From: an uncultured Actinomycetota bacterium
GTDB lineage: Bacteria > Actinomycetota > Actinomycetes > JAHEKZ01
NCBI GenBank assembly: GCA_963743915.1
Contig: CAVURN010000005.1
Span: forward strand, 352,001 to 416,000
Direction: 5' to 3'
DNA length: 64,000 bases
Shown: positions 1 through 64,000 of the stretch, piece after piece
Layout: every line of letters begins with the position of its first letter
How positions within the stretch are numbered: the first letter of the stretch is position 1
The notes under the pieces: generated by a model
What the model was told of the DNA's origin: nothing
Databases searched by the model: none
The model's input: only the letters and a program-made list of their open reading frames with translations
Program-made: the position numbers and the translations under genes

Positions 1-1636
1 GACGTTCGCAACCTCCTTCGGTGACGCACTCGACCCGGTCGAGCTGCTCAGCTTCGTCGGGCAGTCGCAGCAGGGGGCAGCGCTGGTCGTGTCGGCATCC
101 TTCGCCGCGTTCGCCGGCGTGGCGGCCAGGGAGGCCGAACGGCCTCTCGGCGCGTGGGTCGCCCTGCTCCTCGCACTTCTGGCGACGATCCCGCCCGCTG
201 TCACCGGACACGCAGCGGCAGCGGGCGACCACGATCTCGCCACCTCCTCGCTCGTCGTCCACGTGACAGGTGTGTCTCTCTGGGTCGGCGGGCTGCTCGC
301 GCTGGTCTGGTACGCAGGTGCGGACGGTCGCTTCCTGGCCCTCGCCGCCCGGCGCTACAGCGCCCTGGCGGTCTGGGCGTTCGTCGCGGTGGGCGTGAGT
401 GGTGTCGTCAACGCGCTGATCCGGCTGGACGGGCTCGACAACCTCACGACCAGCTACGGCGCGGTCGTGCTGCTCAAGGTGATCGCCTTCACCGCCCTCG
501 GCATCCTCGGCTGGGCGCACCGTCGGCACACTCTCCCGCAGGTCGACGCCGGCGCACCCTTCGCCTTTGCCCGTCTCGCTCTGGTCGAGGCATCGATCAT
601 GGTGCTGACCATCGGTGTCGCGGTGGGCCTGGCGGCAACTGCACCCCCTCCGTCTGGAGACACCACCGCACCACCCCCCGCCGAGGTGCTCCTCGGTCTG
701 CCGATGCCGGACGCGCCGTCGATCCTGGGCATCGTCACCGGCTGGAGACTCGACCTGCTCGTCGTCGGTGCACTGGTGGCGGCCGGCGGCCTCTACGGCC
801 GCGGGGTCTGGACCCTGCACCGACGCGGTGACCGGTGGAGCGTCGGCCGCACCGTCGCGTGGTACGCAGGTCTGGCGGTCATCGCCGTTGGCGCGCTGTC
901 GGGGCTCGCTGTCTACGGACGCGCCGCGTTCAGCCTGCACATGACGCAGCACATGGTGCTGAGCATGATCGCTCCCCTGCTGCTGGTGCTCGGTGCACCG
1001 GTCACCCTGGCGCTGCGATCTCTGACCGCGGCCAGCGCTGGTCAACCGTCGGGGCCCCGCGAGTGGCTGCTCGCCGCCCTGCAGAGCCCGTTCGCCAAGG
1101 TGCTGACGCATCCGGTGACGGCATTCGCCCTGTTCGTCAGCGCCCCGTACATGGTCTATTTCAGTGGCCTGTTCGAGACCGCAATGCGTCAGCACTGGGC
1201 CCACGAGCTGATGCACGTGCACTTCGTGCTCGTCGGGTACCTGTACTTCGAGTCGTTGATCGGGACCGACCCGATCCCCTACCGCGCCAGCTACCCGATG
1301 CGCATGGTGACGCTCTTCGCGTCCCTGGCGTTCCATGCCTTCTTCGCCGTCGCACTGATGAGCACCGACACCGTGATCGCCTCCGGCTACTACGAGACCC
1401 TCGACCGTTCGTGGTGGCCCGACCTGCTCGACGACCAGACGGGCGGCAGCGCCTTCGCATGGGCATTCGGTGAGCTTCCCGGGCTCATCGTGCTGGTGGT
1501 CCTGCTGTACCAGTGGTCGCGCGAGGACGATCGGCAGGCGCGACGTCAGGACCGGCAGGCCGACCGCACCGACGATGCCGAGCTCGTGGCGTACAACCGG
1601 ATGCTCGCCGCACGGCGGGACAACCCGCGCCAGTGA
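1..1636 (+). CDS. CopD/CtaG-type fusion membrane protein (cytochrome c oxidase assembly / copper resistance), 5' end outside window
   Basis: ORF 89..1636 is open from the window start. It is multi-TM with CopD-like 'TGHAA...HVTGVSLWVGGL' and CtaG-like 'SLHMTQHMVLSMIAPLLLVLGAP' and 'FHAFF' motifs. Confidence 0.85.
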   Translation, partial: TFATSFGDALDPVELLSFVGQSQQGAALVVSASFAAFAGVAAREAERPLGAWVALLLALLATIPPAVTGHAAAAGDHDLATSSLVVHVTGVSLWVGGLLALVWYAGADGRFLALAARRYSALAVWAFVAVGVSGVVNALIRLDGLDNLTTSYGAVVLLKVIAFTALGILGWAHRRHTLPQVDAGAPFAFARLALVEASIMVLTIGVAVGLAATAPPPSGDTTAPPPAEVLLGLPMPDAPSILGIVTGWRLDLLVVGALVAAGGLYGRGVWTLHRRGDRWSVGRTVAWYAGLAVIAVGALSGLAVYGRAAFSLHMTQHMVLSMIAPLLLVLGAPVTLALRSLTAASAGQPSGPREWLLAALQSPFAKVLTHPVTAFALFVSAPYMVYFSGLFETAMRQHWAHELMHVHFVLVGYLYFESLIGTDPIPYRASYPMRMVTLFASLAFHAFFAVALMSTDTVIASGYYETLDRSWWPDLLDDQTGGSAFAWAFGELPGLIVLVVLLYQWSREDDRQARRQDRQADRTDDAELVAYNRMLAARRDNPRQ

Positions 1637-1666
1637 CCCTCGAGCGGCCTTCGGGGGGAGACCTTA

Positions 1667-1680
1667 CTTCAACGTTCAAG
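1667..1680. promoter_or_regulatory. Probable MarR operator (imperfect palindrome CTTCAACGTTCAAG) next to a TAGGAT -10 box; likely leaderless marR transcript
   Basis: Dyad seen in sequence about 20 nt before the ATG at 1701. Confidence 0.45.
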
Positions 1681-1700
1681 CATTGGGTTAGGATGCGCGC

Positions 1701-2183
1701 ATGACCGCCGGACCGTCCCTCGCCCGCTCTGCCTCCGTACGGTGGCTCAGCGACGACGAGCAGGCCACCTGGCGCGCGTTCCTCGCGATGCAGCGCAAGA
1801 TCCGCGACCGCCTCGAGCGGCAGCTGCAGCAGGACGCCGGGGTGCCGATGACGTACTACATCATCTTGGCCATGCTCTCCGAGGCGCCCGACCGCACCCT
1901 GCGGATGACCGAGCTCGCGACCATCGCCGGCACCTCCCAGAGCCAGCTCTCCCACGCTGCCTCGCGTCTGGAGGAGGCGGGCTGGATCGAGCGGCAACGG
2001 TGCCTGGACGACAAGCGCGGCTACCTGGCGATCCTGACCGACGCCGGCTTCCAGGTGCTGGCCGAGGCCGCACCCAGCCACGTCGAGAGCGTGCGTGCGG
2101 TGCTGTTCGACCGCCTCACCCCGCAGCAGGTGCGTCAGCTGCGCACCATCGCCGACGCCGTCAACACCGACGACGACGCCTGA
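1701..2183 (+). CDS. MarR family transcriptional regulator
   Basis: 160 aa; 'RWLSDDEQATWRAF', wHTH, 'DDKRG...LTDAG'. Confidence 0.9.
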   Translation: MTAGPSLARSASVRWLSDDEQATWRAFLAMQRKIRDRLERQLQQDAGVPMTYYIILAMLSEAPDRTLRMTELATIAGTSQSQLSHAASRLEEAGWIERQRCLDDKRGYLAILTDAGFQVLAEAAPSHVESVRAVLFDRLTPQQVRQLRTIADAVNTDDDA

Positions 2184-2184
2184 C

Positions 2185-3144
2185 CTAGCCCGCTTCGCTC
2201 CCGCCGACGTTCCGCCCCGCGAACACGCGAAGCGCCATCCCTTCCAGCGCGGCTGCTCTTCGCGTCAGACGAGCCCCGGCCGGCTTGGCGAGAACCACCG
2301 TGAGCGCCGGAACAGGATCGGCGAGGTCTCGCGCCACCACTCGACGGCCCTCGACCGACTCGTCGTTGTTCGGCCTCAGGTTGAGCAGGCTCCATCCGAG
2401 CCCACGGCCCACCAGCGCCCGCGCGGTCTCCGCACTGCGGGTGCGGTACCTGACCTGCGGTTCCACGCCCGCGGCGGTGAAGGCAGCCCTGAAGTAGTCA
2501 CGGCTGTGCGGCAGGTCCAGCAGGACGAACGGCTCGTCGGCCAGGTCTGCCAGGCGCACCGACGCGGCGCTGCTCAACGGGTGGTCGGCGGGAAGGAGTG
2601 CGTGGGCCCGTACCTCCAGGAGGGGGCGACGCTCGATCGCTTCGCCGAGTCCCAGGTCGTAGGTCAGCGCCACCTCGAAACGTCCCTCGCGCAGCCCGGT
2701 CTCGATGCCGTCCAGGGGCTCCTCGACAGGGTCCACCTCCAACCCCGGCAGCTCATCGGCCACGGCAGCCACCAACGTCGGCACCAAGTAGGGGGCCAGG
2801 ATCGCGAAGCACCCGAGCCGGATCCGTCCCACCAGGCCTTCACCGAGGGCGTGCGCCGAGGTGTCCAGGTCGTCCGCCTGCCGCAGCAGCTCGCGGGCCG
2901 CCACCAGGAGCTCGTCCCCGGACGGGGTCAGTGTCACACCGCGGGCATGGTGCCTGACCAGCAGCTGCACACCCAGAGCCCGTTCGAGGTCTGCCAGAGC
3001 CGTGGACATGGCCGACTGCGACAGGTGGACCTGCTCGGCCGCAGCGGTCAACGTCCCCGCCTCGGCGACCGCGACGAAGTACTCGAGCTGGCGCAGCGTG
3101 AAGCGAGCCCTGGGGCTCCGCTCGTCGGGGGTGGTCACCCGCAC
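2185..3144 (-). CDS. LysR family transcriptional regulator (HinK-like position)
   Basis: 'FTLRQLEYFVAVAEAGTLTAAAEQVHLSQSAMSTALADLE' LysR HTH; last gene of the 10354->2185 run. Confidence 0.93.
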   Translation of the reverse strand: MRVTTPDERSPRARFTLRQLEYFVAVAEAGTLTAAAEQVHLSQSAMSTALADLERALGVQLLVRHHARGVTLTPSGDELLVAARELLRQADDLDTSAHALGEGLVGRIRLGCFAILAPYLVPTLVAAVADELPGLEVDPVEEPLDGIETGLREGRFEVALTYDLGLGEAIERRPLLEVRAHALLPADHPLSSAASVRLADLADEPFVLLDLPHSRDYFRAAFTAAGVEPQVRYRTRSAETARALVGRGLGWSLLNLRPNNDESVEGRRVVARDLADPVPALTVVLAKPAGARLTRRAAALEGMALRVFAGRNVGGSEAG

Positions 3145-3165
3145 TGCCCGTCGTCAGTCGGCATC

Positions 3166-4655
3166 TCAGTAGCTGATCCAGGTGGTCTTCAAGGCGGTGT
3201 ACTTGTCGAACGAGTGGATCGAGAGGTCACGGCCAACGCCGGACTGCTTGAAGCCTCCGAAGGGCGTCATCGGGCTCAGCGCATCGACGGTGTTGACCGA
3301 GACGGTGCCGACCTTCAGCTGCTCCGAGACCCTCAGCGCCCGTGAGAGGTCGGACGTCCACACCGACGCCGCCAGCCCGAATCGCGTGTCGTTGGCGATG
3401 CTCACCGCCTCCTCCTCGTCATCGAACGGGATCACCGCCAGCACCGGACCGAAGATCTCGTCGCGAGCGATCTCGTGATCGTTGGAGACATCGTCGAAGA
3501 TGGTGGGCGTCACGTAGCAGTCGCTCGACAGGGTGAGTCGATCGCCACCGACCACGAGCCTTGCCGACCTCCGTCCCGACTCCACGAACCTCATGACCCG
3601 GTCGGTGTGCTGGCGACTGACCAGAGCACCCACGGTCGTGCTCGGATCCAGGGGGTGACCCGGTGCCATCGCCTCTGCCTGTTCGACGAGTCGCTCCAGC
3701 AATGCGTCCTTGACCGAACGGTGGACGAGCAGCCGGGAGTTGGCCGAGCACACCTCGCCCTGGTTGTAGAAGATGCCGAACGCCGACTTTGCCGCCACCT
3801 CGTCCAACGAGGTGGCGTCCGCGAAGACCAGGTTGGGGCTCTTGCCGCCGAGCTCCAGCCACACCTGCTTGGCGTTCGACTCCGCCGAGTACGAGAGGAA
3901 GAGCTTGCCGACCTCCGTCGACCCGGTGAATGCGAGGCAGTCGACGTCCGGATGGCGGCCGAGCCCCTGACCGGCGGTCTCGCCGAAACCCGGGAGCACG
4001 TTCAGCACTCCGTCCGGGACTCCAGCCTCGGTCGCGAGCTGAGCGAGCCGCAGAGCCGAGAGGGGGACTGCTCCGCAGGCTTGAGCACCACCGAGTTGCC
4101 GCTGGCCAGAGCCGGTGCGCACTTCCACGCCGCCGTGTCGAGCGGGAAGTTCCACGGGACGACAGCCGCGACGACCCCCAGCGGCTCGCGGCGCACCAGG
4201 GCGAGATCGCCACGACCGGTCGGGGCGATCTCGTCGTACACCTTGTCGATCGCCTCGGCGTGCCACTGCCAGACACCGGCTGCCGCGGGGACGTCCACCG
4301 CCAGCGCGTCGCTGATCGGTTTGCCCATGTCGAGGCACTCGAGCAGGGCCAGCTCCTCGGCGTTCTCGCGAATCAGACCGACCAGGCGAAGAAGCACCTC
4401 CTTGCGGTCCGCGGGGGAGGCGTGGGCCCAGTCGCCCCGGGCGAAGGCCGCACGAGCCGCTGCCACCGCCCGGTCGACGTCGTCGACGTCGGCTGAGGCG
4501 ACATCGCCCAGGACGTCGCCGGTGGTCGGGCTGAAGTTGGCGAACGTCTGCCCCGAGGCGACGTCGACCTGGGCACCGTCGATGTAGGCAGCGCCCGGCA
4601 GCTCGAGCGCTGCGACGCGCTTCTCCCAGTCATCGCGTGTCAGGGCTTGGCTCAT
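3166..4655 (-). CDS. Aldehyde dehydrogenase (PuuC/HinD-like; candidate imidazole-acetaldehyde dehydrogenase), one frameshift near 4060
   Basis: Joined from ORFs 4002..4655 and 3166..4338: 'VPWNFP', 'LKPAEQSP', 'FTGST', 'LELGGKSP', 'NQGEVC', 'EIFGP'. Confidence 0.9.
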
Positions 4656-6740
4656 GCGGATGACTCCTCAGGGGCGAGTCCAGTGACCTCGCGCCGGAAG
4701 GGGACGCTGTCGCCCGTGCGCGGCGGGCCGTCCAGCTCTTCGGCGTACTTGTGTCCTTCATAGACGGCTGCGGCGATCGTGGCGGGGGCGAAGGCGTCGC
4801 CGATCGCACGGACACTCAGCAGCCCGGCGTCCGTCCACTCACCGCTGCGAGCGTTGAGGCCGGTGAACAGCTCGTCGCGCGGCAGGCGAGCCGTCACCAT
4901 CACGACCGCGTCGGCGGGCACCGCCTCCTCGCGTCCGGTGTACGCGCAGGCCAGGGTGACCTCCCCGTCCCCCATTGCGGTCAGCGTTCGCGCCGTTCGC
5001 ACCTGCACGCCGGCGTTCAGCACCCGCTCCTGGATCCGGATGATCTCCAGCGTGTTGTTCGTCCAGCTCGACACCTGTGCCGCCGGCGTCACCAGCTGGA
5101 CGTCGTACCCCTCCGCCGCGAGCAGCTCGGACAGGACACCCCCCATGTAGTAGTGGTCGTCGTCGAAGACCACGACACGTGGGCCGGAAGGACGCTCCCC
5201 CGACATCAGGTCGTCCGGGGTCAGCACCGGCAGTGATCCCGCGGTGGGGACCGGGGTCAGGTGCCAGCGACCGATGCCGTCGGCGCGCCATCTGGCGCCC
5301 GTCGCCACCACCACGTGCTCGAAGCCGCTGCCGATGATGTCGTCGACCTCCATGGGTGACTCCATGGCGACCTCGACGTTCTTCAGGCCACGGATCTGCT
5401 GCTCGCGGTGGTCGAGCACCCGCACCCACGCGGCCAGACCGGGCAGGCGGGACTCGCGCCAGACGCGACCACCGAGCTGGCGCGTCGCCTCGGTCAGGGT
5501 GACGTCGTACCCGCGTTGGCCCAGCGACTTCGCCGCCTCCAGCCCGGAAGGACCGGCTCCGACGACAAGCACCGAGGTCTCCGATCCGCGCACTTTGATC
5601 CGCTCGGGGTGCCACCCGCGCCGCCACTCCTCACCCATCGTCGGGTTCTGCGTGCACCTGATCGGAGACATCGTGAAGTCGCCGGACACACAGATGTTGC
5701 AGCCGATGCACTCGCGGATGTCCTCGAGCCTTCCCTCCTCGATCTTGCGCGGCAGGAAGGGGTCGGCGATCGAGGGTCTGGCAGCGCCGATCAGGTCCAG
5801 GATCCCCTGACGCACCTGGCGCACCATGGTGTCCGGCGAGGTGAAGCGACCGACGCCGACGACGGGCCGGGTGGTCAGCTGCTTCAAGCCCTTGACGTAC
5901 TCCTCCTGCGCGCCCTCGGGCCCGAAGCGCGACGTGACGGAGTCGTCCTCCCAGGACCCGAGCACGAAGTCCCAAAGGTCCGGGTGCTCAGCGAGCTCGG
6001 CGACGACCTCCTCGATCGCCGCGCGGTCGATCCCGCCGTCACCGAGCAGCTCGTCGACGGTGATCCGGCAGGCGACCGCCGCCTTGCCGTCACACGCCTC
6101 CCGGGTGTCCTCGAGGATCTCGCGCAGCAGCCTCATGCGGTTCAGGGTGCTGCCGCCGTACTCGTCGGTCCGCTGGTTGTAGCGCGGACTCAGGAAGTGG
6201 TGGATGCCTCCCAGCGCGTGGCCGGCATACACGTACACGATGTCGTAGCCGGCCTCGATCGCACGCCCGGCCGCCGCCTTGTGCCAGCGGCGCAGGTCGA
6301 CGATGTCCTGCTTGGTCATGGCCCTCGCCTGGACCGGGTCCAACGACCACGTGGCGACCGGCAGGTGTGCCGGACCCATCGGCGCCTCGCGGCTGTAGAG
6401 GTTCGGACCGTTCATGCCGTTGTAGGTCAGCTCGAGGCCGGCCAGAGCCCCGTGCTCGTGCACGCGATCGGCCATCCGGGCCAGGGCCGGGATGTCCTGG
6501 TCGTCCCAGAGCCGCAGCTCGATGAACGGGCGTGATGTCGGACGAGTAGTGGAACTCGACCTGCTCGGTGCACACCACACCCCAGCCGCCCTCGGCCTTG
6601 ACGCCGCGCATGGTCGCGAGCGCCGTCACGTCCCGGTACCCCATGCCGTTGCAGTGCGGAACCTGGAAGAAGCGGTTGGGGGCAGTGACCGGACCGATCG
6701 GGACCGGTTCGAAGAGGACGTCGTAGCGGGGGTCACGCAT
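4652..6740 (-). CDS. Histamine dehydrogenase (TMADH family; 6-S-cysteinyl-FMN, [4Fe-4S]), frameshift near 6535
   Basis: 'YDVLFEPVPIGPVTAPNRFFQVPHCNGMGYRD', 'PFIELRLWDDQD', 'VYVYAGH', 'GSWEDDSVTSRF', 'ECIGCNICVSGDFTMSPIRCTQNP' and C-terminal 'VPFRREVTGLA' closely follow Nocardioides simplex histamine dehydrogenase as I recall it. Confidence 0.85.
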
Positions 6741-7929
6741 CGCTGCTCCTCGGCGGGACGGCCAGCAGTCGAGCCCGCTCGTCTGCATCACTTGCCACGT
6801 CGACGACGGTCAACGCCAACGCGGTCGCCGCATCGAGCACGGCGCGGTCGGCTGCGGGCGTCGCGGCGGCGGCGGCGAACTCCGGTTGGTGGTTCACCGC
6901 AGGAAGGGAGTCGATCCCGATGTACGGGTGGATCGCCGGCACCACCTGGGACACGTTGCCCATGTCGGTGGACGCCCGGTTCATCCGGGTCGCAGGGTCG
7001 TCGGGACTGGCGAACCGGCGTCCGAGGCCCTCGGCGTTGGCGACATACCTGGCCAGCACCGAGGTGTCGTTGCGGAAGTCGGCGTACGGCTGGCCCTCGG
7101 ACGTGATCGTGAGCCGGCAGTCGGTGGCCAATGCCCCGGCCTCGAAGCACTTGGCCGCGCGAGCCTCGACCTCACGCATCTGCGACATCGTGGTGCCTCG
7201 TACGTACCAGTGACCCTGTGTGCGGTCGGGGATCACGTTCGGCGCCTCTCCGCCGTGCGTCACGATGCCGTGCACCCGCGAGTCGGACGGGAGCTGCTGG
7301 CGCAGCAGGGCCAACGCCACCTGCGCGATCGTGAAGGCGTCCGCAGCGTTGACACCGAGGTCGGGGTAGGCAGCCGCATGCGCGGCCTTGCCCTCGTAGG
7401 TGACGCGCGAGGTGCGAGACGGCATACGCCTCTGCGCTGTGCGACGTCGACCGGCCCGGGGTGGGCCATCAGCGCCAGGTGCGCATCGTCGAAGGCGCCG
7501 CGGTCGAGCAGCTCGAGCTTGCCGCCGGCGCCCTCTTCGGCCGGCGTCCCGAGCAGCTTCACGCGGATGCCGAGGTCGTCGGCGACCGCTCCGAGCGCCA
7601 GCGCGGTACCGACCGACGACGCAGCGATCACGTTGTGACCGCAGGCATGACCGAGGCCGGGGAGCGCGTCGTACTCGGCGCAGACGACCACGGTCAGCGG
7701 GTCCGTCTCCGCGCACGGCCTCGACCGCAGTGGCGACCCCGTAGGCCTGCGGCGTCACGTCGAAGCCCGCCGACCGCCATGGCGTCGGCCACCCATGCCG
7801 CTGGCGCGCACCTCTTCCCACGCCACCTCGGGGTGGGCGTGGATCCGGTGGCTGAGGTCGATCAGCGCGTCGGCGTCTCCGCTGCGACGACGCGACGTCG
7901 CCTCGTCGCGCACCTCGGTCAGCCGTCAC
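6733..7929 (-). CDS. M20 family amidohydrolase (HinG-like position), several frameshifts
   Basis: Pieces read 'LIDLSHRIHAHPEVAWEE', 'EYDALPGLGHACGHNVIA', 'GTPAEEG', 'GKAAHAAAYP', 'STDMGNVSQVVPAIHP'; the GTG overlaps the upstream TGA. Confidence 0.8.
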   Translation of the reverse strand: MTADRGARRGDVASSQRRRRRADRPQPPDPRPPRGGVGRGARQRHGWPTPWRSAGFDVTPQAYGVATAVEAVRGDGPADRGRLRRVRRAPRPRSCLRSQRDRCVVGRYRAGARSGRRRPRHPREAARDAGRRGRRRQARAARPRRLRRCAPGADGPPRAGRRRTAQRRMPSRTSRVTYEGKAAHAAAYPDLGVNAADAFTIAQVALALLRQQLPSDSRVHGIVTHGGEAPNVIPDRTQGHWYVRGTTMSQMREVEARAAKCFEAGALATDCRLTITSEGQPYADFRNDTSVLARYVANAEGLGRRFASPDDPATRMNRASTDMGNVSQVVPAIHPYIGIDSLPAVNHQPEFAAAAATPAADRAVLDAATALALTVVDVASDADERARLLAVPPRSSDA

Positions 7930-8624
7930 CGGGCGTCTCCCGGTACGCCGTAGCTCGGCGAGCTCTCGGGGTCGAGCGCCCGCTACCAGGTAGGCCTGCT
8001 CCTGGGGCTGCCAGACGCGCCAGAGCCGCGCGAGCTCGCCACCGGCTCGTCGTGCCAGTCGACCCGGAGATCGGTCACCGGCCAGGTGTAGACCGGGTCC
8101 GGATCGGCGACCAGCAGACCGGCCGAGTGCACGGGGCCGGCTTCGCCCCCGGCGGCGAGGGCGGCGGCGAGCCCCGCGATCAGCCGCTCTCCGAGCGGTG
8201 CCGATGGGTCGAGCCTGCGAAGGCATCGGCCGCGGCGTCCAGCACCGACGGCGACGACAGCAGGTTGCCGGCAACGACGACCCCGGCGCGCGACGACCTG
8301 GCCGTGCACGCCCAGTGCCTGCTCGACCGGTCCAGGCCGCGGTCGTCGCCGTTGCGGTCGACGGCGGTCAGCTGACGCCAGGCGATGACGGCGCGTGCGG
8401 CTGGCGTCCGACGACGTCGGCCACCGCGGCGTCCGGCTCGGCCCCCGCTCGAGGGCGTCCAGCATCGTCGGTCCCAGACGCGGGTCGGTGACGTTCTGCG
8501 TGGTGACGGCGCCGACGCCACCGCGGACCCAGGCACAGCGGGCCGCGACTGCCGGTGACGACGACGTGATCGCCACACCCATGGCGCCGGTCCTGGCGCA
8601 GTGGCCGCCCACGCTGAACGTCAT
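7926..8624 (-). CDS. DUF1028 family (Ntn-hydrolase-like; HinH-like), frameshifted
   Basis: N-terminus 'MTFSV...TGAMGVAITSSSPAVAARC', 'TQNVTDPRLG', 'AGGEAGPVHSAGL', 'DLRVDWHDEP', C-terminus 'ALDPESSPSYGVPGD'. Confidence 0.85.
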
Positions 8625-9044
8625 GACGCCACCCGACTCGGACGAGCACCGCGGTCACGTCGATCTCGACCAGCCACTCCGGCCGGGCAAGCGCGGTGAC
8701 GACCAGACCGGTCGACACCGGGTAGACACCCTTCAGCCATCGGCCCATCACCCGGTAGACCGGCTCGCGGATAGCGGATGTCGGTGAGGTAGACGACGAC
8801 CTTCACGACGTCGTCCAGACTCGAGCCGCACTCGTCGAGCAGCATCGCCATGTTCGCCATGGCCTTCTCGGCCTGCCTCGACGTCACCGATCGCAACCGA
8901 CTCGCGGGTGTCGAGGTCCTGCCGATCTGGCCGCGCAGGTAGACCGTGCCGCCGGCGACCACGGCCTGGCACAGGTCGTTGTCGAGGTTCTGCTCCGGGT
9001 AGGTGTCGCGGGTGTTGAAGGGGCGGATCGCGTCGGTGGCTCAT
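8621..9044 (-). CDS. RidA/YjgF family enamine deaminase (HinL-like), frameshifted
   Basis: 'RPFNTRDTYPEQNLDNDLCQAVVA...VYLRGQIG', 'WLKGVYPVSTGLVVTALARPEWLVEIDVTAV'; ATGA overlaps at both ends. Confidence 0.85.
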
Positions 9045-10354
9045 GCGCGATCCCCCGAGCTGCACCGCCTGGACCCGTCGCCACACTGGTCGCGAGCTCG
9101 CTGCCGCGGTAGGCCAGGTAGCCGCGCTGCGATCGCGATGTGGTCGGCGACGAACCTGGCGTCGTGCCAGACGCCCCAGATGAAGGACGAGCCGCGCCGC
9201 GACAGCCACGGCAGCCCGAGGAAGTAGATCCCGGGCTCGGTCGACACACCGCGCTGGTGCCTCGGCCTGCCGGTCTCGTCGAAGGCGTCGACCTGCAGCC
9301 AGCCGAAGTCGACGGCGAAGCCGGTCGCCCAGACGATCGACGTGACGCCCGGCGCTCGCGAGGTCGAGCTCGAGGATCGGGTCGGTCACGCACGCCGGAG
9401 CCGGGCCCAGGATGCGCGCGCCTCGGCTCCTCGGGCAGGTCGAGCCCGTTGCGCGCGACGTAGGCGTCGGCCTCGTCGAGCACCGAGAGGTAGTTGGCGT
9501 CGCCGTGGGCGATGTTGTCGGCCAGGTCCGGCGCGAAGGTGCATCACACCGTCCTCGAACGAGCTCGTCCGGCCGACGAGCATCATGCCGCGCGCGGCGA
9601 GGTCGCGGAAGTCGACGGTCTGGCCGCCATGGGCGCCGCTGACCGCGATGGTGACGTGCTCCTTGCCCTGCGGCGGGGTCTCCTCGTCCCACTTGCCGAG
9701 CACGCCGAGCCACCAGACGAAGTCGCGCCCGCGATAGCGCCGCGGCGGACGGTCGTGCGGACCGACCGACAGGTAGACGCGCCGCCCGGCGCGCAGCAGC
9801 TCGTCGGCGATCTGCACCCCCGACGATCCGGCCCCGACGACGAGCACCGCGCCCTCGGGCAGCTGGCTCGGGGTTGCGGTAGGCGCTGGAGTGGATCTGC
9901 TGAGGCCCGGCGTCGTCGGGCACGATCGCAGGAATGACCGGGCGCTGGAACGGTCCGGTCGCGGCCACGACGAAGCGCGCGTCGATGGCCCCGTCCGAGG
10001 TCTCGACGCGGAAGCCCGGCCGGCCGGCGTTCCGCTGCGACCGACGTCACCTCGACGCCGCAGCGGATCGGTGCGGCGATCTTCTCCGCGTAGGCGACGA
10101 AGTAGTCGGCGACCTGCTCCTTGGGAGCGAACGCGTCCGGGCTCGACGTCGGGGAACTCCAGGCCGGGGAAACGGTCGTGCCAGGCCGGCCCGTTGGCGA
10201 CCAGCGAGTCCCACCGCCCGGACCGCCAGCGCTCGGCGATGCGGTCCCGCTCGAGGACGAGGTGCGGCACGCCGCACCGGCTCAGGTGCTCGCTCATCGC
10301 CACGCCGGCCTGCCCCGCGCCGACCACCACGGCATCGACCACTTCGTCCGCCAT
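9041..10354 (-). CDS. Flavin-containing monooxygenase family (HinF-like; candidate imidazole-acetate monooxygenase), multiple frameshifts
   Basis: 'VVGAGQAG', 'RWDSLVANGPAWHDRFP', 'QIHSSAYRNP', 'VVGAGSSGVQIADEL', 'WATGF', 'GLPWLSRRGSSFIWGVWHDA'. Confidence 0.85.
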
Positions 10355-10483
10355 CTCGGCACTCCCTGGGTGAGGCTCCGTCGTCCTGGCTGCCTGGCGC
10401 TCTCTGCGCACCTCAGGCCGCTGTCTCCGGCATCCTGGTCGGTCGGATACCCCCTGTCCAACAGATGTTCTCGGGGACTGGCT

Positions 10484-10496
10484 TCGGCTTTACCGA
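10484..10496. promoter_or_regulatory. Putative LysR binding site (T-N11-A, TCGG-N5-CCGA) upstream of a TGGACA-N17-CAGGAT promoter on the minus strand
   Basis: Dyad TCGGCTTTACCGA about 130 nt upstream of the monooxygenase start. Confidence 0.45.
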
Positions 10497-10557
10497 TGTA
10501 GAGGCGGAGGCGGACGCAGGGGTGCGGAGATCACGGAGGAAGGATCACGCGGTTGGG

Positions 10558-10631
10558 TGGAGCTGAGGGGATTTGAACCCCTGACCCCCTCGTTGCGAAC
10601 GAGGTGCGCTACCGGACTGCGCCACAGCCCC
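10558..10631 (-). tRNA. tRNA-Ala(CGC), CCA not encoded
   Basis: Reverse complement GGGGCTGTGGCGCAGTCCGGTAGCGCACCTCGTTCGCAACGAGGGGGTCAGGGGTTCAAATCCCCTCAGCTCCA; G3:U70 pair, anticodon CGC, GTTCAA T-loop. Confidence 0.96.
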
Positions 10632-10705
10632 TGGCTGTCCACCCACGAGGGGGGACGGCAGGACCGGATGAGGATAGCAACGGAGCGTCCCGCCGCCCGA
10701 ATCGG

Positions 10706-11699
10706 TCAGTCGCCGACGGCGCGGCGGCTCGACTCACCGGTCGGCGCGTCCGAGCGTTCGACCGGCGGGGCCGCCTCGTGCTCCAGCAGGGCGTCGAGCT
10801 CGTCGAGCTGCACCTCCGCGGCGAGCAGGTCCTCCTCGCCCAGCCCGTCGTCCAGCAGTCGGCCCGACGTCCAGGCCCCCGGTGTGGTGAGGTCGATGAC
10901 CTTGATCGGTCGAACCGCCTTGGGGGCGGTCACGTAGGTCGGGAGCGGCAGTGGGTTCGGGGCCCACGCCTCGTCACCCTGCTCGACCGCCGCCGAGCCC
11001 GCGGACGCCGCGTGCCGCTTCGTCTCGACCGTGACGGCCCGCGACGGGCCGGACACGAACCCTGACGCGTCGGGGCGGTCCTCAGCCGGTGCCACCTCTC
11101 GGCGATCAGCCGTCGGGTTCCTCCGGTCGGTGCGCGCGTCGTCCCGCCGCGCAGCGTCCTTCGCCCGGAGCCCGCGGAGCCGGCCATCCGACGGCGCTGC
11201 TTCTGCAGAGCCTGGACGCGCAGGTGGACCACGAAGGCGACCAGCAGCACGACCACGACCAGCGGGTGCCCACCAGGGCACGGGGGTCAAGGGCGCTGCG
11301 AGCGCGAGGACCAGTGCGAGGGCCGCCAGCACCCCGAGGGTGCGGGCCCGACGCTGGGCGAGGGAACGGGGTGGGCGAGCCGGACGTTTGCGCGCAGCCG
11401 GACGCGGCTGTCGGCGGGGCGCCGGACCGCACGGGTCGCTCCGACCGCGGCTCGGGTCGAGGGCGCCGGGTCGGCACCGCGTCCTCGTGGCGGGTCGGCA
11501 CGGGCTCCTCCACGAGCTCCTGGCGGCGTCGGGCGTCCTGCGCGGCCTGCTCGCGGCGCGAGAGCACGCGCATCGCCTGCCCGAAGCGCTCGACCGAGCG
11601 GTTCTCGGAGGCGGTGTCGTGGTTGCGGAGCCACATCGGGATGAGGACGGCGGCCCACATCAGGGCGATCGCTGCATAGATCAGACCGCTTGCACTCAC
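10706..11699 (-). CDS. Divisome-associated SepX/GlpR-like membrane protein, frameshifted
   Basis: 'SGLIYAAIALMWAAVLIPMWLR...ERFGQAMRVLSRR', 'WAPNPLPLPTYVTAPKA', terminal 'RRAVGD'; conserved position before tRNA-Ala. Confidence 0.75.
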
Positions 11700-11832
11700 G
11701 GGACATCACGGTACGTGCGGGTCCGTTCACTTCTCGGTAACGCGGCCGGTGTGTCGGACCCTGGGTGTACGACGCAGAAGGTCGGGCGCAACGAGACCTG
11801 CCGGACGCACACTCGGCGCAGGGAGACCGAGG

Positions 11833-12436
11833 TCAGCTGAGTGGGAGGCGGGTGCGTCGCCAGCGCTCGGCCACGCCCTCGGGGATCTCGCCGGCCAGCA
11901 GCACGTAGACCCGGTGGTCGCGCCAGTCGCCGTCGATGTGCAGGTACGCCTCCCGGTCGCCCTCGTACCGGAACCCCAGCTTCTCGGCCACCCGGCGGCT
12001 CGGCATGTTCTCCGGCCGCATCGCGATCTCGATCCGGTGCAGCCGCAACGAGGCGAACGCGTGGTCGGTCGCCAGCGCCACCGCGGTCGGGATGATCCCC
12101 CGACCGGCGTGGTCGGCGCCGATCCAGTACCCGATGTGCGCCGCACGCAACGAGCCGTAGTGGACGCCTCCGACGGTCAGCTGCCCCACCAGCCGGCCGT
12201 GGTAGGTGACGACGAAGGGGAGCATGCGACCGGCACGGGCCTCGCGGCGCAGCCCGGCGACCATGCTGTGGAAGCCGACGGAGGGTTGGCGGGGGTCCGG
12301 GTTGGTCGCCTCCCACGGCCGCAGCCACTCGGCGCTCGCCGCCCTGACGTGGCGCCAGGCTGCCGGCATCCCGGTACCGGATCGGGCGCAGTCCGACCGG
12401 CCCCTCGGAGAGCGTGACCGGCCACCCCGTGGTCAG
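11833..12436 (-). CDS. RimJ/RimL-type GNAT acetyltransferase (start approximate, frameshift near 12365)
   Basis: 'GWPVTL..GPVGLRP', 'WLRPWEAT', 'IGYWI...AGRGI', 'LHRIEIAMRPENMPSRRVAEKLGF', 'HIDGDWRDH'. Confidence 0.85.
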
Positions 12437-12920
12437 TGGTCACCCCCGGCGAGCTGGTCGCGCACGTGGGCGAGCAGCGGCGCCACCACGGCGACGCCGT
12501 CCCGAGCGCCCCCCACCGATCCGGGAAGGTTCACCAGCAGCGTGCGCCCCGCGACCCCCGCGACGCCTCGCGACAGCACCGCCGTCGCGACGCCCGCGGA
12601 CTGTCCGGCGGTGCGGATCGCCTCGGCGATCCCCGGCACCTCACGGTCGAGGACGCGGCGCGTCGCCTCCGGCGTCCGGTCGTCGGGTGCGAGGCCGGTG
12701 CCGCCGGTGGTGAGAACGGCGTCGACGCCCGCGTCCACGGCGGCTCGCAGCACCCGCTCCAGCTCGTCCTCGTCGTCGGCGACCACCGTCGAGCGTCACG
12801 TCGCCGACGCCGAACGCGCGCAGCGCCTCCACGACCGCCGGCCCGCGAGCGGTCCTCGTACTCGTGCGCGGCGGCCCGGGTGGACACCGTCACGACGTGG
12901 ACCCGCAGTGCTCGCGTCAG
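12433..12920 (-). CDS. mogA: MogA/MoaB molybdopterin adenylyltransferase, frameshifted (start approximate)
   Basis: 'VTVSTRAA...YEDRS', '[19 protein letters not shown]', 'LSRGVAG...VNLPGS'. Confidence 0.8.
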
Positions 12921-13388
12921 GCACGGTGCCAGTCCCCGGACGCTCCCCCGGTCTTGGTGTCGACGTGCACCGCGTTCACCTCGGCGGCGGGGTCGACCGC
13001 CTTCACCATGTCGATCAGGGCCAGCGCCGCGACGGTGACGCAGGTGAGCGCCTCCATCTCGACGCCGGTGCGGTCCGCGGTGCGCACCGTCGCGCGCGAT
13101 CGCGACGTGGTCGTCGTGCACCTGCAGGTCGACGGCCACACCGTGGATGGCGATCGGATGGCACAGCGGCACGAGATCGGGCGTGCGCTTGGCTGCCTGG
13201 ATGCCCGCGATGCGCGCGACGGCCAGGGCGTCCCCCTTCGGCACGCCTGGACCGCGCAGCAGCTCGACCACCTCCGACGAGACGTCGACCCGTCCGGACG
13301 CCGTGGCCGTACGCACCGTGACGTCCTTGCCGGAGACGTCGACCATCCGCGCGGCGCCGCGCTCGTCGAGGTGGGTGAACTCGCTCAT
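12917..13388 (-). CDS. moaC: Cyclic pyranopterin monophosphate synthase MoaC, frameshift near 13095
   Basis: '[17 protein letters not shown]', 'PLCHPI', 'TGVEMEALT', 'DMVKAVD', 'KTGG'. Confidence 0.93.
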
Positions 13389-14611
13389 CCGGCGCGCCGC
13401 TCGAGCATGACCACCGTGACGGCGTCACCCGACGCCACGTGGGTGACGTCCTCGGGCACCGCGATCAGACAGTTGGCGCTGGCCAGTCCCGCGAGCAGGT
13501 GCGAACCGGAACCGCCGACAGGACGGACGACGTAGCGACCGTCCTCGACACCGAGGTCGCCCCGCAGGAACTGTCGCTTGCCGGACGGGGACTGCACGTT
13601 CTCCTTCAGCACCGCCCGCACCGTCGGGCGCTCGAGCGGCTCGAGCGCCTGCATCCGGCGGAGCACGGGGCGGACGAACATCTCGAACGAGACGAACGCC
13701 GAGACCGGGTTGCCCGGCAGGGTGAAGATCGGCGTGCTGTCCGGGCCGACGAACCCGAAGCCCTGCGGCATGCCGGGCTGCATGGCCACCTTCTCGAACG
13801 TGACACTCCCCATGCGTCCGAGCGCCTCCTTCACGACGTCGTAGGCGCCGACGCTGACCCCGCCGGTGGTGATCACCAGGTCGGCCCGGATCAGCTGGTC
13901 CTCGATCGTGGTGATCAGGGTCTTCGGGTCGTCCGGCACGAAGCCGACGCGGTAGGCGGTGGCCCCTGCAGCGTTGGCGGCGGCCGCGCAGCATGAAGCT
14001 GTTGGAGTCCGGGATCTTGCCGCCGGCGATCGGGTCGCCCGGCTCGACCAGCTCGCTGCCGGTCGACATCACCACGACGCGCGGACGCGGACGCACCAGC
14101 ACCCGCGCGCGACCGACCGCCGCCAGCAGCGCGAGCTGGGCCGGGCCGAGCCGCGTCCCTGACGGGGACGACGACGTCACCCTGACGCGCGTCCTCGCCC
14201 TGGGAGCGCACGTAGGCGTCCCGCTGCGGAGCCCGTCGGATGGACGACCTCGACGATGTCGCCGTCGGTCCACTCGACCGGGACGACCGCGTCCGCACCC
14301 GAAGGCATCGGTCCCCCCGTCATGATCCGCGCACACTGTCCTGGGGAGACGGCGAGGGCGCCGGAGTACCCGGCAGGGATGTCGCCCACCACCGGCAGCA
14401 TCACCGGCGACGACTCCGAAGCGCCCGCGACGTCGTCGGTGCGGACGGCATAGCCGTCCATGGACGAGTTGGTGAACGGCGGCAGGTCCCACGTGGCCGC
14501 GACGTCCTCGCTGAGCGTGCAGCCGTGGGCGTCGAGCAGGCGGAGCTCGAGCGGGGAGAGCGTGTCGATGTTCGCCAGGCAGTCCGCGAGGTGCTGGTCG
14601 ACGGACTTCAT
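13385..14611 (-). CDS. moeA: Molybdopterin molybdotransferase MoeA (glp), frameshifted
   Basis: '[12 protein letters not shown]', '[20 protein letters not shown]', 'STGSEL', 'TTGGVSVG', 'MQPG', 'LPGNPVS'. Confidence 0.92.
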
Positions 14612-15534
14612 GAGGCCGCCTGATCTCCTGCGCCGCGCTCCTGCTCGCGCACGAACTCCGCGAGCCACGCGCGGAACTCCGGCCCAGGTCCTCCCGCTCG
14701 CTGGCCAGCCGGACGACCGCCTTGAGGTAGTCGGCGCGGTCGCCGGTGTCGTAGCGGCGGCCGCGGAAGACCACGCCGTGCACGACGCCTCCCGCGTCCG
14801 CCGGCATGCCGGCCAGCGTCTCCAGCGCGTCGGTCAGCTGGATCTCGCCCCCGCGTCCGGGAGGCGTGTCGCGCAGCACGTCGAAGACCGCCGGGTGCAG
14901 CACGTAGCGACCGATGACGGCGAGGTTGCTCGGCGCCTCGTCGGCCGGCGGCTTCTCGACCAGACCGGTGACGGCGAACACGTCCTCGTCGTCGGTGGCG
15001 GTGACCGCCGCGCAGCCGTAGAGGTGGATCTGGTGCCGCGGCACCTCCATCAGCGCGACCACCGACCCGCCGCGGGTCGCCTGCACCTCGATCATGCGGG
15101 CGAGCAGCGGGTCGCGCTCGTCGATCAGGTCGTCGCCGAGCAGCACGGCGAACGGCTCGGCCCCGACGTGCTGCGGCAGCGACGAGCACCGCGTGCCCGA
15201 GCCCGCGGGGATCTCCCTGACGGACGTAGTGGATCTGCGCCAGGTTCGTCGACTCCTGCACGCGGGCCAGGCGGTCCGTGTCGCCCTTGGCCTCCAGGGC
15301 GAGCTCGAGCTCGACGTTGCGGTCGAAGTGGTCCTCGATCGCCGTCTTGTTGCGGCCGGTGACCATCAGCACGTCGGACAGGCCGGCCGCGACGGCCTCC
15401 TCGACGACGTACTGGATGGCCGGCTTGTCGACGACCGGCAGCATCTCCTTGGGCACCGACTTCGTCGCCGGAAGGAAGCGTGTGCCCAGCCCGGCAACCG
15501 GGATCACGGCCTTGGTGGGGCGTCCTGTGCTCAT
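14608..15534 (-). CDS. galU: UTP--glucose-1-phosphate uridylyltransferase, frameshifted
   Basis: '[29 protein letters not shown]', 'GLGHAV', 'VEKP', 'GEIQLTDA', 'RYDTGD'. Confidence 0.95.
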
Positions 15535-15543
15535 GCCCCGAAT

Positions 15544-17526
15544 CTATCGGTCCGACGCCGTCCCGGCGCTGACCGCCATGACCCACCGGTCACGCCCTGC
15601 ACCCTTGGCCTGGTACAGAGCGCGGTCGGCCGCTCTGAGCAACGTCGCCGAGGTCGTCCCCTGCTCCGGGTAGACCGACCCGCCGATGGACACCGTGACG
15701 TGCAGCGGCGACTCCCCTTCGTCACCGTCGAAGGGAGTCGAGCGGATCGCCGAGCAGATGCGCTCGGCGAGGTTCTGGGCACCGGCCGCGGACGTCTCCG
15801 GCAGCACCACCACGAACTCCTCGCCGCCGTACCGCGCCAGGACGTCGACCTCACGGATCTCCCGGCCCACCCTGGACGCGAACTCGCGGAGGACCGCGTC
15901 CCCCCGCTGGTGGCCGTACGTGTCGTTCACGGCCTTGAACAGGTCGAGGTCGAGCATGAGCACCGACAGCGACCGTTGGAACCGATTGGCGCGTTCGACC
16001 TCGCGGTTGAGGCTGGACATCAGGAAGCGGAAGTTGGCGACCCCGGTGAGCGGGTCGATCGTCGACGCGTGTGTCGCCTCGGCATGCAGCATCACGTTCT
16101 CGACCGCGATCGACACCGGCCCCGCCAGCGCCTGGAGTGAGGACTCCGCGGCTGCGTCGAAGCCCGGCTGGCTCTCGCCCGCGAAGAGGGCGATGACCCC
16201 GAAGACGTGCGGGGGTCGTCGCAGCGGCACCGCGACCACCTGGCCCTGCTGCGGCTCGTTGCTGCCGGGCGTCAGCTCAGGGCTGGAACCGATGCGCCCG
16301 CGCACCGACAGCCCGGACGCCGCGACGGAGCCGAGCAGTCCCTCGCCGGGCATCACCGCGTCCGGCACCGCCAGACCCCGGGTGTGCATGCCGTGCTGCG
16401 CGTGGACGGTCAGCCCGCCGTTCTCGTCGCCGAGCAGTACGAGGCCGGCGCCGGCACCCGTGGTGGTCATCGCCGTCTCGAGGATCACTGGCATCAGCGT
16501 GTCGAGGTCGAGCGTGGCCGAGAGGGCGTCACCGAGCCGGTCGAGGCTGGCCCGTGCCGCGTCCCGGCTGTCCTCCAGCTCGGTGACGTAGGTCAGCAGC
16601 TCGTCGGTCATGTGGTTGAACGCGCGCGCCAGTCGACCGACCTCGTCAGCCCGCCGAACCTCGATCGACTTGGTGAGGTCACCTGACGCGACGGCCTCGG
16701 CGGCGTCCGTGACCTCCTCGAGCGGGCCGGTGAGGTCGCGGGCGATGACGACCGCCGCGACGACGGCGACCACGAGCGCGACCAGCGCGACCAGCACGAC
16801 CACCTGCATCAGCGCTCCGCTGGTCGGGGTCGGCGTCGCGACCACGACGTCGAAGGGCATGCCTGCGGTGGCATGTGCGATGGCTGCGGTGATCCCGTCC
16901 TGGTCGACCAGCTGAGAATCGGTGCCCGAGTTCGCGACCAGGTCAGCAGCGAGTGACAGGTCGGTCTCCGGCGCCGACGTGCTGGCGATCAGCGCGCCGT
17001 CGCGCAGCAGCGCGATGTCGCCGGTGAAGCCCAGCCGCTTCCGCAGGTCGTCCAGGTAGGCGGCGTCGACGGTGATGGAGGTGCGGATCTCCGCAAGATC
17101 GGGGCGTCCGTCGACGACCACCTGCAGCCCGGTCGTGACGGCCGCTCCTCCCGTCTCGTTGCTGGCGCAGCTGCTCCACGGGTCGGTGATCAGGACCGAT
17201 GGCAGTCGCCCGGCGGACGCGACCAGCCCGCCGCGTCCGTCGACGACCGCCACCCAGTCGGCCAGCCCGTCGTTCACCGCGGTGCGCGTCGCGTCCCCCG
17301 GGGACGTCGAGGCCACCCCACGACCCACCACGACAGCAGCGGTGGCCACCGCGTCGCACTGCCGGGTCAGGTCGTCGACGACCGCGGAGCGCGTCCCGAG
17401 CACCAGGGAGTCAGCACGGTCGCCTGCCGCGCGTGGGACGGTGTAGGTCACGAGGACGGCGGCCGCGACCAGCGGAACCAGCACCAGTGCCACCAGCACC
17501 AGTGCGAGTCGGGTTCGCAGCCTCAT
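15544..17526 (-). CDS. Membrane diguanylate cyclase (TM-sensor-TM-HAMP-GAF-GGDEF)
   Basis: Likely start MRLRTRL at 17526; HAMP 'RADEVGRLARAFNHM'; 'DPLTG', 'DLDLFKAVNDTYGH', I-site REVD followed by 'YGGEEF'. Confidence 0.92.
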   Translation of the reverse strand: MRLRTRLALVLVALVLVPLVAAAVLVTYTVPRAAGDRADSLVLGTRSAVVDDLTRQCDAVATAAVVVGRGVASTSPGDATRTAVNDGLADWVAVVDGRGGLVASAGRLPSVLITDPWSSCASNETGGAAVTTGLQVVVDGRPDLAEIRTSITVDAAYLDDLRKRLGFTGDIALLRDGALIASTSAPETDLSLAADLVANSGTDSQLVDQDGITAAIAHATAGMPFDVVVATPTPTSGALMQVVVLVALVALVVAVVAAVVIARDLTGPLEEVTDAAEAVASGDLTKSIEVRRADEVGRLARAFNHMTDELLTYVTELEDSRDAARASLDRLGDALSATLDLDTLMPVILETAMTTTGAGAGLVLLGDENGGLTVHAQHGMHTRGLAVPDAVMPGEGLLGSVAASGLSVRGRIGSSPELTPGSNEPQQGQVVAVPLRRPPHVFGVIALFAGESQPGFDAAAESSLQALAGPVSIAVENVMLHAEATHASTIDPLTGVANFRFLMSSLNREVERANRFQRSLSVLMLDLDLFKAVNDTYGHQRGDAVLREFASRVGREIREVDVLARYGGEEFVVVLPETSAAGAQNLAERICSAIRSTPFDGDEGESPLHVTVSIGGSVYPEQGTTSATLLRAADRALYQAKGAGRDRWVMAVSAGTASDR

Positions 17527-17616
17527 CGTTCCTCCCCGCTCATCATCGGGGGATGGCGCTCCGGACAATAGGTCCAGAATGATGCGGTGACCCATTTGGA
17601 GCAGCCCGAGGAGACC

Positions 17617-18181
17617 ATGCCGACGCCACCCGACCCTGACGCACGAGGGGACAAGAAGGAGCTGCGGGCCGCCGTCCGGGCTCGTCGCGCACAGCGGTCC
17701 CCCGAGGACCAGGCCGCTTTCGCCGAGGCCCTCGCCCAGCTGGCAGCCGCCCGAGGGCACCCGACGCGTCGCGCTGTTCCTCGGCGTCGGTGACGAGCCG
17801 GACACCGGTCCGCTGATCGCGGCGCTGCACGCCCGCGGAGTCGAGGTGATCGTGCCGATCACCCTCGACGACTTCTCCCTCGACTGGGCGGTCTACACCG
17901 GTCCCGACGAGCTCGCCGACGGACGGTTCGGCCTGCGCGAACCGACCGGCCCCCGCCTGGGGCACGCGGCCATCGGCTCAGCCGACGTGGTGCTCGTGCC
18001 AGGGCTGTCGGTGGACGCCGAGGGACGCCGGCTCGGTCAGGGCGCCGGCTGCTACGACCGCTCCCTTCCCTTCGTCTCGGCCACCACCCCCGTCCTCGCC
18101 GTGGTCTTCCCCGATGAGCGGGTCGAAGGCCCGCTGCCGGAGGAGCCCCACGACCGAAGGGTCGACGGCGTCCTGCCGTAA
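17617..18181 (+). CDS. 5-formyltetrahydrofolate cyclo-ligase, frameshifted
   Basis: 'KKELRAAVRARR', 'GRFGLREP', 'LVPGLSVDAEGRRLGQGAGCYDR', 'EPHDRRVD'. Confidence 0.88.
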
Positions 18182-18330
18182 CAGCCGAGTGCGCCCAGCA
18201 GCCGAGTGCGGCGCTGGATGATGGCGGAGCCAGTCGGTTGCGCCCAGCGCACTCGACGCAGCGGAGCGTCATCCAGCACCGCACTCGGCGGGCTGTGACG
18301 TCCACCAGCCCAGCACTCGGCAGGCTGTGT
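18181..18330. repeat. REP-like palindromic cluster between convergent genes
   Basis: 21-bp inverted repeat 18201-18221 / 18269-18289 (one mismatch), plus further CGAGTGC/GCACTCG copies near 18185, 18249 and 18313. Confidence 0.65.
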
Positions 18331-18339
18331 GTCGCCCCG

Positions 18340-20928
18340 CTACTGACGTGGTTCCAGGACCAGCGTCTGCGTCGCGGCGGCCGTGGCATCCGCCGAGTAC
18401 GGCCACGGATACGTGTCACCGGTCAGCCACGCGTCGACCTGGTCCGCGTAGTGCGGGTCGAACACGTGACCGCTCTGGCCGGTGAGGTGGACCCACCGGG
18501 AGGCGTCGAGATCGCTGAGGTCCACGACCATGCGCATCGACGGCACCCAGTTCACCTCGTACCCCTCGGCGGCGTTCCAGCCGGTGGCGTTGACGATCCC
18601 GTCACCGCCCGGGGTGGCCAACGGGCCTCGGTTGAACAACGCCTCGAGTGGGCCGACGCCGCTGCTGCCGAAGGTCTGATGGGTGAGCTCCAGCTGGTGC
18701 AGGTCACCCCACCGCCACTCGGTGGGGTCGTTCCCGAGCCGTTCGGTGAGCTCGGCGTCAGCGTCCTGCATCGCGGCCACGATGATCTCGTCGGCGAACT
18801 CGACGTCCTCGGTGGTCGCGTCGTCCCACCAACGCGACCACGGGTCGGTCAACAGCTCGCGCATCACCTCGAACCAGCGGTCGCTGCCGTCCGGGCGCAG
18901 GTCACCGGTCAGCTCGTCGTGGAACACCCGGGCCAGCAGGTGACGCCACACTGCGTTGTAGTAGGCGGCGGGCGCCGAGTCGACGGGTTGGTCGAACTGC
19001 CAGCCCTCGAGCAGAGCCTGTGCCTCCGCTGTGTCTGCGTCCACGTCGACGTCGAGCAGGTGCGGGACGAGCGTGGGCGCGAAGCCGTTGGTGGTGTCGG
19101 TCATCAGCGCCGCCGCTGAGGCGGGAGTGAGCGGATCCGACCGCTCGATCAGGTCGATCAGACGTTGACTGCGGTAGCCGTACGACCAGTCACGCGTCAG
19201 CAGGTACGGGTACTCGGGTCCGACCACTGCCTGGTTCGCGGCGACGATGTACTGCTCCGGCGGGTCGAGCGTCCAGGGCAGCTGACCGAACGGGATGTAG
19301 CGCGACCAGCCGTAGGAGGTGTTCCATCCCGGCACCGGAGAGGTGCCGTCCCCGCCGATGCGCACCGGGATGTTGCCGGGCATCTGGTAGCCGATGTGAC
19401 CGTCGACGTCGGCGTAGAGCATGTTCTGGCTGGGCACCTCGAAGGATGTCGCGGCCAACCGGAAGTCGGCGAAGTCGCGCGCCGCGTTCAGCTGCAGGAT
19501 CGCGTCGGCGGTCCGTCCCGGCTCGAGGGCGGTCCATTGCAGGGCGATCGCGACCTCGTCGGCGTCGGCCGGGAGGTCGGCGGGGCTGAAGGTGTCCTCG
19601 ACCAGCCGCAGGTGCTCGTCGCTCACGTCGGAGATGAGCGGTCCCCAGTCGGTGGAACGCACCCGGATCTCCTGGGCATCACCGCCGGCCACCTCGATGG
19701 TCTCGACGCGCTCGTCGAGCGGGACGAGACGCCCGCCGCGGACGTAGCGGTCGCCGTTGAGCGCTTCGTACGCGAGGTCGGTGACGTCCGAGCCGTTGTT
19801 GGTGAAGCCCCAGGCGATGCGGTCGTTGTGACCGATGATGACGCCCGGCAGCCCCGAGAACGTGAAGCCACCGACGTCGTAGGGGCAGGCCGCGTCCACC
19901 ACGCGACAGCGAAGGTTCGCCTGGTACCAGATGCCGGGAAGGCTGGGCGCGAGGTGCGGGTCGTTCGCGAGCAGTGCGCCTCCCGACTCCGTCCGGTCAC
20001 CGGTGACCGCGAAGGAGTTCGAACCCACGCCGGGGCCGTACGCACCGAGCCACGCATCCAGGCGCTCGGCACCGGTGCGCGCCGCCAGCAGCGCAGACCG
20101 GACCGGTGGTGACGCTGCGACGGCCGGCGCTCGCTCGAGGACAGGTCCTGGTCGCCACCGACCATCGGTCAGGCTGCCCTGAGGCACGATCACGTCGTGC
20201 CGGGCGTAGGGGTACGGCGGGTAGAGGTCGTCGACCAGGGAGCGCACCGTGGGCACGAGCAGAGCTCGGTCGGTCTCCTCCTCGAGATTGCCGCGCAGAT
20301 CCCAAGCCATGGCTTTGAGCCAGGCAACCGAGTCGGCCGGCGTCCAGGGGTCGATGGTGTACCCGCGGGCGGTGAGCCCGAGCACCGCGTACTCCAGGCT
20401 CACCTCGGTGTCGTCGTGCGTGTCGAGGTAGGCGTTCACCCCCGACGCGTAGGCAGTGAGAGCTTCGAGCGTCTCCGGTGTGAGCAGGTCGAGCTCCTGC
20501 TCGGCGATCCGCCTCCAGCCCAACGTGCGGACGAACGCATCGGTCTCGACCTGATCGGCACCGAACATCTCCGAGAGGCGGCCGGCGGTGATGTGCCGCC
20601 GGACATCCATCTCCCAGAAACGGTCCTGCGCATGCACGTATCCCTGCGCGAAGAAGAGGTCGTCGCTCGTCTCCGCCACGATCGTGGGGACGCCGCGCGC
20701 ATCCCGTTGCACCTCGACCGGTGCACCGAGCCCTTCCACCCGCAGCTCACCCTCGGTCTGGGGCAACGACCGCTGCACCAGCCAACCGCCCACGGCGGTT
20801 CCGGCGATCAGCGCGAGAGCGAGCAGTCCGGCCAGCAGCGCCAGAACGGTCGCACCCCACCGCGGCCGCGACCGCCGGCGACGTCCGGGGCCGGAGCCTC
20901 GCGCGTCGAGCACCTCCGCCTCTGACAC
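18340..20928 (-). CDS. Penicillin acylase family (S45 Ntn-hydrolase), N-terminal membrane anchor
   Basis: 'AQGYVHAQDRFWEMD', catalytic 'GSNSFAV', 'LANDPHL', 'GQSGH'. Confidence 0.93.
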   Translation of the reverse strand: MSEAEVLDARGSGPGRRRRSRPRWGATVLALLAGLLALALIAGTAVGGWLVQRSLPQTEGELRVEGLGAPVEVQRDARGVPTIVAETSDDLFFAQGYVHAQDRFWEMDVRRHITAGRLSEMFGADQVETDAFVRTLGWRRIAEQELDLLTPETLEALTAYASGVNAYLDTHDDTEVSLEYAVLGLTARGYTIDPWTPADSVAWLKAMAWDLRGNLEEETDRALLVPTVRSLVDDLYPPYPYARHDVIVPQGSLTDGRWRPGPVLERAPAVAASPPVRSALLAARTGAERLDAWLGAYGPGVGSNSFAVTGDRTESGGALLANDPHLAPSLPGIWYQANLRCRVVDAACPYDVGGFTFSGLPGVIIGHNDRIAWGFTNNGSDVTDLAYEALNGDRYVRGGRLVPLDERVETIEVAGGDAQEIRVRSTDWGPLISDVSDEHLRLVEDTFSPADLPADADEVAIALQWTALEPGRTADAILQLNAARDFADFRLAATSFEVPSQNMLYADVDGHIGYQMPGNIPVRIGGDGTSPVPGWNTSYGWSRYIPFGQLPWTLDPPEQYIVAANQAVVGPEYPYLLTRDWSYGYRSQRLIDLIERSDPLTPASAAALMTDTTNGFAPTLVPHLLDVDVDADTAEAQALLEGWQFDQPVDSAPAAYYNAVWRHLLARVFHDELTGDLRPDGSDRWFEVMRELLTDPWSRWWDDATTEDVEFADEIIVAAMQDADAELTERLGNDPTEWRWGDLHQLELTHQTFGSSGVGPLEALFNRGPLATPGGDGIVNATGWNAAEGYEVNWVPSMRMVVDLSDLDASRWVHLTGQSGHVFDPHYADQVDAWLTGDTYPWPYSADATAAATQTLVLEPRQ

Positions 20929-20966
20929 GACGGTGACGCTACCTGCCCCCAGCTTCGTCCCAGCGG

Positions 20967-21320
20967 CTACGCCTCTCCCGGCTCATGGGAGCCGACGTAG
21001 TGCACGACGGCGACGTCCTCGAGCAGGACGATCCCGCCCTTGACCACCTCGGTCACCGCGGGCAGGAAGGCCCGGATCTTGGCGTCCTCGTCGATGATCG
21101 TGATCACCACCGGAAGGTCGTGCGAGAGCGAGACCAGGCGGCTGGTGTGCACGAGGGAACGGCGACCGTAGCTCTCGACGCCGCGCACGACCGTGGCACC
21201 GGCGAGCCCCGCCTCCCGCGCCCGGATCACCACCTCGGTGTAGACGGGTCGGTGGACGTGCACGTCGTCCTCACCCACGATCACCGTCAGCTTGAGGGCG
21301 TGGCCACTGAGCTCGGTCAC
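20967..21320 (-). CDS. DUF190 (PII-like) protein
   Basis: GTG at 21320 after GAGGAGG; 'GLAGATVVRGVESYG', 'LSHDLPVVITIID'. Confidence 0.85.
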   Translation of the reverse strand: MTELSGHALKLTVIVGEDDVHVHRPVYTEVVIRAREAGLAGATVVRGVESYGRRSLVHTSRLVSLSHDLPVVITIIDEDAKIRAFLPAVTEVVKGGIVLLEDVAVVHYVGSHEPGEA

Positions 21321-21441
21321 CGCAGTCCTCCTCTCGCCGACCCGACGACGGAACGTCGTGAAGCCTCCCACGGATCGGTCGGCCCGGAGTGGACGTGGAG
21401 AGTGGGGGCTCGGCGGACACAGCCCGCCGCGAGGGGTAGAC

Positions 21442-21468
21442 TTGGCACTCACCAGGGGAGAGTGCCAA
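21442..21468. promoter_or_regulatory. CIRCE element (HrcA operator)
   Basis: TTGGCACTC-N9-GAGTGCCAA, matching consensus TTAGCACTC-N9-GAGTGCTAA. Confidence 0.88.
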
Positions 21469-21489
21469 CCCCGTCCCGAAGGAGCGTTC

Positions 21490-21856
21490 GTGCCCACCTA
21501 CGCCTACGTCTGCACCGCGTGCGACCACGCCTTCGAGGCTGTCCAGGCCATCACCGACGACGCCCTCACCGACTGCCCCAGCTGCGGAGGGTCGCTGCGC
21601 AAGAAGTTCCACCCCGTCGGCGTCACCTTCAAGGGCTCGGGCTTCTACCGCACCGACAGCCGCGCGGGCTCGTCCGGGAGCACGCCCGTCGACTGCGACC
21701 AGCGACGGCGGGACGCCTGCGAAGTCGGACTCGTCCAGCGGCACCTCGAAGTCGGACTCCTCCGGCTCCAGCGGTTCCTCGTCCGGCTCGAAGTCGGACT
21801 CCTCGGGTGGCGGAGCCTCGTCGAGCTCCAGCACCGCGGGTGCCGCCAGCTCCTGA
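21490..21856 (+). CDS. FmdB-family zinc-ribbon protein with Ser-rich tail (Rv0991c/Ruc-like), frameshift near 21690
   Basis: 'MPTYAYVCTACDHAFE...CPSCGGSLRK...FKGSGFYRTDSR', then a low-complexity KSDSS tail; CIRCE upstream. Confidence 0.88.
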
Positions 21857-21907
21857 ACCTGTGGACAGCCGCCCACGGCGGCTCCGTCGGGCCTACCGTC
21901 ACCCGTC

Positions 21908-22355
21908 ATGGCCACCCCGTCCACCGGCGCGATCCGTCGTTGGCTCGCCCTCCGTCGTCGCCCCCTCGCAGCGGGCGTGCGCCTTCGCCGCTGTCCTGCT
22001 GGGGCTGTCCGCGTTGAGCAGCTCCGTCGCAGCAGCTCCTCGACCGAGCCGTCGGCCGACCGCGGCATCAGCATCCCGGCGGGTCAGCTCGCGGTGCCGC
22101 TGCGTCTCGCAGACGCCGCGGTCGCCTCGCTGCTGCAACCGGGCGACCAGGTGGACGTCTTCGCCGCCGACAACCGCTCGGGGCGTGGAGGTCGTGGCGT
22201 CCGGCGTGACCGTCACCGCCACACCCTCCACCGACGCGGGTCCATGGACGGACGGTGAAGGGCTCGTCGTCGTCCTGGTCGTGCCGGAGCAGGCAGCCGC
22301 ACTCGCCGCGGCGGCTGCGGGAAGCGAGCTGACGATCGCCCTCCATCCCCGCTGA
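21908..22355 (+). CDS. SAF/CpaB-like protein (Rv0990c-like), frameshifted
   Basis: 'LRRRPLAAG', 'VPLRLADAAVASLLQPGDQVDV', 'GLVVVLV..EQAAALA'; conserved position between fmdB and mscL. Confidence 0.6.
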
Positions 22356-22403
22356 ACCGTGCGCTAGCGTGCGAGCAGGGGAGGAATCGAGAGTGGAGGG
22401 TTC

Positions 22404-22814
22404 ATGAAGGGCTTCAAGGACTTCCTCATGCGGGGGAACGTCGTCGACCTCGCGGTCGCCTTCGTCATCGGCCTCGCCGTGGTCGCACTGATCGGATCGG
22501 TCGTCGACGGCATCATCAATCCCTTGATCGCCGCCATTTTCGGGAAGACCGACCTGACGTCCGTGGGCACATTCACGATCAACAATGCGACCTTCAGCCT
22601 TGGCCTGGTCCTCGACGCACTCGTCAACTTCTTGGCTGTGGCAGCCGTCGTCTACTTCCTGATCGTGCTGCCGATGAACAAGATCAAGGAGCGCATGGCG
22701 AAGCCTGGCGAGCCGGCTGCACCCACCGAGGTCGAGCTGCTCGCCGAGATCCGCGACGCGTTGCGCGCGCAGGGTGGCCCTTCTGGCGACTACACCCGAC
22801 CCGCCGGCCAGTAG
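22404..22814 (+). CDS. mscL: Large-conductance mechanosensitive channel
   Basis: 'MKGFKDFLMRGNVVDLAVAFVIG', 'LLAEIRD'. Confidence 0.96.
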   Translation: MKGFKDFLMRGNVVDLAVAFVIGLAVVALIGSVVDGIINPLIAAIFGKTDLTSVGTFTINNATFSLGLVLDALVNFLAVAAVVYFLIVLPMNKIKERMAKPGEPAAPTEVELLAEIRDALRAQGGPSGDYTRPAGQ

Positions 22815-22827
22815 GCGAGCGAGGCCG

Positions 22828-22953
22828 TCAGTCCCCGTGATGGGGCGGGACGTCCTGGCGTAGCCGGTCGTCGTTGTCGTCCGGCTCCCGGTCGACGTCG
22901 TCCTCGGTCTGCTCGGGCAGCAGAGGCTCGTCACGCCAGTCGTCGGTGCTCAT
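22828..22953 (-). CDS. Small acidic protein, 41 aa (not in ORF track)
   Basis: ATG AGC ACC GAC... gives MSTDDWRDEPLLPEQTEDDVDREPDDNDDRLRQDVPPHHGD*; high-GC3 codons. Confidence 0.6.
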   Translation of the reverse strand: MSTDDWRDEPLLPEQTEDDVDREPDDNDDRLRQDVPPHHGD

Positions 22954-22996
22954 GCCGCCAGGCTAGCCGTCCACGCGGGCTTCCTATCCTGGTCGC

Positions 22997-23895
22997 GTGC
23001 TGACGACGCTGTCCCGCGTCGGAGTGGCAGGCTCGCGCGCAGCACCACCGCGCGCGGGTGCTCCCGTGGGTGGAGCCGCGTCTGGAACGGCGTCGCCGTG
23101 GTGACAGCGACCCGGTCGACGACTTCCTCTTCACCTACTACTCCTTCCGCCCCGCCCAGCTGCTCACCTGGCATCCGGGACTGGGAGTGGCCTGTGACGG
23201 AGCCGACGAGCTGCTCGGTCGACGCGGCTACGTGCACACGCCACACGGCGTCACGGTGGACGCCGCCGCGTTTCCCGAGCGACTCACGACTGCGCGGTGG
23301 GTGGTGGCACCTCCTCGAACGCATGCGCGAGCGCCCGGCGACCTTCGGGTGCTTCGGGGTCCACGAGTGGGCGATGGTCCACGGCCTCGACCCGGCGGAG
23401 ATCCGTCACGCGTCGTGGCCGCTGCGGCTGGCACCCGGTCAGGTGGCGGACGTCGTCGAGGATCTCGGCGCCCGGTGCACGCACTTCGACGCCTTCCGCT
23501 TCTTCACCGAGACCGCGCGACCGCTGAACGCGCACCAGCTGACGCGCTCCGACCAGCCGGACTTCGAGCAGCGAGGATGCCTGCATGCCGGCATGGACCT
23601 CTACAAGTGGTCGTACAAGCTGAGCCCACTGACGTCGTCCGAGCTGGTGGCCGACTGCTTCGAGCTCGCGCGCGAGATCCGCACCGTCGACATGCGTGCG
23701 TCGCCGTACGACCTGAGTGACCTCGGCCTCGAGCCGATCGCCATCGAGACGCCCGACGGCCGCGCGGAGTACGTCGAGCGGCAGCGCAGCTTCACTGAGC
23801 GCGCCGAACCGCTGCGCGCACGGCTGCTGTCCGAGGCGAAGGCCGTCGACGTGTTCAGCCGAGACGACGTGCTCTACGCCGACGGATCGAGGTAG
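22997..23895 (+). CDS. Conserved actinobacterial protein (family usually annotated '3-methyladenine DNA glycosylase'), frameshifted
   Basis: 'PVDDFLFTYY', 'WHPG', 'CFGVHEWAMV', 'CTHFDAFRFFT', 'EQRGCLHAGMDLYKW', 'DMRASPYDL'. Confidence 0.75.
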
Positions 23896-24263
23896 AGACA
23901 GAAGGGGTGGCCGGCCGGGTCGAGCAGGACGCGCACGGTCTCCTGCGGCTGGTAGGACGCCAGCTCGGCACCGCACTCGAGGGCAAAGGCGACCGCATGC
24001 TCGAGGTCGTCCACCTCGAGGTCGAGGTGCATCGACATCTGCGGCTCGCCCTCGACGGTCGGCCAGACCGGGCGCGTGTAGTGCTTCTCGGTCTCGAACG
24101 CCAAGTTGTACCCGGCGTCCTCCGACGGTGCGACGGCGGCACCGCCGTCGTGTTCGTGGAACACCTGCCATCCCAGGAGCCGTGCGTAGAAGTGCGCGAG
24201 CGCGATGCCGTCGGGCGCGTCCAGCACCACCCCCCACCACTGCGTCCGGGATCTCAGTGCCAT
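23874..24263 (-). CDS. VOC/glyoxalase family protein
   Basis: 'VVLDAPD...LAHFYARLLGW', 'HLDLEVDDL', 'LDPAGHPFCL'. Confidence 0.88.
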   Translation of the reverse strand: MALRSRTQWWGVVLDAPDGIALAHFYARLLGWQVFHEHDGGAAVAPSEDAGYNLAFETEKHYTRPVWPTVEGEPQMSMHLDLEVDDLEHAVAFALECGAELASYQPQETVRVLLDPAGHPFCLYLDPSA

Positions 24264-24273
24264 GACGTCAGCG

Positions 24274-25080
24274 TCAGTGAGCCCGACGGTCGAGGTACGC
24301 CGACGCCAACCGCTGCACGTCGTCGCCGGACAGTGGCTGCTCGTGGCCGGGATAGGCGACCTGCACATCCAGTGACGCAAGGCGACGCATCGAGGCCACA
24401 TAGCTGTCGATGTCGGACTCGGGGAGCTCGTCGAGCAGCTCGCCGTCGTACAGGACGTCTCCGGTGAACAGGACGCCGTTGGCGGCGTCGTAGAGACCGG
24501 CCGACCCGGGGGTGTGGCCCGGCAGGTGGACCACCTCGAAGGAGCGATCGCCGAGGTCGATCACGTCCCCGTCCTGCAGCGGAGCCTCGACCGGCGCGGA
24601 CGGCACGGTGTAGCCGCGGACGTCGTAGTCGGCGCCCGGCACCGTGTCGATGAGGTAGGGCGGGGCCACGCCGCCGGGCTCGTCGGCGGCGAGGGCATCG
24701 GCGAAGGACGCGGGCAGCTCGGCGGTGACGAGGGTGGACTCCTCCGGCTCCAGCAGCATGGGGGCCTCGGCCACGTGACAGGTGCGCCGCGGGAACGCGT
24801 GTGCACCGCCTGTGTGGTCGTAGTGACCGTGAGTGATGAAGGCGAGGGGGTCGTCCGCGAACAGGTCCGGGAACGCCTCGTGCAGCGAGCCGATGCCCAT
24901 CCCGGTGTCCACGACGAGGTCGCCGTCGCGACCCCGGACGTGCCAGATGTTGGCCCGCAGGAAGGGGTGCACCCCCGGCTCGAGGAGCCAGGTGACCCCA
25001 GCCGCCACCTCTCGACGCTCGAACCAGGGCGCGCGGACGGGCAGTCCGAGGGCGTTATCCACAGGCCCAGCCTGCCACAT
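24274..25080 (-). CDS. MBL-fold metallo-hydrolase
   Basis: 'VDTG', 'THGHYDHTGG', 'PGHTPGS', 'TGD', 'PGH'. Confidence 0.9.
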   Translation of the reverse strand: MWQAGPVDNALGLPVRAPWFERREVAAGVTWLLEPGVHPFLRANIWHVRGRDGDLVVDTGMGIGSLHEAFPDLFADDPLAFITHGHYDHTGGAHAFPRRTCHVAEAPMLLEPEESTLVTAELPASFADALAADEPGGVAPPYLIDTVPGADYDVRGYTVPSAPVEAPLQDGDVIDLGDRSFEVVHLPGHTPGSAGLYDAANGVLFTGDVLYDGELLDELPESDIDSYVASMRRLASLDVQVAYPGHEQPLSGDDVQRLASAYLDRRAH

Positions 25081-25171
25081 CCGTGACGCGGCTCACGCGT
25101 GGCGAGCGCGCCGGACCCCGTGCCACGTCGTAGCGTGAGGCTGATCGACCGACCGATGACCGAGGAGTCAC

Positions 25172-25450
25172 ATGAATCGCACCGAGCTCGTCCAGGCCGT
25201 CTCTGAGCGCGCTGGAGTCACCAAGGCGGACGCCGACCGCGTCCTTGCCGCCATGGCGGAGGTCGTCGGAGAGACGATCGCCAAGGACGAGAAGGTCAGC
25301 ATCCCCGGCTTCCTGACCTTCGAGCGCGCTTTCCGCGCCGCCCGCACCGCCCGCAACCCGCAGACCGGCGCCGAGATCCAGGTGGCCGCCAAGCACACCG
25401 CCAAGGTGAGCGCGGGCGCCACGCTGAAGAACGCCGCTGCCGGCAAGTAG
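25172..25450 (+). CDS. hup: HU family DNA-binding protein
   Basis: 'MNRTELVQAV...GFLTFER..RAARTARNPQTG'; GAGGAG RBS. Confidence 0.93.
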   Translation: MNRTELVQAVSERAGVTKADADRVLAAMAEVVGETIAKDEKVSIPGFLTFERAFRAARTARNPQTGAEIQVAAKHTAKVSAGATLKNAAAGK

Positions 25451-25465
25451 CCGCAGCACCACCCG

Positions 25466-25503
25466 CGAAGGCGGGGCGGCCCGGTCGGGCTGCCCCGCCT
25501 TCG
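25466..25503. terminator. GC-rich hairpin between convergent HU and GNAT genes
   Basis: CGAAGGCGGGGCGGCCCG / CGGGCTGCCCCGCCTTCG inverted repeat. Confidence 0.7.
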
Positions 25504-25521
25504 GGTCGTCCAGGGACCAGG

Positions 25522-26361
25522 TCAGCTGACGAAGCGCAGCGCCATGCGGTCCTGCACCGGCGCGAACCCGAGAGCGCGATAGATGCCGGTCGACGTCGGA
25601 TTGGCTTGGTCGGCGAAGAGCACCAGCCGCATCCCCTGAGCCGCGAGCCCTCGCACACACAGCGTGCGTGAGCGCCTCCGCGTAGCCGCGACCGCGGTGC
25701 GGCGTCGGGCGTGTACACCGGACCGATCCGCGCAACGCCGGCTGCCGGCGGCGTCCGACCGACCATCGACACCGGCTCACCGGCCCGCGTCGGCCCACAG
25801 CCACACCTCGCCGGTCCGCAGCCGCGCTCGCATCGAGTCCTCGCCATCGTGCGCCGGCTCGTGGATGTCCCGCAGGAAGGCGTTCATCCACGCGACGAGC
25901 AGGTCGAGGTCGCTCTCGTCAGCTCGACGCGGTGTCCCCGCCACCGCGTGCCGAGGCTCGAACAGGTCACCCAGCTCGAACAGCCGAGTGGCCATGAAGA
26001 GCTGCGCGACTGTCTCGGTACGCGCCGTCCACATCGCCGCGAAGGTCGCCGCCAACGGCACATCTGCATTGACCCCTGTGACCGCTCGCCCGTCGGCCAG
26101 CAGGGCTTCGACCAACGAGGGCAGGCACTCCTCGGGAGCCTCGTCCAGCAGAAGTGGCCACGGCGGGTTCATCGACGCCGCGCCCCTCACGGTCCCTGAG
26201 GCGTCCGCCCACCACCCGAAGAAGCTGCCCTCGGGCGCGCCCTCCACCGCCCAGCGCTCCATGCCGACCGCGCTGATGGTGTTCCGGACGGGGTCGGTCA
26301 GCAGCAGCTCACCGGCGCTCGCGGCGAACGCTTCGGGGTCAGTGGAGAATGTCCAGGCCAT
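25522..26361 (-). CDS. GNAT acetyltransferase (FR47-like), frameshifted
   Basis: 'RIGPVYTP...RGRGYA', 'LFADQANPTSTGIYRALGF'. Confidence 0.82.
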
Positions 26362-26478
26362 GGGCCACTTTCGCAGGACGACGCCAACCTCTCCACCTCT
26401 TTTCGCACGGGTGCGATCGACGACGAGACGTACTACGTCGTGAAGGACTTCACCGCAACCGTCGAGTGATGTGTCGCC

Positions 26479-26949
26479 TCAGCCGCGCAGCGCGGCCTCG
26501 AGGGCAGCGACGTCGATCTTCACCATCGGCATCAGCGTCTGCCACACCCGGCGCGAGGCCTCGAGGTCGCCCTCCCCTGAGAGCAGCTGCTGCAGGTTGG
26601 ACGGGACCACCTGCCACGTGATGCCGAAGCGATCCGTCACCCAGCCACATTGCAGCTCGGTGCCGCCGTCGGCGAGCGCCGCCCAGACGCGGTCGATCTC
26701 CGGCTGCCCGTCGCACGGCACCATGAACGACACCGCCGCGGTCGGCTGGTACAGCGTTCCCCCGTTGAAGGCATGGAACTCGTGGCCGAAGATCCGGAAG
26801 CTCGCCGTCACCACACCGCCTGGAGAACCGGTGACCTCGTCGGGGATGCGCTGCACCTCGGTGACCTCGCCGCCGAAGAGCTCGGCGTAGAAGGTGGCCG
26901 CCTCTTCGGCGGTGCCGTCGAACCAGAACCAGGTGCTGAGCCCGTCCAT
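26479..26949 (-). CDS. VOC family PhnB-like protein
   Basis: 'WFDGTAEEAATFY', 'FNGG', 'QCGWVTDRFGITWQVVP', 'MVKIDVAAL'. Confidence 0.88.
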   Translation of the reverse strand: MDGLSTWFWFDGTAEEAATFYAELFGGEVTEVQRIPDEVTGSPGGVVTASFRIFGHEFHAFNGGTLYQPTAAVSFMVPCDGQPEIDRVWAALADGGTELQCGWVTDRFGITWQVVPSNLQQLLSGEGDLEASRRVWQTLMPMVKIDVAALEAALRG

Positions 26950-26990
26950 CGCGCCTCCCGTGCTCCGTGGGGCTTCCACGGTATCCCCGG

Positions 26991-27620
26991 TCAACGGCCG
27001 GAGACGGCGCCGACCTCCACGGCAAGTGCGCCCGGCGCCAGTCCCAGCTCGAGCTCGGCGGCCACCTGGGCCCACGTCACTGCCTGCTCGCGGCTGATGA
27101 GATCACCGTGGGCGACGGTCTGCAGGGCGAGACCGTCCAGCAGCGAGACGAGCCGCCACGCCACGGCATCCGGTTCACCGCAGACCATGAGTCCCTCTGC
27201 CACTCCCGCCCGCAACAGCTCGGCCAGCAGCGCCTGCCACTCCTCGTTCAGGCGACGCGTGGAGCGCTGCAGCGCCGGTCGTCGTGCCGCCTCGGCCCAC
27301 GCATCGAGCCACAGCTGCATCGCGCCTTCCTCGTCCGCGCTGTTGTACGCGGTGATGAAGTGCGCCAGTCGCTCGATGGCGTCCCGCCCGTGTCGGCAGG
27401 CCTCGACCGTGCGCTCGAAGTCCGCGGTCGCCACGCGGGCGAACGCATCGGCGAGCAGCTGGTCCATGGACGAGAAGTAGTGGTGGATGAGACCGCTGGA
27501 GGTGCCCATCTCGGCGGCGACGTCACGGGCGGTGGTGGCGGCTATGCCTTGGCGCACCATGACCCGGGAAGTGGCGTCGATGATCGCCTCACGGCGCTGC
27601 TCCGGCGTCATCCTGGCCAC
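26991..27620 (-). CDS. TetR family regulator (BetI-like C-terminus)
   Basis: 'RREAIIDAT...TTARDVAAEMGTSSGLIHHYF', 'SLLDGLALQ'; TGGACA-N17-TACGGT promoter just upstream, suggesting a leaderless GTG start. Confidence 0.9.
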   Translation of the reverse strand: MARMTPEQRREAIIDATSRVMVRQGIAATTARDVAAEMGTSSGLIHHYFSSMDQLLADAFARVATADFERTVEACRHGRDAIERLAHFITAYNSADEEGAMQLWLDAWAEAARRPALQRSTRRLNEEWQALLAELLRAGVAEGLMVCGEPDAVAWRLVSLLDGLALQTVAHGDLISREQAVTWAQVAAELELGLAPGALAVEVGAVSGR

Positions 27621-27633
27621 GGCGTCACCGTAG

Positions 27634-27663
27634 AGGGCTGTTGCACGCCTGTCCAACAGCCCT
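27634..27663. promoter_or_regulatory. TetR operator palindrome in the divergent promoter
   Basis: AGGGCTGTTG-N10-CAACAGCCCT with perfect 10-bp arms. Confidence 0.7.
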
Positions 27664-27705
27664 TAGGGTGCTCCCAACGTCGACCGGAACCCCGGGAGCT
27701 CCCCC

Positions 27706-28911
27706 ATGGTCAAGACCACGCCGTTCCACCCGCGCCTGGCCGAGCTGAACACCACCCAGCTCTGGACGCACTGGGCCGGACACCTGTCGGCCACGCAGTA
27801 CGACATCGCCGCCAAGCACGAGTACTTCGGCGTCCGCCAGGCCGTCGGCTTCTTCGACGCGTCGCCGCTGTACAAGTACGAGATCACCGGCCGGGACGCC
27901 GAGTCGTTCCTCGGGGGCATCCTCACCCGCGACATCCGCACCTGCCGTCCTGGGCGCGCGCAGTACACGATCTGGTGCGACAGCGACGGTTACGTGCTCG
28001 AGGACGGCGTGGTCTTCCGCCACTCCGCGAACGAGTTCCTGCTCACCGCTGCCGAGCCCAACCTGTCGTTCCTGCAGAACCAGATCGGTTCGCTCGAGGT
28101 GGCGGTGGAGGACGTCTCCGACCAGTACGCGATGCTCGCGGTACAGGGCCCTCGCTCGCGGGCGGCGCTCTCGTCACTGGCGCCAGAGGTGAATGAGCTC
28201 AGCTACTTCGGCCACTCACCGGCGAAGATTGCCGGCAGCGAGGTGACGGTCAGCCGCACCGGGTTCACCGGTGACCTGGGCTACGAGCTCCGCATCCCTG
28301 CCGACGACGCACTCGCGGTTCTGGACGCCGTCATGGAGGTCGGCGAGCCGCACCGCATGCGTCCGTTCGGTGACCAGGCTCTCAACATGCTGCGGATCGA
28401 GGCGGGGCTTCCGCTCATCGGAGCCGAGTTCACCTCGAGCCGCTACGCGTTCAACGAGCACGACCGCTTCACCCCGGACGAGCTCGGCTTCGGCTGGCTG
28501 CTCAAGGGCATCGACGACGAGACGCGTCCGTTCGCCGGACGTCGTGCGATCCGCGCCGAGCGGGCGAACGGCTCGTCCCGCTGGAAGACCGTGGGCCTGA
28601 TGGTCGACGGTCACGCCTTCGAGCAGCTGCACTACGACGCCGGGCTCATCCCCCCGAAGGACGAACCACCGGCAGCGTGGGAGACCATGCTCTACGACGC
28701 CCACGGCGAACGGGCGGGATACGCCACCAGCTACGCGTACTCCCCCATGATGCAGACCCAGATCGGCATCGCCCGCGTGCGACCGGAGCTCTCCCAGATC
28801 GGCACCACGATCGACGTCGAGGTGACGGTCAACCACGTCTACACCACCGTTCCGGCAACGGTGTGCGCCATGCCCTTCTTCAACCCCGAGCGAAAGACGT
28901 CCATGACATGA
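27706..28911 (+). CDS. GcvT-like folate-dependent aminomethyltransferase
   Basis: 'TTPFHPR', 'FDASPLYKYEITGRDA', 'AVQGPRSR', 'SRTGFTGDLGYEL', 'LRIEAG', 'PFFNPERK'. Confidence 0.9.
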   Translation: MVKTTPFHPRLAELNTTQLWTHWAGHLSATQYDIAAKHEYFGVRQAVGFFDASPLYKYEITGRDAESFLGGILTRDIRTCRPGRAQYTIWCDSDGYVLEDGVVFRHSANEFLLTAAEPNLSFLQNQIGSLEVAVEDVSDQYAMLAVQGPRSRAALSSLAPEVNELSYFGHSPAKIAGSEVTVSRTGFTGDLGYELRIPADDALAVLDAVMEVGEPHRMRPFGDQALNMLRIEAGLPLIGAEFTSSRYAFNEHDRFTPDELGFGWLLKGIDDETRPFAGRRAIRAERANGSSRWKTVGLMVDGHAFEQLHYDAGLIPPKDEPPAAWETMLYDAHGERAGYATSYAYSPMMQTQIGIARVRPELSQIGTTIDVEVTVNHVYTTVPATVCAMPFFNPERKTSMT

Positions 28912-30503
28912 CCGACACCAACCGTTACGACGCGATCATCGTCGGGGGCGGGCACAACGGCCTGGTCAACGGCGCCTACCTCGCCAAAGCCGGACTGAAG
29001 ACGCTGATCCTCGAGCAGCGTCACCTGGTCGGGGGCGCCGCGATCACCGAGGAGCTCTACCCGGGCTTCAGCTTCACCACGTTCTCCTACGCGCTCAGCC
29101 TGATCCGACCCGAGGTCATCCGCGAGCTCGAGCTGGTCAAGCACGGGTTCAACCCGATCTACATGCCCACCTCCTTCTCCCCCATGGAGAACGGCGACTA
29201 CCTGCTGCTCGGTCCCGACCGCGACGAGAACATCCGCGAGATCATGCGTCACTCACCGCGGGACGCGGACGCCATGGACCGGTTCGAGCACGACGTCGCC
29301 CGCGTCCTGCAGCTGATGTACCCGCTGTTCGACCGGGTGCCGCCGAACATCTTCGGCAAGTCGGAGGAGGACGCGCTCGACATCGCGTGGCTGCTCGGGC
29401 ATCTCGGGTCAGCCGAGCCGAGGGTCATCCACGACGCAGTCCGACTCATCACGGGCAGCATCGCCGACTTCCTCGACGACTACTTCGAGAGCGAGGTCCT
29501 CAAGGGCTACCTGGCGGCGTCCTCGACGACGGGCACGAAGGTGGGCCCGATGTCGGCCGGTTCCGGCCTGGTCTCGCTGATGATGATGATGGGTGAGCAC
29601 GACGGGCACCTTGGTTCGTGGTCGTTCCACAAGGGCGGCAACGGCGGGTTCACGCAGATGCTGGCTCGCGCCGCCCAGTCCTTCGGCGCTGAGATCAAGC
29701 TGGAGGCCCGCGTCGACCACGTCCTCACCAAGGAAGGGCGCGCCATCGGCGTCGTTCTGGTGGACGGCACCGAGTTCCACGCCGACACCGTCGTCAGCGC
29801 GCTCGACCCCCGTCAGACGTTCACCAAGCTGGTCGACCCCCGCGAGCTCCCCGGCGACCTCGTCGAGAGCATCGACCGCTACCAGTACAACGGCACCAGC
29901 GCGAAGGTGAACTTCGCCCTGGACGGGACCCCGCGCTACCCGGCGCTCGGGGACCGCACCGACCAGTACCGGGGCTTCGTCAGCTTCGCGCCGTCGATCG
30001 AGTACCTCGAGCGTGCGTACGACGCCGCCAAGTACGGCTGGTACAGCGAGCGTCCCTACCTCGACACCTGCCTGCAGTCGTTCCTCGACCCCGACATGGC
30101 TCCGCCCGGCAAGCACGTCATGTCGTGCTTCGTGCAGTACGCGCCCTACCACCTCAAGGGAAGCGACTGGGACACCGAGCGGAACAACCTCGGCGACACG
30201 GTGCAAGCCACCATCGAGTCGTTCTTCCCGGGCTTCGGCGACCTCGTGCTGCACCGTGAGGTCGTCACCCCGCTCGACATCGAACGCGTGGTCGGCCTGT
30301 CCGAGGGCAACATCTACGCCGGTGACTTCCTGCTGCCGCAGATGTACTTCTTCCGGCCGGCACCGGGCTGGAGCCAGTACCGGACGCCGATCGAGGGCTA
30401 CTACCAGTGCGGCTCGGGCACCCATCCCGGCGGCTGCGTCATGGGCGCACCCGCCCGCCTGGCCAGCCAGCAGATCCTCAAGGACCGTTCAGGCAACAGC
30501 TGA
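28908..30503 (+). CDS. Phytoene-dehydrogenase-like FAD oxidoreductase (COG1233/PYROXD2-like)
   Basis: 'YDAIIVGGGHNGL', 'VGGAAITEEL', 'YQCGSGTHPGGCVMGAP'; ATGA-coupled to the gcvT-like gene. Confidence 0.88.
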   Translation: MTDTNRYDAIIVGGGHNGLVNGAYLAKAGLKTLILEQRHLVGGAAITEELYPGFSFTTFSYALSLIRPEVIRELELVKHGFNPIYMPTSFSPMENGDYLLLGPDRDENIREIMRHSPRDADAMDRFEHDVARVLQLMYPLFDRVPPNIFGKSEEDALDIAWLLGHLGSAEPRVIHDAVRLITGSIADFLDDYFESEVLKGYLAASSTTGTKVGPMSAGSGLVSLMMMMGEHDGHLGSWSFHKGGNGGFTQMLARAAQSFGAEIKLEARVDHVLTKEGRAIGVVLVDGTEFHADTVVSALDPRQTFTKLVDPRELPGDLVESIDRYQYNGTSAKVNFALDGTPRYPALGDRTDQYRGFVSFAPSIEYLERAYDAAKYGWYSERPYLDTCLQSFLDPDMAPPGKHVMSCFVQYAPYHLKGSDWDTERNNLGDTVQATIESFFPGFGDLVLHREVVTPLDIERVVGLSEGNIYAGDFLLPQMYFFRPAPGWSQYRTPIEGYYQCGSGTHPGGCVMGAPARLASQQILKDRSGNS

Positions 30504-32078
30504 CGCCGGCGCACTCACGGAAGCTGCTGGACCTCTTCCTCGACCAGGTCGGCCTCGTCGTTCGGTCGTGTCGGTCTCCTGGGCATTGCCTGTCCGCAGG
30601 GCGACGACGGGCACGAACCACGCCAGCACGAACGCGGCGGCCATGATCGGCACTCCGGTCAGGAACGTCGTGTCGGTCGCCCGGGCAAAGGCGCCGAGCA
30701 CCTCACTCTGCAGGTCGGCAGGGAGAGCGGCGATGTTCGCCATCGACGCACGCGGATCTGCTCCTGCGGCTGCGCCGGCAGGCAGGACGCCCTTGAGCTC
30801 GGCCGTCAGTCGGGCGGCCCACACCGCACCGAACACGGCCGTGCCGAACGAGCCGCCGATGGAACGGAAGAACGTCGCACCGCTGGTGGCGGTACCGATG
30901 TCCCGCGGCTCCACCGAGTTCTGTACGGCCAGCACGAGCACCTGCATCACGTTCCCGAGCCCGGCGCCGAGCACCAGCATGGCGATCGAGATCTTCCAGT
31001 ACGGGGTGCTCTCGTTCATCTGGGAGAGCAGGAAGAGCCCGATGGTGGCGAGCCCCGTCCCGATGATCGGGTAGATCCGGTAGCGACCGGTCCTGGTGAT
31101 CAGGCGTCCGCTGGTGATGGACGCCACGAGGATTCCGGCCATCAGCGGGCAGCAGCTGCAGACCTGCCGTGGTCGGACTCGAGCCGTAGACCACCTGCAG
31201 GAAGATGGACAGGTAGACGATGGCGCCGAACATGGCGAAGCCCACGACGAAGCCGATCCCCGAGGTGACGGTGAACGTGCGGTTCCGGAACAGCTCCATC
31301 GGCACCATGGGCTCGGGGTGACGCAGCTCCTGGAACACGAAGAGCACCAGCGTCACGACGGCGAGCGTCGGCGAGGCCGAAGATCTGCCACGACACCCAG
31401 GCGAACTCGTTGCCGCCCCACACCGTGACCATGAGCAGGCTGGTGACACCCACGACGAGCAGTGAGGCACCGACCCAGTCGATGCGGTGCTCGGTGCGGT
31501 GGCGCGGGAGGTGCAGCACCGATCCGAGCACCAGGAAGGCCGCGATCCCCAAGGGCAGGTTGATGTAGAAGATCCAGCGCCACGAGAGGTGCTCGGTGAA
31601 GAATCCTCCGAGCAGGGGGCCGATCACGCTCGCGATCCCGAACACGGCACCGAAGAGCCCGACGTACCTCCCTCGCTCGCGAGGCGGGATCAGGTCGGCG
31701 ATCACCGCCATGACCAGCACCATGAGCCCACCGCCGCCGAGACCCTGCAGTGCGCGCGTGGCGATGAGCTCGGCCATGTTCTGGGACAGCCCGGCCAGCG
31801 CGGACGCTGCGACGAAGATGACGACCGCCAGCTGCAGCATCGACTTGCGGCCGTAGAGGTCGGAGATCTTGCCCCAGATGGGGGTGCTGGCGGTCGCGGC
31901 GAGCATGTAGGCGGTGACCACCCACGACAGCTCGTTCAAGCCCGCCCAGGTCGCTGGTGATGGTCGGCAGTGCCGTCGACACGATCGTCTGGTCGAGCGC
32001 GGCCAGCAGCAGCGTGAGCATCAGGGCGCCGAGCGCCCAGTGCAGGTGTCGTGTCGCCGATCGTTCGGTGGTCTCCAT
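30489..32078 (-). CDS. DHA2 (14-TM) MFS efflux transporter, frameshifted
   Basis: 'LAALDQTIVSTALPTI', 'WGKISDLYGRK', 'WRWIFYINLPLG', 'FFRSIGGSFG'. Confidence 0.9.
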
Positions 32079-32086
32079 CGCGGATG

Positions 32087-32512
32087 TCACAGGGTCTCCA
32101 TGCTGTCGGCGAGCTTTCGGGCCAGTCGGGTGAGGGTGGCGAGGTCGTCCGCGGTCCACTCCGAGACCGCCGCGCCCAGCCGGGCGAGCTTCTGCTGACG
32201 CGCCTCGCGCACCAGGTTGCGACCGTCGCCGGTCACCTCGAGCCGGGTCGCGCGACCGTCATCGGGGTCTGGGGTCCGGACGAGGTAGCCGTCGGTCTCC
32301 AGGCTGCGGAGGTGGCGGCTGACCGTCGACGGGATCCAGGCACGCGCGTTCGGCGAGCTCGCTCGCGCGCAGCGGTCCGATGGCGACGAGGTGCGCGAGC
32401 AGGGCGATGACCGCGGTGTCGTGGGGGGACTCGCGACGCCTGCGGCGCGCCGTCATGACGATGTCCCGCAGGGCGTCGGCAGCTCGCCGAGCTCGGATTT
32501 AGTTGCTTGCAT
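32087..32512 (-). CDS. MarR family regulator, frameshifted; palindrome TAGTTGC-N9-GCAACTA (32500-32522) overlaps its start
   Basis: 'GPLRASELAERACLD.STVSRHLRSLE', 'DPDDGRA'. Confidence 0.8.
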
Positions 32513-32594
32513 CACGCAACTATACATCCGTGCGCGCCACGGCGCTCGGTGCGGCCCGGCCAGCTCGCAACCGGCCAGCATGACAGCGGTCAGG

Positions 32595-32830
32595 TCATGG
32601 GAAGCGGGCTGCCGAGCCGCGACTCCCACGATCGGCGCCCGCTCCCCCGCGGAGAACCATTCGAACTTCCCGACGGAGGTCAGGAAAGGACGATCGCCAA
32701 GTGGCGACATCCTCAAGCGCGTCCTCGGGCTGGAAAGATCCCGGACCACCGTCGATCAAGCAGGGTGAGGCATACACCTGCTCGGGGTCGACGCTCGCTC
32801 CGTTCCACAACGACAGCATCCGGCTCGGGA
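32595..32830 (-). pseudogene. SnoaL/ester-cyclase-like remnant
   Basis: 'LSLWNG...EQVYA', 'WRSSFPDLRREV', then a frame change to 'WFSAGER'. Confidence 0.35.
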
Positions 32831-32975
32831 CTGCAGGAAGCTGTGCATCGGACCGTCGTGTCGTCATGGCAGCCACGGTAGAGCGGCATGTGAGCAAGTC
32901 CGGGACAATGGCCTCTGGCTGTTGCCGGGTGACGGTGTTGCGATCGGATCAGGACAAACGTTCCAGGAGGTGGGT

Positions 32976-33485
32976 ATGAGCGCCCTCTGGCAGGGCCTGT
33001 GGGTGGCATGCGGCGTCCTGACGCTGGTCGCCGGCGTTCTCGCAGGTAGTAGCGCTCGCGCACGGTTGATGGGTCGCATCGCCGTGGGGGTTCTGTTCGT
33101 CATCGGCGGCGTGCTTCTCCACGTCGTCAACCTGGTCACCGACGTCGACTACGCCGACTTCGCCGACCCTGCACACTTCGCCTGGGTCACCGATTCTTGG
33201 CGTGCCCTAGTCGCCCCAAACCAGGTCCTCTACATCGGCCTGCTGATCGTGTTCGAGGCGACCGTTGGTGTGCTGGTCCTCAGTGGCGGACGGAAGACTC
33301 AGATCGGGTACATAGGGGTGATCGGGTTCTATCTCGCGCTCTGGATATTCGGGTGGTTCGAGACCGTCTGGGTACTTCTCATGCTTCCACCGATGATTCT
33401 GCTTCTACGCGGAGAGCGGCGCGTCACAGCGAGCGCTCTCCCCACTGACGAAATCGAGCGCGTCCCTCAATCCCTTCGGGCGTGA
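32976..33485 (+). CDS. Hypothetical multi-TM membrane protein
   Basis: AGGAGG RBS before the ATG at 32976; several hydrophobic segments; 'YADFADPAHFAWV'. Confidence 0.65.
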   Translation: MSALWQGLWVACGVLTLVAGVLAGSSARARLMGRIAVGVLFVIGGVLLHVVNLVTDVDYADFADPAHFAWVTDSWRALVAPNQVLYIGLLIVFEATVGVLVLSGGRKTQIGYIGVIGFYLALWIFGWFETVWVLLMLPPMILLLRGERRVTASALPTDEIERVPQSLRA

Positions 33486-33503
33486 TGATCCTGCCGAGCA
33501 GGT

Positions 33504-34313
33504 TCAGGCCTCGAAGCGGCGGTAGCGTGCCTCCGCGCAGGAGTACACACCGAAGGCCATCAGGCCGATGGCGACAATCGCCAGCAGGATCGAGCCCGCC
33601 GGAGCCTGTGCCACCTCCTGAAGGGCCTCGTCGATCCCCGACGTCCTCTTGGGCGCGAAGGTGATGGCGGCATACACGACCAAGGATCCCGAAGAGGGTG
33701 AACACCGACTCCTCGCGCCAGGTAGCCGACACGTCCCAACGTCCGGACGACCGGTAGGCCTGCTCACTCATCTGATCGGTGCGCAGCTTCTTCTCGAAGT
33801 CAGTGGTCCAGCCCTTTCCACGCGAGGACCAGACCTGTGACGACGATCGCTACGCCCACCACGCCGACGAGCAGCCGTCCCATGTCGTTCTTCATGATCT
33901 CTGCGGTGCTGGGTCCGCCGCTGCTTCCCGCATGCATGGCGATGCTCGCCGCGGTCCATGCGAGCGCCACGTAGATTGCTGTCTTGACAAGGTAGAGGAC
34001 CCTCTTGCCCCACGCCTTGGCAGTGTCGGCGTCATGGACGCTGAGGGCTCCGATGAGCTGCCAGAGGGCATACCCCAAGAGGCCAGCGGCGATCACCCAG
34101 AGCAGCACCTCACCGAAGGGCTGTGAGGCGACCGTGTGAAACGCCCCCTTCTGGCTGGCGGAGCTTGACGCGTCCCCGAAGGCCATCTGGAGCGCGATGA
34201 CTCCGATCAGGAAGTACGTCACGCCACGAGCGATCAGACCAAGTCGGCCCAGTCGTTCGACCCAGGGTGAGACGTCAGCCTTGGCAGGTCGCGACGTGTG
34301 TGGAGACGGTCAT
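33504..34313 (-). pseudogene. DUF1206 membrane protein, disrupted
   Basis: 'RLGLIARGVTYFLIG', 'QPFGEVLLWVIAAGL', 'GIDEALQEVA', 'GLMAFGVYSCAEARYRR'; stops and frameshifts near 33800 and 34270. Confidence 0.7.
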
Positions 34314-34819
34314 GAGTTCCTCCTGTGAAGTCAAGGAGGGCGTACCCATGGCTGCGCGGGTGGAAACCCCCGTCCCGCGGCGTCGCTGTGTGTTCGGCTC
34401 TCTTGCGTCCTCAGGCGTCCACCCCAGCGGCCCGATCGGCCCTTTGGCTGGGATGATGTGACGTCCGGCCCTCGTAGGACGTGCGGAGAACCTCCGGCAC
34501 CGCCGGTGACCTGCGGCTTCATGGGAGGCACCAGTGCGGCGTGGACCGCTGAAGTGGGAGAGAGGGCCGACACCACCGGTGGCAACGGACCCGCCAAATC
34601 CACCATCACCAACGGCGTGAACGAGGTCGGGCCGGAGAAGGTGTGCCCGCTGATCGGCAACTTGTCGCCTACCTGCAAACAGCTAACCCTTTTTGGCATC
34701 AAGGCGCAGGTTGGATTGGATGATTGTTCCTACATTGGGGGTGTGCATGCCGACCCGTGTGAGCGCCGGTTCGACTTACGTGTTTCCGACCCGCCGCCAC
34801 GCTGGCTAGGAACGAGCCA

Positions 34820-36263
34820 ATGACCCACACATGGACTACGCCGCAACTCAAAAAGCTCGACGCGCCAGATACGGTGACTCGGTCTTACTGGTTGCGCGAC
34901 TTACAGGCAACAAAGTCGCCGGGACCTGGTCATCAGCCCCTTCTCTCATCGGTGCAGGCCGACATCTGCATAGTTGGTGGCGGGTTCACAGGGCTGTGGA
35001 CGGCCATCGAGCTCAAGCAACGGCAGCCGAGTATCAATGTTGTCCTGCTGGAGGGCAGCCTGTGTGGCGCCGGAGCCAGTGGCACCAACGCCGGGATACT
35101 AATGAACCTATGGCCAAAGCTCCCGGCCCTCGTGCGGTTTGGCGGGCAGAGCGAAGGCCCCGAGATCGCGCGAGCCTCGGTCGACGCCATCGATCACATC
35201 AAGCGGTTCTGCGTCGATCACGAGATCGACGCCCAGATGGAGTCGAACGGCTGGCTGTGGGCGTCGAACAACAGCAGTCAGGATGGCGCGTGGGAGGACA
35301 CCATGGCTGCCGCTGCCCTCCATCACGGCTCTCCCTTCGTCGAGGTCGACGCTGACACTGCGACCCGGCTGGCGGGTGCCCCGGTACGCGGCGGCCTCGT
35401 AGACCCCACCTGTGTTGGCCTCCACCCCGTCCGCTTGGTCGACGGGCTCCTGGCAGTTGCCGCGCGCCCTAGGTGTCACGGTGTACGAGCACAGCCCGAT
35501 GACGGGGATGGCGTCGAGATCACGGAGTGACGACCGTCTTCAGCCGCTATGGCAGAGTTCGCGCCGAGTCGGTGGTGTTGGCGATCAACGCATGGTGCAC
35601 CAGTTCCCTGCAGTTGAGATCGCACCTGGTGATGACGGCATCCGACAATGTCGTGGTCCGACCGCGGGCAGCCGCCGTCAAGTGCACCACTCACCAACGT
35701 GTCCGACGCTGGCCGCCTGCTCGACTACTGGCGACCCGTTGGCGGATGGGAAACTTCTCTTCGGCAAGGCAGGCCTCGGGCTCGGCTGGGGTTCGCGCGG
35801 GGCGAGCACGCTGTTTAGCACAGCCCCCCACGCCTGGGACGCCTGCTGTGCAGCAGATTGCAGCGGACACGTTCCCGATGCTGCCGATGCCGAGGTGCGT
35901 GTCGTCCTGGCGAGCTCCAGTCGAGTACTCGCTCTCCTCGCTGCCGTTCTTCGGCGAGCTCTCCGGACATCCCAGGTGTCTTCTTCGGCACTGGCTATTC
36001 CGGCGACGGAATCGGCCCGTCGGTGCTCGGTGCGCGCATCCTCGCGAGTCTGGCAACCGGCGCCAAGGATGGTCTCTCTACTTCCTTCCTGACCCGTCCA
36101 CCGTCACGAAGCTGGCTGCCGCCGGAGCCCATTCGATTCCTCGGCGGGCAGCTAGTCAAGTCGGCGATGCTCAGGCAAGGATCGCAAGCAGGACGAGGAG
36201 CGGCGGGTCGGCGTGGCCACCGGTCTTCTGAGCCGCATGGATCCGACCACGTTCGTCGGGTGA
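34820..36263 (+). CDS. FAD-dependent amine oxidoreductase (DAO/PuuB-like), several frameshifts
   Basis: 'SYWL', 'ADICIVGGGFTGLWTAIEL', 'GASGTNAG', 'LHPVRLVDGL', 'GYSGDGIGPS', 'PPEPIRFLG', ending 'MDPTTFVG*'. Confidence 0.8.
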
Positions 36264-36284
36264 CCACCAGGGGAGGAGAACTCA

Positions 36285-37442
36285 GTGCGGGAGATCTTGG
36301 ATGAACTGACCGACGTGGTGGGAGACGGAGTGAGACAGTCGGGTTGGCCACCGTCATTAACACGTCGAGGTCTGCCCCGCGCGATCCGGGCGCGTCCATG
36401 GTCGTCGGGCCCAGAAGGGACTGTGCACGGATCGGTTTCCGGAGGGTGCGTGGAAGGGGCCGTCTACGAACTCGCCCAGGAGGTCATGGCGGACGGCGCG
36501 CCCGTTCTCGAGCACTACGGCTTCTCCGATACAGACGCATTCGCGGTGGGTCTTACCTGTGGAGGTGAACTCGACGTCTTTGTCGAGCGCGTGAACCGAG
36601 CCACCTTCCCAGAATTGAGTAGCGTTGCCGACGATATCCGCAGTGGTCGGTACGTGGCGCTGGCGACGCTGGTTGACCATCCAGATCCCGCCTGGCGCGG
36701 TCGGCATCTTGCGTGCTCCACCCAACGAGAGTCCGGGGCTGCGACCACGGGGACTCTGGGAAGCGATCGGGCAGATGCCGCGGTCTCCGACGACGCCCTC
36801 GGCCTGCTCGCGGCCGGCCACCACGGCCTGCTGAGTTACGGACCTGACGGCCAACGGCTCGGCGAAGGCATGCGGGTGTTCGTTCAGTCCTTCGCACCAC
36901 CACCTCGGATGCTCGTGTTCGGCGCTATCGACTTCGCGTCTGCGGTTGCAGCAGCAGGCTCGTTCCTCGGCTACCAGGTCACTGTGTGCGACGCGCGAGC
37001 CGTCTTCGCTACGACAGCTCGGTTCCCGCGACGCAGACGAGGTGGTGGTCGACTGGCCACATCGATACCTCGCTGAGGAGCAGCCGGAGGGTCGGATCGA
37101 CGAACGCACGGTGATCGCCGTACTGACCCACGATCCGAAGTTCGATGTGCCGCTGCTGCAGGTGGCCCTCAGCCTGCCCGCCGCCTACATCGGCGTGATG
37201 GGATCGCGTCGCACGCACGAGGATCGGCTCGATCGACTGCGTAGGGCGGGTGTCGACGAGGACGCAGCTTGAACCGTCTGTCGAGCCCTATCGGCCTCGA
37301 CCTCGGGGCTCGCACTCCGGAGGAAACCGCCGTCAGCATCGCAGCCGACATCATCGCGTCCAAGTGGGGCGGGACTGGACTTCCACTACGTGCGACCACG
37401 GGCGCGATTCACCACACCGCATGTCGGTCGTCGCGAGGATGA
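36285..37442 (+). CDS. xdhC: XdhC/CoxF/CoxI molybdenum-hydroxylase maturation factor, frameshifted
   Basis: 'SAPRDPGA', 'GSVSGGCVEGAV', 'GLTCGG', 'LTHDPKFD', 'YIGVMGSRR', 'SPIGLDLGARTPEETAVSI'. Confidence 0.85.
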
Positions 37443-38328
37443 CCGCCGCCCAGATCCACACAGTCGACGACGTCGCCAACCGTCTAGCAGCAACCGGGTA
37501 CCTATGCGACCGTGAACTGGCTACCGTGGTGTTTCTCGCATTGCGTCTTGACCGACCAGTGCTGCTCGAGGGTGAGCCGGGCACAGGCAAGACCGCTCTG
37601 GCGGAAGCACTGGCCGAGTCGCTGGAGCTGCCTCTGCGTCCGGCTGCAATGCTACGAAGGAATCGACTGCCACTCAGGCGCTCTACGACTGGGACTTTCC
37701 TCGGCAGATCCTTCACCTCCGTACGCTGGAGGCCATTGGTGGCGCCGCCGGAACATCGGTGGAGGAAGCCGAACAGAGTCTGTTCGACGAGCGGTTTCTG
37801 ATTCTGCGGCCCGTTCTGGCGGCGCTGAAGGAGGCGCCGAATGTGCTGCTGGTCGATGAAGTCGACCGAGCCGATGATGAGTTCGAGGCCTTCTTGCTCG
37901 AGGTCCTCTCGACCTATCAGGTGACGATCCCCGAGCTTGGCACAGTGCGAGCAACTGTGCCCCCACTGGTTGTGCTGACCTCGAACCGGACCCGCGAGCT
38001 GCATGATGCCTTGAAGCGCCGCTGTCTCTACCATTGGATCGACCATCCGACGCTCGACCGCGAGTTGATGATCGTGCGGTCACGCGCGCCGGAGGCTTCC
38101 GGGTCCCTGGCCAGGAGGGTTGTGGAAGTAGTGCAAGCCATTCGGACCGACCACTCACTCTTGAAGCCCCCTGGGGTAGCCGAGACCTTGGACTGGACGC
38201 GCGCGCTTCACTGCCTGGGCGCGACCGAACTCGACCTGGGCACCGCGATCGCGACTCTTGGAGCGTTGGTCAAGTACCGCGAGGACGGTGAGATCGTCCG
38301 CCGGGCCCTCCACCAGATCGACATCTGA
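37439..38328 (+). CDS. coxD: CoxD-like MoxR AAA+ ATPase, frameshifted
   Basis: Walker A 'GEPGTGKT', 'RLQCYEG', Walker B 'LLVDEVDRADDEFEA', 'TSNRTRELHDALKRRC'. Confidence 0.85.
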
Positions 38329-38525
38329 CAGATTCGCCAAACGCGCGGCCATGACCCTCCCGATGTGGCAGCTCAGCAGTCGTTCTGTCCCCATCTGCAG
38401 TGTCAGGCCCGGCACCCTGCTGTATCGCACAATCTCATCGCTCCCGAGGTACGGCATCGTTGCAGTTGCTCCATCACTCGCCGCCCAAGAACTGACGGTC
38501 AGTGCATCTGACGACAGGACGTTCC

Positions 38526-39584
38526 ATGAACCGAATCTTGGTAATCGGCGCCAGCGGGAAGACCGGGCGACACGTCGTCGCTGGACTCGAGTCCCGTGGG
38601 GCTTCGGTTCTGGCGGCCTCAAGGACGCCAGAAGAACTCGATGTCGGGGCTGTGGCCGCGATCCGGTTCGATTGGCACGACGAGTCGTCATGGGGCAACG
38701 CCCTCAAGGGCGTTGACAGTGTCTACCTCGTGAAGCCCAGTTCCGCAGATGTCGTTCACATAGTCGACGACTTCCTCAACGCGATGAAGGCGGCTGGAGC
38801 ACGTCGCGTCGTTCTCCTCTCCGAGTGCGCGGCGCAATATCGTCCGGACGAAGTTCCCGAAAGGTGGGTAGAGCTGAAGGTCGAGCGCAGTGGCCTCGAG
38901 TGGATGATCCTTCGGCCGAGCTGGTTCATGCAAGACCTCGTCGACGAGGACTTCTTTGGCTCGATGGTTCGTGAGGGTCGCATCATCGTGATGACAACCG
39001 GTGATGCGCCAATCGCGTGGATCGACGCTCGCGACATCGCAGATGTCGCCGTCGAGGTGCTCATCAACGGCTCGTCTTCAGGCGCCAACCAGACGCTTGA
39101 ACTCACTGGTCCTGAATCCCTCACACTCCACCAACTCGCAGACCGCATCGCAGCGGTCGCTGGCGTTCCAATTGATGGCATCGAAGAGAGCATCACCGAG
39201 GCCGAGAGTCGTATGCGTGCAGAGGGTCTCGATGAGGACCATGTCGGCTACATGACACGCATAGCCAAAAGCATCATGGAGGGGCATACAGCGACCGTCA
39301 CGGGGGACGTCGAGCGGGTAACCGGGCACTCACCACGCGGGTTAGAGGCGTTCCTGATCCAGCATGAACTACGCCTGCGAGGCGATGGAGCCGCGCCGGA
39401 CGCGGAGCATGAGTTCCAGCGCGCACGTGAGAATGAGGCGCTCTTTCGTCGTCTGATCCTTGCTTGGGCGAACAACGAGCTCGACGAGTTGATGGATTGT
39501 TTCGCGGACGATCTTGTGTATGTGGACATGCCATTTCCTGACCATCCGGTGCGGGGAAAGGCTGCCTTCCGCGAGGGCACGTGA
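38526..39584 (+). CDS. NmrA-family NAD(P)H-binding protein with partial C-terminal SnoaL-like domain
   Basis: 'ILVIGASGKTG', 'ILRPSWFMQ', 'IDARDIADVA', 'LTGPE'; tail 'AWANNELDELMDCFADDLVYVDMP...VRGKAAFRE'. Confidence 0.8.
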   Translation: MNRILVIGASGKTGRHVVAGLESRGASVLAASRTPEELDVGAVAAIRFDWHDESSWGNALKGVDSVYLVKPSSADVVHIVDDFLNAMKAAGARRVVLLSECAAQYRPDEVPERWVELKVERSGLEWMILRPSWFMQDLVDEDFFGSMVREGRIIVMTTGDAPIAWIDARDIADVAVEVLINGSSSGANQTLELTGPESLTLHQLADRIAAVAGVPIDGIEESITEAESRMRAEGLDEDHVGYMTRIAKSIMEGHTATVTGDVERVTGHSPRGLEAFLIQHELRLRGDGAAPDAEHEFQRARENEALFRRLILAWANNELDELMDCFADDLVYVDMPFPDHPVRGKAAFREGT

Positions 39585-39686
39585 GGGCCTATGAACGCCG
39601 GGACTCTTTGTCGGTGGCCAGGTCAGTTCGACAAGGCTGTCGGCAGCAAGCCGGCACGTGATGTGAATATGTCGATGCGTGGCGGC

Positions 39687-40199
39687 CTAGGTCTCTGAGT
39701 GTTCGGCTTGAAGCTCTGCAACTCCAGCCTCTGCCCGGGTTGCGGCAGCGTCTAGGGCGCTTTGAACCGCTTCGACGATCTGCTGGTATCCCGTACACCG
39801 GCACAGGTTGCCGGAAATCGTCTCGCGAATCTCGTCGTTGGTCAGCCGGCGTGCCTCGTTGTACACCGGGAGCAAAGTCATGAGCAGTCCCGGAGTGCAG
39901 AAGCCGCACTGAAGTCCGTGGCATGCGGAAAACGCCTCTTGAAGACCGTGCAGAGTCGAGTCGGATGCGAGCGCTTCGACGGTGGTCACGCTCCGTTGAT
40001 CACCCTGAACAGCAAGCATGGTGCATGAGCGGACCGGCACGTCGTCAACCAGGACGGTGCAACTGCCACAGACCCCGTGCTCACAACCGACGTGGGTTCC
40101 CGTCAGACCCAGTTCGTGGCGCAAGAAGTCGGAGAGGAGCAATCGGGGTTCGACATCACGCACGTGGAGGTCGCCATTCACGGCGATTTCGATTCTCAC
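39687..40199 (-). CDS. kdhS: Ketone (6-hydroxypseudooxynicotine) dehydrogenase small 2x[2Fe-2S] subunit
   Basis: 'GCEHGVCGSC', 'CHGLQCGFCT', 'CRCTGYQQIVEA' match KdhS as recalled; context supports it. Confidence 0.72.
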   Translation of the reverse strand: MRIEIAVNGDLHVRDVEPRLLLSDFLRHELGLTGTHVGCEHGVCGSCTVLVDDVPVRSCTMLAVQGDQRSVTTVEALASDSTLHGLQEAFSACHGLQCGFCTPGLLMTLLPVYNEARRLTNDEIRETISGNLCRCTGYQQIVEAVQSALDAAATRAEAGVAELQAEHSET

Positions 40200-41083
40200 G
40201 CCGATCTCCTCGTAAAACTGTCGTCTTCCAAATCAAATGTTTGGCGAAGGGCACGACGCAATTGATCTGTAAGGACAGCCCGTCGATACTCGCTCGTGCC
40301 ATGCACGTTGCTCTCCGGTGTAAGCACGGCGGCCACTCGGGTTGCAGCTCTCTCGACCGCAACCTCGTCGACCTGGCGATTGATCAGCTCCTCGTCCAGC
40401 CCCGTGGCCAGCGTTGGGCCTGCGCCCGCCGCAATGAGACCCGCGGCCACGGAGGTGCACCGACCCTGAGGGTCCACACGCGCACAGACTGCGGCGCCGC
40501 CGATGGCGTAGTCGCCCTTCCGTCGCGCGTACTCTGAGAAACCCCAGCGGCTCTGGTTATCGGCCGCCGGGATCTCGACACGAACGACGAGCTCTCCATG
40601 CTGAAGCGCAGTCTGAAAGTGGGTCCCAAAGAAGTCGCGACTGGTGATCCGACGCTCTCCCGCGCTGGACAGCGTCACAATGGTGCCGCCGGTGGCAAGA
40701 AGCGCTGCTGGGAACTCGGCCGCGCTGTCGCTGTGGGCGACCGCGCCGCCGAAGGTTCCAGAGTTTCGGATCTGCGGGTGGGCCACCCACGCCGCCGCCG
40801 CCGAGAGCAGAGGCGCTGCTTCGCGGACTACCGGACTCCGTTCGACCTCCTCGTGCCGGACAAGCGCGCCAATTGCAAGCGTATCTCCGGCTTGGTGCAC
40901 TTCCCGCAATTCAGGAATGCGCGAGATATCCACGAGCAGGGTAGGGCTCGAAAGCCTCAGGCTCAACAGCGGTATAAGGCTTTGTCCTCCCGCCAGAACC
41001 TTGGCGTCCTCATCGGCATCAAGGAGTTCACAGGCGTGGTCAACAGAGCCTGCGACAACGTACTCGAACGGCGGCGGCTTCAC
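40196..41083 (-). CDS. kdhM: Ketone dehydrogenase medium FAD subunit
   Basis: 'KPPPFEYVVAGSVDHA', 'AGGQSL', 'AAAWVAHPQIRN', 'GDYAIGGAA'. Confidence 0.72.
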   Translation of the reverse strand: MKPPPFEYVVAGSVDHACELLDADEDAKVLAGGQSLIPLLSLRLSSPTLLVDISRIPELREVHQAGDTLAIGALVRHEEVERSPVVREAAPLLSAAAAWVAHPQIRNSGTFGGAVAHSDSAAEFPAALLATGGTIVTLSSAGERRITSRDFFGTHFQTALQHGELVVRVEIPAADNQSRWGFSEYARRKGDYAIGGAAVCARVDPQGRCTSVAAGLIAAGAGPTLATGLDEELINRQVDEVAVERAATRVAAVLTPESNVHGTSEYRRAVLTDQLRRALRQTFDLEDDSFTRRSA

Positions 41084-41331
41084 AGGACCACCAAACACAT
41101 GTGTCTCCGACTGCGGCTCGTGATCTCAACTGTGATATACACCATGTGATCCTTCAGTCGGTTGTCGCTGCGTCGAGTCATTCTGCTGGGATGCATGCGG
41201 GCTAGTACGAAGTCCGGCAAAGTCCACCGCTCCTTCCTCGCCTATCGACAACTGGCCGGAACGCTGGTTGTCGGAGCTGAAAGCGACCGGGTCCGCTGAG
41301 GCCGGCCGCCGACCATTCAGTTGTGAAAGCC

Positions 41332-42411
41332 TCAGGTCGTGCGGCGGCGATACAATGCCGTCGCTAGGGCAACGCCCGAGATAAGCGCGAACCCATTCAC
41401 CCAGTCCGTGACGTAGGGGTCAACACCGGCGAGGCTCAGTCCGTTGTTCAGGACCGCAAGGAAATAGACGGCGATGATTGTGCCCCAGACATTGAAGCGA
41501 CCCGGGCGAACTGCCGCAGCGCTGAGAAAGGCTGCCGCAAATGCGGGCAGCAAGAACGTTGCGCCCACATTGGGTGACGCACCACCTGCGCGACTCAGGT
41601 AGAGAAATCCACCGACCCCGCAGAGCAACCCCCCCGCGACGAACATTGCGGCCTTCAGGCGGTCGGTGCGTAGTCCCACAAGTCGGGCTGCCTCGAGGTT
41701 CGAGCCCACTGCATAGATCTGGCGCCCTACGGAAGTGTGCGAGAGCACGAAGTACGTGATCGCCGCTATGACCAGCAGGGTAATAAAAATCGCCGGGATA
41801 CCTGCTACCAGCCCCGTTCCGAAACTCGTCATTGATGCGGGGATATCGCTAGAAGGGGCAAGCCCGCCGGTCTGCTGGAGGATGACACCGGCAAGGATCG
41901 TCATCGTCCCGAGCGTGGCTATGACACCGTTGACATGCAACCGGGTCACGATGAGAGCGTTCACCCCACCAACTCCAGCGCCAATCAAGACTGCTAATGC
42001 GACAGCCAGCAGTACATTGCCGCCACCCGAAACGAAATCAGCGACCAGGATTGCCGAAAGCGCGGCGTTGTTACCCACAGAAAGATCAAACTCCTGACCC
42101 AGCAGCGGCAGGAGCAGCCCCAGCGAGATCACTCCGATCACTGCCTGGCTGGCGAGAAGGATCCGAAGGTTCGCGGCGGTTGGGAAGGTTGATGATGTCT
42201 CCGGCCAGAAGGCGAAGAACAACGCGATCAGGACGAGGATAAGGAGCATCGCATAGGACTCCAGGAAGCTGACCGTACGTCCCTTCAGCGTCCGGTGGCG
42301 ATCCGGTTCACGTTGCGCATTCGTGTCGGGACCTTGGGCCTCCGGCGTCGGAGTGGAACTGGCACCGCCGGAACGGGCCACACGCTCGACAGATTCTGCG
42401 GGGTTACTCAT
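41332..42411 (-). CDS. CUT2 (RbsC-like) ABC permease
   Basis: 'FDLSVG', 'IATLG', 'GRQIYAVGSNLEAARLVG'. Confidence 0.9.
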   Translation of the reverse strand: MSNPAESVERVARSGGASSTPTPEAQGPDTNAQREPDRHRTLKGRTVSFLESYAMLLILVLIALFFAFWPETSSTFPTAANLRILLASQAVIGVISLGLLLPLLGQEFDLSVGNNAALSAILVADFVSGGGNVLLAVALAVLIGAGVGGVNALIVTRLHVNGVIATLGTMTILAGVILQQTGGLAPSSDIPASMTSFGTGLVAGIPAIFITLLVIAAITYFVLSHTSVGRQIYAVGSNLEAARLVGLRTDRLKAAMFVAGGLLCGVGGFLYLSRAGGASPNVGATFLLPAFAAAFLSAAAVRPGRFNVWGTIIAVYFLAVLNNGLSLAGVDPYVTDWVNGFALISGVALATALYRRRTT

Positions 42412-44015
42412 AGCGACTTCTCCTGTGAATACACGACGTCATTGAGGGTGTCCTCGGTCAACGGACCATTGACGCTTGCGACGATCTCGCCGCCACTGAC
42501 CACCACAGCGCGGTGGGCGACGGCCGCCAGCTCATCGAACTCAGACGAGACGACCAGCACGGCGGTCCCTGCCGCAGCGGCCGTGCGGATGAACTCATGG
42601 ATCTCGTTGCGAGCTACGACGTCTACCCCCTGAGTCGGCTCATCGAGCAAGAGCACCTCTGGGCGGCGTTGCAGCCACCGGGCCAGGACAACCTTCTGCT
42701 GGTTTCCCCCGGAGAGCGCGGACAACGGAGCTGAAGAACCGGGCGCACGGATTCCGAAACTTGCAATCAGGCCTTGGGCCACCCGCTTTTCTCTCAACGG
42801 ACTAATCCAGCCAACGCGCGAGTAATCGCTCAGACAGCTGATGGAGAGGTTCTCGGCAATACTCAACTCCAGAAACGCGGCCTCCCGCAGCCGGTCCTCA
42901 GGAACGAGTGCGATCCCCCGCTTCATGGCAGTTCGAACGTCCGACGGCGCCAATGGTCCGGCCTCGAGGATCACCTCGATGTCGTCTCTTGGCACTACTC
43001 CGAAGATCTGCTTGAGTAGTCTGGACCGACCGGACCCCAACAGGCCTGCTACACCGACTATTTCGCCGGCGCGCAGTACAAGTGCGTCAGTCACTTCGCC
43101 CCCGGGCGAAACTGGCCGCCGCAGTGTCAACACCGGTTCGGTGCCGCGTGACACAGGCACTCGGGAGCCATCGGTCGTATCATCCGTCGATAGCGTTGCA
43201 CTTGCAGGTTGACGGACGCGTCCTGAGGTGGCTCCAGTGATCCCCTCGACCAGGGAGTCATGTGTAATGCCCGTTCCAAACAGGCGCGACGCAACTCGAC
43301 CATTGCGCAGCACGGTCACCTCGTCAGCCAGTGAAATGACCTCATCCAGCCGGTGGGAGACGTAGATGATGGTCTGCCCCTCAGCCGAATACCGACGCAG
43401 AGCCGCCAGCAGAACGTCGACTTCATGCTTCGGCAGACTTGCCGTGGGTTCGTCGAGTACAAGAACTCCACGTTTGGCTTCATCCTGGTCCTGCAGCGCG
43501 CGAGCGATCGCAACCATCATCTGAGCCGCGGCCGATAGGCGGGACATCGGCATGTCCGGTTCGACGTGCAGCTCAAAACGACCAAGCACCTCGCGCGCCC
43601 GTGCCCTTTGAGCCGACCAAGCGATCGACCCCACCACCGTCCTCTCGAAACCCCGGCCAAGTGCCAAGTTTTCTGCCACTGTCAGGTCTGGGAACGTGGA
43701 GTTCTGCTGATGGACAAAGTGCAGCCCAGATGCCTTCGCGCGCACTGGAGAATGGTGCCGCGCATCCACCCAGTCTCCGCCCAGTGCGAAGCGGCCGTGG
43801 TCAGCCGCGACCACACCCGCGAGCATCTTGATGAGCGTCGACTTTCCTGATCCATTACCACCCATGAGGGCGTGGATCACACCTGCTGAGATCTCCAGAG
43901 ATACATCGTCTACTGCGCGAGTTGCCCCATACGACTTGCTGACGTTCTCGACAGCCAGAGCAATGGGTTGCCCAGTTAAGACACTCTCAGCCCTGGTAGT
44001 TGCGCTCCCGCTCAT
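42408..44015 (-). CDS. CUT2 (RbsA-like) two-domain ABC ATPase
   Basis: 'GGNGSGKST', 'LDEPT', 'LSGGNQQKV', 'DEPTQGVD'; start taken at MSGSATT. Confidence 0.92.
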   Translation of the reverse strand: MSGSATTRAESVLTGQPIALAVENVSKSYGATRAVDDVSLEISAGVIHALMGGNGSGKSTLIKMLAGVVAADHGRFALGGDWVDARHHSPVRAKASGLHFVHQQNSTFPDLTVAENLALGRGFERTVVGSIAWSAQRARAREVLGRFELHVEPDMPMSRLSAAAQMMVAIARALQDQDEAKRGVLVLDEPTASLPKHEVDVLLAALRRYSAEGQTIIYVSHRLDEVISLADEVTVLRNGRVASRLFGTGITHDSLVEGITGATSGRVRQPASATLSTDDTTDGSRVPVSRGTEPVLTLRRPVSPGGEVTDALVLRAGEIVGVAGLLGSGRSRLLKQIFGVVPRDDIEVILEAGPLAPSDVRTAMKRGIALVPEDRLREAAFLELSIAENLSISCLSDYSRVGWISPLREKRVAQGLIASFGIRAPGSSAPLSALSGGNQQKVVLARWLQRRPEVLLLDEPTQGVDVVARNEIHEFIRTAAAAGTAVLVVSSEFDELAAVAHRAVVVSGGEIVASVNGPLTEDTLNDVVYSQEKSL

Positions 44016-44121
44016 GGCCGCAACACTGACATGTCTGGAAGGGCTGCGTTCTGCACACCAGAACAAGAATGGACCTGCGATTGGTAGCAACTCTGGTGGC
44101 GTCCCTCTAGGCGGTGGCGCG

Positions 44122-46476
44122 TCACGCAACGGTCCCAGGGTTCGCACGACGCCAGAGATACTCTGGCGTCACAGGCACCTTGGTTGTCTGAATGTCGCCG
44201 CTGAAGGCATCGTCAACCGCCCCCGCTACCGCCGCCCCGACTGCGATCAAACCAACCTCGCCTAGCCCCTTCGCCCCGAACGGGTTGTTGGGGGTCGGTG
44301 CGTCCTCGGTCATGAAGAACTCGATGTCTGGAACTTCTTGAGCGCCCGGCAGTAAATAGTCCATAAACGACGTGGAGAGCGGTTGACCGTTCTCGTCGTA
44401 CAGGAACTCCTCGTACAGAGCGCCACCAATGCCCTGAGCGGCGGCACCGATCACCTGACCGCGCGTCATCATTGGGTTGATAGCGCGACCAGCTTCGGTG
44501 CTAGTGAAGAAACGACGAAGGGTAGGCGCGCCTGTCCCGCGATCGACCTCGATCTGAACCAAGGTCACGCCGTACGGATAGTTCATGTGATCGTCGAGGT
44601 AGACCGCCTGAGCCCCAAGGCCAGGCTCGTCTCCGGCGAGTCGGGCAGACCAACCGTCCCAGCGTGCTGCGATCTCCGCCAGGCTGAGGCCTTGACCAGC
44701 GGACCCGGTGACCACGATGTGGCCGTCCTCGAGCGTCAGGTCATCGACATCGGCCTCGAGCATTTCCGCCGCCAGCCGCTTCGCCTTGGCAACGGTGTCC
44801 AAAGCCGCCTGGCGCGCAGCACCACCGGCCATCACCGTCGACCGACTGGACCAGGAGCCGACACCTTCAGGCACTAGCTCAGTATCACCGTGCACGACAT
44901 CTATGAGCTCCACGTCGACCTGAAGCTCCTCAGCCACAATCTGAGCCAATACCGTTTCGATGCCTTGCCCAACAGACGAAGCACCCGTGCGAACTCGAAT
45001 GCGGCCGGAGGCATCAACATCCACGGCCCCGGTCTCATAGAGCCCGAGACCTGCCTTGTCCATCAGGATTCCAATCCCATTGCCAACCAGACGACCCTGG
45101 GCCTGAAGCTCGGAGGCCTCCTGCTGCCATGCGGCGAAGTCGACCGACTCCAATGCCTTGTCCAGGTGGTCCACCACATCGCCGGAGTCGAATGTGTAGG
45201 GCTCAAAGCAGATGTCCAAGCCGGGCGCGTAGGGCAGGTCCGTCTGGTCGAGGAGATTGCGCCGACGGATCTCTACCCGAGAGAGCCCGAGTTTCGCCGC
45301 TGCCTGGTCGAGGAGGCGCTCCCGGGCGAACGTCACTTCAAACCTGCCGGGGGCTCGATAGGCCGACAACGGGGTCTTGTTCGACAGCACCACGTGAAGT
45401 ACGCCGTCGAACGCCGGCACCCGATAGGGGCCCGGCACCATGCCTAGGGTGATATCGCTGCAGAGTGGCTCTGCCTGGCGCAGGTAGGCCCCGTGGTTGT
45501 GCCAGATCTCATCGGTCATCCCGAGCAGTCGACCGTCGGCGTCGAACGCAGCAGACATCTCGTGGACCTGCTCGCGAGCGTGTGCCGTTGCAACCATATG
45601 TTCGAGTCGGTCCTCGGTCCATTTCACGGGCCGCCCAAGTTTCATCGCTGCCCAACCGACCATGATGTACTCGGGAAACACACCGCCCTTGACGCCGAAG
45701 TTGCCGCCAATGTCGACATGCTTCATGCGAAGGTCGGCCAGCGGCAGTTCCAAGACTTCGGCGATCAGTCGCTGGGAGTCGTGAATGTGCACCGGGCCCC
45801 ACATGAAAAGCTGCTTTCGACCTCGGTCGGGCTCTGCCACACAACCTCGGGTCTCCATCGGTACGCCGGAGTGACGGCCCACCACATAGCGGCCCTTGAC
45901 GACGTGGGCGGCGTTCGCGAACGCGGATGCCACATCCCCGTATGCCTTCTCGATGCGGACGGCCTCGTTACTGAGACCTTCGAACAGTTGCTCCGCGTCC
46001 TCGGTCATGGCCGTTTGTGGATCGAGCACAGGGGGCAGTTGGTCGTAGGTGATGTCCACGAGCCCGGCCGCATCTTCGGCCAGGTAGGGCGTGTCGGCGA
46101 TGACTGCTGCTACGGGCTGCCCTACATAGCGCACGCGATCAGAGGCGAAGACTGGATGCAGGTAGTCCTCGATCTGCGGATACACCTCGTGGTACCCGAT
46201 TCTCTCGAGGGGGATGCTGGCCGAGATGTCCTCGGCGGTGATGACCAGCCGAACCCCAGGCGCTCGACGTGCCTCCTCTGTGTCGAGCGCGGTGATCCGA
46301 GCGTGCGCCTCACTGGACCGAACTACGACCAGGAAGAGCTGTCCATACACGTCGACGTCATCAACAAATCTGGCCTCGCCGCGCAGCAAGCGCGCGTCCT
46401 CTCGCCTTCGTACTGACTGCCCCACGTACCTCTTCGCCGAAGGGCCCAGCCCACCAGAAGCTCCAGGTCTACTCAC
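44122..46476 (-). CDS. kdhL: Ketone (6-hydroxypseudooxynicotine) dehydrogenase large molybdopterin subunit
   Basis: 'IGYHEVYPQIEDYLHPV', 'HNHGAYLRQAEPL', 'AYRAPGR', 'MDKAGLGLYETG', 'GVGSWSSRSTV', 'MNYPYGVTLVQIE' follow A. nicotinovorans KdhL as recalled; divergent from pnh. Confidence 0.85.
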   Translation of the reverse strand: MSRPGASGGLGPSAKRYVGQSVRRREDARLLRGEARFVDDVDVYGQLFLVVVRSSEAHARITALDTEEARRAPGVRLVITAEDISASIPLERIGYHEVYPQIEDYLHPVFASDRVRYVGQPVAAVIADTPYLAEDAAGLVDITYDQLPPVLDPQTAMTEDAEQLFEGLSNEAVRIEKAYGDVASAFANAAHVVKGRYVVGRHSGVPMETRGCVAEPDRGRKQLFMWGPVHIHDSQRLIAEVLELPLADLRMKHVDIGGNFGVKGGVFPEYIMVGWAAMKLGRPVKWTEDRLEHMVATAHAREQVHEMSAAFDADGRLLGMTDEIWHNHGAYLRQAEPLCSDITLGMVPGPYRVPAFDGVLHVVLSNKTPLSAYRAPGRFEVTFARERLLDQAAAKLGLSRVEIRRRNLLDQTDLPYAPGLDICFEPYTFDSGDVVDHLDKALESVDFAAWQQEASELQAQGRLVGNGIGILMDKAGLGLYETGAVDVDASGRIRVRTGASSVGQGIETVLAQIVAEELQVDVELIDVVHGDTELVPEGVGSWSSRSTVMAGGAARQAALDTVAKAKRLAAEMLEADVDDLTLEDGHIVVTGSAGQGLSLAEIAARWDGWSARLAGDEPGLGAQAVYLDDHMNYPYGVTLVQIEVDRGTGAPTLRRFFTSTEAGRAINPMMTRGQVIGAAAQGIGGALYEEFLYDENGQPLSTSFMDYLLPGAQEVPDIEFFMTEDAPTPNNPFGAKGLGEVGLIAVGAAVAGAVDDAFSGDIQTTKVPVTPEYLWRRANPGTVA

Positions 46477-46497
46477 AATGATCCCTGCCTCGCCGGT

Positions 46498-46518
46498 ATT
46501 GACAGCGGCAGTGTCAAT
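46498..46518. promoter_or_regulatory. Inverted repeat ATTGACA-N7-TGTCAAT in the kdhL/pnh divergent region
   Basis: Perfect 7-bp arms about 22 nt upstream of the likely kdhL GTG. Confidence 0.5.
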
Positions 46519-46712
46519 GTGGAGGCACGCGGCACGCTGCACGTACAGCGGCAAAAACAGTGTCCAGTTACGCAGGACATGGAGTGACCCCCCAGCCGAC
46601 GGGCGCTTTGCTCAATGGGTGTCAAAGGTCTCGTCCAGATTCGCGGAAGATGTAGACCGCCATTTGATGTGCGCTGGAGAGGATACAGCGCCAGCTGAGT
46701 GATGGAGACGAG

Positions 46713-47780
46713 ATGACAACCGTGACCCAAACTATCCCGACCCCCGAAGAAGAGATGCTGAACTGGGGTCGGCTACTTATGGATGGACTGCCCTTCGCCG
46801 ACCTTATCGCTGCCCGGGACCGGGCCCCCGAAATCACGTGGTTCGACTACTGGATGGGCAGAGCAGACGACTACGAGGCGATGGGTGATACAGCGCTCGC
46901 CGCCGGTCATTCGATCAGCGCGGGGTACTGGCTCTGGCTCGGCTCGATGGCCGCCCAGTACGCGCAGTTCCTGTGGTTCGATGAGCGTCGGCCACGTGGC
47001 CAGCGGCGCAAGGCGGAGTTGTATCACCGTGCGGCACCCCTCCTGGATCCGCCCGCCATTCGGATCGATCTCCCGATCGACGAGACCCTGATCATCGGCT
47101 ATCTCCGTCTGCCGAAGCATGCCGAGGGGCCAGCCTCCTGCGCAGTCCTCTTGGGGGGGCTGGAGAGCACCAAGGAGGAGAGCTACATGTTCGAGAACAT
47201 GCTCCTCGACCGTGGCGTCGCCACCTTCACGTTTGACGGTCCAGGCCAGGGCGAAATGTTCGACGACGTGGCCGTGTCCGGCGACTACGAGAGGTACGCC
47301 TCGCGAGTCCTCGATCACCTAGTCACCCGAACCGACATTGCGAGCAACCAGATTGGTGTACTCGGCCGAAGCCTTGGCGGACACTACGCCCTTCGCGCAG
47401 CATCCATGGATGACCGATTCCGCGCCTGCGTATCGTGGGGGGGCTTTGTGCAGATGGATGACTGGAGCTTCGAGTACCCGCTGACCAAGCAGAGTTGGCA
47501 ATACGTCACCAAGTCACCCGATCTTGCGACAGCACAGGTTCGGGTCCGCGAGGCGATCGATGTTCGGCCGGTGCTTCCCAATCTGCAGATCCCGACCTAC
47601 GTTCTCCATGGCGCAAAGGACGAAACACCGATATCGGAGATCGACTTGCTGCAGCAGTATGCGCACAGAGCTTCGATCGTGCTGGACGTGGAACCAGAGG
47701 GCGACCACTGCTGCCACAACCTAGGACCAGCACCACGAGTACGCATGGCGGACTGGCTCGCCTCGGAGTTACATCACTGA
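46713..47780 (+). CDS. pnh: 2,6-dihydroxypseudooxynicotine hydrolase (alpha/beta hydrolase, C-C cleavage)
   Basis: 'PEEEMLNWGRL', 'EITWFDYWM', 'AQYAQFLWFDERR', 'LGGLESTKEES', nucleophile 'GRSLGG', 'GDHCCHNLG..RVRMADWL'. Confidence 0.9.
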   Translation: MTTVTQTIPTPEEEMLNWGRLLMDGLPFADLIAARDRAPEITWFDYWMGRADDYEAMGDTALAAGHSISAGYWLWLGSMAAQYAQFLWFDERRPRGQRRKAELYHRAAPLLDPPAIRIDLPIDETLIIGYLRLPKHAEGPASCAVLLGGLESTKEESYMFENMLLDRGVATFTFDGPGQGEMFDDVAVSGDYERYASRVLDHLVTRTDIASNQIGVLGRSLGGHYALRAASMDDRFRACVSWGGFVQMDDWSFEYPLTKQSWQYVTKSPDLATAQVRVREAIDVRPVLPNLQIPTYVLHGAKDETPISEIDLLQQYAHRASIVLDVEPEGDHCCHNLGPAPRVRMADWLASELHH

Positions 47781-47834
47781 CGCGTTGGCATCCGACCGGC
47801 TGCGCGCAAGAGACGCAAAGAGCAGAGGAAGGTA

Positions 47835-48188
47835 ATGATGGACGAGATCTTGGCTGTCGAATCCGCGGCTGTTGAGCTTGAGACATGGCAGCCCGAGGGC
47901 GTGACGATCCTTGCAGGCGACCCAGCCGGACGCGGGTTCACGCTGTTCGAGGACTTTGAGCATGGCGCTCGTGGCACGGGTGTGTTCGAGTGCGATCCCG
48001 GGAAGACCACATACACGCTGGAGTACAACGAGATCATCTACGTGCTCGAGGGTGAGGTGACCATCGAGCTGGCAAATGGTTCCAAGGTCGACCTTCGCCC
48101 TGGGATGCAGGCATTCCTGCCCGCCGGCCACCTGTCGACTTGGACCTTCCACTCCAAGTTCCGCGAGGTGTGGGTCCTCGCGGACTGA
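47835..48188 (+). CDS. Cupin (DUF861/EutQ-like) protein
   Basis: 'GVFECDPG', 'EIIYVLEGEVTI', 'FLPAG...W'; GAGGAAGG RBS. Confidence 0.85.
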   Translation: MMDEILAVESAAVELETWQPEGVTILAGDPAGRGFTLFEDFEHGARGTGVFECDPGKTTYTLEYNEIIYVLEGEVTIELANGSKVDLRPGMQAFLPAGHLSTWTFHSKFREVWVLAD

Positions 48189-48204
48189 ATCCCGGAGGAT
48201 CAGC

Positions 48205-48245
48205 TCACGTGCCGCCCGGCGACCTTGATCCCGGGCGGCACGTGA
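48205..48245. terminator. Bidirectional hairpin between convergent cupin and nit genes
   Basis: Perfect 15-bp stem TCACGTGCCGCCCGG / CCGGGCGGCACGTGA. Confidence 0.75.
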
Positions 48246-48262
48246 CCCGAGCTGCACCGCAG

Positions 48263-49081
48263 CTACATTCGGCGGTCCCTCAGCACGGGAAAGTCCTCAC
48301 GCACCTGGCGCGCCAGATCGAGATCGAGTCGAGCGGTGAGTATCTCCTCATCGGAGTCAGCCTGGGCGACCACCTCGCCCGTCGGCGCGACTACTTGGCT
48401 GGACCCACCCAGCTCGACACCACAGTGGGTACCGGAACTGTTGCACTGCAGGACCCACGCCTGGTTCTCTACCGCTCGGGCTCGTCCAAGAAGCCGCCAG
48501 TGCTCCATTCGCGGCTTCGGCCACGCTGCCGGTATCAGCACTACCTCTGCGCCGCGCTCACCGAGTTTGCGAAAGAGCTCCGGGAAACGTAGGTCATAGC
48601 ACGTGGCAAGGCCGACTCGGGCAGAGCCCTCTGGACAGGCGAGGTCCGTCACTGTCAACTGGCTGCCCGCCTCCAAAATCTGTGGTTCACCCACTCCGAA
48701 GCCAAACCGGTGGATCTTGCGGTATGTCGAGTGGATCTCTCCCAACGGAGACAGCAGCACTGATGTGTTCCACAGGCCACGACCCTCGGCGCCCCTATGT
48801 GCGCCCTCGTCGGCCAACTCGATGATGGAGCCGGCATGAATCCAGCAATCCAACCTCGGGGCGAGTTCGGCGAGACGACCAATGGTGTGACCGTGGATAG
48901 ACTCGGCCGTCCTCGCCCACGAAGCCGAAGCGAAACCGCCGTGTGCCCACAGCTCGGGCAGAAGTAGCAGGTCGGGTCGGCTGATGTTCTGAATGGCAGC
49001 ACAGACCCGGTCTACTCGGTCTACCAGCGGCTCCTCGTCACCGTAGCCCACCTGGTAGAGCGTGACATCGATCCCACTCAT
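48263..49081 (-). CDS. nit: Carbon-nitrogen hydrolase (omega-amidase, Nit-like)
   Basis: Glu-Lys-Cys triad 'LPELW', 'YRKIH', 'TCYDLRFPE'; 'ARAVENQ'. Confidence 0.8.
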   Translation of the reverse strand: MSGIDVTLYQVGYGDEEPLVDRVDRVCAAIQNISRPDLLLLPELWAHGGFASASWARTAESIHGHTIGRLAELAPRLDCWIHAGSIIELADEGAHRGAEGRGLWNTSVLLSPLGEIHSTYRKIHRFGFGVGEPQILEAGSQLTVTDLACPEGSARVGLATCYDLRFPELFRKLGERGAEVVLIPAAWPKPRMEHWRLLGRARAVENQAWVLQCNSSGTHCGVELGGSSQVVAPTGEVVAQADSDEEILTARLDLDLARQVREDFPVLRDRRM

Positions 49082-51507
49082 TCGGCCGCGGCCGACGCTT
49101 CCTCTGTTGCCGCCGAAGGTGCCTTGGTGAACAGTTCGCTGGACATCGCTGAGAGAACCTTTTCTGGCGTGATCGGTAGATCCCGGAGCACTACACCGAA
49201 CGGGCTCAGAGCATCATTGACAGCGTTGAGGACCGCGGCCGGTGATGCAATCAGCCCTGATTCGCCCATGCCCTTCACCCCCAGTGCGGAGTGGACCGAG
49301 GGGGTCTCGAGATGGCGAATCTCAAACGGTGGGGCCACGTCCATTGTTGGTAGGCCGTAGTCGAGAAACGTGGTGGTGAGCAACTGACCGGTCTCGTCGT
49401 ATCTCAACTCCTCGAAAACGGCCGCACCAATCCCCTGCACTACCCCGCCGCGGATCTGGCCCTCGACAATGTTGGGATTGATGACCGTGCCGCAATCCTC
49501 CACGGAGTACACCTTCTCGAAGCGGACAAAGCCCGTCTCAGGATCAAGCTCTACCAGGACGGCGTGGGCACCGTTGCTGAACATCGCCCTGGCCGGATCA
49601 TAGGCCTGGGTCGCCTCGAGGGTCGGATCAAAGTCCGCAGGCCACGCGCTCATATCGAAGTAGATGGACGTGGCCACGTCGGCGACAGAGACGCCGGTGT
49701 CGGGGGCGCCGGTCACCAAGGCAAAGCCGTCAGTCAGTTCGATGTCTTCGACGGCAGCCTCCAGGAGATTGGCCGCAACAGCCCGTACCTTCTCACGAAG
49801 CACGCCTGCGGCTCGCGCAACCGCACCACCTGCGATGACGGCCCCACGGCTTCCTATCGTGCCGGAGCCATAACTGTTGGATGTCGAGCGAGCCGTTTCG
49901 ACGGTGACATCCTCCACCTTGATACCCAATGTGTCAGCGGCCATCTGGGCCATGGTGGTTGCCAGTCCCTGCCCTTGAGCTGACAGTCCAATCGTGACGT
50001 TGGCCGTCCCATTGGGGTTCAACCGGACCGTGGCGGTGTCGTGGAACGTGTCACCAATTCCGTGCGCCTGGTTGGTTGCTGTGCTCTCACCGCTACTCTC
50101 GACAAAAACGCTGAGCCCAAGGCCGATGAAGCGGCCCTGAGTCCGCAGTTCTGCCTGCCTGCGAAGGAACGCCGGATAGTTCACCATCTGTTCAATGGCA
50201 TCGATTGACTCGAGCCAACTGCCTTCGTGGTACACGATCCCCTGCGGGTTAGTCCAGGGAAACTCCTGAACCACGTTGCGGCGCCGAAACTCGAAGGGCG
50301 ACATCCCCAGCGCGCGCGCGGCGTCATCGGCCAGACACTCGCGGGCCAATGTTCCGGCCATGTAGCCAACCCCTCGGTAGGCCCCGACCGGCGTCTTGTT
50401 CGTTGCGACGGCTTCATAGGTGTACTCCACCGACGGGACGTCGTAGATACCGGTGGGAGTCATGACCACCGCGCACCAGGGCTCAACGGCCATCGTCCAC
50501 GGCGGCATGTGGTACGCGCCGCCGTCCCCTAGCGCGTTGGTGCGAATGCCAGTAATGCGACCACCGGCATCGAGGGCATAGGAAATATCAATGTTCTGCT
50601 CGTGGGCGTGTATGCCGGCCATCAGGTTTTCGCGCCGGTCCTCGATCCACTTTACCGGGGAGTCGAGTTCGCGGGAGAGGAGGGGGAGCAGCATCTCCTC
50701 CGGGTAGATGTGGGCCTTCTGGCCGAAGCCGCCGCCGGTGTCAGGTGTGATCACCTCGACGTTCTGCTCGGGAAAACCAAGGTACGCCGTGACCATGAAT
50801 CGCAGATAATGTGGCATCTGCGTGTTGGACCACAATCGCAGTACTCGGGATGCCCACTCATAGTGAGCGATCACGCCACGCGTTTCCATAGGCGCCGGTG
50901 ACAGGCGACCGGTATAGAAGCGACCCCGCACCACCTGTGCGGCCTCCTCAAAAGCGCCGGCCACGTCACCGAACGATCCGCCACCCTTCAGGCCATAGTG
51001 ATCTGGCAGATCAGGATTGGCGACGTGTGAAGCGGTCGAGGCCTCATCCGAGCGGGTGACGGCAGGGAGTTCCTCGAAGTCCCAGTCGATCAACTCACAG
51101 GCGTCCTCTGCGGCGTAGCGCGTATCGGCTACGACCACGGCGACTGGCTCGCCGACGAAAAGAACCTGATCTTTGGCAAGCAGGGGCATGGTGGTGGGCC
51201 TGCACCCCTCGACTGCAAACTCGCCCACCAGCCCCGCACACAGCGGCTCAACGTCGTGACCTGACCAAGCGAGGTAGACACCATCTGCCTGTCGCACGGC
51301 GGAGAGATCGATGTGCGTGATGCGGGCGTGTGCCACCGGACTACGTACGAAGGCCGCGTGCAGCTGCCCAGGGACGTCGATGTCGGCGATGAATTCGCCT
51401 CGTCCAGTGAGCAAACGAGGATCTTCAGAGCGGAGCACCCGAGACCCCACCGCACGTGCTGCGACGACCGGGGTCTCCATGTGCTGATGCATGTCAAGCT
51501 CCCTCAT
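49078..51507 (-). CDS. ndhL: Nicotine dehydrogenase large molybdopterin subunit
   Basis: 'GGGFGQKAH', 'HAHEQ', 'GDGGAYHMPPWTMAVEPWC', 'AYRGVGYMAGTL', 'FPWTNPQGIVY.EGSWLESIDA', 'VFVESSGEST', 'KGMGESGL' follow NdhL as recalled. Confidence 0.8.
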   Translation of the reverse strand: MRELDMHQHMETPVVAARAVGSRVLRSEDPRLLTGRGEFIADIDVPGQLHAAFVRSPVAHARITHIDLSAVRQADGVYLAWSGHDVEPLCAGLVGEFAVEGCRPTTMPLLAKDQVLFVGEPVAVVVADTRYAAEDACELIDWDFEELPAVTRSDEASTASHVANPDLPDHYGLKGGGSFGDVAGAFEEAAQVVRGRFYTGRLSPAPMETRGVIAHYEWASRVLRLWSNTQMPHYLRFMVTAYLGFPEQNVEVITPDTGGGFGQKAHIYPEEMLLPLLSRELDSPVKWIEDRRENLMAGIHAHEQNIDISYALDAGGRITGIRTNALGDGGAYHMPPWTMAVEPWCAVVMTPTGIYDVPSVEYTYEAVATNKTPVGAYRGVGYMAGTLARECLADDAARALGMSPFEFRRRNVVQEFPWTNPQGIVYHEGSWLESIDAIEQMVNYPAFLRRQAELRTQGRFIGLGLSVFVESSGESTATNQAHGIGDTFHDTATVRLNPNGTANVTIGLSAQGQGLATTMAQMAADTLGIKVEDVTVETARSTSNSYGSGTIGSRGAVIAGGAVARAAGVLREKVRAVAANLLEAAVEDIELTDGFALVTGAPDTGVSVADVATSIYFDMSAWPADFDPTLEATQAYDPARAMFSNGAHAVLVELDPETGFVRFEKVYSVEDCGTVINPNIVEGQIRGGVVQGIGAAVFEELRYDETGQLLTTTFLDYGLPTMDVAPPFEIRHLETPSVHSALGVKGMGESGLIASPAAVLNAVNDALSPFGVVLRDLPITPEKVLSAMSSELFTKAPSAATEEASAAAE

Positions 51508-52022
51508 CGGTCCTCAGCCTCCTTGTCACCCGTCCCCTGTGTGCTCTCAACAACGGCCTGCTCGATCGCCTCGATGATGGTCTGATAGCCAGTGCAACGG
51601 CACAGGGAGCCAGACACCGTCTCGACAATGTCATCACGCGTCGGGGACGGGTTCTCCTCAAGCAGTGCGGTCGCAGACATCAAAACCCCAGCAGTGCAGA
51701 AACCGCACTGCAGGCCGTGCTGCTCACGAAAGGCACGCTGAAGCGCGTTGAGCTTGCCTCCTTCGGTCAGGCCCTCCACGGTGCGCACCTCTTGACCCAC
51801 GACTTGGACAGCCAAGGTAAGGCAGGAACGGATGGGCTGATCGTCGAGCAGGACGGTGCAGGCCCCACAGACACCGTGTTCACAGCCCAACTTGGTACCC
51901 GGAAGGTGTGCATCTTCTCGGATGAAGTCAGCCAGGGTCTTGCGCGCCTCGACCAGGGAGCTGTAGGTCCGCCCGTTGATCGATACCGCTACCTGCAGAT
52001 GCTCCTCGGGCCCGGCGGTCAC
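51504..52022 (-). CDS. ndhS: Nicotine dehydrogenase small 2x[2Fe-2S] subunit
   Basis: 'GCEHGVCGAC', 'QCGFCT', 'CRCTGY'; M-S-L operon order. Confidence 0.78.
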   Translation of the reverse strand: MTAGPEEHLQVAVSINGRTYSSLVEARKTLADFIREDAHLPGTKLGCEHGVCGACTVLLDDQPIRSCLTLAVQVVGQEVRTVEGLTEGGKLNALQRAFREQHGLQCGFCTAGVLMSATALLEENPSPTRDDIVETVSGSLCRCTGYQTIIEAIEQAVVESTQGTGDKEAEDR

Positions 52023-52876
52023 CTTGCGACTCCGTTCTGTAGGTCCATCACTGCACGGCGGACAAGATTTCCAACCAACCTTCGGCGAAACTCGGTGCTG
52101 CCATGGATGTCAGAGATGGGGGTGACCGCGTTCATGGCCACGTGCTCCGCCTGCTCCGCAAGCTCAGGAGCCAGGGCTGCACCCGCAAGCAGCTCCTCGA
52201 CAGCAGTGAGGCGAGTGACCGAACCCACCGCCGCGCCAACACTGACGCGCGGATCGGCCAGTGCTCGGTCCTGCATGATTCCCGTGATGGCAATGAGCGC
52301 GAGACCGTAGTCGCCCGCCTTTCGGGCGGCCTCCTGAAACGCCCAAGCACTCCTCGTTGTGGGGATCGAGACATGTGTGAGGATCTCGGTGTCCTTCATG
52401 CTGGTCATGAATGGCCCGGTGAAGAAGGAATCCGCCTCGATCGTGCGGGACCCTTGCGGGCCGCACACGTGAATCGCTGCACCCAAAGAGAGCAAGACGG
52501 CTGGCCATTCCCCCGAAGGGTCAGCATGGGCGGTGCTGCCACCGAAGGTCCCCCGTGAACGGATTTGCGGATGGGCGATGTGGCGAGCCGCCGCGTGAAG
52601 AATCGGGACCCGGTTCGCGACCAAGACCGACCGCTCCACCGCGCTGTGGGTAGCCCTGGCACCGATGTGAATTCGGTCGCCCTCCTCCTGGATCCTGGAC
52701 AGATCCGGAACGTGTTGCAGGTCAACCAGAAGTGAGGGTGTGGCGAGTCGCATGGCGAGCAGCGGCATCAGGCTCTGCCCGCCAGAAAGCACCTTCGCGT
52801 CTGGTTCAGAGCCAAGGTAGTGGAGCGCTTCGTCCAGAGTGCTTGGTGCGATGTACTTGAATTTCGGTGGTTTCAC
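52019..52876 (-). CDS. ndhM: Nicotine dehydrogenase medium FAD subunit
   Basis: GTG start 'KPPKFKY', 'GGQSL..LAMRLA', 'RHIAHPQIR', 'GEWP', 'GDYGLA', 'ISDIHGS'. Confidence 0.78.
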   Translation of the reverse strand: MKPPKFKYIAPSTLDEALHYLGSEPDAKVLSGGQSLMPLLAMRLATPSLLVDLQHVPDLSRIQEEGDRIHIGARATHSAVERSVLVANRVPILHAAARHIAHPQIRSRGTFGGSTAHADPSGEWPAVLLSLGAAIHVCGPQGSRTIEADSFFTGPFMTSMKDTEILTHVSIPTTRSAWAFQEAARKAGDYGLALIAITGIMQDRALADPRVSVGAAVGSVTRLTAVEELLAGAALAPELAEQAEHVAMNAVTPISDIHGSTEFRRRLVGNLVRRAVMDLQNGVAR

Positions 52877-52898
52877 ATCAGCTCCTGAGATCTTTGCG

Positions 52899-53630
52899 CT
52901 AGCGGACTCGGCGTCCGGCCGAGCGCGCTCTCGCAGCCGCGTATCCGGCGGCAACAACGCTCACGACAGCAGCCAACACGCTAACGAGGGCACTTCCGGT
53001 CGGCAGTGCCTTACTCCAGGTCAAGCCCCCAGCGAGCGCAAGGATGTCGAGAACCTCGTCGTCATTCCGATCTGATACCCGTCGAGGCTCAGGAGCCAAC
53101 GCAGGGTTGGCGGAGACGGACGTAACACCGTCCGGCGGCTGGGAATCAGATCCCGACACCGACGGTGCAGGTGGGGCAGAAGTGCCTTCAGACGCGACCA
53201 TCTCTTGGAGCCGCTCAGCAAACAGACTCATCAATGCAGCGCTCACCTCAACGAGCGCACCGCGACCGAACTGTGCGACCTTCCCAGTTAGCGCTAGGTC
53301 AGTGTCCACCATCACGCGGGTGCCGGCATTTTCGGCGGTCAGCGTCGCAGTGACGGTTGCCGTGACATTGCCCTGCCCGCGCACATCCTTGCCTCGCGCC
53401 GAAATGACGGCGGTGTGTGACTCCGGGTCCAGTGTGGTGAACGAAGCCACGCCCTTGTACTCGGAGGTAATCGGCCCCACTTTGATCTTGGCGCGCCCAT
53501 GGTACTCGTCACCATCGACGGAGGTGATCGATGCACCCGGCAGGCACGGCGCCACCTTCTCCAGGTTCGTGAGAAGGTCCCAGGCCTCCGTGGGTGAGAG
53601 CAGAACCTCGAACTCGTTGTGCAGCTGCAT
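52899..53630 (-). CDS. coxG: CoxG/SRPBCC protein with C-terminal membrane anchor
   Basis: 'VAPCLPGA', 'KVGPI...YKG', 'GKVAQFGRG'; hydrophobic tail. Confidence 0.88.
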   Translation of the reverse strand: MQLHNEFEVLLSPTEAWDLLTNLEKVAPCLPGASITSVDGDEYHGRAKIKVGPITSEYKGVASFTTLDPESHTAVISARGKDVRGQGNVTATVTATLTAENAGTRVMVDTDLALTGKVAQFGRGALVEVSAALMSLFAERLQEMVASEGTSAPPAPSVSGSDSQPPDGVTSVSANPALAPEPRRVSDRNDDEVLDILALAGGLTWSKALPTGSALVSVLAAVVSVVAAGYAAARARSAGRRVR

Positions 53631-53713
53631 CGGTGTCTCTTTCTGCTCATCGCAGTGATCGGTCGAGTGAACGGTGCTCCTGCGCTATCAGCACACAGCA
53701 ACTCCGTAAGGCA

Positions 53714-54898
53714 TCAGTCCGGCGGGGGCAAGCCGAACCGGAACTCAGCCGCTCCAGGCGGAAAGGGTCCGCCATGCTGCAACACTGCGGCCATGGCGCG
53801 AACCTTTGACAAGTATGCCCGCCCAACAGCGAGGCGTTCAGGCTCCCATGCTCGGAGAGCACCCTGCACATCGCCGGATGTGGCCAAGAGGTGGTCGACC
53901 AAGCGCCAGGCGTCGGCGGCAGCCTTCGCGGCTCCCGCCGCCGCGTGGGGTCTGGGCGTGATCGCTGCGTCACCAATGAGCGCGACCCGGTCGAAGGCCA
54001 CGTTCTGAGGTTCGCAGTCGCTGATCGTGGTGACGAAGGGGTTCGGTGCGGCGCTCAGCAGGTCGCGAAATGGCGAGACCAACTCGTTGAGGGCTCGATT
54101 GCGGAAGGTGTCGAGGCTTGTCGAGCTCAGGTCTTTGAAGTGGACCGTGACGGGGCGGCGCCCACCGTCCTTCGCCGTCATGAGGCCGTCGAGTGCCTCC
54201 CCTTCCTCCACATTCCAGTACCACTGAAAATTGATCCGAGCCCTACCTGTCACTTCCCCGTCGGAGGTGACCTGACAGATGGGGTAAGCGATGATGTGCC
54301 CATCCGGCAGTAGCCCATAGGTGAAGGTGCCTTGAAAGAAGCTCCAAATGTCGTCTGAGACGTCGCTCTCGTCGACCATGCCTCGCCACGTGACATATCC
54401 AGCGTACGTGGGCGACACCCCGAGTAGTTGGGCGCGCGCAACCGAACTCCCCCCGTCAGCGCAGACCAGTAGGTCTGCACTGACCTGGGTGCCGTCGGCG
54501 AACGAGGCTGTCGGCAGTTCTCCATCGAGATCAATACCCACGAGTTCCTTGCCAAGGTGGTAGTCCTCGGTTCCGAACACATCCAGGAGTCTCCGGTAGA
54601 TGGCGTTGTATGCGGTGAAGCGCCAGTCAGAGGCCACTTCGCCTTTCTTGAGCCCGGTCGCGGCATCGTAGTAGCACATGGCGGAACTGGCGACGCTGAT
54701 TTCTTCCAAGGTCGTGGACGTGCGCTCAAGAAGGTAGCGGACAAGTTCAGGCTGCACGACGATGCCCGTTCCAAATCCCGACAGCAGTGTTGAGCAACGC
54801 TCGTAAACCGCCACATCGCATTTAGCGTCACGCAGCAGATTGGCAGCCGTTAACCCTGCAATCGACCCACCGATCACGGCGACCTTCGGCATGCCCAT
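53714..54898 (-). CDS. dhpH: 2,6-dihydroxypyridine 3-monooxygenase
   Basis: 'GGSIAGLTAA', 'LSGFGTGIVVQPELV', 'DWRFT', 'YAGYVTWRG', 'NFQWYWNV', 'GDAAITPRPHAAAG', 'LQHGG.F.PG..F.FGLP' follow DHPH as recalled. Confidence 0.9.
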   Translation of the reverse strand: MGMPKVAVIGGSIAGLTAANLLRDAKCDVAVYERCSTLLSGFGTGIVVQPELVRYLLERTSTTLEEISVASSAMCYYDAATGLKKGEVASDWRFTAYNAIYRRLLDVFGTEDYHLGKELVGIDLDGELPTASFADGTQVSADLLVCADGGSSVARAQLLGVSPTYAGYVTWRGMVDESDVSDDIWSFFQGTFTYGLLPDGHIIAYPICQVTSDGEVTGRARINFQWYWNVEEGEALDGLMTAKDGGRRPVTVHFKDLSSTSLDTFRNRALNELVSPFRDLLSAAPNPFVTTISDCEPQNVAFDRVALIGDAAITPRPHAAAGAAKAAADAWRLVDHLLATSGDVQGALRAWEPERLAVGRAYLSKVRAMAAVLQHGGPFPPGAAEFRFGLPPPD

Positions 54899-54923
54899 GG
54901 TTGTCTCCAGTCCTGGTCAGAAG

Positions 54924-55850
54924 TCAGCCGGCGTTCAGGGCCAAGGCAATGGGTCGAAGGGGTGCGCCGCTGGCGCCGCGGAGTCGAATCGGCGCCGCGA
55001 TGAGACAGAACTCATCCACACCGTCACGCGACAGTTCCTCAAGGTTGACCAGCTCGATCATGGGGACTCCGGCCTCGGCAAGGAAGTGGCAGTGGCCCGG
55101 TAGCCAATTGTCCCCATGCTGAGACGGAGCGACTTCGACACACTCCTGGTCCGCGCCGATGGCGGAAATCCCCTGGCCGGTCAGCCACTTCGCCGCCTCA
55201 AGGCCAAGCCCGGGTGGGTTCCCGAGAACCTTCGAACCATCCGGCCAGAAGCCCATCCGTCCGGTTCTGACCATGACCACGTCACCGGGCTCCAGGGCGA
55301 GGCCTGCCTTCACCAACGCATTCCTGCAGTCGTCGATCGTGATGGCGTAGGAGTCTGGTAGGCACTCCACGCCAAGGCCCTTGGCAACGTCGAGAAGCAC
55401 GCCTCTGGTGATGATGGGCGGGATGACCTCTGCACCACCCTTCGTCCAACCGCGGCTGCCGAGAGAGTCCTCCGCCGAAAATCCGTTGTAGATGTGTCCG
55501 TCCACACCAAAGTGGTTCAAGGAGTCGATGTGGGTCCCGGTATGGGTGTACATGAACACGACGTCGCCGGAGTAACAGACATGCCGATTAACCTCGCTCC
55601 CCGCACCGTTCAAGTTGTCCACGACGGTGCCGGAGGGGGTGTGGCTCATGAACAACTGGTAGCTCGGATCGCCAGCAGCCTGGAAACTGGGCATGCCGAC
55701 GAAGTAGTCGATGCTCAGGTCGTAGCTGCGCGTCCCGTCTACTCGAGCCAAGATGGCTGCCGACTTCTCGGGAGACAGATGATTGAGCGCTCCCAACTGG
55801 TCGTCAGGGCCCCAAGGGCTAGCGGCTACCTTGATGCCCGCCTTCGCCAT
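54924..55850 (-). CDS. Cyclase / kynurenine-formamidase-like metal-dependent hydrolase (pkc-like)
   Basis: 'PWGPDDQLGALN', metal motif 'HTGTHIDSLNH', 'RGVLLD', 'RTG', 'GAPLRPIA'. Confidence 0.85.
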   Translation of the reverse strand: MAKAGIKVAASPWGPDDQLGALNHLSPEKSAAILARVDGTRSYDLSIDYFVGMPSFQAAGDPSYQLFMSHTPSGTVVDNLNGAGSEVNRHVCYSGDVVFMYTHTGTHIDSLNHFGVDGHIYNGFSAEDSLGSRGWTKGGAEVIPPIITRGVLLDVAKGLGVECLPDSYAITIDDCRNALVKAGLALEPGDVVMVRTGRMGFWPDGSKVLGNPPGLGLEAAKWLTGQGISAIGADQECVEVAPSQHGDNWLPGHCHFLAEAGVPMIELVNLEELSRDGVDEFCLIAAPIRLRGASGAPLRPIALALNAG

Positions 55851-56149
55851 CAGACGTCCGTGCGCTGGAAGTCGACCACCGCGCGTGCCGAAAAGCGCGG
55901 CAGGAGCCGCTCGACGACATCGAGGTGGAAGGGGTCGTTCGAGTAGGCGTCCAGGTCCTCCCACGAGTCGAAATCCGTGATCAGGACGCCGTCGAACGGT
56001 TCGCCGTTCTCTCCTGGATCGCCCTGGTGGCTCCCCAGCTCCCAATGCTTGATCACCGGCATGGCTGTCGGCAGTGTGTTGAGAATCTCGATGATCTCCT
56101 CGTTGCTGTGCCCCTCGGCGACTTTCCATGAGAAGACATGCCGAATCAT
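55850..56149 (-). CDS. Dabb (stress-responsive A/B barrel) protein
   Basis: 'MIRHVFSWK', 'DFDSWEDLDAYSNDPFH', 'VVDF'; AGGAGAG RBS. Confidence 0.85.
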   Translation of the reverse strand: MIRHVFSWKVAEGHSNEEIIEILNTLPTAMPVIKHWELGSHQGDPGENGEPFDGVLITDFDSWEDLDAYSNDPFHLDVVERLLPRFSARAVVDFQRTDV

Positions 56150-56242
56150 GCTGCTCTCCTAACGCTCGGTGTCGTGCGACTGCACTGCGTCAGTCTCGGA
56201 GAGAGCGCCCAGGAGCGGCTCTGCATACTCCGATAAGAACGG

Positions 56243-56258
56243 TCTGACACTTGTCAGA
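56243..56258. promoter_or_regulatory. Palindrome TCTGACA-CT-TGTCAGA upstream of the Dabb-cyclase-dhpH-coxG-ndh run
   Basis: Perfect 7-bp arms about 95 nt upstream of the Dabb start. Confidence 0.55.
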
Positions 56259-56294
56259 TGGCGGAACGATCACCACGCGTCCGAGGTGTCGGAG

Positions 56295-57515
56295 CTAACG
56301 CCCGTCCTCGCCGGAGTCTGTCCCTTCGTCTGCCGCAGGTTCAGTCCCGTCATCCAGAATTTCGGCAAGCCGAAGAGCCACCGCGAGCTCGTCTCGGCGG
56401 CTGGCGATGGGGAAGCCCAACCGCTGCTCGATAGACCTCAGTCGGTAGGCAACGGTTCTCTCATGGATCTGAATACGGGCGGCGGTGGCTGCGGCGTTCT
56501 GCCCTGTGTCAAAGTATGCCCGCAACGTCTCGCGGAGAAGCTTCGTGCGAGCGTCGTTGACGCCGACGGCACCCAACTCGCCGATCATGAAATCACGTGC
56601 GGCTGGCACGTCCTGCAAGATGAGGCTCTCGAGGGCGACATCACGATAGGTGGTCACTGGCCGGCGACAGAGTTTCCCGACCCGGAAGGCCTGCCAGGCC
56701 TGCCGATGTCCGAGGCGAAAACCCTCCAACCCAAGGGCCGGGCCACCGAGTGCGAGATACGTGCCCGGAGGCGCCTGAATGGATGACCGATGATTCTCGA
56801 AGCTGGCCTCCAGGCGACTGCTGCCCAGCCATGCCAGCGAAGTACCACCAGGACCTTCTACAACGAGCAGCGAAGCATCGAGGAGCTTCGCCATTGCTTG
56901 TAGCGCCGTGCGGGCACTGGCACCCCATGCGACCACAGCAAGGTGCTGGAGTCGAAGGTTGTACCCCAACTGCTCGGTGTCCGTTGGCACACCGCTGAGC
57001 AGGTCTGTGACGATGGCTCGACGCTGGCGGTCACGACTGTGGAAGAAGTATTCCGACTTCTCTCGTTCGTAGGTCACCACGACGTCGTGCGTGATCCGGT
57101 CGTTCCATGCGAAGTGGTACCCCGCCGCCTGCTTGAGAACGGCGATCTGACGTGGGCCGTCAGGTACCACACGCACCGTTGTCTCGAGAATCCAGTTCCA
57201 CAGAACGACCTGACCGATTCGCCGCGTCAACAGCAAGTCGGTGAGTTCGACCCCCGCCTGAGCAGCAACCCTCGCCTCTTCAAGTGCCCCTTCGGGTGCG
57301 CCTTCGGGCAGGTGACGGGCGTGGCGGAGGCCGTGGATGATGCTGGTCAGTGCCCCAGTGATGCTGGGTAGCTCTGCCTCTAACAGCATCGGGTCGTTCC
57401 GACGATAGTAGTTGGGAGCTCCTGCGCGACTGCGTTCTTGAATTTCCACGCTGATGACCGACACATCGCCTGCAAGCGCGTCAGCCACCGCCCGTAGGTC
57501 TTGCTCGATCGACAT
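56295..57515 (-). CDS. PucR/CdaR family transcriptional regulator
   Basis: C-terminal HTH 'LRETLRAYF...AAATAARIQIHERTVAYRLRSIE'; 'GLEGFRLGHRQA'. Confidence 0.9.
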   Translation of the reverse strand: MSIEQDLRAVADALAGDVSVISVEIQERSRAGAPNYYRRNDPMLLEAELPSITGALTSIIHGLRHARHLPEGAPEGALEEARVAAQAGVELTDLLLTRRIGQVVLWNWILETTVRVVPDGPRQIAVLKQAAGYHFAWNDRITHDVVVTYEREKSEYFFHSRDRQRRAIVTDLLSGVPTDTEQLGYNLRLQHLAVVAWGASARTALQAMAKLLDASLLVVEGPGGTSLAWLGSSRLEASFENHRSSIQAPPGTYLALGGPALGLEGFRLGHRQAWQAFRVGKLCRRPVTTYRDVALESLILQDVPAARDFMIGELGAVGVNDARTKLLRETLRAYFDTGQNAAATAARIQIHERTVAYRLRSIEQRLGFPIASRRDELAVALRLAEILDDGTEPAADEGTDSGEDGR

Positions 57516-57607
57516 CACGGCAGTGTAGTCCCCGATAGAGGCCGCCAGCAGCGCAACAGGGAAGGACGTAGCCCTCGTCCGGGCTACGTCCTTCCCACAA
57601 GCGGGGG

Positions 57608-58774
57608 TCAGGAGACGCCCCAAACCTCCTTGTAGATGGACTGGTAGTCAAGGCTGGTTTCCCACTGTGTGCCCTCGGGAGGCAGGCCATTCTCGCCATC
57701 GAAGACGGCCACCCCCACACCCGAGGGCACTGTCTCCTCACCCGCAAGGAGACGGTTGACCATGTCGGCAGCAGCCCAGGTTTCGATGCCGGCGTCGTAG
57801 CCGAACCCGGCATCCTGGCCCTCGTTCTTGTGGATCAGGTCGACGTTAGCCGGGAACCCGCTGCCAGCGACCACCTCAAGTGAGTCATTGCGGCCAGATG
57901 ACATCACCGCGGCTGCTCCACCTGTCGTCATCAGGTCGTCGTAGGAGACCGAAATCCCATTGGCATCTGGGTTGCGCAGGAGTGCAGTCTCGAACTTCTG
58001 CTGCAGTGGAGGACCGAACTCCGCGGTCTTGACCTCAACGGTCTCCACCGGGCACGTCGGACACATCTCCTCCATCTTCGCCTGGAAACCGTCGCTGATG
58101 GCCTTCGTGATGATCAGTTCAGGAACGCTGAACTCGATGATATTGGCCTCCTCGCCGAGCCGTGAGAGAAGCCATACTGCTTGGGACGCGCCCAGGGCCT
58201 CCGCCCACTCCACGAAGTTGCCTTCCTGAAACTCCAGCGTACGCGCGAAGTACGACTCGGAGTTCGGATCCACGTCGCTGCAGTCGGCAGCCTCCTGAGA
58301 GACCACGGGGATCCCAGCCTGCTTGGCCTCCTCCAACGCGTTCTTCACCAGCGGGCAGTCGATCGAGAAGAGCCAGATGACATCGGCGTTGCTGGCGATA
58401 GCCCGCCGGATGCCCTCCTGGTACGCCGCTGGCTCGTACTTGCCGTCGTAGATGGACAGGTCCCAACCAAGCAGCTCAGCAACCTCCGTGGCCGCCTCGG
58501 CCTGCTTGGTGCCGGTTGGCGATTGCACTCCTGAGTTCACGATGGCCACACGCGCATCGGGTTGAGCGGCAGGCCCGCTGTCCGGGGGCAAGGCAAACGT
58601 CCCATCGCCAAACAACGCTTCGAGCTCCGTTGTCGCCTGCTCGGAGACCGCGTCGTCCGAGCCGGTCTGGGTGCCTTCGCCAGACTCGGTGCTGCACGCG
58701 GCAGCGGTGAGCACCGCGGCAAGCACCGCAGCGACGCCAAGCAGGCGTCTAGGACTTCTCATGAAGGGATGCAT
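57608..58774 (-). CDS. Periplasmic-binding-protein type I (RbsB-like) ABC lipoprotein
   Basis: Signal peptide with lipobox 'TAAAC'; 'LGWDLSIYDGK', 'AGIPVV', 'LLRNPDAN'. Confidence 0.85.
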   Translation of the reverse strand: MHPFMRSPRRLLGVAAVLAAVLTAAACSTESGEGTQTGSDDAVSEQATTELEALFGDGTFALPPDSGPAAQPDARVAIVNSGVQSPTGTKQAEAATEVAELLGWDLSIYDGKYEPAAYQEGIRRAIASNADVIWLFSIDCPLVKNALEEAKQAGIPVVSQEAADCSDVDPNSESYFARTLEFQEGNFVEWAEALGASQAVWLLSRLGEEANIIEFSVPELIITKAISDGFQAKMEEMCPTCPVETVEVKTAEFGPPLQQKFETALLRNPDANGISVSYDDLMTTGGAAAVMSSGRNDSLEVVAGSGFPANVDLIHKNEGQDAGFGYDAGIETWAAADMVNRLLAGEETVPSGVGVAVFDGENGLPPEGTQWETSLDYQSIYKEVWGVS

Positions 58775-59125
58775 GTTCTTCCTCTTTCGGTGCTGGCTGC
58801 TCGGGACAATTGCCGTGCGGGTCGAAGCGATGAAGGCTGGGTAAGTCGAAAGCCATCAGCATCGGCCCCAACTACCGCAACCCCAACTCCGTTCACCGTG
58901 GGTTGTCCTCTCCGTCAAGTTGGCGTCATCCTGTCGGGCCAGGCCGGACACTTCGTTGCGGTTTCGGACGATCTAGGGCAGGGCCCTATCACCTTCCAAC
59001 AAAAACCAGGCGCGGCACGGCTTTTTGTCACGTAGGCCAGTCGATCCACACCGATCATCACCAGGACCTCACGGGTCACGGTCCCCGTCGGTGAAGAGTC
59101 TCAGACGCACAGGTGCCGCAGGCCA

Positions 59126-61246
59126 TCAAGGCGCTGCAGTCACGGTGATTCCCTCGAGGTCAAGGCGAAGGGGCTCCCGCTTGTAGGGAAGCGCAACTGC
59201 CGGATCCGGTGAATCAAACTCGCGCGCCAACCGGTGGCCGTCGAACATCGCCTCGGCCATCGCGCGCGGAGAGGAGGCGTCGCCGACGCAGTAGACGCCA
59301 CGGATACCCGACTCAGACAAGCTTTTGCGGTCACTGACAAGCGCGTTGTACATCTCGTCCACAGGCACGCGCATCGTCACCAAGACAAGTGCCCCGGTCT
59401 CCACCCGGAATGATTCCCCATGTGCCCCGAGCCCGACGAGGTGTCTACGGTGTGCCGCAGTCAAGGTGACCTCGCGATACATGGCGACCCGGCTACGGTG
59501 GAGTGTCGTCCGAATCGCATTCCCCTCCAGCGTCAAGTCCGCCTCGGGCGCAACCTGCGCATGCGGTGTGACAAGAGCGACTTCGTACCCCTCGTCGGCA
59601 AGGAGCTGCGCAAGGCCGGCGCCCATGTAGTAGCCCTCGGTGTCGTATACCGTGACGTGGGTCCCCTCGGTAGGACGTCGGGCCTCCGCCATCAGTTGCT
59701 CAGGCGTGAATACCCAGTCGCCCCCTTCATCAATCCCTGGCAAGGACGCGTGTGTCCCGGGTGATGCTCCACTACGCAGCCAGCGTGCGCCTGTGGCCAC
59801 GACCACGTGCGAAGCGCCATAGTCAAGAACGTCGGTGGCATCCAACCTGGTCGACGGGATGTAGGCCAGGTTGGGGAGCTTGTCGATCTGGATCTGCCGA
59901 TGGTCGATGAACCGAGCCCACTCCCGCATGCCCGACAACTCAGCGACCGGTCGAAGGTGCCCGCCGAGCTGCTCTGCGGCGTCGACGAGGTGCACTCTCT
60001 CCGCCCCTCGTTTGGCCAGACCGATCGCTGCCTCCATGCCCGCCGGACCTGCTCCCACTATCAAGACACTGACCTCAGGATCAGCTAGGGGTTCGAAGCG
60101 CTCCGGGTGCCACCCGCGCCTGAACTCCTCCCCCGCGGTGGGGTTCTGAGCACAGGCGAGGTTGCCCCGGTCGAGGCTACTGATGCAGTAGTTGATCCCC
60201 GTGCATTCGCGGATGTCCTCGGTGCGACCCTCCTGGACCTTCTTCGGAAAGAAGGGGTCCGCGATGGACTGACGAGCGCTGCCGACGAGGTCTATCAGTC
60301 CGGATCGCACAGCCTGCGCCATGAGATCGGGGTTGGTCAGTCGTGACACTCCCACCACGGGCTTCGTGGCGGCCCGACGGACTCGTCCGATGAGCTCCAG
60401 GTTGTGGCCTTCAGGCCAGATCCGGGAGGGACTGATGTCGGTCTCCATGTCCAAGTGGGCGCCGAAGTTCAGGTCCCAGAGGTCGACCAGCGAGTCCCCC
60501 ATCCCGACAAGGGCCACAGTGTCCTCCACACTGTGTCCCCATGGGCCCTGGGTCTCCACCGCCAACCGTGTCGCGATGGCGCACTCGCCACCAACGGCCT
60601 CGCGCACCCGGCTGAGCGTCTCGAGCCAAAACCTCGCTCGATTCTCTAGCGTCCCGCCATACCTGTCGCTGCGCTGGTTGTGGAAGGGCGAGAGGAACTG
60701 GGCGAACAGGTAGCCATAACCCGCGAGCACTTCCACGATGTCGTAGCCGACTTCGCGAGCGCGCACTGCGGCGCCCACGAAGGCCCGCTGCACACGCTCG
60801 ATGTCGTCCAGGGTCATGATCTTCGGTGTCTCCGGCGGATACCACGGAGGGTGTCGTTCCGATGACAGGCCAGAGGCAGAGAGTGCGGGTTCACGTGAAT
60901 GCCGACGCAGCGACTGAACGCCGCCGTGGTGAAGCTCGATGCAGGCCAGCGCACCATGAGCGTGGACAGAATCCACCATCAACGTGTGACGAGAGGCGTC
61001 CTCCTCGTCCCAGAGATCGCTCGAATACCATGGCCACTCATCGCTGCTGGGGCCGACGCTGGAGAACTCTGTCGACACGGCCGCCCACCCGCCCTCCGCA
61101 CGAGCAGCCCGGTAAGCAGCCCAGGTGGCCGGACGGAAGGTTCCAAAGGCGGTGCCGTGGGGCACGTTGTAGAACCGATTGCGAAGGGTTTTGGGGCCGA
61201 CGACGACCGAATCGAAGAGGATCTTGTGATTGTCGGCTATCGGCAC
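59126..61246 (-). CDS. TMADH/histamine-dehydrogenase-family flavoprotein, degenerate cofactor motifs
   Basis: GTG at 61246; 'NRFYNVPHGT', 'YGGTLENRARF', 'SIADPF', 'IRECTGINYC', 'GEEFRRGWHPE', 'VGAGPAG', 'ATGA.W', 'GDA..PR'. Confidence 0.88.
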   Translation of the reverse strand: MPIADNHKILFDSVVVGPKTLRNRFYNVPHGTAFGTFRPATWAAYRAARAEGGWAAVSTEFSSVGPSSDEWPWYSSDLWDEEDASRHTLMVDSVHAHGALACIELHHGGVQSLRRHSREPALSASGLSSERHPPWYPPETPKIMTLDDIERVQRAFVGAAVRAREVGYDIVEVLAGYGYLFAQFLSPFHNQRSDRYGGTLENRARFWLETLSRVREAVGGECAIATRLAVETQGPWGHSVEDTVALVGMGDSLVDLWDLNFGAHLDMETDISPSRIWPEGHNLELIGRVRRAATKPVVGVSRLTNPDLMAQAVRSGLIDLVGSARQSIADPFFPKKVQEGRTEDIRECTGINYCISSLDRGNLACAQNPTAGEEFRRGWHPERFEPLADPEVSVLIVGAGPAGMEAAIGLAKRGAERVHLVDAAEQLGGHLRPVAELSGMREWARFIDHRQIQIDKLPNLAYIPSTRLDATDVLDYGASHVVVATGARWLRSGASPGTHASLPGIDEGGDWVFTPEQLMAEARRPTEGTHVTVYDTEGYYMGAGLAQLLADEGYEVALVTPHAQVAPEADLTLEGNAIRTTLHRSRVAMYREVTLTAAHRRHLVGLGAHGESFRVETGALVLVTMRVPVDEMYNALVSDRKSLSESGIRGVYCVGDASSPRAMAEAMFDGHRLAREFDSPDPAVALPYKREPLRLDLEGITVTAAP

Positions 61247-61334
61247 GAAGGGACCATCCTTGGTCAGGTCGGTTTGGCGGCCAGCGCGTGGCAGTCGTGG
61301 AACTCGGCCCTGGGCGTCGGCGCAGGTTCGGCGA

Positions 61335-63509
61335 TCACCTCGTCGGAGCCATCCTGCTTGTCTTCGATACTGGCGTGATTGGCAGTTTGCCAACCAGTTC
61401 GTCGTCGTAGTCCTCCTCGCGCCACCCAAGGATTCGGTGCTCTCGAATGAATGGCAGTGGGGTGGCGGGATCCGCCTCATCAATCTCCCTGGCGAGGCGG
61501 TGTCCCTCGAAAACCGCCTCGGCAATCACGCGCGGCTCAACGCAGTCACCGATGCGGAAGACATCAATTCCGTCCTCCCCGGGCCGCTGGTCATGGCTTG
61601 TCAACGCCTCATACAACCCGCTCCGCGAACGACGCTGCGTGACGAGGACAACGGCATCTGCTTGCCAGTCCGCTGTCTTGCCGGCGTGGTATGTGTGATG
61701 TCCGGTGACCAGACCCGGCCGGAGGGATGTCACAAGGTGGCTTGGGACTACCTCGATGCCCAGTTTCAGCAGACCGTGCATCACACGCTCACCCTCGTCG
61801 GTGAAGAACAGGTACGATCCGACTTGGTCGGCCGGGCAGACCAGCGTGACCTTCTTTCCTTCCAAGGCCAGCTTCTCGGCGATGCTGGATCCCATGAAAT
61901 AGCCGTCGCAGTCGTAGACGACGACGGATTCCCCGAGAATCGGCCGTTCCTCAACCATGAGGGATTCGGGCGTGTACACCATGGCTGCGTGTTCTTCGAC
62001 CCCGTTGATCGGCGCGTGGGTGATCGGGTTCATGCCTGTCGCATCCCATTCGGAGCCGGTCGCGACCACAACGATCTGTGCCCCGTAATCCAAGACCTCC
62101 TCGGCGGTGATGGGGTGGTCGGTCAAGACCGTGACGCCAGGAAGCTTGGCGAGCTGAGCCTCGCGGTACTCCACGACGCGCCGCCACGTACGGAGTCCGG
62201 GCAACTCGGAAACCCAGTTGACATGGCCACCGACCTCGGCGGCCCTGTCGACGAGGTGAACTTGTTCAAACCCGCGCTCGCCCAGGACCCGGGCGCACTC
62301 CATACCAGCGGGGCCGGCCCCCACGATAAGTACTGGCTCCTCAGACCTGGCGGACGGATTGAATCGCTCCGGATGCCAGCCGCGGCGATACTCCTCGCCA
62401 ACCGTCGCATTTTGGGTGCACACGATCCGGCCGCCCCCGTTGTTGAACCGGGAAACGCAGATATTGCAGCCTATGCACTCGCGGATATCCTCAGCGCGGC
62501 CTTCCAGGATCTTTGTCGGAATGAAGGGGTCTGCGATGGCGGGACGCGCCGCAGAGATGATGTCGATGACGCCATCACTCACCGCCTGCGCCATCAGTTG
62601 CGGGTCGGTGAACCGGCCAACAGCGGTGATGGGTTTCTTGGCATAGGGCCGGACCTGCTCGATGTAGTCCCGCTGCCAGAATGGCTGGAAGAATCGGGAC
62701 GAACTGCAGTCGTCCGACATGTGTCCGACCTGCATGTCCCACAGGTCAACGAGGTCATCGAGAAGCTCGACAACAGCAATTCCATCCTCATTGACCTTGA
62801 ACGCCTCTTCTGACTCATCGGTGAATGAGTCAAGACAGAAGCCAGCCACAATCGCACAGTCGTCGCCGACGGCCGCACGCACCTGCTCGACCGTTTCACG
62901 CCAGAATCTGACGCGATTCTCGATGGAACCACCGTACTCATCCGTGCGCTGGTTCCAGTAGCGCCAGAGGAATTGCAGCGGCAACGAGAACCCCGCGCGG
63001 GCGGAGATCTGAACGAGATCAAATCCGACGTTGCGTGCGCGGATGGCGGCGTCGACGTATGCCTTCTGAATCCGACGGATATCCTGCTTATCCATGGCGT
63101 AGCACGAGTGGCCGGACAATGGACTCGTCACCTGGGAAGGCCCGCCGGCTGGGAGACGGGTCCCAAATCCGCTGTGGTCCGGTCCCATGTAGACCAGCTG
63201 AACGCCTGCCAAGGCCCCGAACTCATGGACCCGGTCCACCATGAGTTGCAGATTGGCCTCGTCGCGACGATCAATCAATCGAGCCTGAACCCATGGCGCA
63301 TCATCACTCTCCGCGTCGACAGCGCAGTACTCGGTGTTGACGGCGGCCCAGCCACCTTCTGCACGCAGGCCCCGCAGATAGGCCTGGGCCCCGGGGTGGT
63401 CCACTCCGAGCCCGGAACAGTGAGGCGAAACGTAGAAACGATTGCGGAAAGTCTTCGGCCCAACCCGGATGGGCTCAAAGAGGGGCAGGTGACTCGGGTC
63501 GGTTGTCAT
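61335..63509 (-). CDS. TMADH/histamine-dehydrogenase-family flavoprotein (6-S-Cys-FMN Cys and [4Fe-4S] motif retained)
   Basis: 'LFEPIRVGPKTFRNRFYVSPHC', 'AEGGWAAVNTEYC', 'IRECIGCNIC...VCTQN', 'GEEYRRGWHPE', 'GHRLAREID...PLPFIRE'. Confidence 0.9.
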   Translation of the reverse strand: MTTDPSHLPLFEPIRVGPKTFRNRFYVSPHCSGLGVDHPGAQAYLRGLRAEGGWAAVNTEYCAVDAESDDAPWVQARLIDRRDEANLQLMVDRVHEFGALAGVQLVYMGPDHSGFGTRLPAGGPSQVTSPLSGHSCYAMDKQDIRRIQKAYVDAAIRARNVGFDLVQISARAGFSLPLQFLWRYWNQRTDEYGGSIENRVRFWRETVEQVRAAVGDDCAIVAGFCLDSFTDESEEAFKVNEDGIAVVELLDDLVDLWDMQVGHMSDDCSSSRFFQPFWQRDYIEQVRPYAKKPITAVGRFTDPQLMAQAVSDGVIDIISAARPAIADPFIPTKILEGRAEDIRECIGCNICVSRFNNGGGRIVCTQNATVGEEYRRGWHPERFNPSARSEEPVLIVGAGPAGMECARVLGERGFEQVHLVDRAAEVGGHVNWVSELPGLRTWRRVVEYREAQLAKLPGVTVLTDHPITAEEVLDYGAQIVVVATGSEWDATGMNPITHAPINGVEEHAAMVYTPESLMVEERPILGESVVVYDCDGYFMGSSIAEKLALEGKKVTLVCPADQVGSYLFFTDEGERVMHGLLKLGIEVVPSHLVTSLRPGLVTGHHTYHAGKTADWQADAVVLVTQRRSRSGLYEALTSHDQRPGEDGIDVFRIGDCVEPRVIAEAVFEGHRLAREIDEADPATPLPFIREHRILGWREEDYDDELVGKLPITPVSKTSRMAPTR

Positions 63510-63651
63510 GGCCCTCAACCTAGCCATGCCCATCAGGTGCTTCCTTTCATGAGGTGCCGAATCTGACCCTGACAATTTGCGGATCTGCACTAGCAAGAAA
63601 TCGTCCGCGGTGATCCCACCTCAGGTGAGCGGGCTCAGGGATCAGCGAGGG

Positions 63652-64000
63652 TTATCCACGTTCATCGCCCATTGCCCATTCATAGCTCATCTGGACGAGT
63701 TGCCACACGACCTCGAGTTCAGCGCGATCCCGTGGACCGTAGACGAGAAAGGAGTCCTGAACTGGATGCGGTACGCCCCACCCGCCTCGGAGAGCGGCAT
63801 TTACTGCAGACCGAGGCAATGAAAGGTGGAGGCTGCCGTCGTGATGCGGATGCAAGTGCGCAAACTCTCGGCCCTTCTGAAAGCGTGCGGCAGGAGCTCG
63901 GCCGAACCCGTCGGCCAGGTGGAGGGCGCGAGCGTGCGACACGGAGACCAGCGTGGGAGCCATGTAGGTGAAGGGCAGGGAGCGCATCCTGAGCCACAGC
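63652..64000 (-). CDS. DUF5519 / luciferase-like domain protein, 5' end possibly outside window
   Basis: 'REFAHLHPHHDGSLHLSLP', 'GWGVPHP', 'VYGPRDRAELEVVWQLV'. Confidence 0.75.
   Translation of the reverse strand, partial: LWLRMRSLPFTYMAPTLVSVSHARALHLADGFGRAPAARFQKGREFAHLHPHHDGSLHLSLPRSAVNAALRGGWGVPHPVQDSFLVYGPRDRAELEVVWQLVQMSYEWAMGDERG

Follow-up and report, generated by a model that had tools for sequence, protein, structure and literature searches.

The 8.3-kb block at positions 2185-10473 of the window (the whole 64,000-nucleotide stretch of DNA that was analyzed) is probably a histamine catabolic operon whose frameshifts are most likely assembly errors and whose genes are probably intact (rough probability 0.65). 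The operon most likely degrades histamine to aspartate. Seven co-oriented and densely packed minus-strand genes span 2185-10354, in the order HinF-like monooxygenase, RidA, DUF1028, M20 hydrolase, TMADH-family dehydrogenase, aldehyde dehydrogenase, and LysR (Table 1). Pfam assignments and a reading of the gene junctions agree with the tightly joined arrangement of the original prediction. ATGA overlaps occur at the RidA/DUF1028 and dehydrogenase/aldehyde dehydrogenase junctions, the M20 and dehydrogenase genes overlap by 8 nt, and the LysR start lies ~21 nt from the aldehyde dehydrogenase gene. The monooxygenase gene starts with ATG at 10354-10352 and has a GGGAG ribosome site at 10366-10362; the DUF1028 protein has the N-terminus MTFS, and placement of the M20 start codon is uncertain.

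The region upstream of the monooxygenase gene carries a 20-nt element, GAGAACATCTGTTGGACAGG, at 10472-10453, with the dyad CTGT-N3-ACAG. In an alignment of six upstream regions, this element was conserved, apart from one or two mismatches at most, in the source genome (G000), in the same-genus genomes G002, G005, and G007, and in G008, and was not found in G018. DNA similarity to G002 and G005 starts at window positions 10472-10473. The gene content of the cluster includes neither a transporter nor an electron acceptor for the dehydrogenase.

Table 1. Features of the predicted histamine catabolic operon
Feature	Position in window	Strand	Basis
HinF-like FAD monooxygenase, predicted imidazole-acetate monooxygenase	9046..10354	-	Pfam FAD/NAD(P) monooxygenase, 9389-10354
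HinL-like RidA-family protein, predicted enamine/imine deaminase step	8621..9044	-	Pfam Ribonuc_L-PSP/RidA, 8624-9040
HinH-like DUF1028 protein, predicted formiminoaspartate deiminase	7929..8624	-	Pfam DUF1028, 7986-8624
M20 amidohydrolase, HmrA/AmhX type, predicted (guess) N-formyl-L-aspartate deformylase	6733..7886	-	Pfam Peptidase_M20, 7263-7754
Predicted histamine dehydrogenase, 6-S-cysteinyl-FMN/4Fe-4S/ADP type	4652..6740	-	PDB search; Pfam Oxidored_FMN and Pyr_redox_2, 4655-6499; N-terminal piece, 6450-6740
HinD-like NAD aldehyde dehydrogenase, predicted to turn imidazole acetaldehyde into imidazole-4-acetate	3166..4655	-	Pfam Aldedh in two pieces, 3169-4101 and 4005-4655
LysR-type regulator, last gene of operon, intact	2185..3144	-	Pfam HTH_1 and LysR_substrate, 2188-3153
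Upstream control region (putative)	10355..10473	-	Alignment of six upstream regions

The dehydrogenase resembles characterized histamine dehydrogenases

The TMADH-family gene is predicted from its sequence to encode a histamine dehydrogenase. In a PDB search, the 615-aa dehydrogenase piece encoded by the window matched the histamine dehydrogenases of Nocardioides simplex (3K30) and Rhizobium sp. 4-9 (6DE6) at 886 and 775 bits, respectively, and TMADH at 443 bits. The full-length orthologue from G002, to which the window protein is 93% identical, scored 1029, 906, and 524 bits against the same three enzymes. Cys35 of 3K30, the attachment residue of 6-S-cysteinyl-FMN, is kept (VPHCNGMGY) in the G002 alignment and also in the window translation (frame 6090-6809). 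The 4Fe-4S cysteine motif (CxxCxxC...C), CIGCNICVSGDFTMSPIRC, and the GxGxxG of the ADP site (VVGAGPSG) were both found in window ORF 4652-6625 and align to 3K30. Eight residues have been proposed to bind histamine, namely Gln65, Ile74, Phe77, Glu79, Asn115, Tyr181, Trp267, and Asp358 (listed in PMC10180351). Alignment of the G002 orthologue with 3K30 showed that all of these are kept except Tyr181, which is replaced by Leu (AGHALGG), and the window translation has the same binding residues. The bit scores support the predicted assignment to the N. simplex histamine type, the seven retained residues are compatible with it, and in direct comparison, the protein is far nearer to the N. simplex and Rhizobium enzymes than to TMADH.

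Three lower-pathway genes, but not the M20 gene, are Hin-like

Likeness to the Pseudomonas lower pathway was measured through a Burkholderia pyrrocinia plasmid operon (oxidoreductase-RidA-DUF1028-argE plus LysR), the order of which matches the published hinFLHG order (PA5393-PA5390, as given in PMC8231116). Frameshift-aware alignment showed the window monooxygenase to be 80% identical to that of G002 over 431 codons, without an in-frame stop, and the G002 protein shares 72% identity with the Burkholderia oxidoreductase across 408 aa. RidA is 91% identical to its G002 orthologue once the frame is corrected, and that orthologue is 61% identical to Burkholderia RidA. For DUF1028, frameshift-aware alignment gave 82% identity to G002, and the G002 protein is ~52% identical to Burkholderia DUF1028 proteins; its sole solved relative is a hypothetical protein (2IMH). 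The aldehyde dehydrogenase is 87% identical to that of G002 and has PuuC as its best NCBIfam model, at 623 bits, which is under the model cut-off of 850. LysR, which has no frameshifts, shares 80.5% identity with its G002 orthologue and 37%, across 297 aa, with the LysR adjoining the Burkholderia operon; by comparison, identities of just 32-36% to HinK are listed for Brevibacterium homologues in PMC6467879.

The M20 protein matches the NCBIfam amidohydrolase model TIGR01891 at 180 bits (cut-off, 153.75), and its nearest solved relatives are HmrA (PDB 3RAM, 232 bits) and Xaa-Arg dipeptidase. The Burkholderia operon, together with Tables 3 and S6 of PMC6467879, suggests that Pseudomonas HinG is of the ArgE type. 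Pairwise comparison of the window M20 with the Burkholderia ArgE-type M20 gave no significant similarity (E 0.37), and the closest ArgE-type candidates encoded in the genome lie outside the cluster, at only 25-29% identity. We therefore rejected the M20 protein, which belongs to the HmrA-type and not the ArgE-type subfamily, as a HinG orthologue. The original prediction had cast all four upstream genes as HinF/L/H/G counterparts; comparison through the Burkholderia operon supports this for F, L, and H but not for the M20 gene.

Proposed pathway

The chemistry of each step is modeled on the Pseudomonas pathway as described in PMC8231116. Histamine dehydrogenase would convert histamine to imidazole acetaldehyde, and the aldehyde dehydrogenase would form imidazole-4-acetate, the ring of which would be hydroxylated by the HinF-like flavin monooxygenase. 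The RidA and DUF1028 proteins may then take the hydroxylated product through formiminoaspartate to N-formylaspartate, from which the HmrA-type M20 amidohydrolase would free aspartate and formate. The terminal LysR probably turns the operon on upon sensing a pathway intermediate. Assignment of the M20 protein as an N-formyl-L-aspartate deformylase replacing ArgE-type HinG is a guess from its position alone, because it is unrelated in sequence to the Burkholderia ArgE-type gene found at that position. What is directly supported is family membership, similarity to characterized dehydrogenases, gene order, and genomic linkage. The dehydrogenase is near to the histamine enzymes and forms a unit with the aldehyde dehydrogenase and the F-L-H counterparts, and therefore a single-unit route from histamine through imidazole acetaldehyde and imidazole-4-acetate to ring opening, as originally proposed, is the best reading.

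Linkage of the dehydrogenase and DUF1028 genes in other genomes

The search for the same synteny in other actinobacterial genomes was positive: the cluster was found in seven relatives. Its gene order is kept at ~80% DNA identity in the same-genus genomes G002, G005, and G007 and is therefore not due to chance. In a class sample of 301 genomes, the dehydrogenase (E≤1e-180) was detected in 17 and DUF1028 (E≤1e-40) in 20. Ten genomes had both, in each case at most 4 kb apart, and these were exactly the genomes whose dehydrogenase had at least 66% identity; none of the dehydrogenases at 55-62% identity was linked to DUF1028. In a second sample, consisting of 80 DUF1028 loci from named species, a dehydrogenase lay within 10 kb of DUF1028 in 11, including Gordonia, Rhodococcus, and a Nocardioides MAG, and this dehydrogenase-RidA-DUF1028 linkage spans Actinomycetota and Alphaproteobacteria. 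A RidA match was present in the flanks of 74 of the 80 loci, mostly directly upstream of DUF1028. The RidA-DUF1028-M20 core is common in Actinomycetota and its upper enzymes vary, with a class-III aminotransferase, a GMC oxidoreductase, or an HpaB-type monooxygenase beside RidA-DUF1028 in other members of the phylum.

Such variety of upper enzymes is among the points consistent with an operon that acts on another amine or imidazole (for example, agmatine, putrescine, or methylated histamine) and for which histamine is a side substrate. The Tyr181-to-Leu replacement also fits, as does the report (PMC10180351) that known histamine dehydrogenases also accept agmatine, putrescine, and 1,3-diaminopropane, which are oxidized 10-30% as fast as histamine. 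We nevertheless regard another main substrate as unlikely, given the seven conserved binding residues, a similarity to two characterized histamine enzymes about twice that to TMADH, and the restriction of DUF1028 linkage to the closest dehydrogenases. In addition, the Pseudomonas F-L-H genes have been tied experimentally to imidazole-4-acetate, the expected histamine product, according to PMC8231116.

Frameshifts in the cluster

As the original prediction had anticipated, the reading frames need repair. Frameshift-aware alignment to the intact G002 orthologues identified 26 frameshifts (monooxygenase, 7; RidA, 4; DUF1028, 8; M20, 5; dehydrogenase, 1; aldehyde dehydrogenase, 1; LysR, 0), although the calls rely on orthologues of 65-96% identity and some paired calls may be alignment artifacts. 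Insertions account for 22 of the 26, including the seven in the monooxygenase gene, which are all of a single base, and none of the corrected frames contains an internal stop codon. One extra base near 6530 interrupts the dehydrogenase frame, and one base is missing from the aldehyde dehydrogenase gene near 4065. DNA alignment with three orthologues gave 30 non-triplet indels specific to the source genome from the monooxygenase to the dehydrogenase gene and one more in the aldehyde dehydrogenase gene.

Twenty-four of the frameshifts fall in the 3.6 kb of the first four genes (6.7 per kb) and two in the 4.5 kb of the last three. Against the 0.34 per kb averaged over the genome sample, the former value is ~20-fold higher and calls for a local cause. 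This uneven distribution, and the absence of the cluster from several sister species, would fit a scenario in which the monooxygenase, RidA, DUF1028, and M20 genes are true pseudogenes, the imidazole-acetate branch having been lost and at most the two dehydrogenases kept. We consider such decay distinctly unlikely, as the same kind of single-base insertion disrupts conserved genes across the assembly (32 of 159 sampled genes broken, with 63 shifts in 184.7 kb, 46 of those +1), and the shifts run on into adjoining housekeeping genes, with seven further +1 shifts at 11.1-15.2 kb. Shifts are also crowded to a comparable degree in other parts of the assembly, namely at C3:257 kb (6 within 0.72 kb), C1:726.7 kb (4 within 0.94 kb), and C1:158.5 kb (6 within 1.8 kb). 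So many indels arising by natural decay should come with many extra substitutions, whereas the corrected first four genes have no stop codon in 1173 codons and are 79-91% identical to G002, like the intact genes of G005 and G007 (78-96%). Natural gene decay is also expected to favor deletions, whereas insertions predominate here. The cluster frameshifts are most likely uncorrected assembly indel errors, implying that the organism itself probably carries intact genes; the same judgment applies to the break in the dehydrogenase frame, given that shifts of this kind are found genome-wide.

Genomic site and origin of the operon

The operon is an accessory cassette, the site of which differs in two sister species. 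It is flanked in this genome by a MarR gene and tRNA-Ala, where G010 has 660 bp in place of 9 kb. The G005 and G007 copies occupy a site whose flanking genes are separated by ~270 bp in this genome (C2:756184-756450). The M20 type seen here follows DUF1028 in 19 of the 80 loci, all of them in Actinomycetota, and 26 loci, for the most part in Proteobacteria, carry the ArgE type, defined by at least 41% identity. The differing sites, together with a monooxygenase unusually conserved across phyla (G002 versus Burkholderia), could suggest recent transfer of a Pseudomonas-type hinFLHG operon into an actinobacterium and its fusion to a native dehydrogenase, but this is highly improbable in view of the distribution of the M20 types among phyla, the occurrence of dehydrogenase-RidA-DUF1028 linkage in Alphaproteobacteria too, a block GC content (0.66-0.75) resembling that of the surroundings, and the finding of no integrase, transposase, or flanking direct repeat at the locus. 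The idea of a hybrid operon holds insofar as the dehydrogenase is joined to F-L-H counterparts, but this union is not special to the genome, occurring as it does in the 11 named-species loci and the 10 class-sample genomes. As noted above, many Actinomycetota have the RidA-DUF1028-M20 core, and none of the findings establishes a Pseudomonas origin for it.

Comparison with known histamine pathways

The predicted histamine dehydrogenase is like those of N. simplex and Rhizobium sp. 4-9 in its cofactor cysteines, its GxGxxG motif, and seven of the eight proposed binding residues, and differs from the N. simplex enzyme at position 181 and, in this assembly, by the extra base. Here it sits within a complete predicted pathway, whereas in the literature searched, we found no description of the genomic context of the published enzymes.

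The operon shares gene families and the F-L-H-M20 order with hinFLHG of P. putida U and P. aeruginosa PAO1 (PMC8231116). In Pseudomonas, however, the first step is performed by the HinC aminotransferase instead of a dehydrogenase, and the genes occupy four regions (in PAO1, hinD and hinK are PA0219 and PA0218) instead of one unit. The operon also differs in its HmrA-type M20 and in having neither the HinA transporter nor HinI.

The closest published arrangement is in Brevibacterium strains L261, S111, and S22 from cheese, for which a putative histamine cluster and growth on histamine have been reported (Anast et al. 2019, PMC6467879). Homologues of HinD, HinH, HinL, HinF, and HinI are listed there at consecutive loci (EB834_10860-10895), and the order HinD-x-x-HinH-HinL-x-HinF mirrors aldehyde dehydrogenase-dehydrogenase-M20-DUF1028-RidA-monooxygenase here. 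By analogy, the two adjacent unnamed genes (x-x) may encode a dehydrogenase and an M20 protein; the term "histamine dehydrogenase" has no occurrence in the text of PMC6467879. The first step was instead proposed to involve a copper histamine oxidase or a weak HinC homologue, and the last a HinG homologue outside the cluster, whereas the M20 gene here lies within the operon. The lower pathway in actinobacteria has already been published for Brevibacterium, and the operon described here is a genuine variant of an already known pathway.

Organization and conservation of the seven-gene cluster

Long spurious open reading frames are abundant in the window because of its G+C content of 70%, and real genes were picked by family membership and comparison with relatives. 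The seven co-oriented genes originally predicted at 2185-10354 were borne out by Pfam order and by tight junctions, which are ATGA overlaps, one 8-nt overlap, or about 21 nt. The only NCBIfam model to pass its cut-off was TIGR01891, a general amidohydrolase model; none of the seven proteins has a specific model there. All seven genes are present in the same order, at ~80% DNA identity, in three relatives of the same genus, G002, G005, and G007.

Features of the cluster and related genes, with frameshift-aware alignment to the relative G002 and comparison of G002 proteins with a Burkholderia pyrrocinia operon
Feature	Position (window)	Strand	Assignment (cluster genes by Pfam)	Frameshifts	Identity to G002 after correction	G002 vs Burkholderia
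Gene 1	from 10354 down (first)	minus	FAD/NAD(P) monooxygenase	7	80%	72% over 408 aa
Gene 2		minus	RidA protein	4	91%	61%
Gene 3		minus	DUF1028 protein	8	82%	about 52%
Gene 4		minus	M20 peptidase-family protein	5	79%	no significant match, E 0.37
Gene 5		minus	Oxidored_FMN + Pyr_redox_2, trimethylamine-dehydrogenase type	1	93%	
Gene 6		minus	aldehyde dehydrogenase	1	87%	
Gene 7	ending at 2185 (last)	minus	LysR regulator	0	80.5%	37%
tRNA-Ala(CGC)	10556-10631		just upstream of cluster			
MarR gene and CopD/CtaG gene	downstream of cluster					
Probable second amine-catabolic cluster	53714-63596	minus				
Tandem paralogue 1	59129-61240	minus	TMADH family			
Tandem paralogue 2	61338-63440	minus	TMADH family			

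DNA similarity to the relatives spans about 10473 to about 2219. The distance from the MarR gene to the next conserved stretch is 660 bp in G010, a high-quality relative lacking the cluster, versus 9 kb in the window's genome (G000). The cluster of G005 and G007 lies between two genes that are ~270 bp apart on another contig of G000 (C2:756184-756450). Neither a mobility gene (integrase, transposase) nor an att-like direct or flanking repeat was found around what reads as a movable cassette. A candidate operator lies upstream of the monooxygenase gene: a stretch of 20 nt that contains a small dyad and is conserved in five genomes.

Cluster architecture is variable within the family. The monooxygenase gene is divergently oriented in G008 (locus L016) and G018 (L017) and non-adjacent in G016 (L012) and G019 (L011), and the LysR gene of G016 is divergent and upstream. 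About 400 extra bases separate the dehydrogenase and aldehyde dehydrogenase genes in G005 and G007 (L013:10684-11090 and L015:8470-8897), and are absent from the window and G002. G002 and G005 have open reading frames for all cluster genes. In G007 (L015:7097-8469), the aldehyde dehydrogenase gene is split over two frames and ~30 residues short, and in G019 (L011:10922-12410) it lies in two frames. Both splits could reflect either errors or genuine gene damage.

Frameshifts in the cluster genes

Every cluster gene except that for LysR is split between frames in this assembly. Plain tblastn ran through the shifts at 57% identity and masked them, so an aligner that tolerates frameshifts was used to place the G002 proteins on the window. 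This located 26 shifts (20 of +1, two of +2, and four of -1), confirming the frameshifts of the original prediction, and left no in-frame stops after correction. In the genes from monooxygenase through dehydrogenase, DNA alignment with three orthologues identified 32 indels specific to G000, 30 of them non-triplet and 23 single-base insertions; it also showed one G000-specific 1-nt deletion in the aldehyde dehydrogenase gene.

From their pattern, these shifts are probably assembly errors. True decay of the first four genes, where shift density reaches 6.7 per kb (~20 times the sampled genome mean), is the alternative that this density favors, but it is unlikely given that the same kind of shift occurs well beyond them. 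Seven +1 shifts lie in conserved neighbors between 11122 and 15543 (at 11257, 11522, 13094, 13988, 14166, 14245, and 15174), followed by at most two doubtful shifts up to 31 kb, the stretch from 15.5 to 31 kb being almost free. A poor-consensus stretch thus spans the upstream half of the cluster and its neighbors to ~15.5 kb. For a genome-wide sample, 213 ORFs were drawn from 400 kb of G010, and 159 aligned at ≥65% identity. Over the 184.7 kb covered by these 159 genes, 63 shifts were counted (46 of the +1 type), or 0.34 per kb. They broke 32 genes, some of which are 90-96% identical to G010, and a further sample agreed. Decay is also at odds with local bursts elsewhere in G000 (6 shifts in 0.72 kb, 4 in 0.94 kb, and 6 in 1.8 kb) and with the corrected identities to G002, which are on par with those of G005 and G007 and thus show no extra amino acid divergence. 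A sequencing-run index searched with words sampled from the stretch gave no run sharing more than 0.15 of those words, and shares this small carry no information on habitat or strain. Dense frameshifts in this assembly, which we read as consensus errors, should not be taken as pseudogenes when genomes are scanned.

Similarity to characterized histamine dehydrogenases

As originally proposed, the dehydrogenase resembles the Nocardioides simplex histamine dehydrogenase (3K30): bit scores of the window's own 615-residue piece were 886 for 3K30, 775 for the Rhizobium enzyme (6DE6), and 443 for trimethylamine dehydrogenase (TMADH), and its full-length G002 orthologue reached 1029, 906, and 524, respectively. 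In the alignment of this orthologue to 3K30, the FMN-linking cysteine and the iron-sulfur cysteines are identical, as are seven of eight proposed histamine-binding residues (listed in PMC10180351, excerpt), Tyr181 being replaced by Leu.

Several TMADH-family paralogues were observed. Two in tandem in the window, ~42% identical to histamine dehydrogenase, adjoin genes for a periplasmic binding protein, a PucR-type regulator, a cyclase-family protein, and an FAD monooxygenase. A third is at C1:291400-293202 of G000. G002 has a second TMADH-family gene (L014:1569-3572), 57-59% identical to histamine dehydrogenase and directly upstream of the monooxygenase gene; its group, also found in G003, G009, G010, G019, and G027 in genomes or places without DUF1028, probably acts on a different substrate.

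Lower pathway and the M20 enzyme

A Burkholderia pyrrocinia plasmid carries oxidoreductase, RidA, DUF1028, and argE genes with a divergent LysR gene and a cytosine-type permease, in the order of PAO1 hinFLHG (PA5393-PA5390; PMC8231116, excerpt), and this operon served as a stand-in reference for the Pseudomonas Hin proteins. In this comparison, the prediction that the four upstream genes correspond to HinF, HinL, HinH, and HinG held for the monooxygenase, RidA, and DUF1028 but failed for the M20 protein, which had no significant match to the argE-type enzyme. It belongs to the TIGR01891 amidohydrolase group, and among structures it is closest to HmrA and Xaa-Arg dipeptidase; it therefore appears to be a stand-in from another M20 subfamily rather than a HinG orthologue. 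This agrees with Brevibacterium, whose best HinG homologues lie outside its cluster and are present even in strains lacking HinF and HinH (PMC6467879, Table 3 and Table S6).

Among 14 control genomes, the PF06267 profile matched only in Thermus, Deinococcus, Haloferax, and Sulfolobus. In a plasmid collection, 242 records carried DUF1028 homologues of ~50% identity, and Klebsiella accounted for 105 of these records. The homologues of Burkholderia and Caballeronia have RidA and argE-type genes next to them; the imidazole-acetate module is thus often plasmid-borne.

Distribution of the dehydrogenase-linked module

We surveyed 80 DUF1028 loci from named species, none from the window's own genus; several end at contig ends, making the counts lower bounds. 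RidA matched in the flanks of at least 74 loci, mostly directly upstream of DUF1028, and a HinF-type monooxygenase lay within 10 kb in at least 30. An HmrA-type M20 gene followed DUF1028 in at least 19 loci, all Actinomycetota, and an ArgE-type gene (≥41% identity) was nearby in at least 26, mostly Proteobacteria. At least 11 loci had a histamine-dehydrogenase-like gene (56-75% identity) within 10 kb: Gordonia (2), Rhodococcus, a Nocardioides MAG, an Actinomycetota MAG, and six proteobacterial records.

In a class sample of 301 genomes, including the unpublished, non-matching genomes G025 and G033, the dehydrogenase was found in 17 (E ≤ 1e-180) and DUF1028 in 20 (E ≤ 1e-40). Both occurred in 10 genomes, always ≤4 kb apart, and these were exactly the genomes whose dehydrogenase was ≥66% identical. 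Seven genomes with a 55-62% identical dehydrogenase had no DUF1028 match at E ≤ 1e-40, and ten had DUF1028 without the dehydrogenase. The synteny search recovered the linkage in actinobacterial genomes. In other Actinomycetota, the core is found with other partners, namely a class-III aminotransferase, GMC oxidoreductase, or HpaB-type monooxygenase, often accompanied by an NCS1 permease or aspartase-like lyase. The pathway is therefore modular, and its combination with the dehydrogenase is one of those that recur rather than a one-off "hybrid."

A proposed histamine-to-aspartate route

With a probability of roughly 0.5, Actinomycetota and some Alphaproteobacteria would possess a complete histamine-to-aspartate route of their own, with histamine dehydrogenase taking the place of the HinC aminotransferase and, in Actinomycetota, an HmrA-type M20 enzyme that of the ArgE-type HinG. 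The whole route would travel in an 8-kb cassette that carries no mobility genes. Food-safety assays make use of histamine dehydrogenase. A literature search, with many subscription papers outside its coverage, turned up no account of the enzyme's cellular pathway, its linkage to the imidazole-acetate pathway, or replacement of HinG, and no paper mentioning "histamine dehydrogenase" alongside hin genes or cluster context. Linking the enzyme to imidazole-acetate genes yields a testable full route, which, if true, would fill in the downstream steps missing for the N. simplex enzyme, and nominates a protein for the final step, where the enzymes are not orthologous. Gene context would also separate true histamine enzymes (DUF1028-linked, at least ~66% identical) from paralogues, the 55-62% group having another substrate.

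Two histamine dehydrogenases have been characterized, and the histamine-to-aspartate chemistry is known from Pseudomonas (PMC8231116, excerpt). An actinobacterial Hin-like cluster has been described in histamine-growing Brevibacterium (PMC6467879, excerpt); the proposed route, if true, would identify the two unassigned genes of that cluster, with EB834_10865 predicted to encode the dehydrogenase and EB834_10870 the M20 enzyme. In cheese Brevibacterium that degrades histamine, this dehydrogenase, not an oxidase, may therefore be the enzyme in use.

Follow-up and report, generated by a model that had tools for sequence, protein, structure and literature searches.

A probable Nocardioides-type nicotine catabolic cluster on a chromosomal island of a small-genome actinomycete

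The window (the whole stretch of 64,000 nucleotides analysed here) contains genes resembling those of the nicotine (nic) cluster of plasmid pAO1, raising the questions of whether they form a true nic-type set, whether their arrangement is new and how far the encoded enzymes could carry nicotine in this organism. The reading that we favour, with a probability of about 0.8, is a horizontally acquired island of approximately 37.7 kb bearing a Nocardioides-type ‘pyridine pathway’ nicotine catabolic cluster. That the island is of the nic type is highly probable; that it would carry nicotine through the complete pathway in this organism is somewhat more likely than not.

Enzyme set and predicted pathway

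Thirty-six pAO1 proteins were used as queries against the genome, and those of the nic cluster found their best genome match inside the island, the orthologues sharing 42–75% identity as reciprocal best hits. In the reverse search, NdhL and KdhL matched only the nic plasmids of Arthrobacter and Paenarthrobacter at 61.5–62.9% identity, with the next matches at 48% (NdhL) and 38.6% (KdhL). A tree of 52 large subunits, in which QorL and CotA are not represented, placed the window proteins in the NdhL and KdhL clades with a support of 100. Judged by sequence, the enzyme set is truly orthologous to that of pAO1, as the first-pass annotation had claimed, with 7DQX, 2JBW and 2VOU as top PDB matches; in the tree of 52, neither large subunit joins the outgroup hydroxylases, and both fall with their NdhL and KdhL counterparts.

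KdhL matches PDB entry 7DQX_A with 1,087 bits, the next match scoring 427 bits, and keeps 16 of the 16 residues named in PMC8305194, including the non-conserved Glu345 and Trp551 and also Glu748. Weighing against the favoured reading, the best PDB match of NdhL, for which neither a structure nor substrate-defining residues are known, is quinoline 2-oxidoreductase (793 bits). The 2,6-dihydroxypseudooxynicotine (DHPON) hydrolase retains Ser217 (in the motif GRSLGG), Asp300 and His329, the latter two of which we take to be the remaining residues of the Ser-Asp-His triad. Ser217 is named in PMC6122326.

The ABC permease and ABC ATPase genes stand between kdhMS and kdhL, and pnh diverges from kdhL across a spacer of 158 bp (Table 1). 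A co-oriented minus-strand run, from 56149 to 48263, comprises Dabb, cyclase, dhpH, coxG, ndhM, ndhS, ndhL and nit, with 4-nt overlaps at the ndhM/ndhS, ndhS/ndhL and ndhL/nit junctions; the true start of ndhM is probably near 52880 (its alignment begins at window position 52876). Pfam and NCBIfam assignments agree with the annotated layout of two complete molybdenum hydroxylases, kdhL apart from kdhMS and pnh divergent from kdhL, and with the naming of dhpH, coxG, nit, cyclase and Dabb; the gene map likewise agrees with the annotated run of lower-pathway genes and ndhMSL–nit, with the accompanying PucR-type regulator and ABC importer.

Table 1 Features of the window and the evidence for each assignment
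Feature	Position	Strand	Evidence
Left arm: small membrane proteins	32525..34800	ORF 32922–33485 +; DUF1206 33800–34222 -	DUF1206 from Pfam
DAO-family FAD amine oxidoreductase	34820..36231	+	At least 2 frames in assembly
xdhC, molybdenum cofactor insertion factor	36285..37412	+	46.7% identity to pAO1 XdhC; two frame changes near 37015 and 37270
Second coxD/MoxR ATPase copy	37469..38319	+	54–59% identity to pAO1 CoxD
NmrA/EasG-like NAD(P) reductase and start of C-terminal SnoaL-like domain	38502..39584	+	Pfam; NCBIfam TIGR03649, under its cut-off
kdhS, 2x[2Fe-2S] subunit of ketone (6-hydroxypseudooxynicotine) dehydrogenase (KDH)	39687..40199	-	59.6–61.6% identity to pAO1 KdhS/KdhB
kdhM, FAD subunit	40196..41098	-	42.3% identity to pAO1 KdhM/KdhA; AGGQS motif present
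ABC permease (BPD_transp_2, sugar-type)	41332..42411	-	Pfam; 72–80% identity, same place, in the 9 Nocardioides loci carrying it
ABC ATPase, two nucleotide-binding domains	42408..44147	-	Pfam and NCBIfam; 65–72% identity in Nocardioides loci
kdhL, molybdopterin subunit of ketone dehydrogenase	44122..46554	-	61.4% identity to pAO1 KdhL; inside KdhL clade
2,6-dihydroxypseudooxynicotine hydrolase (DHPONH, ‘pnh’)	46713..47780	+	PDB 2JBW, E 3.6e-126; 53% identity to pAO1 enzyme
Cupin, conserved partner downstream of pnh	47835..48188	+	Pfam Cupin_3; 49% identity to pAO1 cupin
nit, omega-amidase-type CN hydrolase	48263..49081	-	Pfam; 44.9% identity to pAO1 Nit
ndhL, molybdopterin subunit of nicotine dehydrogenase (NDH)	49078..51507	-	61–62% identity to pAO1 NdhL; next plasmid match 48%; NdhL clade, support 100
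ndhS	51504..52022	-	56–59% identity to pAO1 NdhS
ndhM	52019..52957	-	46% identity to pAO1 NdhM
coxG (SRPBCC family)	52899..53630	-	Pfam COXG; 47–48% identity to pAO1 protein
dhpH, 2,6-dihydroxypyridine 3-monooxygenase	53714..54898	-	PDB 2VOU, E 2.9e-127; 53.5% identity to pAO1 DhpH
Cyclase-family protein (pAO1 ‘PKC’, HpoH-like)	54924..55853	-	74–76% identity to pAO1 protein
Dabb protein	55850..56149	-	Pfam; 62% identity to pAO1 protein
PucR-type regulator	56295..57623	-	Pfam HTH_30 and GGDEF_2; 68–78% identity, same place, in Nocardioides loci
Periplasmic solute-binding protein (SBP), ABC importer	57608..58774	-	Pfam Peripla_BP_4; 60–64% identity in Nocardioides loci
Non-coding gap, 351 bp	58775..59125	.	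Place of 6hlno in Nocardioides clusters
TMADH1, trimethylamine-dehydrogenase-family flavoprotein	59126..61525	-	PDB TMADH, E 1.7e-169
TMADH2, trimethylamine-dehydrogenase-family flavoprotein	61335..63596	-	PDB TMADH, E 2.4e-192
Luciferase-domain (PF17648) protein	63652..64000, ORF on to 64254 past window	-	Pfam

From this gene content a pathway may be proposed. The ABC importer, judging by gene position, would take up the alkaloid, and NdhLMS, by orthology, would hydroxylate C6 of the pyridine ring. Another enzyme, left unnamed because no gene for 6-hydroxy-L-nicotine oxidase (6hlno) is present, would then open the pyrrolidine ring to give 6-hydroxypseudooxynicotine, on which KdhLMS is predicted to hydroxylate C2 (orthology, with the substrate-contacting Glu345 and Trp551 kept). 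DHPON hydrolase, an orthologue with its triad kept, would release 2,6-dihydroxypyridine and gamma-N-methylaminobutyrate, and DhpH would convert the former to 2,3,6-trihydroxypyridine. The cyclase-family protein with Dabb may open this ring to alpha-ketoglutaramate, as hypothesized for pAO1 (ring opening of trihydroxypyridine is proposed for the cyclase-family protein in PMC6214936), and Nit would yield alpha-ketoglutarate. The side chain might pass to the MabO-like enzyme, to the two TMADH-like dehydrogenases or to both, with the host electron-transfer flavoprotein (ETF) as a possible acceptor. CoxD, CoxE, XdhC and the MocA-like transferase would mature the molybdenum (MCD) enzymes, and the PucR-type regulator probably controls expression.

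Gene order in pAO1 and in Nocardioides

The cluster shares NDH, KDH, DHPONH, DHPH, cyclase, Dabb, Nit, CoxG, XdhC, CoxD, CoxE and cupin with pAO1 of Paenarthrobacter nicotinovorans, and the divergent kdhL/pnh–cupin pair and the nit...dhpH–cyclase–Dabb string are common to both. The order is rearranged relative to pAO1, as annotated and as the synteny comparison confirms: ndhLSM lies between nit and coxG, whereas in pAO1 it stands apart with 6hlno, and kdhMS is here co-oriented with kdhL. The ABC importer, two TMADH-like genes and DAO oxidase are not found in pAO1, while 6hlno, purU–folD, mao–sad and the moa/mod genes of pAO1 are not in this island, which is chromosomal rather than plasmid-borne. 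Elsewhere in the genome there are a Mao-like gene (44% identity) and sad-like genes (37–39%), and the pAO1 PurU query had no match in the genome. The MabO-like gene of the island, 40% identical to the pAO1 protein, is one of four genome paralogues at 38–43%. The lower steps are also similar to those described for the 2-hydroxypyridine pathway of Rhodococcus rhodochrous PY11 (HpoH/HpoI), in which a cyclase-family enzyme acts on trihydroxypyridine together with a 2-ketoglutaramate amidase (PMC6214936); this likeness is drawn from the published description, and the upper part of that pathway is different, having no KDH or DHPONH.

A closer parallel is found in Nocardioides. The order kdhS–kdhM–(PucR)–ABC–ABC–kdhL / pnh–cupin / nit–ndhL–ndhS–ndhM–coxG–dhpH–cyclase–Dabb–PucR occurs in 9 Nocardioides loci among 34 related loci, the 16-gene order being kept at 61–88% amino-acid identity. 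The whole run through Dabb is present in 7 of the 34 (L008, L010–L013, L016 and L018), and L014 and L015 follow it up to the locus ends; one Leekyejoonella locus (L009), cut by a contig end, has the order without the ABC genes. The distinct architecture proposed in the first-pass annotation is not supported, since the same order already exists in these nine Nocardioides loci and, in part, in the Leekyejoonella locus.

The Nocardioides loci match the window in core order through PucR–SBP and have the same companions: TMADH1, TMADH2, the luciferase-domain protein (which adjoins TMADH1 in Nocardioides), the NmrA-like reductase (orthologues at 54–61% identity in related clusters), the MabO-like protein, xdhC and coxD. 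Their GC content (0.635–0.666) is likewise below that of their hosts. The window, for its part, has neither 6hlno nor the additional PucR gene that stands between kdhM and the ABC genes in Nocardioides; the LucDom–TMADH1 block is inverted here, with TMADH2 inside it, and the host belongs to another genus and has a small genome. For Nocardioides sp. JS614, a chromosomal nic cluster and a nicotine pathway have been published (Ganas 2008 and Cobzaru 2011, as cited in PMC10494377, PMC6122326, PMC5343071 and PMC3891541); likeness to JS614 rests on that published description, and likeness in sequence on the nine Nocardioides loci. The statement that few organisms are reported to have such a set is true of the literature, but relatives of DHPON hydrolase were found in at least 12 actinobacterial genera. 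The cluster is of the known Nocardioides type, its only oddity being the missing enzyme of the usual second step. It extends that type, as a clear island, to a small-genome and apparently uncultured actinomycete lineage. Two TMADH-like genes are regular members of the cluster type; the remaining pathway logic was already known.

The island in its host chromosome

The host actinomycete has a small genome (2.9 Mb) of high GC content (0.70); its assembly, metagenomic in appearance, consists of five contigs and is approximately 90% complete. Within a contig of 582 kb, the island is bordered on both sides by host DNA conserved in the genus, and the flanking host genes adjoin each other in same-genus genomes, lying about 2.6 kb apart in the relative G006. 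At the left border, same-genus synteny ends near window position 32524, and a contig from another metagenome (run X7) departs from the window sequence after 32450. An intact coxE–coxD–mocA set lies just beyond the window end, inside the island, and the MabO-like gene is at the island’s right end. The core has a GC content of approximately 0.62, and the island marker gene was not detected in any of 13 same-genus genomes or in any of 6 others from the same family. The low-GC core, the flanks that adjoin in relatives and the absence of the marker gene from these 19 relatives indicate that the island was acquired horizontally. The chromosomal island of the first-pass annotation is real and has a low-GC core between host flanks, although it starts at about 32.5 kb rather than 34.8 kb and runs approximately 6.2 kb past the window.

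Foreign DNA joined to this contig by an error of metagenome assembly is a very remote explanation. The metagenome-like genome, in five contigs and 90% complete, would accommodate it, as would the sharp change in sequence quality where the core gives way to the sequence around it. About 0.9 kb separates an IS element from the right border, but a search of the left border found no second copy. Against such an error, the host DNA on the two sides is genus-conserved and adjoins in relatives, and short-read contigs of other metagenomes continue unbroken from 34.2 to 50 kb. The core is approximately 99.95% identical to contigs from four unrelated metagenomes, and island sequence is present in sediment, freshwater, soil and activated-sludge metagenomes; such near-identical cores have some relevance to what becomes of nicotine-type micropollutants.

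Three genes in the left part of the island are frame-broken. In the DAO gene, Pfam DAO positions 1–161 fall in the ORF 34820–35530 and TIGR03329 positions 217–364 in an ORF of another frame, 35527–36231. The window copy of coxD aligns in pieces in frames 2, 0 and 1, split over three frames within 35 nt, and xdhC is the sole xdhC match in the genome. Both xdhC and coxD are present as annotated, and each window copy is broken by two frame changes. These breaks, together with the missing 6hlno, are the two new points of this analysis.

An incomplete or decaying island, which would either be non-functional or depend on neighbours for intermediates (6-hydroxypseudooxynicotine, for instance), is an unlikely alternative, because without 6-hydroxy-L-nicotine oxidase (6HLNO) and with a broken xdhC the island could not process nicotine itself. 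The broken DAO, xdhC and second coxD genes speak for it, as does the failure to find mobility genes or flanking repeats in or around the island. The breaks, however, fall in a part of the assembly with many single-base indels relative to contigs of other metagenomes, and host genes within the window are likewise split, so that the assembly appears error-prone. Some 28 core genes over 32 kb are intact, with coupled overlaps, and the near-identity of the core across the four metagenomes runs against what decay predicts.

The missing oxidase and the amine dehydrogenases

The absence of 6hlno matters for the range of compounds that could feed into the pathway. With the pAO1 6HLNO as query, tblastn returned nothing at E ≤ 1e-10 in the approximately 90%-complete genome; the best genome match of a Nocardioides 6HLNO was a MAO-like gene on contig C1 (E 7e-10), and no member of the Amino_oxidase or FAD_binding_4 families lies within the island. 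Nocardioides has the order PucR–SBP–6hlno / LucDom–TMADH1 in the four regions mapped for this junction (L040, L041, L042 and L043), and no 6HLNO remnant was found in the corresponding 351-bp gap of the window. The first-pass annotation had passed over this absence. The gene is next to or near the cluster in 10 of the 11 other carriers examined (by set of related genomes, 5/5 and 4/5), which again favours decay. Weighing the other way, a second, unrelated metagenome-derived genome (G046) has the full set of NDH, KDH, DHPONH and DHPH and no 6hlno match, and the incompleteness of the present genome means that its 6hlno may simply be unassembled.

A relative of nicotine as the main substrate, be it nornicotine or anabasine, as suggested in the first-pass annotation, or the wastewater micropollutant cotinine, is rather improbable. 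It would suit the absence of 6HLNO, the two TMADH-like dehydrogenases and DAO oxidase that pAO1 lacks, the habitats from which island sequence was recovered, and the degradation of cotinine reported for Nocardioides JQ2195 with its molybdenum hydroxylase CotA (PMC10649934). In pAO1 KdhL, however, a salt bridge links Glu345 to the amine tail of the substrate 6-hydroxypseudooxynicotine (PMC8305194), and retention of this residue fits products of nicotine or nornicotine and not a carboxylate such as 6-hydroxy-3-succinoylpyridine. The MabO-like, N-methyl demethylating enzyme in the island also argues against it, as does the nearest published relative, JS614, which is described as using the nicotine pathway (PMC6122326).

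Finally, 6-hydroxynicotine might be oxidized here and in G046 by another enzyme, for example TMADH2 or a DAO-type oxidase, in a 6HLNO-independent pyridine pathway; this is a speculative proposal of low probability. TMADH2, an iron–sulfur flavoprotein by family, is a candidate because all the cofactor motifs of TMADH are kept in it and a tertiary amine should be accepted as its substrate; by this route ETF, in place of O2, would receive the electrons. The two carriers without the textbook second enzyme offer a testable place to look for an alternative 6-hydroxynicotine-oxidizing enzyme.

The two TMADH-like genes, unmentioned in the earlier annotation, belong to the Nocardioides-type cluster. 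In the TMADH family, a cysteine is the site of 6-S-cysteinyl FMN attachment and a CxxCxxC-x12-C motif binds the 4Fe-4S cluster. TMADH2 keeps both the equivalent of Cys30 and the CxxCxxC-x12-C motif; TMADH1 (true start probably near 61250) and its five orthologues depart at both sites, with VPHG replacing the FMN-linking Cys and Ile replacing the second Cys of the 4Fe-4S motif, so that the full set of cofactor motifs is found in TMADH2 only. PDB entry 6L6J, presumably the Pno-related enzyme of Pseudomonas geniculata N1, is among the top five matches of both proteins. Pno itself, the 6-hydroxypseudooxynicotine dehydrogenase of the hybrid VPP pathway in Agrobacterium tumefaciens S33, is of the same TMADH / histamine dehydrogenase family. 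Its described substrate is a secondary N-methyl amine from the nicotine pathway, with ETF used by the enzyme, and the P. geniculata N1 enzyme, of solved structure, has non-covalent FMN (PMC7688666), which recalls TMADH1 without its FMN-linking Cys. The host carries an etfBA pair. TMADH1 and TMADH2 differ from Pno in that true TMADH gives them better scores than 6L6J does, and they lie in a pyridine-pathway cluster, in which KDH should take 6-hydroxypseudooxynicotine.

Enzyme set and its orthology to the pAO1 pathway

The window covers 352001–416000 of contig C5, and its source genome spans 2.92 Mb in 5 contigs, with a GC content of ~70% and a completeness of ~90%. From ~38 kb of the window the GC content drops from ~0.70 to ~0.62, remaining low until ~6 kb past the window end. 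The genes of this region are predicted to form a real catabolic island of the nic type, nearly complete and matching the Nocardioides kind; to its nic-type identity we assign a probability of about 0.9. An ORF at 47769–48257 on the minus strand is spurious, the real gene being the cupin on the opposite strand.

Gene map of the region from Pfam and NCBIfam scans of long ORFs, in window coordinates (L003, locus continuing contig C5 beyond the window end)
Feature	Position	Strand	Basis
DAO-type oxidase	34820–36231	+	Pfam/NCBIfam
xdhC	36285–37412	+	Pfam/NCBIfam
Second coxD	37469–38319	+	Pfam/NCBIfam
NmrA/EasG-like reductase	38502–39584	+	Pfam/NCBIfam
kdhS, kdhM, ABC permease, ABC ATPase, kdhL	39687–46554	-	Pfam/NCBIfam
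DHPON hydrolase, cupin	46713–48188	+	Pfam/NCBIfam
nit, ndhL, ndhS, ndhM, coxG, dhpH, cyclase, Dabb, PucR, SBP, TMADH1, TMADH2, LucDom ORF	Rest of window, LucDom crossing window end	-	Pfam/NCBIfam
FMN reductase, coxE, coxD, MocA-like nucleotidyl transferase, MabO-like DAO+GCV_T enzyme	Beyond window, L003	-	Pfam/NCBIfam
~0.4 kb, then host-like DNA, tRNA-Arg(CCT), IS481-like element	Right of MabO-like gene		

The first-pass annotation had recognized here the enzyme set of the nic cluster of plasmid pAO1, and reciprocal searches, PDB matches, a phylogenetic tree and the kept residues all agree with it. Among 36 pAO1 queries, the best genome match for the nic-cluster proteins lies inside the island, with global identities ranging from 42% (KdhM) to 74% (cyclase), and of 61% for both NdhL and KdhL. 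Searched against plasmids, window NdhL and KdhL each match 10 records at 61.5–62.9% identity, all of them Arthrobacter or Paenarthrobacter nic plasmids with the RefSeq annotations ndhC and kdhC; the next-best plasmid matches reach 48.1% (NdhL) and 38.6% (KdhL). The top PDB matches of DhpH (2VOU, 428 bits versus 78 for the runner-up), DHPON hydrolase (2JBW, 425 versus 60 bits) and KdhL (7DQX_A, 1087 versus 427 bits) are the pAO1 enzymes, and NdhL, for which there is no structure of its own, best matches quinoline 2-oxidoreductase (793 bits).

A quick maximum-likelihood tree of 52 large-subunit sequences, with QorL and CotA outside the sampling, bears out the identity proposed for both large subunits. 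The Nocardioides and Leekyejoonella NdhL sequences form the sister group of window NdhL (support 100), in an NdhL clade that includes pAO1 NdhL (support 100) and excludes Thermomicrobium, Azospirillum and Aminobacter proteins, and window KdhL lies within the Nocardioides and Dermacoccaceae KdhL group, inside the clade holding pAO1 KdhL (support 100). The window DHPON hydrolase retains Ser217 in GRSLGG, Asp300 and His329, its putative catalytic triad. Ser217 is named in PMC6122326. All 16 KdhL residues named in PMC8305194 are unchanged in window KdhL, including Glu345, Trp551, Glu748 and the AYRAPG loop; there, Glu345 is described as forming a salt bridge with the amine tail of 6-hydroxypseudooxynicotine, and Glu748 as the base.

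NdhL and KdhL are the sole XDH-family large-subunit matches genome-wide at E ≤ 1e-10, so that the host molybdenum-cofactor genes (for example MoaC, 12531–13388) may have few further clients in this family.

Gene order relative to pAO1 and Nocardioides

The pAO1 genes are arranged as xdhC-coxE-coxD-nit-coxG-dhpH-cyclase-Dabb-kdhL / pnh-cupin, kdhAB and 6hlno-ndhCBA lying separately, an order from which that of the window differs. The distinct architecture initially proposed thus holds against pAO1, but not against other genomes: of 34 loci found by scanning one genome per species for DHPON hydrolase (pnh), it recurs in 9 Nocardioides loci and, in part, in Leekyejoonella. The whole run kdhS-kdhM-PucR-ABC-ABC-kdhL / pnh-cupin / nit-ndhL-ndhS-ndhM-coxG-dhpH-cyclase-Dabb is found in 7 Nocardioides loci (L008, L010–L013, L016 and L018), is kept as far as the locus ends in L014 and L015, and is present without the ABC genes on a Leekyejoonella contig (L009), the proteins of these Nocardioides and Leekyejoonella loci being 61–88% identical to those of the window. 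The gene order is already known from Nocardioides, and what the island adds is a small-genome actinomycete as carrier. The GC content of the Nocardioides-type nic loci, 0.635–0.666, is below that usual for Nocardioides.

In 5 Nocardioides genomes, Dabb is followed by PucR-SBP-6hlno on the minus strand and LucDom-TMADH1 on the plus strand, with sad and, in some, TMADH2-NmrA farther on. Compared with this type, no PucR gene separates kdhM from the ABC genes in the window, the LucDom-TMADH1 pair has the reverse orientation, with TMADH2 lying between its two members, and 6hlno is missing, a 351-bp non-coding gap standing at its place. The LucDom product, a PF17648 ‘luciferase domain’ protein of ~200 residues (window 63652–64254), regularly accompanies TMADH1 as its neighbour in nic clusters (L040–L042), conserved at 60–74% identity. 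A similar chromosomal pathway is reported from Nocardioides sp. JS614, and nic genes are reported in Nocardioides and Rhodococcus chromosomes, in PMC6122326, PMC10494377, PMC13651117, PMC5343071 and PMC3891541.

TMADH-like genes and the lack of a 6hlno match

The interest of the island lies in how, or whether, 6-hydroxynicotine is oxidized without 6-hydroxy-L-nicotine oxidase (6HLNO), no orthologue of which was found in the whole assembly (~90% complete). The pAO1 6HLNO query gave no genome match at E ≤ 1e-10, and the best genome match of the Nocardioides query is an MAO-like gene on contig C1 (E 7e-10). None of the 16 Amino_oxidase family matches in the genome is an island gene, and the one closest by, at window 29.5–30.4 kb, belongs to the host; FAD_binding_4 has no match on contig C5, and a search of the gap between SBP and TMADH1 found no remnant of 6hlno. 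Among related carriers, 6hlno is present in 5 of 5 and 4 of 5 genomes, as well as in a Flexivirga locus. The other carrier without a 6hlno match is G046, a metagenome genome of 4.2 Mb, in which the region C3:1824000–1859500 (loci L006 and L048) displays a third nic arrangement, nit-ndhL-ndhS-ndhM-dhpH-cyclase-Dabb-kdhL, without coxG. Here pnh-cupin-purU-mabO lies ~20 kb away, with pnh beside TMADH1, and TMADH2 and DAO are also carried.

Both TMADH1 and TMADH2 have trimethylamine dehydrogenase (TMADH) as their strongest match (E 1.7e-169 and 2.4e-192, respectively), followed by histamine dehydrogenase and 6L6J, which we take to be a Pseudomonas geniculata N1 enzyme. TMADH2 retains a Cys equivalent to the FMN-linking Cys of TMADH, plus a CxxCxxC-x12-C motif, the roles of these residues in FMN linkage and as a cluster motif being presumed. 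Of the three aromatic residues by which TMADH presumably binds its substrate, Tyr60 is kept in TMADH2, Trp355 is replaced by Phe and Trp264 falls in an alignment gap. In TMADH1 (window 59126–61525) and its 5 orthologues (loci L039, L041, L042, L044 and L006), the FMN-linking Cys is replaced by Gly, and the second of the Cys residues in the 4Fe-4S motif by Ile; judged from these substitutions, the subfamily may hold another kind of cluster or have no cluster at all.

TMADH2 is weakened as a specific replacement for 6HLNO by its orthologues (74–81% identity), which occur in 6 of 10 genomes having 6hlno (G043, G045 and G048–G051) as well as in G046. The TMADH-family nicotine-pathway enzyme Pno has 6-hydroxypseudooxynicotine as its substrate, acting on its N-methyl secondary amine with ETF as the electron acceptor, according to PMC7688666, and an etfBA pair is present in the host genome. 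By analogy, TMADH1 and TMADH2 would most likely oxidize gamma-N-methylaminobutyrate or a related amine.

Island borders, sequence integrity and environmental copies

The initial placement of the cluster in an island, probably of a chromosome, is supported by its low GC content, by the proximity of its flanks in the relative G006 and by the lack of any match for the marker gene, DHPON hydrolase, in 19 relatives, of which 13 belong to the same genus and 6 are other members of the family. Four of the 41 genomes searched gave a match, including the window's own; the other three matches are weak (33–35% identity) and belong to other families, one being in G033, an unpublished genome on which no conclusion here depends. 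The window stretch between 14.0 kb and ~32.52 kb has collinear counterparts in same-genus genomes, and GcvT, an amine oxidase and an MFS gene (27.7–32 kb), considered as island members, are host genes within this collinear stretch. In G006 the left flank ends at C3:2723549, and DNA resembling the right flank (L003 6388–6631) lies at C3:2726178, with a tRNA ~0.8 kb past it. These flank positions therefore place the island between window ~32.5 kb and C5 ~422.2 kb (~37.7 kb), longer than the extent of 34820–64000 first proposed.

Horizontal transfer brought the island into a small-genome host, which local synteny places among the actinomycetes. Within the island, domain scans detected neither an integrase nor a transposase. 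A composite transposon or target duplication was rejected, as the borders carry no direct or inverted repeats of at least 14 nt, a single 12-nt inverted match probably being due to chance, and the left border is free of IS copies. Integration linked to tRNA-Arg(CCT), ~0.8 kb right of the island, was also rejected, as host DNA intervenes and an integrase is lacking. An IS481-like element (L003 6794–9350; C5 422794–425350) follows this tRNA at a spacing of less than ~130 nt, its HTH_32 and rve domains falling in different ORFs, and has diverged copies (79–87%) on contig C3.

Frame breaks affect the DAO gene, xdhC (two shifts), the second coxD (two shifts in a 35-nt span) and an MFS gene of the host, and the 32-kb core has ~28 genes without a break. 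A run search with window 34.0–39.6 kb yielded 16 runs from 15 studies, each sharing ~0.52–0.55 of its words; four of these, from four studies (sediment, freshwater sediment, soil and activated sludge), were compared as contigs over window 30–50 kb. Window 40242–50000 is ~99.95% identical to the contigs of these four metagenomes, one example showing 5 differences and 0 gaps over 9,759 nt of the nic core. The island is almost unchanged in several environmental metagenomes, and such a near-identical core in four unrelated ones implies a wide distribution of the organism or of the island.

Against the same contigs, pieces of 34.2–39.6 kb differ by 36–81 letters and 12–28 gaps each, alike in three runs, with 2–4% differences and ~1 indel per 100 nt in 34200–39644; the likeness changes at a joint, 39624/39644, that spans 19 letters in the window and 201 in the contigs. 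All frame breaks of the island fall within 34200–39644, and they may represent real decay of a diverged segment. At the MFS gene, the letter at 31147, the exact site of the frame break, is missing in all four runs. Errors of assembly, in a part of the sequence that was poorly polished, probably account for the breaks. Truncated or split Pfam matches occur in host genes of the window as well (aldehyde dehydrogenase, OYE-type enzyme, MoaC and NTP transferase). In a host block at window 2185–6580, comprising a LysR regulator, an aldehyde dehydrogenase and an OYE+Pyr_redox_2 flavoprotein, the truncated matches of the latter two suggest frame errors. Elsewhere in the host portion, a ~145-nt repeat at window 18183–18326, beside a penicillin amidase gene, has copies 74–93% identical on contigs C1, C2, C3 and C5 and may be a small dispersed repeat element.

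Follow-up and report, generated by a model that had tools for sequence, protein, structure and literature searches.

Two distinct flavoproteins of the trimethylamine dehydrogenase family in the nicotine island of an uncultured Actinomycetota bacterium

Flavoproteins of the trimethylamine dehydrogenase (TMADH), dimethylamine dehydrogenase (DMADH) and histamine dehydrogenase group carry two dinucleotide-fold domains behind an N-terminal FMN-binding TIM barrel (PF00724), as in TMADH of Methylophilus methylotrophus (PDB 1djn, 2tmd). Histamine dehydrogenase (PDB 3k30, 6de6) acts on a primary amine and has no link to nicotine genes. Only one member of this family is known to take part in nicotine breakdown, 6-hydroxypseudooxynicotine dehydrogenase (Pno) of A. 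tumefaciens S33. This enzyme of the proteobacterial VPP pathway splits methylamine off a CH3-NH-(CH2)3- chain that also occurs in gamma-N-methylaminobutyrate (MGABA), and it uses ETF, with etfAB and EtfQO encoded within the S33 cluster (PMC7688666). In the pyridine pathway of pAO1, by contrast, 6-hydroxy-L-nicotine oxidase (6HLNO) comes from an unrelated family, and the amine oxidases MAO and MABO use O2 and have unrelated folds (MAO and DAO-GcvT families); the MAO gene lies beside that of SSADH.

We analyzed a 64-kb window, meaning the whole stretch of DNA studied here, on contig C5 of an uncultured Actinomycetota bacterium (source genome G000; assembly 90% complete). The GC content of 0.69 to 0.73 before position 28000 compares with 0.61 to 0.64 over 38000 to 64000, where two TMADH-family genes, T1 and T2, are found in an island of 62% GC together with pAO1-like ndh, kdh, DHPONH and DHPH genes. 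The homologs of ndhLMS, kdhLMS, DHPONH and DHPH are all clustered at C5:391744-406886 with 41% to 62% identity to the pAO1 proteins, marking this as a pyridine-pathway nicotine (nic) cluster. The original prediction had noted Ndh and Kdh (62% identity to the pAO1 counterpart for both NdhL and KdhL) and had placed both flavoprotein genes in a low-GC block upstream of binding-protein and regulator genes, as GC scan and gene calls confirm. The features of the island are as follows, in window coordinates:

34808..38319, plus strand: DAO_b–XdhC–MoxR operon at the left island end, disrupted (frames broken by frameshifts and stops)
38502..39584, plus strand: NmrA/EasG-like oxidoreductase, directly upstream of T2 in several Nocardioides genomes
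39687..41098, minus strand: kdhS (39687-40199) and kdhM (40196-41098), by domain and pAO1 comparison
41332..44147, minus strand: ABC transporter permease and ATPase, by domain and homology matches
44122..46554, minus strand: kdhL, ketone dehydrogenase large subunit, 62% identity to pAO1
46713..47780, plus strand: 2,6-dihydroxypseudooxynicotine hydrolase homolog (DHPONH), 53% identity to pAO1
47769..48257, minus strand: cupin protein, 49% identity to the pAO1 cupin
48263..49081, minus strand: carbon-nitrogen hydrolase (omega-amidase-like), by domain and pAO1 comparison
49078..52957, minus strand: nicotine dehydrogenase homologs ndhM (52019-52957), ndhS (51504-52022) and ndhL (49078-51507), 46%, 59% and 62% identity to pAO1
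52899..53630, minus strand: CoxG/SRPBCC protein, by domain and pAO1 comparison
53714..54898, minus strand: 2,6-dihydroxypyridine 3-monooxygenase homolog (DHPH), 53% identity to pAO1 DhpH
54924..56129, minus strand: Dabb-cyclase fusion ORF, with 62% (Dabb) and 76% (cyclase) identity to pAO1, which has two adjacent genes instead
56295..57623, minus strand: PucR-type regulator, by domain and homology matches
57608..58774, minus strand: periplasmic binding protein (PF13407), downstream of T1; orthologs of 62% to 66% follow 6HLNO in Nocardioides
59126..61246, minus strand: T1, TMADH-family flavoprotein of 706 aa (PF00724, PF07992, PF22620)
61335..63533, minus strand: T2, TMADH-family flavoprotein of 732 aa (PF00724, PF07992, PF22620)
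63652..64000, minus strand: small gene with PF17648 ("Luciferase domain"), immediately upstream of T2; the window contains its 3' part, and the gene continues beyond the window end

The island was acquired horizontally, because none of 13 same-genus genomes has an ndhL ortholog, the GC content drops and IS genes flank the island. It has since been rearranged: T2-T1 now directly precede the binding-protein and PucR genes, in the position that 6HLNO normally has in the syntenic region of Nocardioides. The operon at the left end is disrupted in XdhC, DAO_b and one copy of MoxR, while the same operon is intact in genomes G092 and G148. In Nocardioides, the PF17648 gene adjoins T1, MAO and 6HLNO. 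The island genes also have a neighbor that encodes a WrbA-like quinone reductase. In 3 sludge studies, RNA libraries contain short contigs of at least 99% identity, a result that shows presence but does not prove transcription.

An ORF scan of the window gave two unbroken minus-strand frames (59126-61525 and 61335-63596). T1 probably begins at GTG 61246, preceded by AAGGA, and T2 at ATG 63533, preceded by GAAAGGAAG; ATG 63509, the T2 boundary given earlier, is in frame downstream of the latter. Both proteins match PF00724 (E 1e-69 for T1, 2e-68 for T2) and have the complete three-domain layout of the group. TMADH is their best-scoring solved relative (T1 569 bits, E 1e-169; T2 644 bits, E 1e-192), with alignments covering residues 2-710 of 729 and thus nearly its whole length, followed by histamine dehydrogenase (478 and 504 bits), which has the same cofactor set, and then by PDB 6l6j (410 and 468 bits), presumably the Pno enzyme of P. 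geniculata N1. Neither protein is therefore closer to Pno or histamine dehydrogenase than to TMADH. T1 and T2 share 44% identity (311/700 residues) and have orthologs at 68% to 80% (T1) and 74% to 83% (T2) identity. Both are under purifying selection (dN/dS of 0.11 to 0.16 and 0.07 to 0.12, respectively), and they are separate members of the group that selection maintains, each with a predicted FMN TIM barrel, Fe-S motif and vestigial ADP-type dinucleotide domain. That the two genes are full-length, uninterrupted and mutually divergent thus holds true as first described.

Residues were numbered by the aligned TMADH positions. T2 keeps Cys30, the flavin link residue, and all Fe-S cysteines (C345, C348, C351 and C364) in the four-Cys [4Fe-4S] motif CxxCxxC...C, whereas T1 has only three of these four in a CxGINxC...C motif that lacks Cys348. 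This cysteine is replaced by Ile in all 21 aligned proteins of the T1 clade (P0121-P0141) and in P0148, and the three-Cys motif extends to a wider subfamily (P0142-P0154). The Gly of T1 at the Cys30 position implies that its FMN is not covalently linked, as in 6l6j (Ala or Gly at this position). Cys30 does not strictly define the TMADH group, since Pno likewise lacks the covalent link (PMC7688666). Both proteins resemble TMADH in a third domain without the GxGxxG glycine motif for NAD(P)H binding, the aligned site reading VYDTEGYYMG in T1, VYDCDGYFMG in T2 and ILNADTYFMA in TMADH.

The substrate pockets, however, are unlike those of every characterized family member. We take Tyr60, Trp264 and Trp355 to be the aromatic bowl of TMADH and Tyr169, His172 and Asp267 its triad; T2 has Tyr, a deletion (shortened Trp264 loop) and Phe at the bowl positions and T1 has Phe, Met and Leu, so that T2 retains only Tyr60 and Asp267 of the six residues and T1 only Asp267. 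The YGAH sequence of TMADH Tyr169-His172, kept in histamine dehydrogenase, reads LAGY in T1 and SARA in T2, and Arg222 is kept in T1 but is Gly in T2, which has Arg at position 171. Judging by these alignments the T2 active site is rebuilt relative to TMADH, and trimethylamine is an unlikely substrate of T1 or T2 because bowl, YGAH and other pocket residues are changed.

Across 401 Nocardioides genomes surveyed for orthologs of ndhL, 6HLNO, T1 and T2, the first three share an identical set of 9 genomes, 7 of which also have T2; the remaining 392 have none of the four. All 7 close genome loci with T2 orthologs (76% to 81%) have them in or beside nic genes, and in five Nocardioides genomes T1 and 6HLNO are 1 to 6 kb apart. 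T1 and T2 are fixed companions of the chromosomal Nocardioides-type pyridine-pathway cluster, to which 6HLNO and a MABO-like gene also belong; pAO1 lacks both T1 and T2. Because they are always found with nicotine genes in related bacteria, they are probably uncharacterized enzymes of the nicotine pathway rather than simple stand-ins for a missing 6-hydroxynicotine oxidase. An obligate T1-T2 heterodimer, one of the options raised earlier, is unlikely, since T1 is missing from G003, which has T2, and T2 is missing from G148 and G163, which have T1.

The original prediction had started from the lack of recognizable oxidases, and indeed no homolog of 6HLNO, 6HDNO, MABO or MAO is found within the window. 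Its only Amino_oxidase match (28677-30503) was rejected as a nicotine oxidase because it is CrtO/CrtI-like. Searching the whole assembly by tblastn revealed no 6HLNO with either the pAO1 query (E 1e-5) or a Nocardioides ortholog (1e-8), but did reveal a MABO-like gene at C5:419517-421898, equivalent to 67517-69898 and hence about 4 kb past the window end. Of the first 8 nic genomes examined (G000-G007), 7 have such a gene, and most clusters carry it alongside T1 and T2. The view of T1 and T2 as general replacements for 6HLNO, MabO and Mao therefore lacks support, given this gene and the co-occurrence with 6HLNO (9/9 for T1, 7/9 for T2); for 6HLNO it retains some appeal in G000, where T2-T1 hold its slot and it was not found. 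No etfAB or EtfQO genes lie inside the island, although the genome has a housekeeping etfBA pair at C1:110395-111598, nor does the island of G000 contain a gabT or SSADH gene.

We infer the functional steps proposed for T1 and T2 from gene context throughout. Both would oxidize amines of the pathway at C-N bonds, with electrons passing from FMN via the Fe-S cluster to an external carrier instead of O2, for which the housekeeping ETF is the obvious candidate. Our tentative first choice, which we hold with some doubt, is that T2 is an O2-independent MGABA dehydrogenase and T1, with its non-covalent FMN and three-Cys motif, acts on a second amine. MGABA, the open-chain secondary methylamine released by DHPONH, would be oxidized by T2 as a respiratory-chain-linked counterpart of pAO1 MAO, and the product, succinate semialdehyde or GABA, would feed SSADH and GabT, encoded beside T2 in relatives. 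T2 lies at most 5 kb from genes for class-III aminotransferases and SSADH or aldehyde dehydrogenases in G002, G006, G025, L053, G003 and G001, mirroring the MAO-SAD adjacency of pAO1, and the nearest characterized relatives dealkylate methylamines, with Pno taking methylamine off the chain that MGABA shares (PMC7688666). Furthermore, orthologs of pAO1 MAO are absent from 5/5 T2-bearing genomes and from three more (G025, G181 and G005), MAO is broken in G092, where T2 is intact, and MAO is intact in G148, whose whole assembly lacks T2. Among the nic genomes examined, T2 is missing only where the MAO ortholog is intact and none lacks both, a pattern drawn from few independent lineages (G148 and G163 look near-identical) with two different MAO queries. 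Against T2 as an MGABA dehydrogenase stands G007, the only genome with both MAO and T2; the GabT and SAD genes near T2 may merely reflect membership of one cluster; T2 is not needed where the MABO-like gene already gives a route for MGABA; and the differing pockets weaken any analogy to TMADH or Pno. Of the options raised originally, N-methyl-GABA agrees best with our evidence.

The absence of 6HLNO from G000 and also from its sister lineage G004 leaves room for another reading, in which T2, T1 or both are O2-independent dehydrogenases of the 6-hydroxynicotine pyrrolidine ring, acting on the (R)-enantiomer (the role of 6HDNO in pAO1) or, in the lineage without 6HLNO, on the (S)-enantiomer too. 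We consider this unlikely, even though T2-T1 occupy the 6HLNO slot in G000, T1 is a near neighbor of 6HLNO in Nocardioides, and the D-enantiomer step has no assigned enzyme, as a 6HDNO ortholog is absent from the nic regions of 5/5 genomes tested. The T2 proteins of G000 and G004 also form one clade (support 100/99) with six fixed differences from other T2 proteins, four of them in active-site loops equivalent to TMADH 27, 169, 172 and 261. However, the regular company of 6HLNO in Nocardioides nic genomes argues against a ring dehydrogenase, we know of no TMADH-family member that oxidizes a cyclic tertiary amine, and 6HLNO may simply be lost, given the 90% complete assembly and decaying island of G000; G004 likewise has truncated genes and IS elements. 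It is quite improbable that T1 and T2 serve some other nicotine-associated amine, such as the methylamine released by the pathway or intermediates of nornicotine, anabasine or cotinine: the unusual pockets would suit this, as would the aminotransferase, aldehyde dehydrogenase, CoA-transferase and acyl-CoA dehydrogenase genes beside the nic genes of G001 and G003, which fit a C5 amino acid, but the genes with which T1 and T2 strictly co-occur are those of the ndh and 6HLNO set. In its favor, a Nocardioides strain is reported to degrade cotinine via 6-hydroxy-3-succinoylpyridine (PMC10649934).

A Pno-like role, in which T1 or T2 would take methylamine off 6-hydroxypseudooxynicotine or 2,6-dihydroxypseudooxynicotine in a VPP-like shunt beside Kdh and DHPONH, is more doubtful still. 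It draws on Pno itself as the one nicotine enzyme known in the family, on the missing flavin-linking Cys of T1 as in 6l6j, and on the aldehyde dehydrogenase genes nearby in relatives, but TMADH outscores 6l6j for both proteins, the island has intact Kdh and DHPONH, which consume these intermediates, and it differs from the S33 cluster in having no etfAB or EtfQO. Finally, T1 and T2 share their domain architecture with dienoyl-CoA reductase, BaiCD and bilirubin reductase, yet it is very improbable that they are reductases from the wider OYE / 2-enoate reductase group that use NAD(P)H on ring-cleavage products or nicotine blue: they match these reductases with only 127 to 215 bits compared to 569 to 644 for TMADH, their third domain is TMADH-like in its missing glycine motif, and the WrbA-like enzyme already provides a quinone reductase next door.

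Two open minus-strand frames in the nicotine (nic) island, at 59126-61525 and 61335-63596 in our ORF scan of the window, contain the flavoprotein genes T1 and T2, whose starts we placed at GTG 61246 (706 aa) and ATG 63533 (732 aa), respectively, from comparison with TMADH and from upstream ribosome-binding sites, leaving a gap of 88 bases between the genes. In both proteins an Oxidored_FMN barrel comes first, with Pyr_redox_2 and OYE-like second domains behind it. Their relation to TMADH, histamine dehydrogenase and Pno was judged from PDB bit scores and alignments: TMADH aligns near full length and is the best solved relative (569 bits for T1 and 644 bits for T2); histamine dehydrogenase (478 and 504 bits) and PDB 6l6j (410 and 468 bits) come next, while dienoyl-CoA reductase scores far lower (127 and 133 bits). 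The two TMADH-family reading frames of the original prediction are as it described them, and its interpretation of them finds support in part. T1 and T2 are 44% identical to each other, and their pairwise dN/dS values of 0.11-0.16 (T1) and 0.07-0.12 (T2) are rough because dS exceeds 1. They are new variants of a known enzyme family, closely linked to an established pathway, and their functions are predicted. The features of the island and its flanks are the following (window positions unless prefixed; L002 is an extracted locus):

27706-30503 (+): just outside the island, GcvT-like aminomethyltransferase ORF overlapping the start of a 608-aa CrtO/CrtI-like flavoprotein ORF
30489-31939 (-): MFS transporter apparently in two abutting ORFs (30489-31142 and 31142-31939), maybe a frameshift
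34808-38319 (+): left island end, DAO_b - XdhC - MoxR
38502-39584 (+): NmrA/EasG-like oxidoreductase that belongs to the cluster (TIGR03649, 169 bits, below cut-off)
54924-56129 (-): Dabb and cyclase as a single 401-aa ORF, likewise in several Nocardioides; two adjacent genes in pAO1
59126-61246 (-): T1
61335-63533 (-): T2
63652-64000 (-) and L002:4652-5101: small PF17648 ("Luciferase domain") protein
L002:12337-14594: right island edge, IS481/IS3-type transposase genes behind two ORFs without Pfam match

The assembly of this genome (G000) comprises 2.92 Mb in 5 contigs, with the window at C5:352001-416000. Its first 28 kb have a GC content of 0.69-0.73, which drops to 0.61-0.64 between 38 kb and the window end. 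Proteins of the reference nicotine plasmid pAO1, used as tblastn queries against the whole assembly, match NdhL, NdhS and NdhM (62%, 59% and 46% identity), KdhL, KdhS and KdhM (62%, 62% and 41%), DHPONH and DHPH (53% each), the cyclase (76%) and Dabb (62%) as well as cupin, SRPBCC, CN-hydrolase, MoxR, VWA and XdhC proteins, all inside C5:388-419 kb, and homology thus identifies the surroundings of T1 and T2 as a pyridine-pathway nicotine island. Past the window end, the rest of the small PF17648 gene and a WrbA-like quinone reductase follow on the same strand, next CoxE-like, MoxR-like and MobA-like genes, and also an 822-aa DAO-GcvT protein with 40% identity to pAO1 MABO and then IS transposases. 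An ndhL ortholog is found in 0 of 13 same-genus genomes, indicating that the island was acquired horizontally. At its left end, the DAO_b - XdhC - MoxR frames, intact as an operon in other nic genomes, are disrupted by frameshifts and stops that are possible assembly errors: DAO_b has 5 in-frame stops in the best alignment, XdhC runs out of frame between 37074 and 37242, and MoxR is spread over three frames. No XdhC homolog other than this one is found in the assembly, which casts doubt on whether Ndh and Kdh receive their molybdenum cofactor. A promoter and terminator scan gave nothing above chance.

The small PF17648 protein constantly adjoins T1, T2, MAO or 6HLNO in annotated nic clusters, with no homolog detected in the nic regions of Flexivirga (G003) and of relative G004; searches of PDB at E 1 and of NCBIfam gave no match to it, and the DAO-family neighbors gave no useful PDB match. 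The EasG-like gene lies directly upstream of T2 in at least 4 Nocardioides loci (L006, L009, L020 and L053, around 8500-9600), where it is accompanied by an HbpS/GlcG-like gene that is absent in G000.

At the positions that form the active site and bind the cofactors in TMADH, T1 and T2 compare as follows.

TMADH active-site and cofactor residues and their equivalents in T2 and T1
Cys30 (flavin link): T2 Cys; T1 Gly
Tyr60: T2 Tyr; T1 Phe
Tyr169-Gly-Ala-His172 (YGAH): T2 SARA here, AARE in most orthologs, for example in N. furvisabuli; T1 LAGY
Arg222: T2 Gly, with Arg at position 171; T1 Arg
Trp264: T2 Trp absent, loop three residues shorter; T1 Met here, Trp in orthologs
Asp267: T2 Asp; T1 Asp
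Fe-S Cys 345, 348, 351 and 364: T2 all four present; T1 Cys348 replaced by Ile, motif CxGINxC...C
Trp355: T2 Phe; T1 Leu

The three-cysteine motif of T1 is common to its wider subfamily, including members with Cys30 and YGGH (aligned proteins P0142-P0154), and would therefore be a subfamily trait rather than decay. As in TMADH, the third domain of both T1 and T2 has no dinucleotide-binding glycine motif, which is evidence against an NAD(P)H-linked reductase.

Orthologs of T2 with 74-82% identity occur in Nocardioides, Flexivirga and a Rhodococcus, followed by two proteins at 62-63% and the remainder at 57% or less; those of T1 (69-80%) occur in Leekyejoonella and several Nocardioides, followed by a group at 58-61% and the remainder at 55% or less. 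All seven genomes with a close T2 locus in our genome scan carry nic genes, and a metagenome scan contributed only 2 further close loci, whose T2 is in each case of the common AARE type. No T2 homolog is found in the whole pAO1 record (E 0.001), and none of the best 40 of 222 plasmid records that match T2 at E 1e-50 or better is an Arthrobacter-type plasmid. Nocardioides, the genus of G002, was covered by a fixed sample of 401 genomes, which are kin so that co-occurrence is given without a statistic: ndhL orthologs (76-82%) are found in 9, and the same 9 carry orthologs of 6HLNO (55-58% to pAO1) and of T1 (68-76%; next-best matches 49-50%), while 7 of them carry T2 (74-83%; next-best match 49%); none of the four genes is found in the other 392. 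This co-occurrence within genomes indicates that T1 and T2 are fixed companions of the nic cluster and 6HLNO, and it speaks against the proposal that they generally substitute for 6HLNO, together with which they occur in 9/9 (T1) and 7/9 (T2) Nocardioides nic genomes. Among genomes not in this sample, G003 and G006 carry 6HLNO, and G004 lacks it. G003 has T2 without T1, and relatives G148 and G163 have T1 without T2 anywhere in the assembly, so that an obligate form of the T1-T2 heterodimer considered originally is unlikely. The Nocardioides genome G092 has two T2 copies (L044:8248-10110 and L046:14949-17102), one 83% identical to the window T2 and the second 74%, aligned only from residue 107.

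The canonical oxidases that the original prediction did not recognize in the window are only in part missing from this genome. No match to 6HLNO is found in the whole G000 assembly, which is 90% complete (pAO1 query at E 1e-5, Nocardioides ortholog query at E 1e-8), and a 6HDNO query located in pAO1 by Pfam search finds only paralogs of 27-44% identity in 5/5 genomes, all outside nic regions. A MABO-like gene is encoded 4 kb beyond the end of the window, and a homolog with 44% identity to MAO on contig C1, outside the island, between amidase and biotin-carboxylase genes. The proposed search of the genome for etfAB finds an etfBA pair, also outside the island. An Amino_oxidase match at 28677-30503 was rejected as an amine oxidase because it is CrtO/CrtI-like. 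Loss of 6HLNO by a deletion between DAO and XdhC, considered by analogy with G003, was dropped, since G092 and G148 have a separate DAO_b-XdhC-MoxR operon without 6HLNO.

The recurrent Nocardioides order is EasG-like, T2, HbpS-like, (LysR, GabT-like aminotransferase, SSADH), DAO_a, T1, PF17648, (MAO), 6HLNO, SBP, PucR, and then Dabb, cyclase, DHPH, SRPBCC, ndhMSL, CN-hydrolase, cupin, DHPONH, kdhL, ABC transporter, PucR, kdhMS. Compared to pAO1, this type of cluster lacks 6HDNO and usually MAO and has T1, T2, DAO-family genes, the EasG-like gene and others in addition. G000 has PF17648, T2, T1, SBP, PucR, Dabb-cyclase, DHPH and onward, which places T2-T1 physically where MAO and 6HLNO stand in Nocardioides. 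The two genes thus do sit where 6HLNO would be expected, but only in the narrow sense of position in this genome.

Enzymes of the TMADH family oxidize C-N bonds and pass electrons from FMN via an Fe-S cluster to an external carrier. For Pno, PMC7688666 describes oxidation of 6-hydroxypseudooxynicotine with electrons going to ETF. We favor, tentatively, the reading of T2 as a predicted gamma-N-methylaminobutyrate dehydrogenase, based on the distribution of MAO and on the aminotransferase and SSADH neighbors. No MAO ortholog is found in any of G001-G004 and G006 (0/5, pAO1 query) or in G005, G025 and G181 (Nocardioides query); MAO is broken in G092 and intact in G148, a genome without T2, and none of the nic genomes examined lacks both MAO and T2. 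An aminotransferase plus SSADH or aldehyde dehydrogenase lies within about 5 kb of T2 in three separate lineages, mirroring the MAO-SSADH pair of pAO1. This reading is weakened by a MABO-like gene that is nearly always present, by G007, the only genome in which MAO and T2 are both intact, and by the small number of independent lineages. Less probably, and in our view unlikely, 6HLNO was lost in the island lineage of G000 and G004 and T2 took over 6-hydroxynicotine oxidation. These two are the only nic genomes without 6HLNO, and their T2 proteins form one clade with two metagenomic sequences (support 100/99) that is set apart from 15 other T2 orthologs by only six fixed differences, four of them in active-site loops (equivalents of TMADH 27, 169, 172 and 261), among them a Glu-to-Ala change at the His172 equivalent. 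Yet this is a single evolutionary event, and the islands of G000 and G004 are both damaged. If true, the ring would be opened by a respiratory-chain-linked Fe-S flavoprotein dehydrogenase instead of an H2O2-producing oxidase, and T2 would be the first member of the TMADH family with a known activity on a cyclic tertiary amine.

The pyridine pathway is a textbook catabolic route, knowledge of which comes almost entirely from work on plasmid pAO1. Without exception, its chromosomal version, present in Nocardioides, Flexivirga and this organism, has one or two additional Fe-S flavoprotein dehydrogenases missing from pAO1. If T1 and T2 are O2-independent amine dehydrogenases, the electron balance of the pathway would shift toward less H2O2 and more respiratory energy, and a family that serves in biosensing and biocatalysis would gain enzymes with unusual active sites. 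In the papers searched, nothing was found on T1/T2-type dehydrogenases of nic clusters: full-text searches found no paper with "6-hydroxynicotine dehydrogenase", "methylaminobutyrate dehydrogenase" or "6L6J", and the terms "trimethylamine" and "flavin oxidoreductase" do not occur in the searched passages of two nic-cluster papers (PMC10494377 and PMC13651117).

At least 95% of sampled words of the T1-T2 stretch are held by 14 DNA runs from 13 studies, 4 of which may be the source of the assembly, with samples labeled sediment, soil, freshwater and activated sludge. Near-identical copies of the locus in sediment, soil and sludge metagenomes of many studies indicate that these genes are environmentally common. 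RNA libraries of three sludge studies (four runs) also contain short contigs, at least 99% identical, on the T1, T2, SBP and ndh genes, indicating presence and not proven transcription; these contigs cover parts of island genes, and uncovered parts and depth are uninformative. Inside or beside the nic genes of G003 (L033:13104-18383) and G001 (L027:3663-7632) lies a module of aminotransferase, aldehyde dehydrogenase and family-III CoA-transferase, joined in G003 by an acyl-CoA dehydrogenase; these functions would fit a C5 amino acid, for example 5-aminovalerate, and hint at breakdown of anabasine-type alkaloids.
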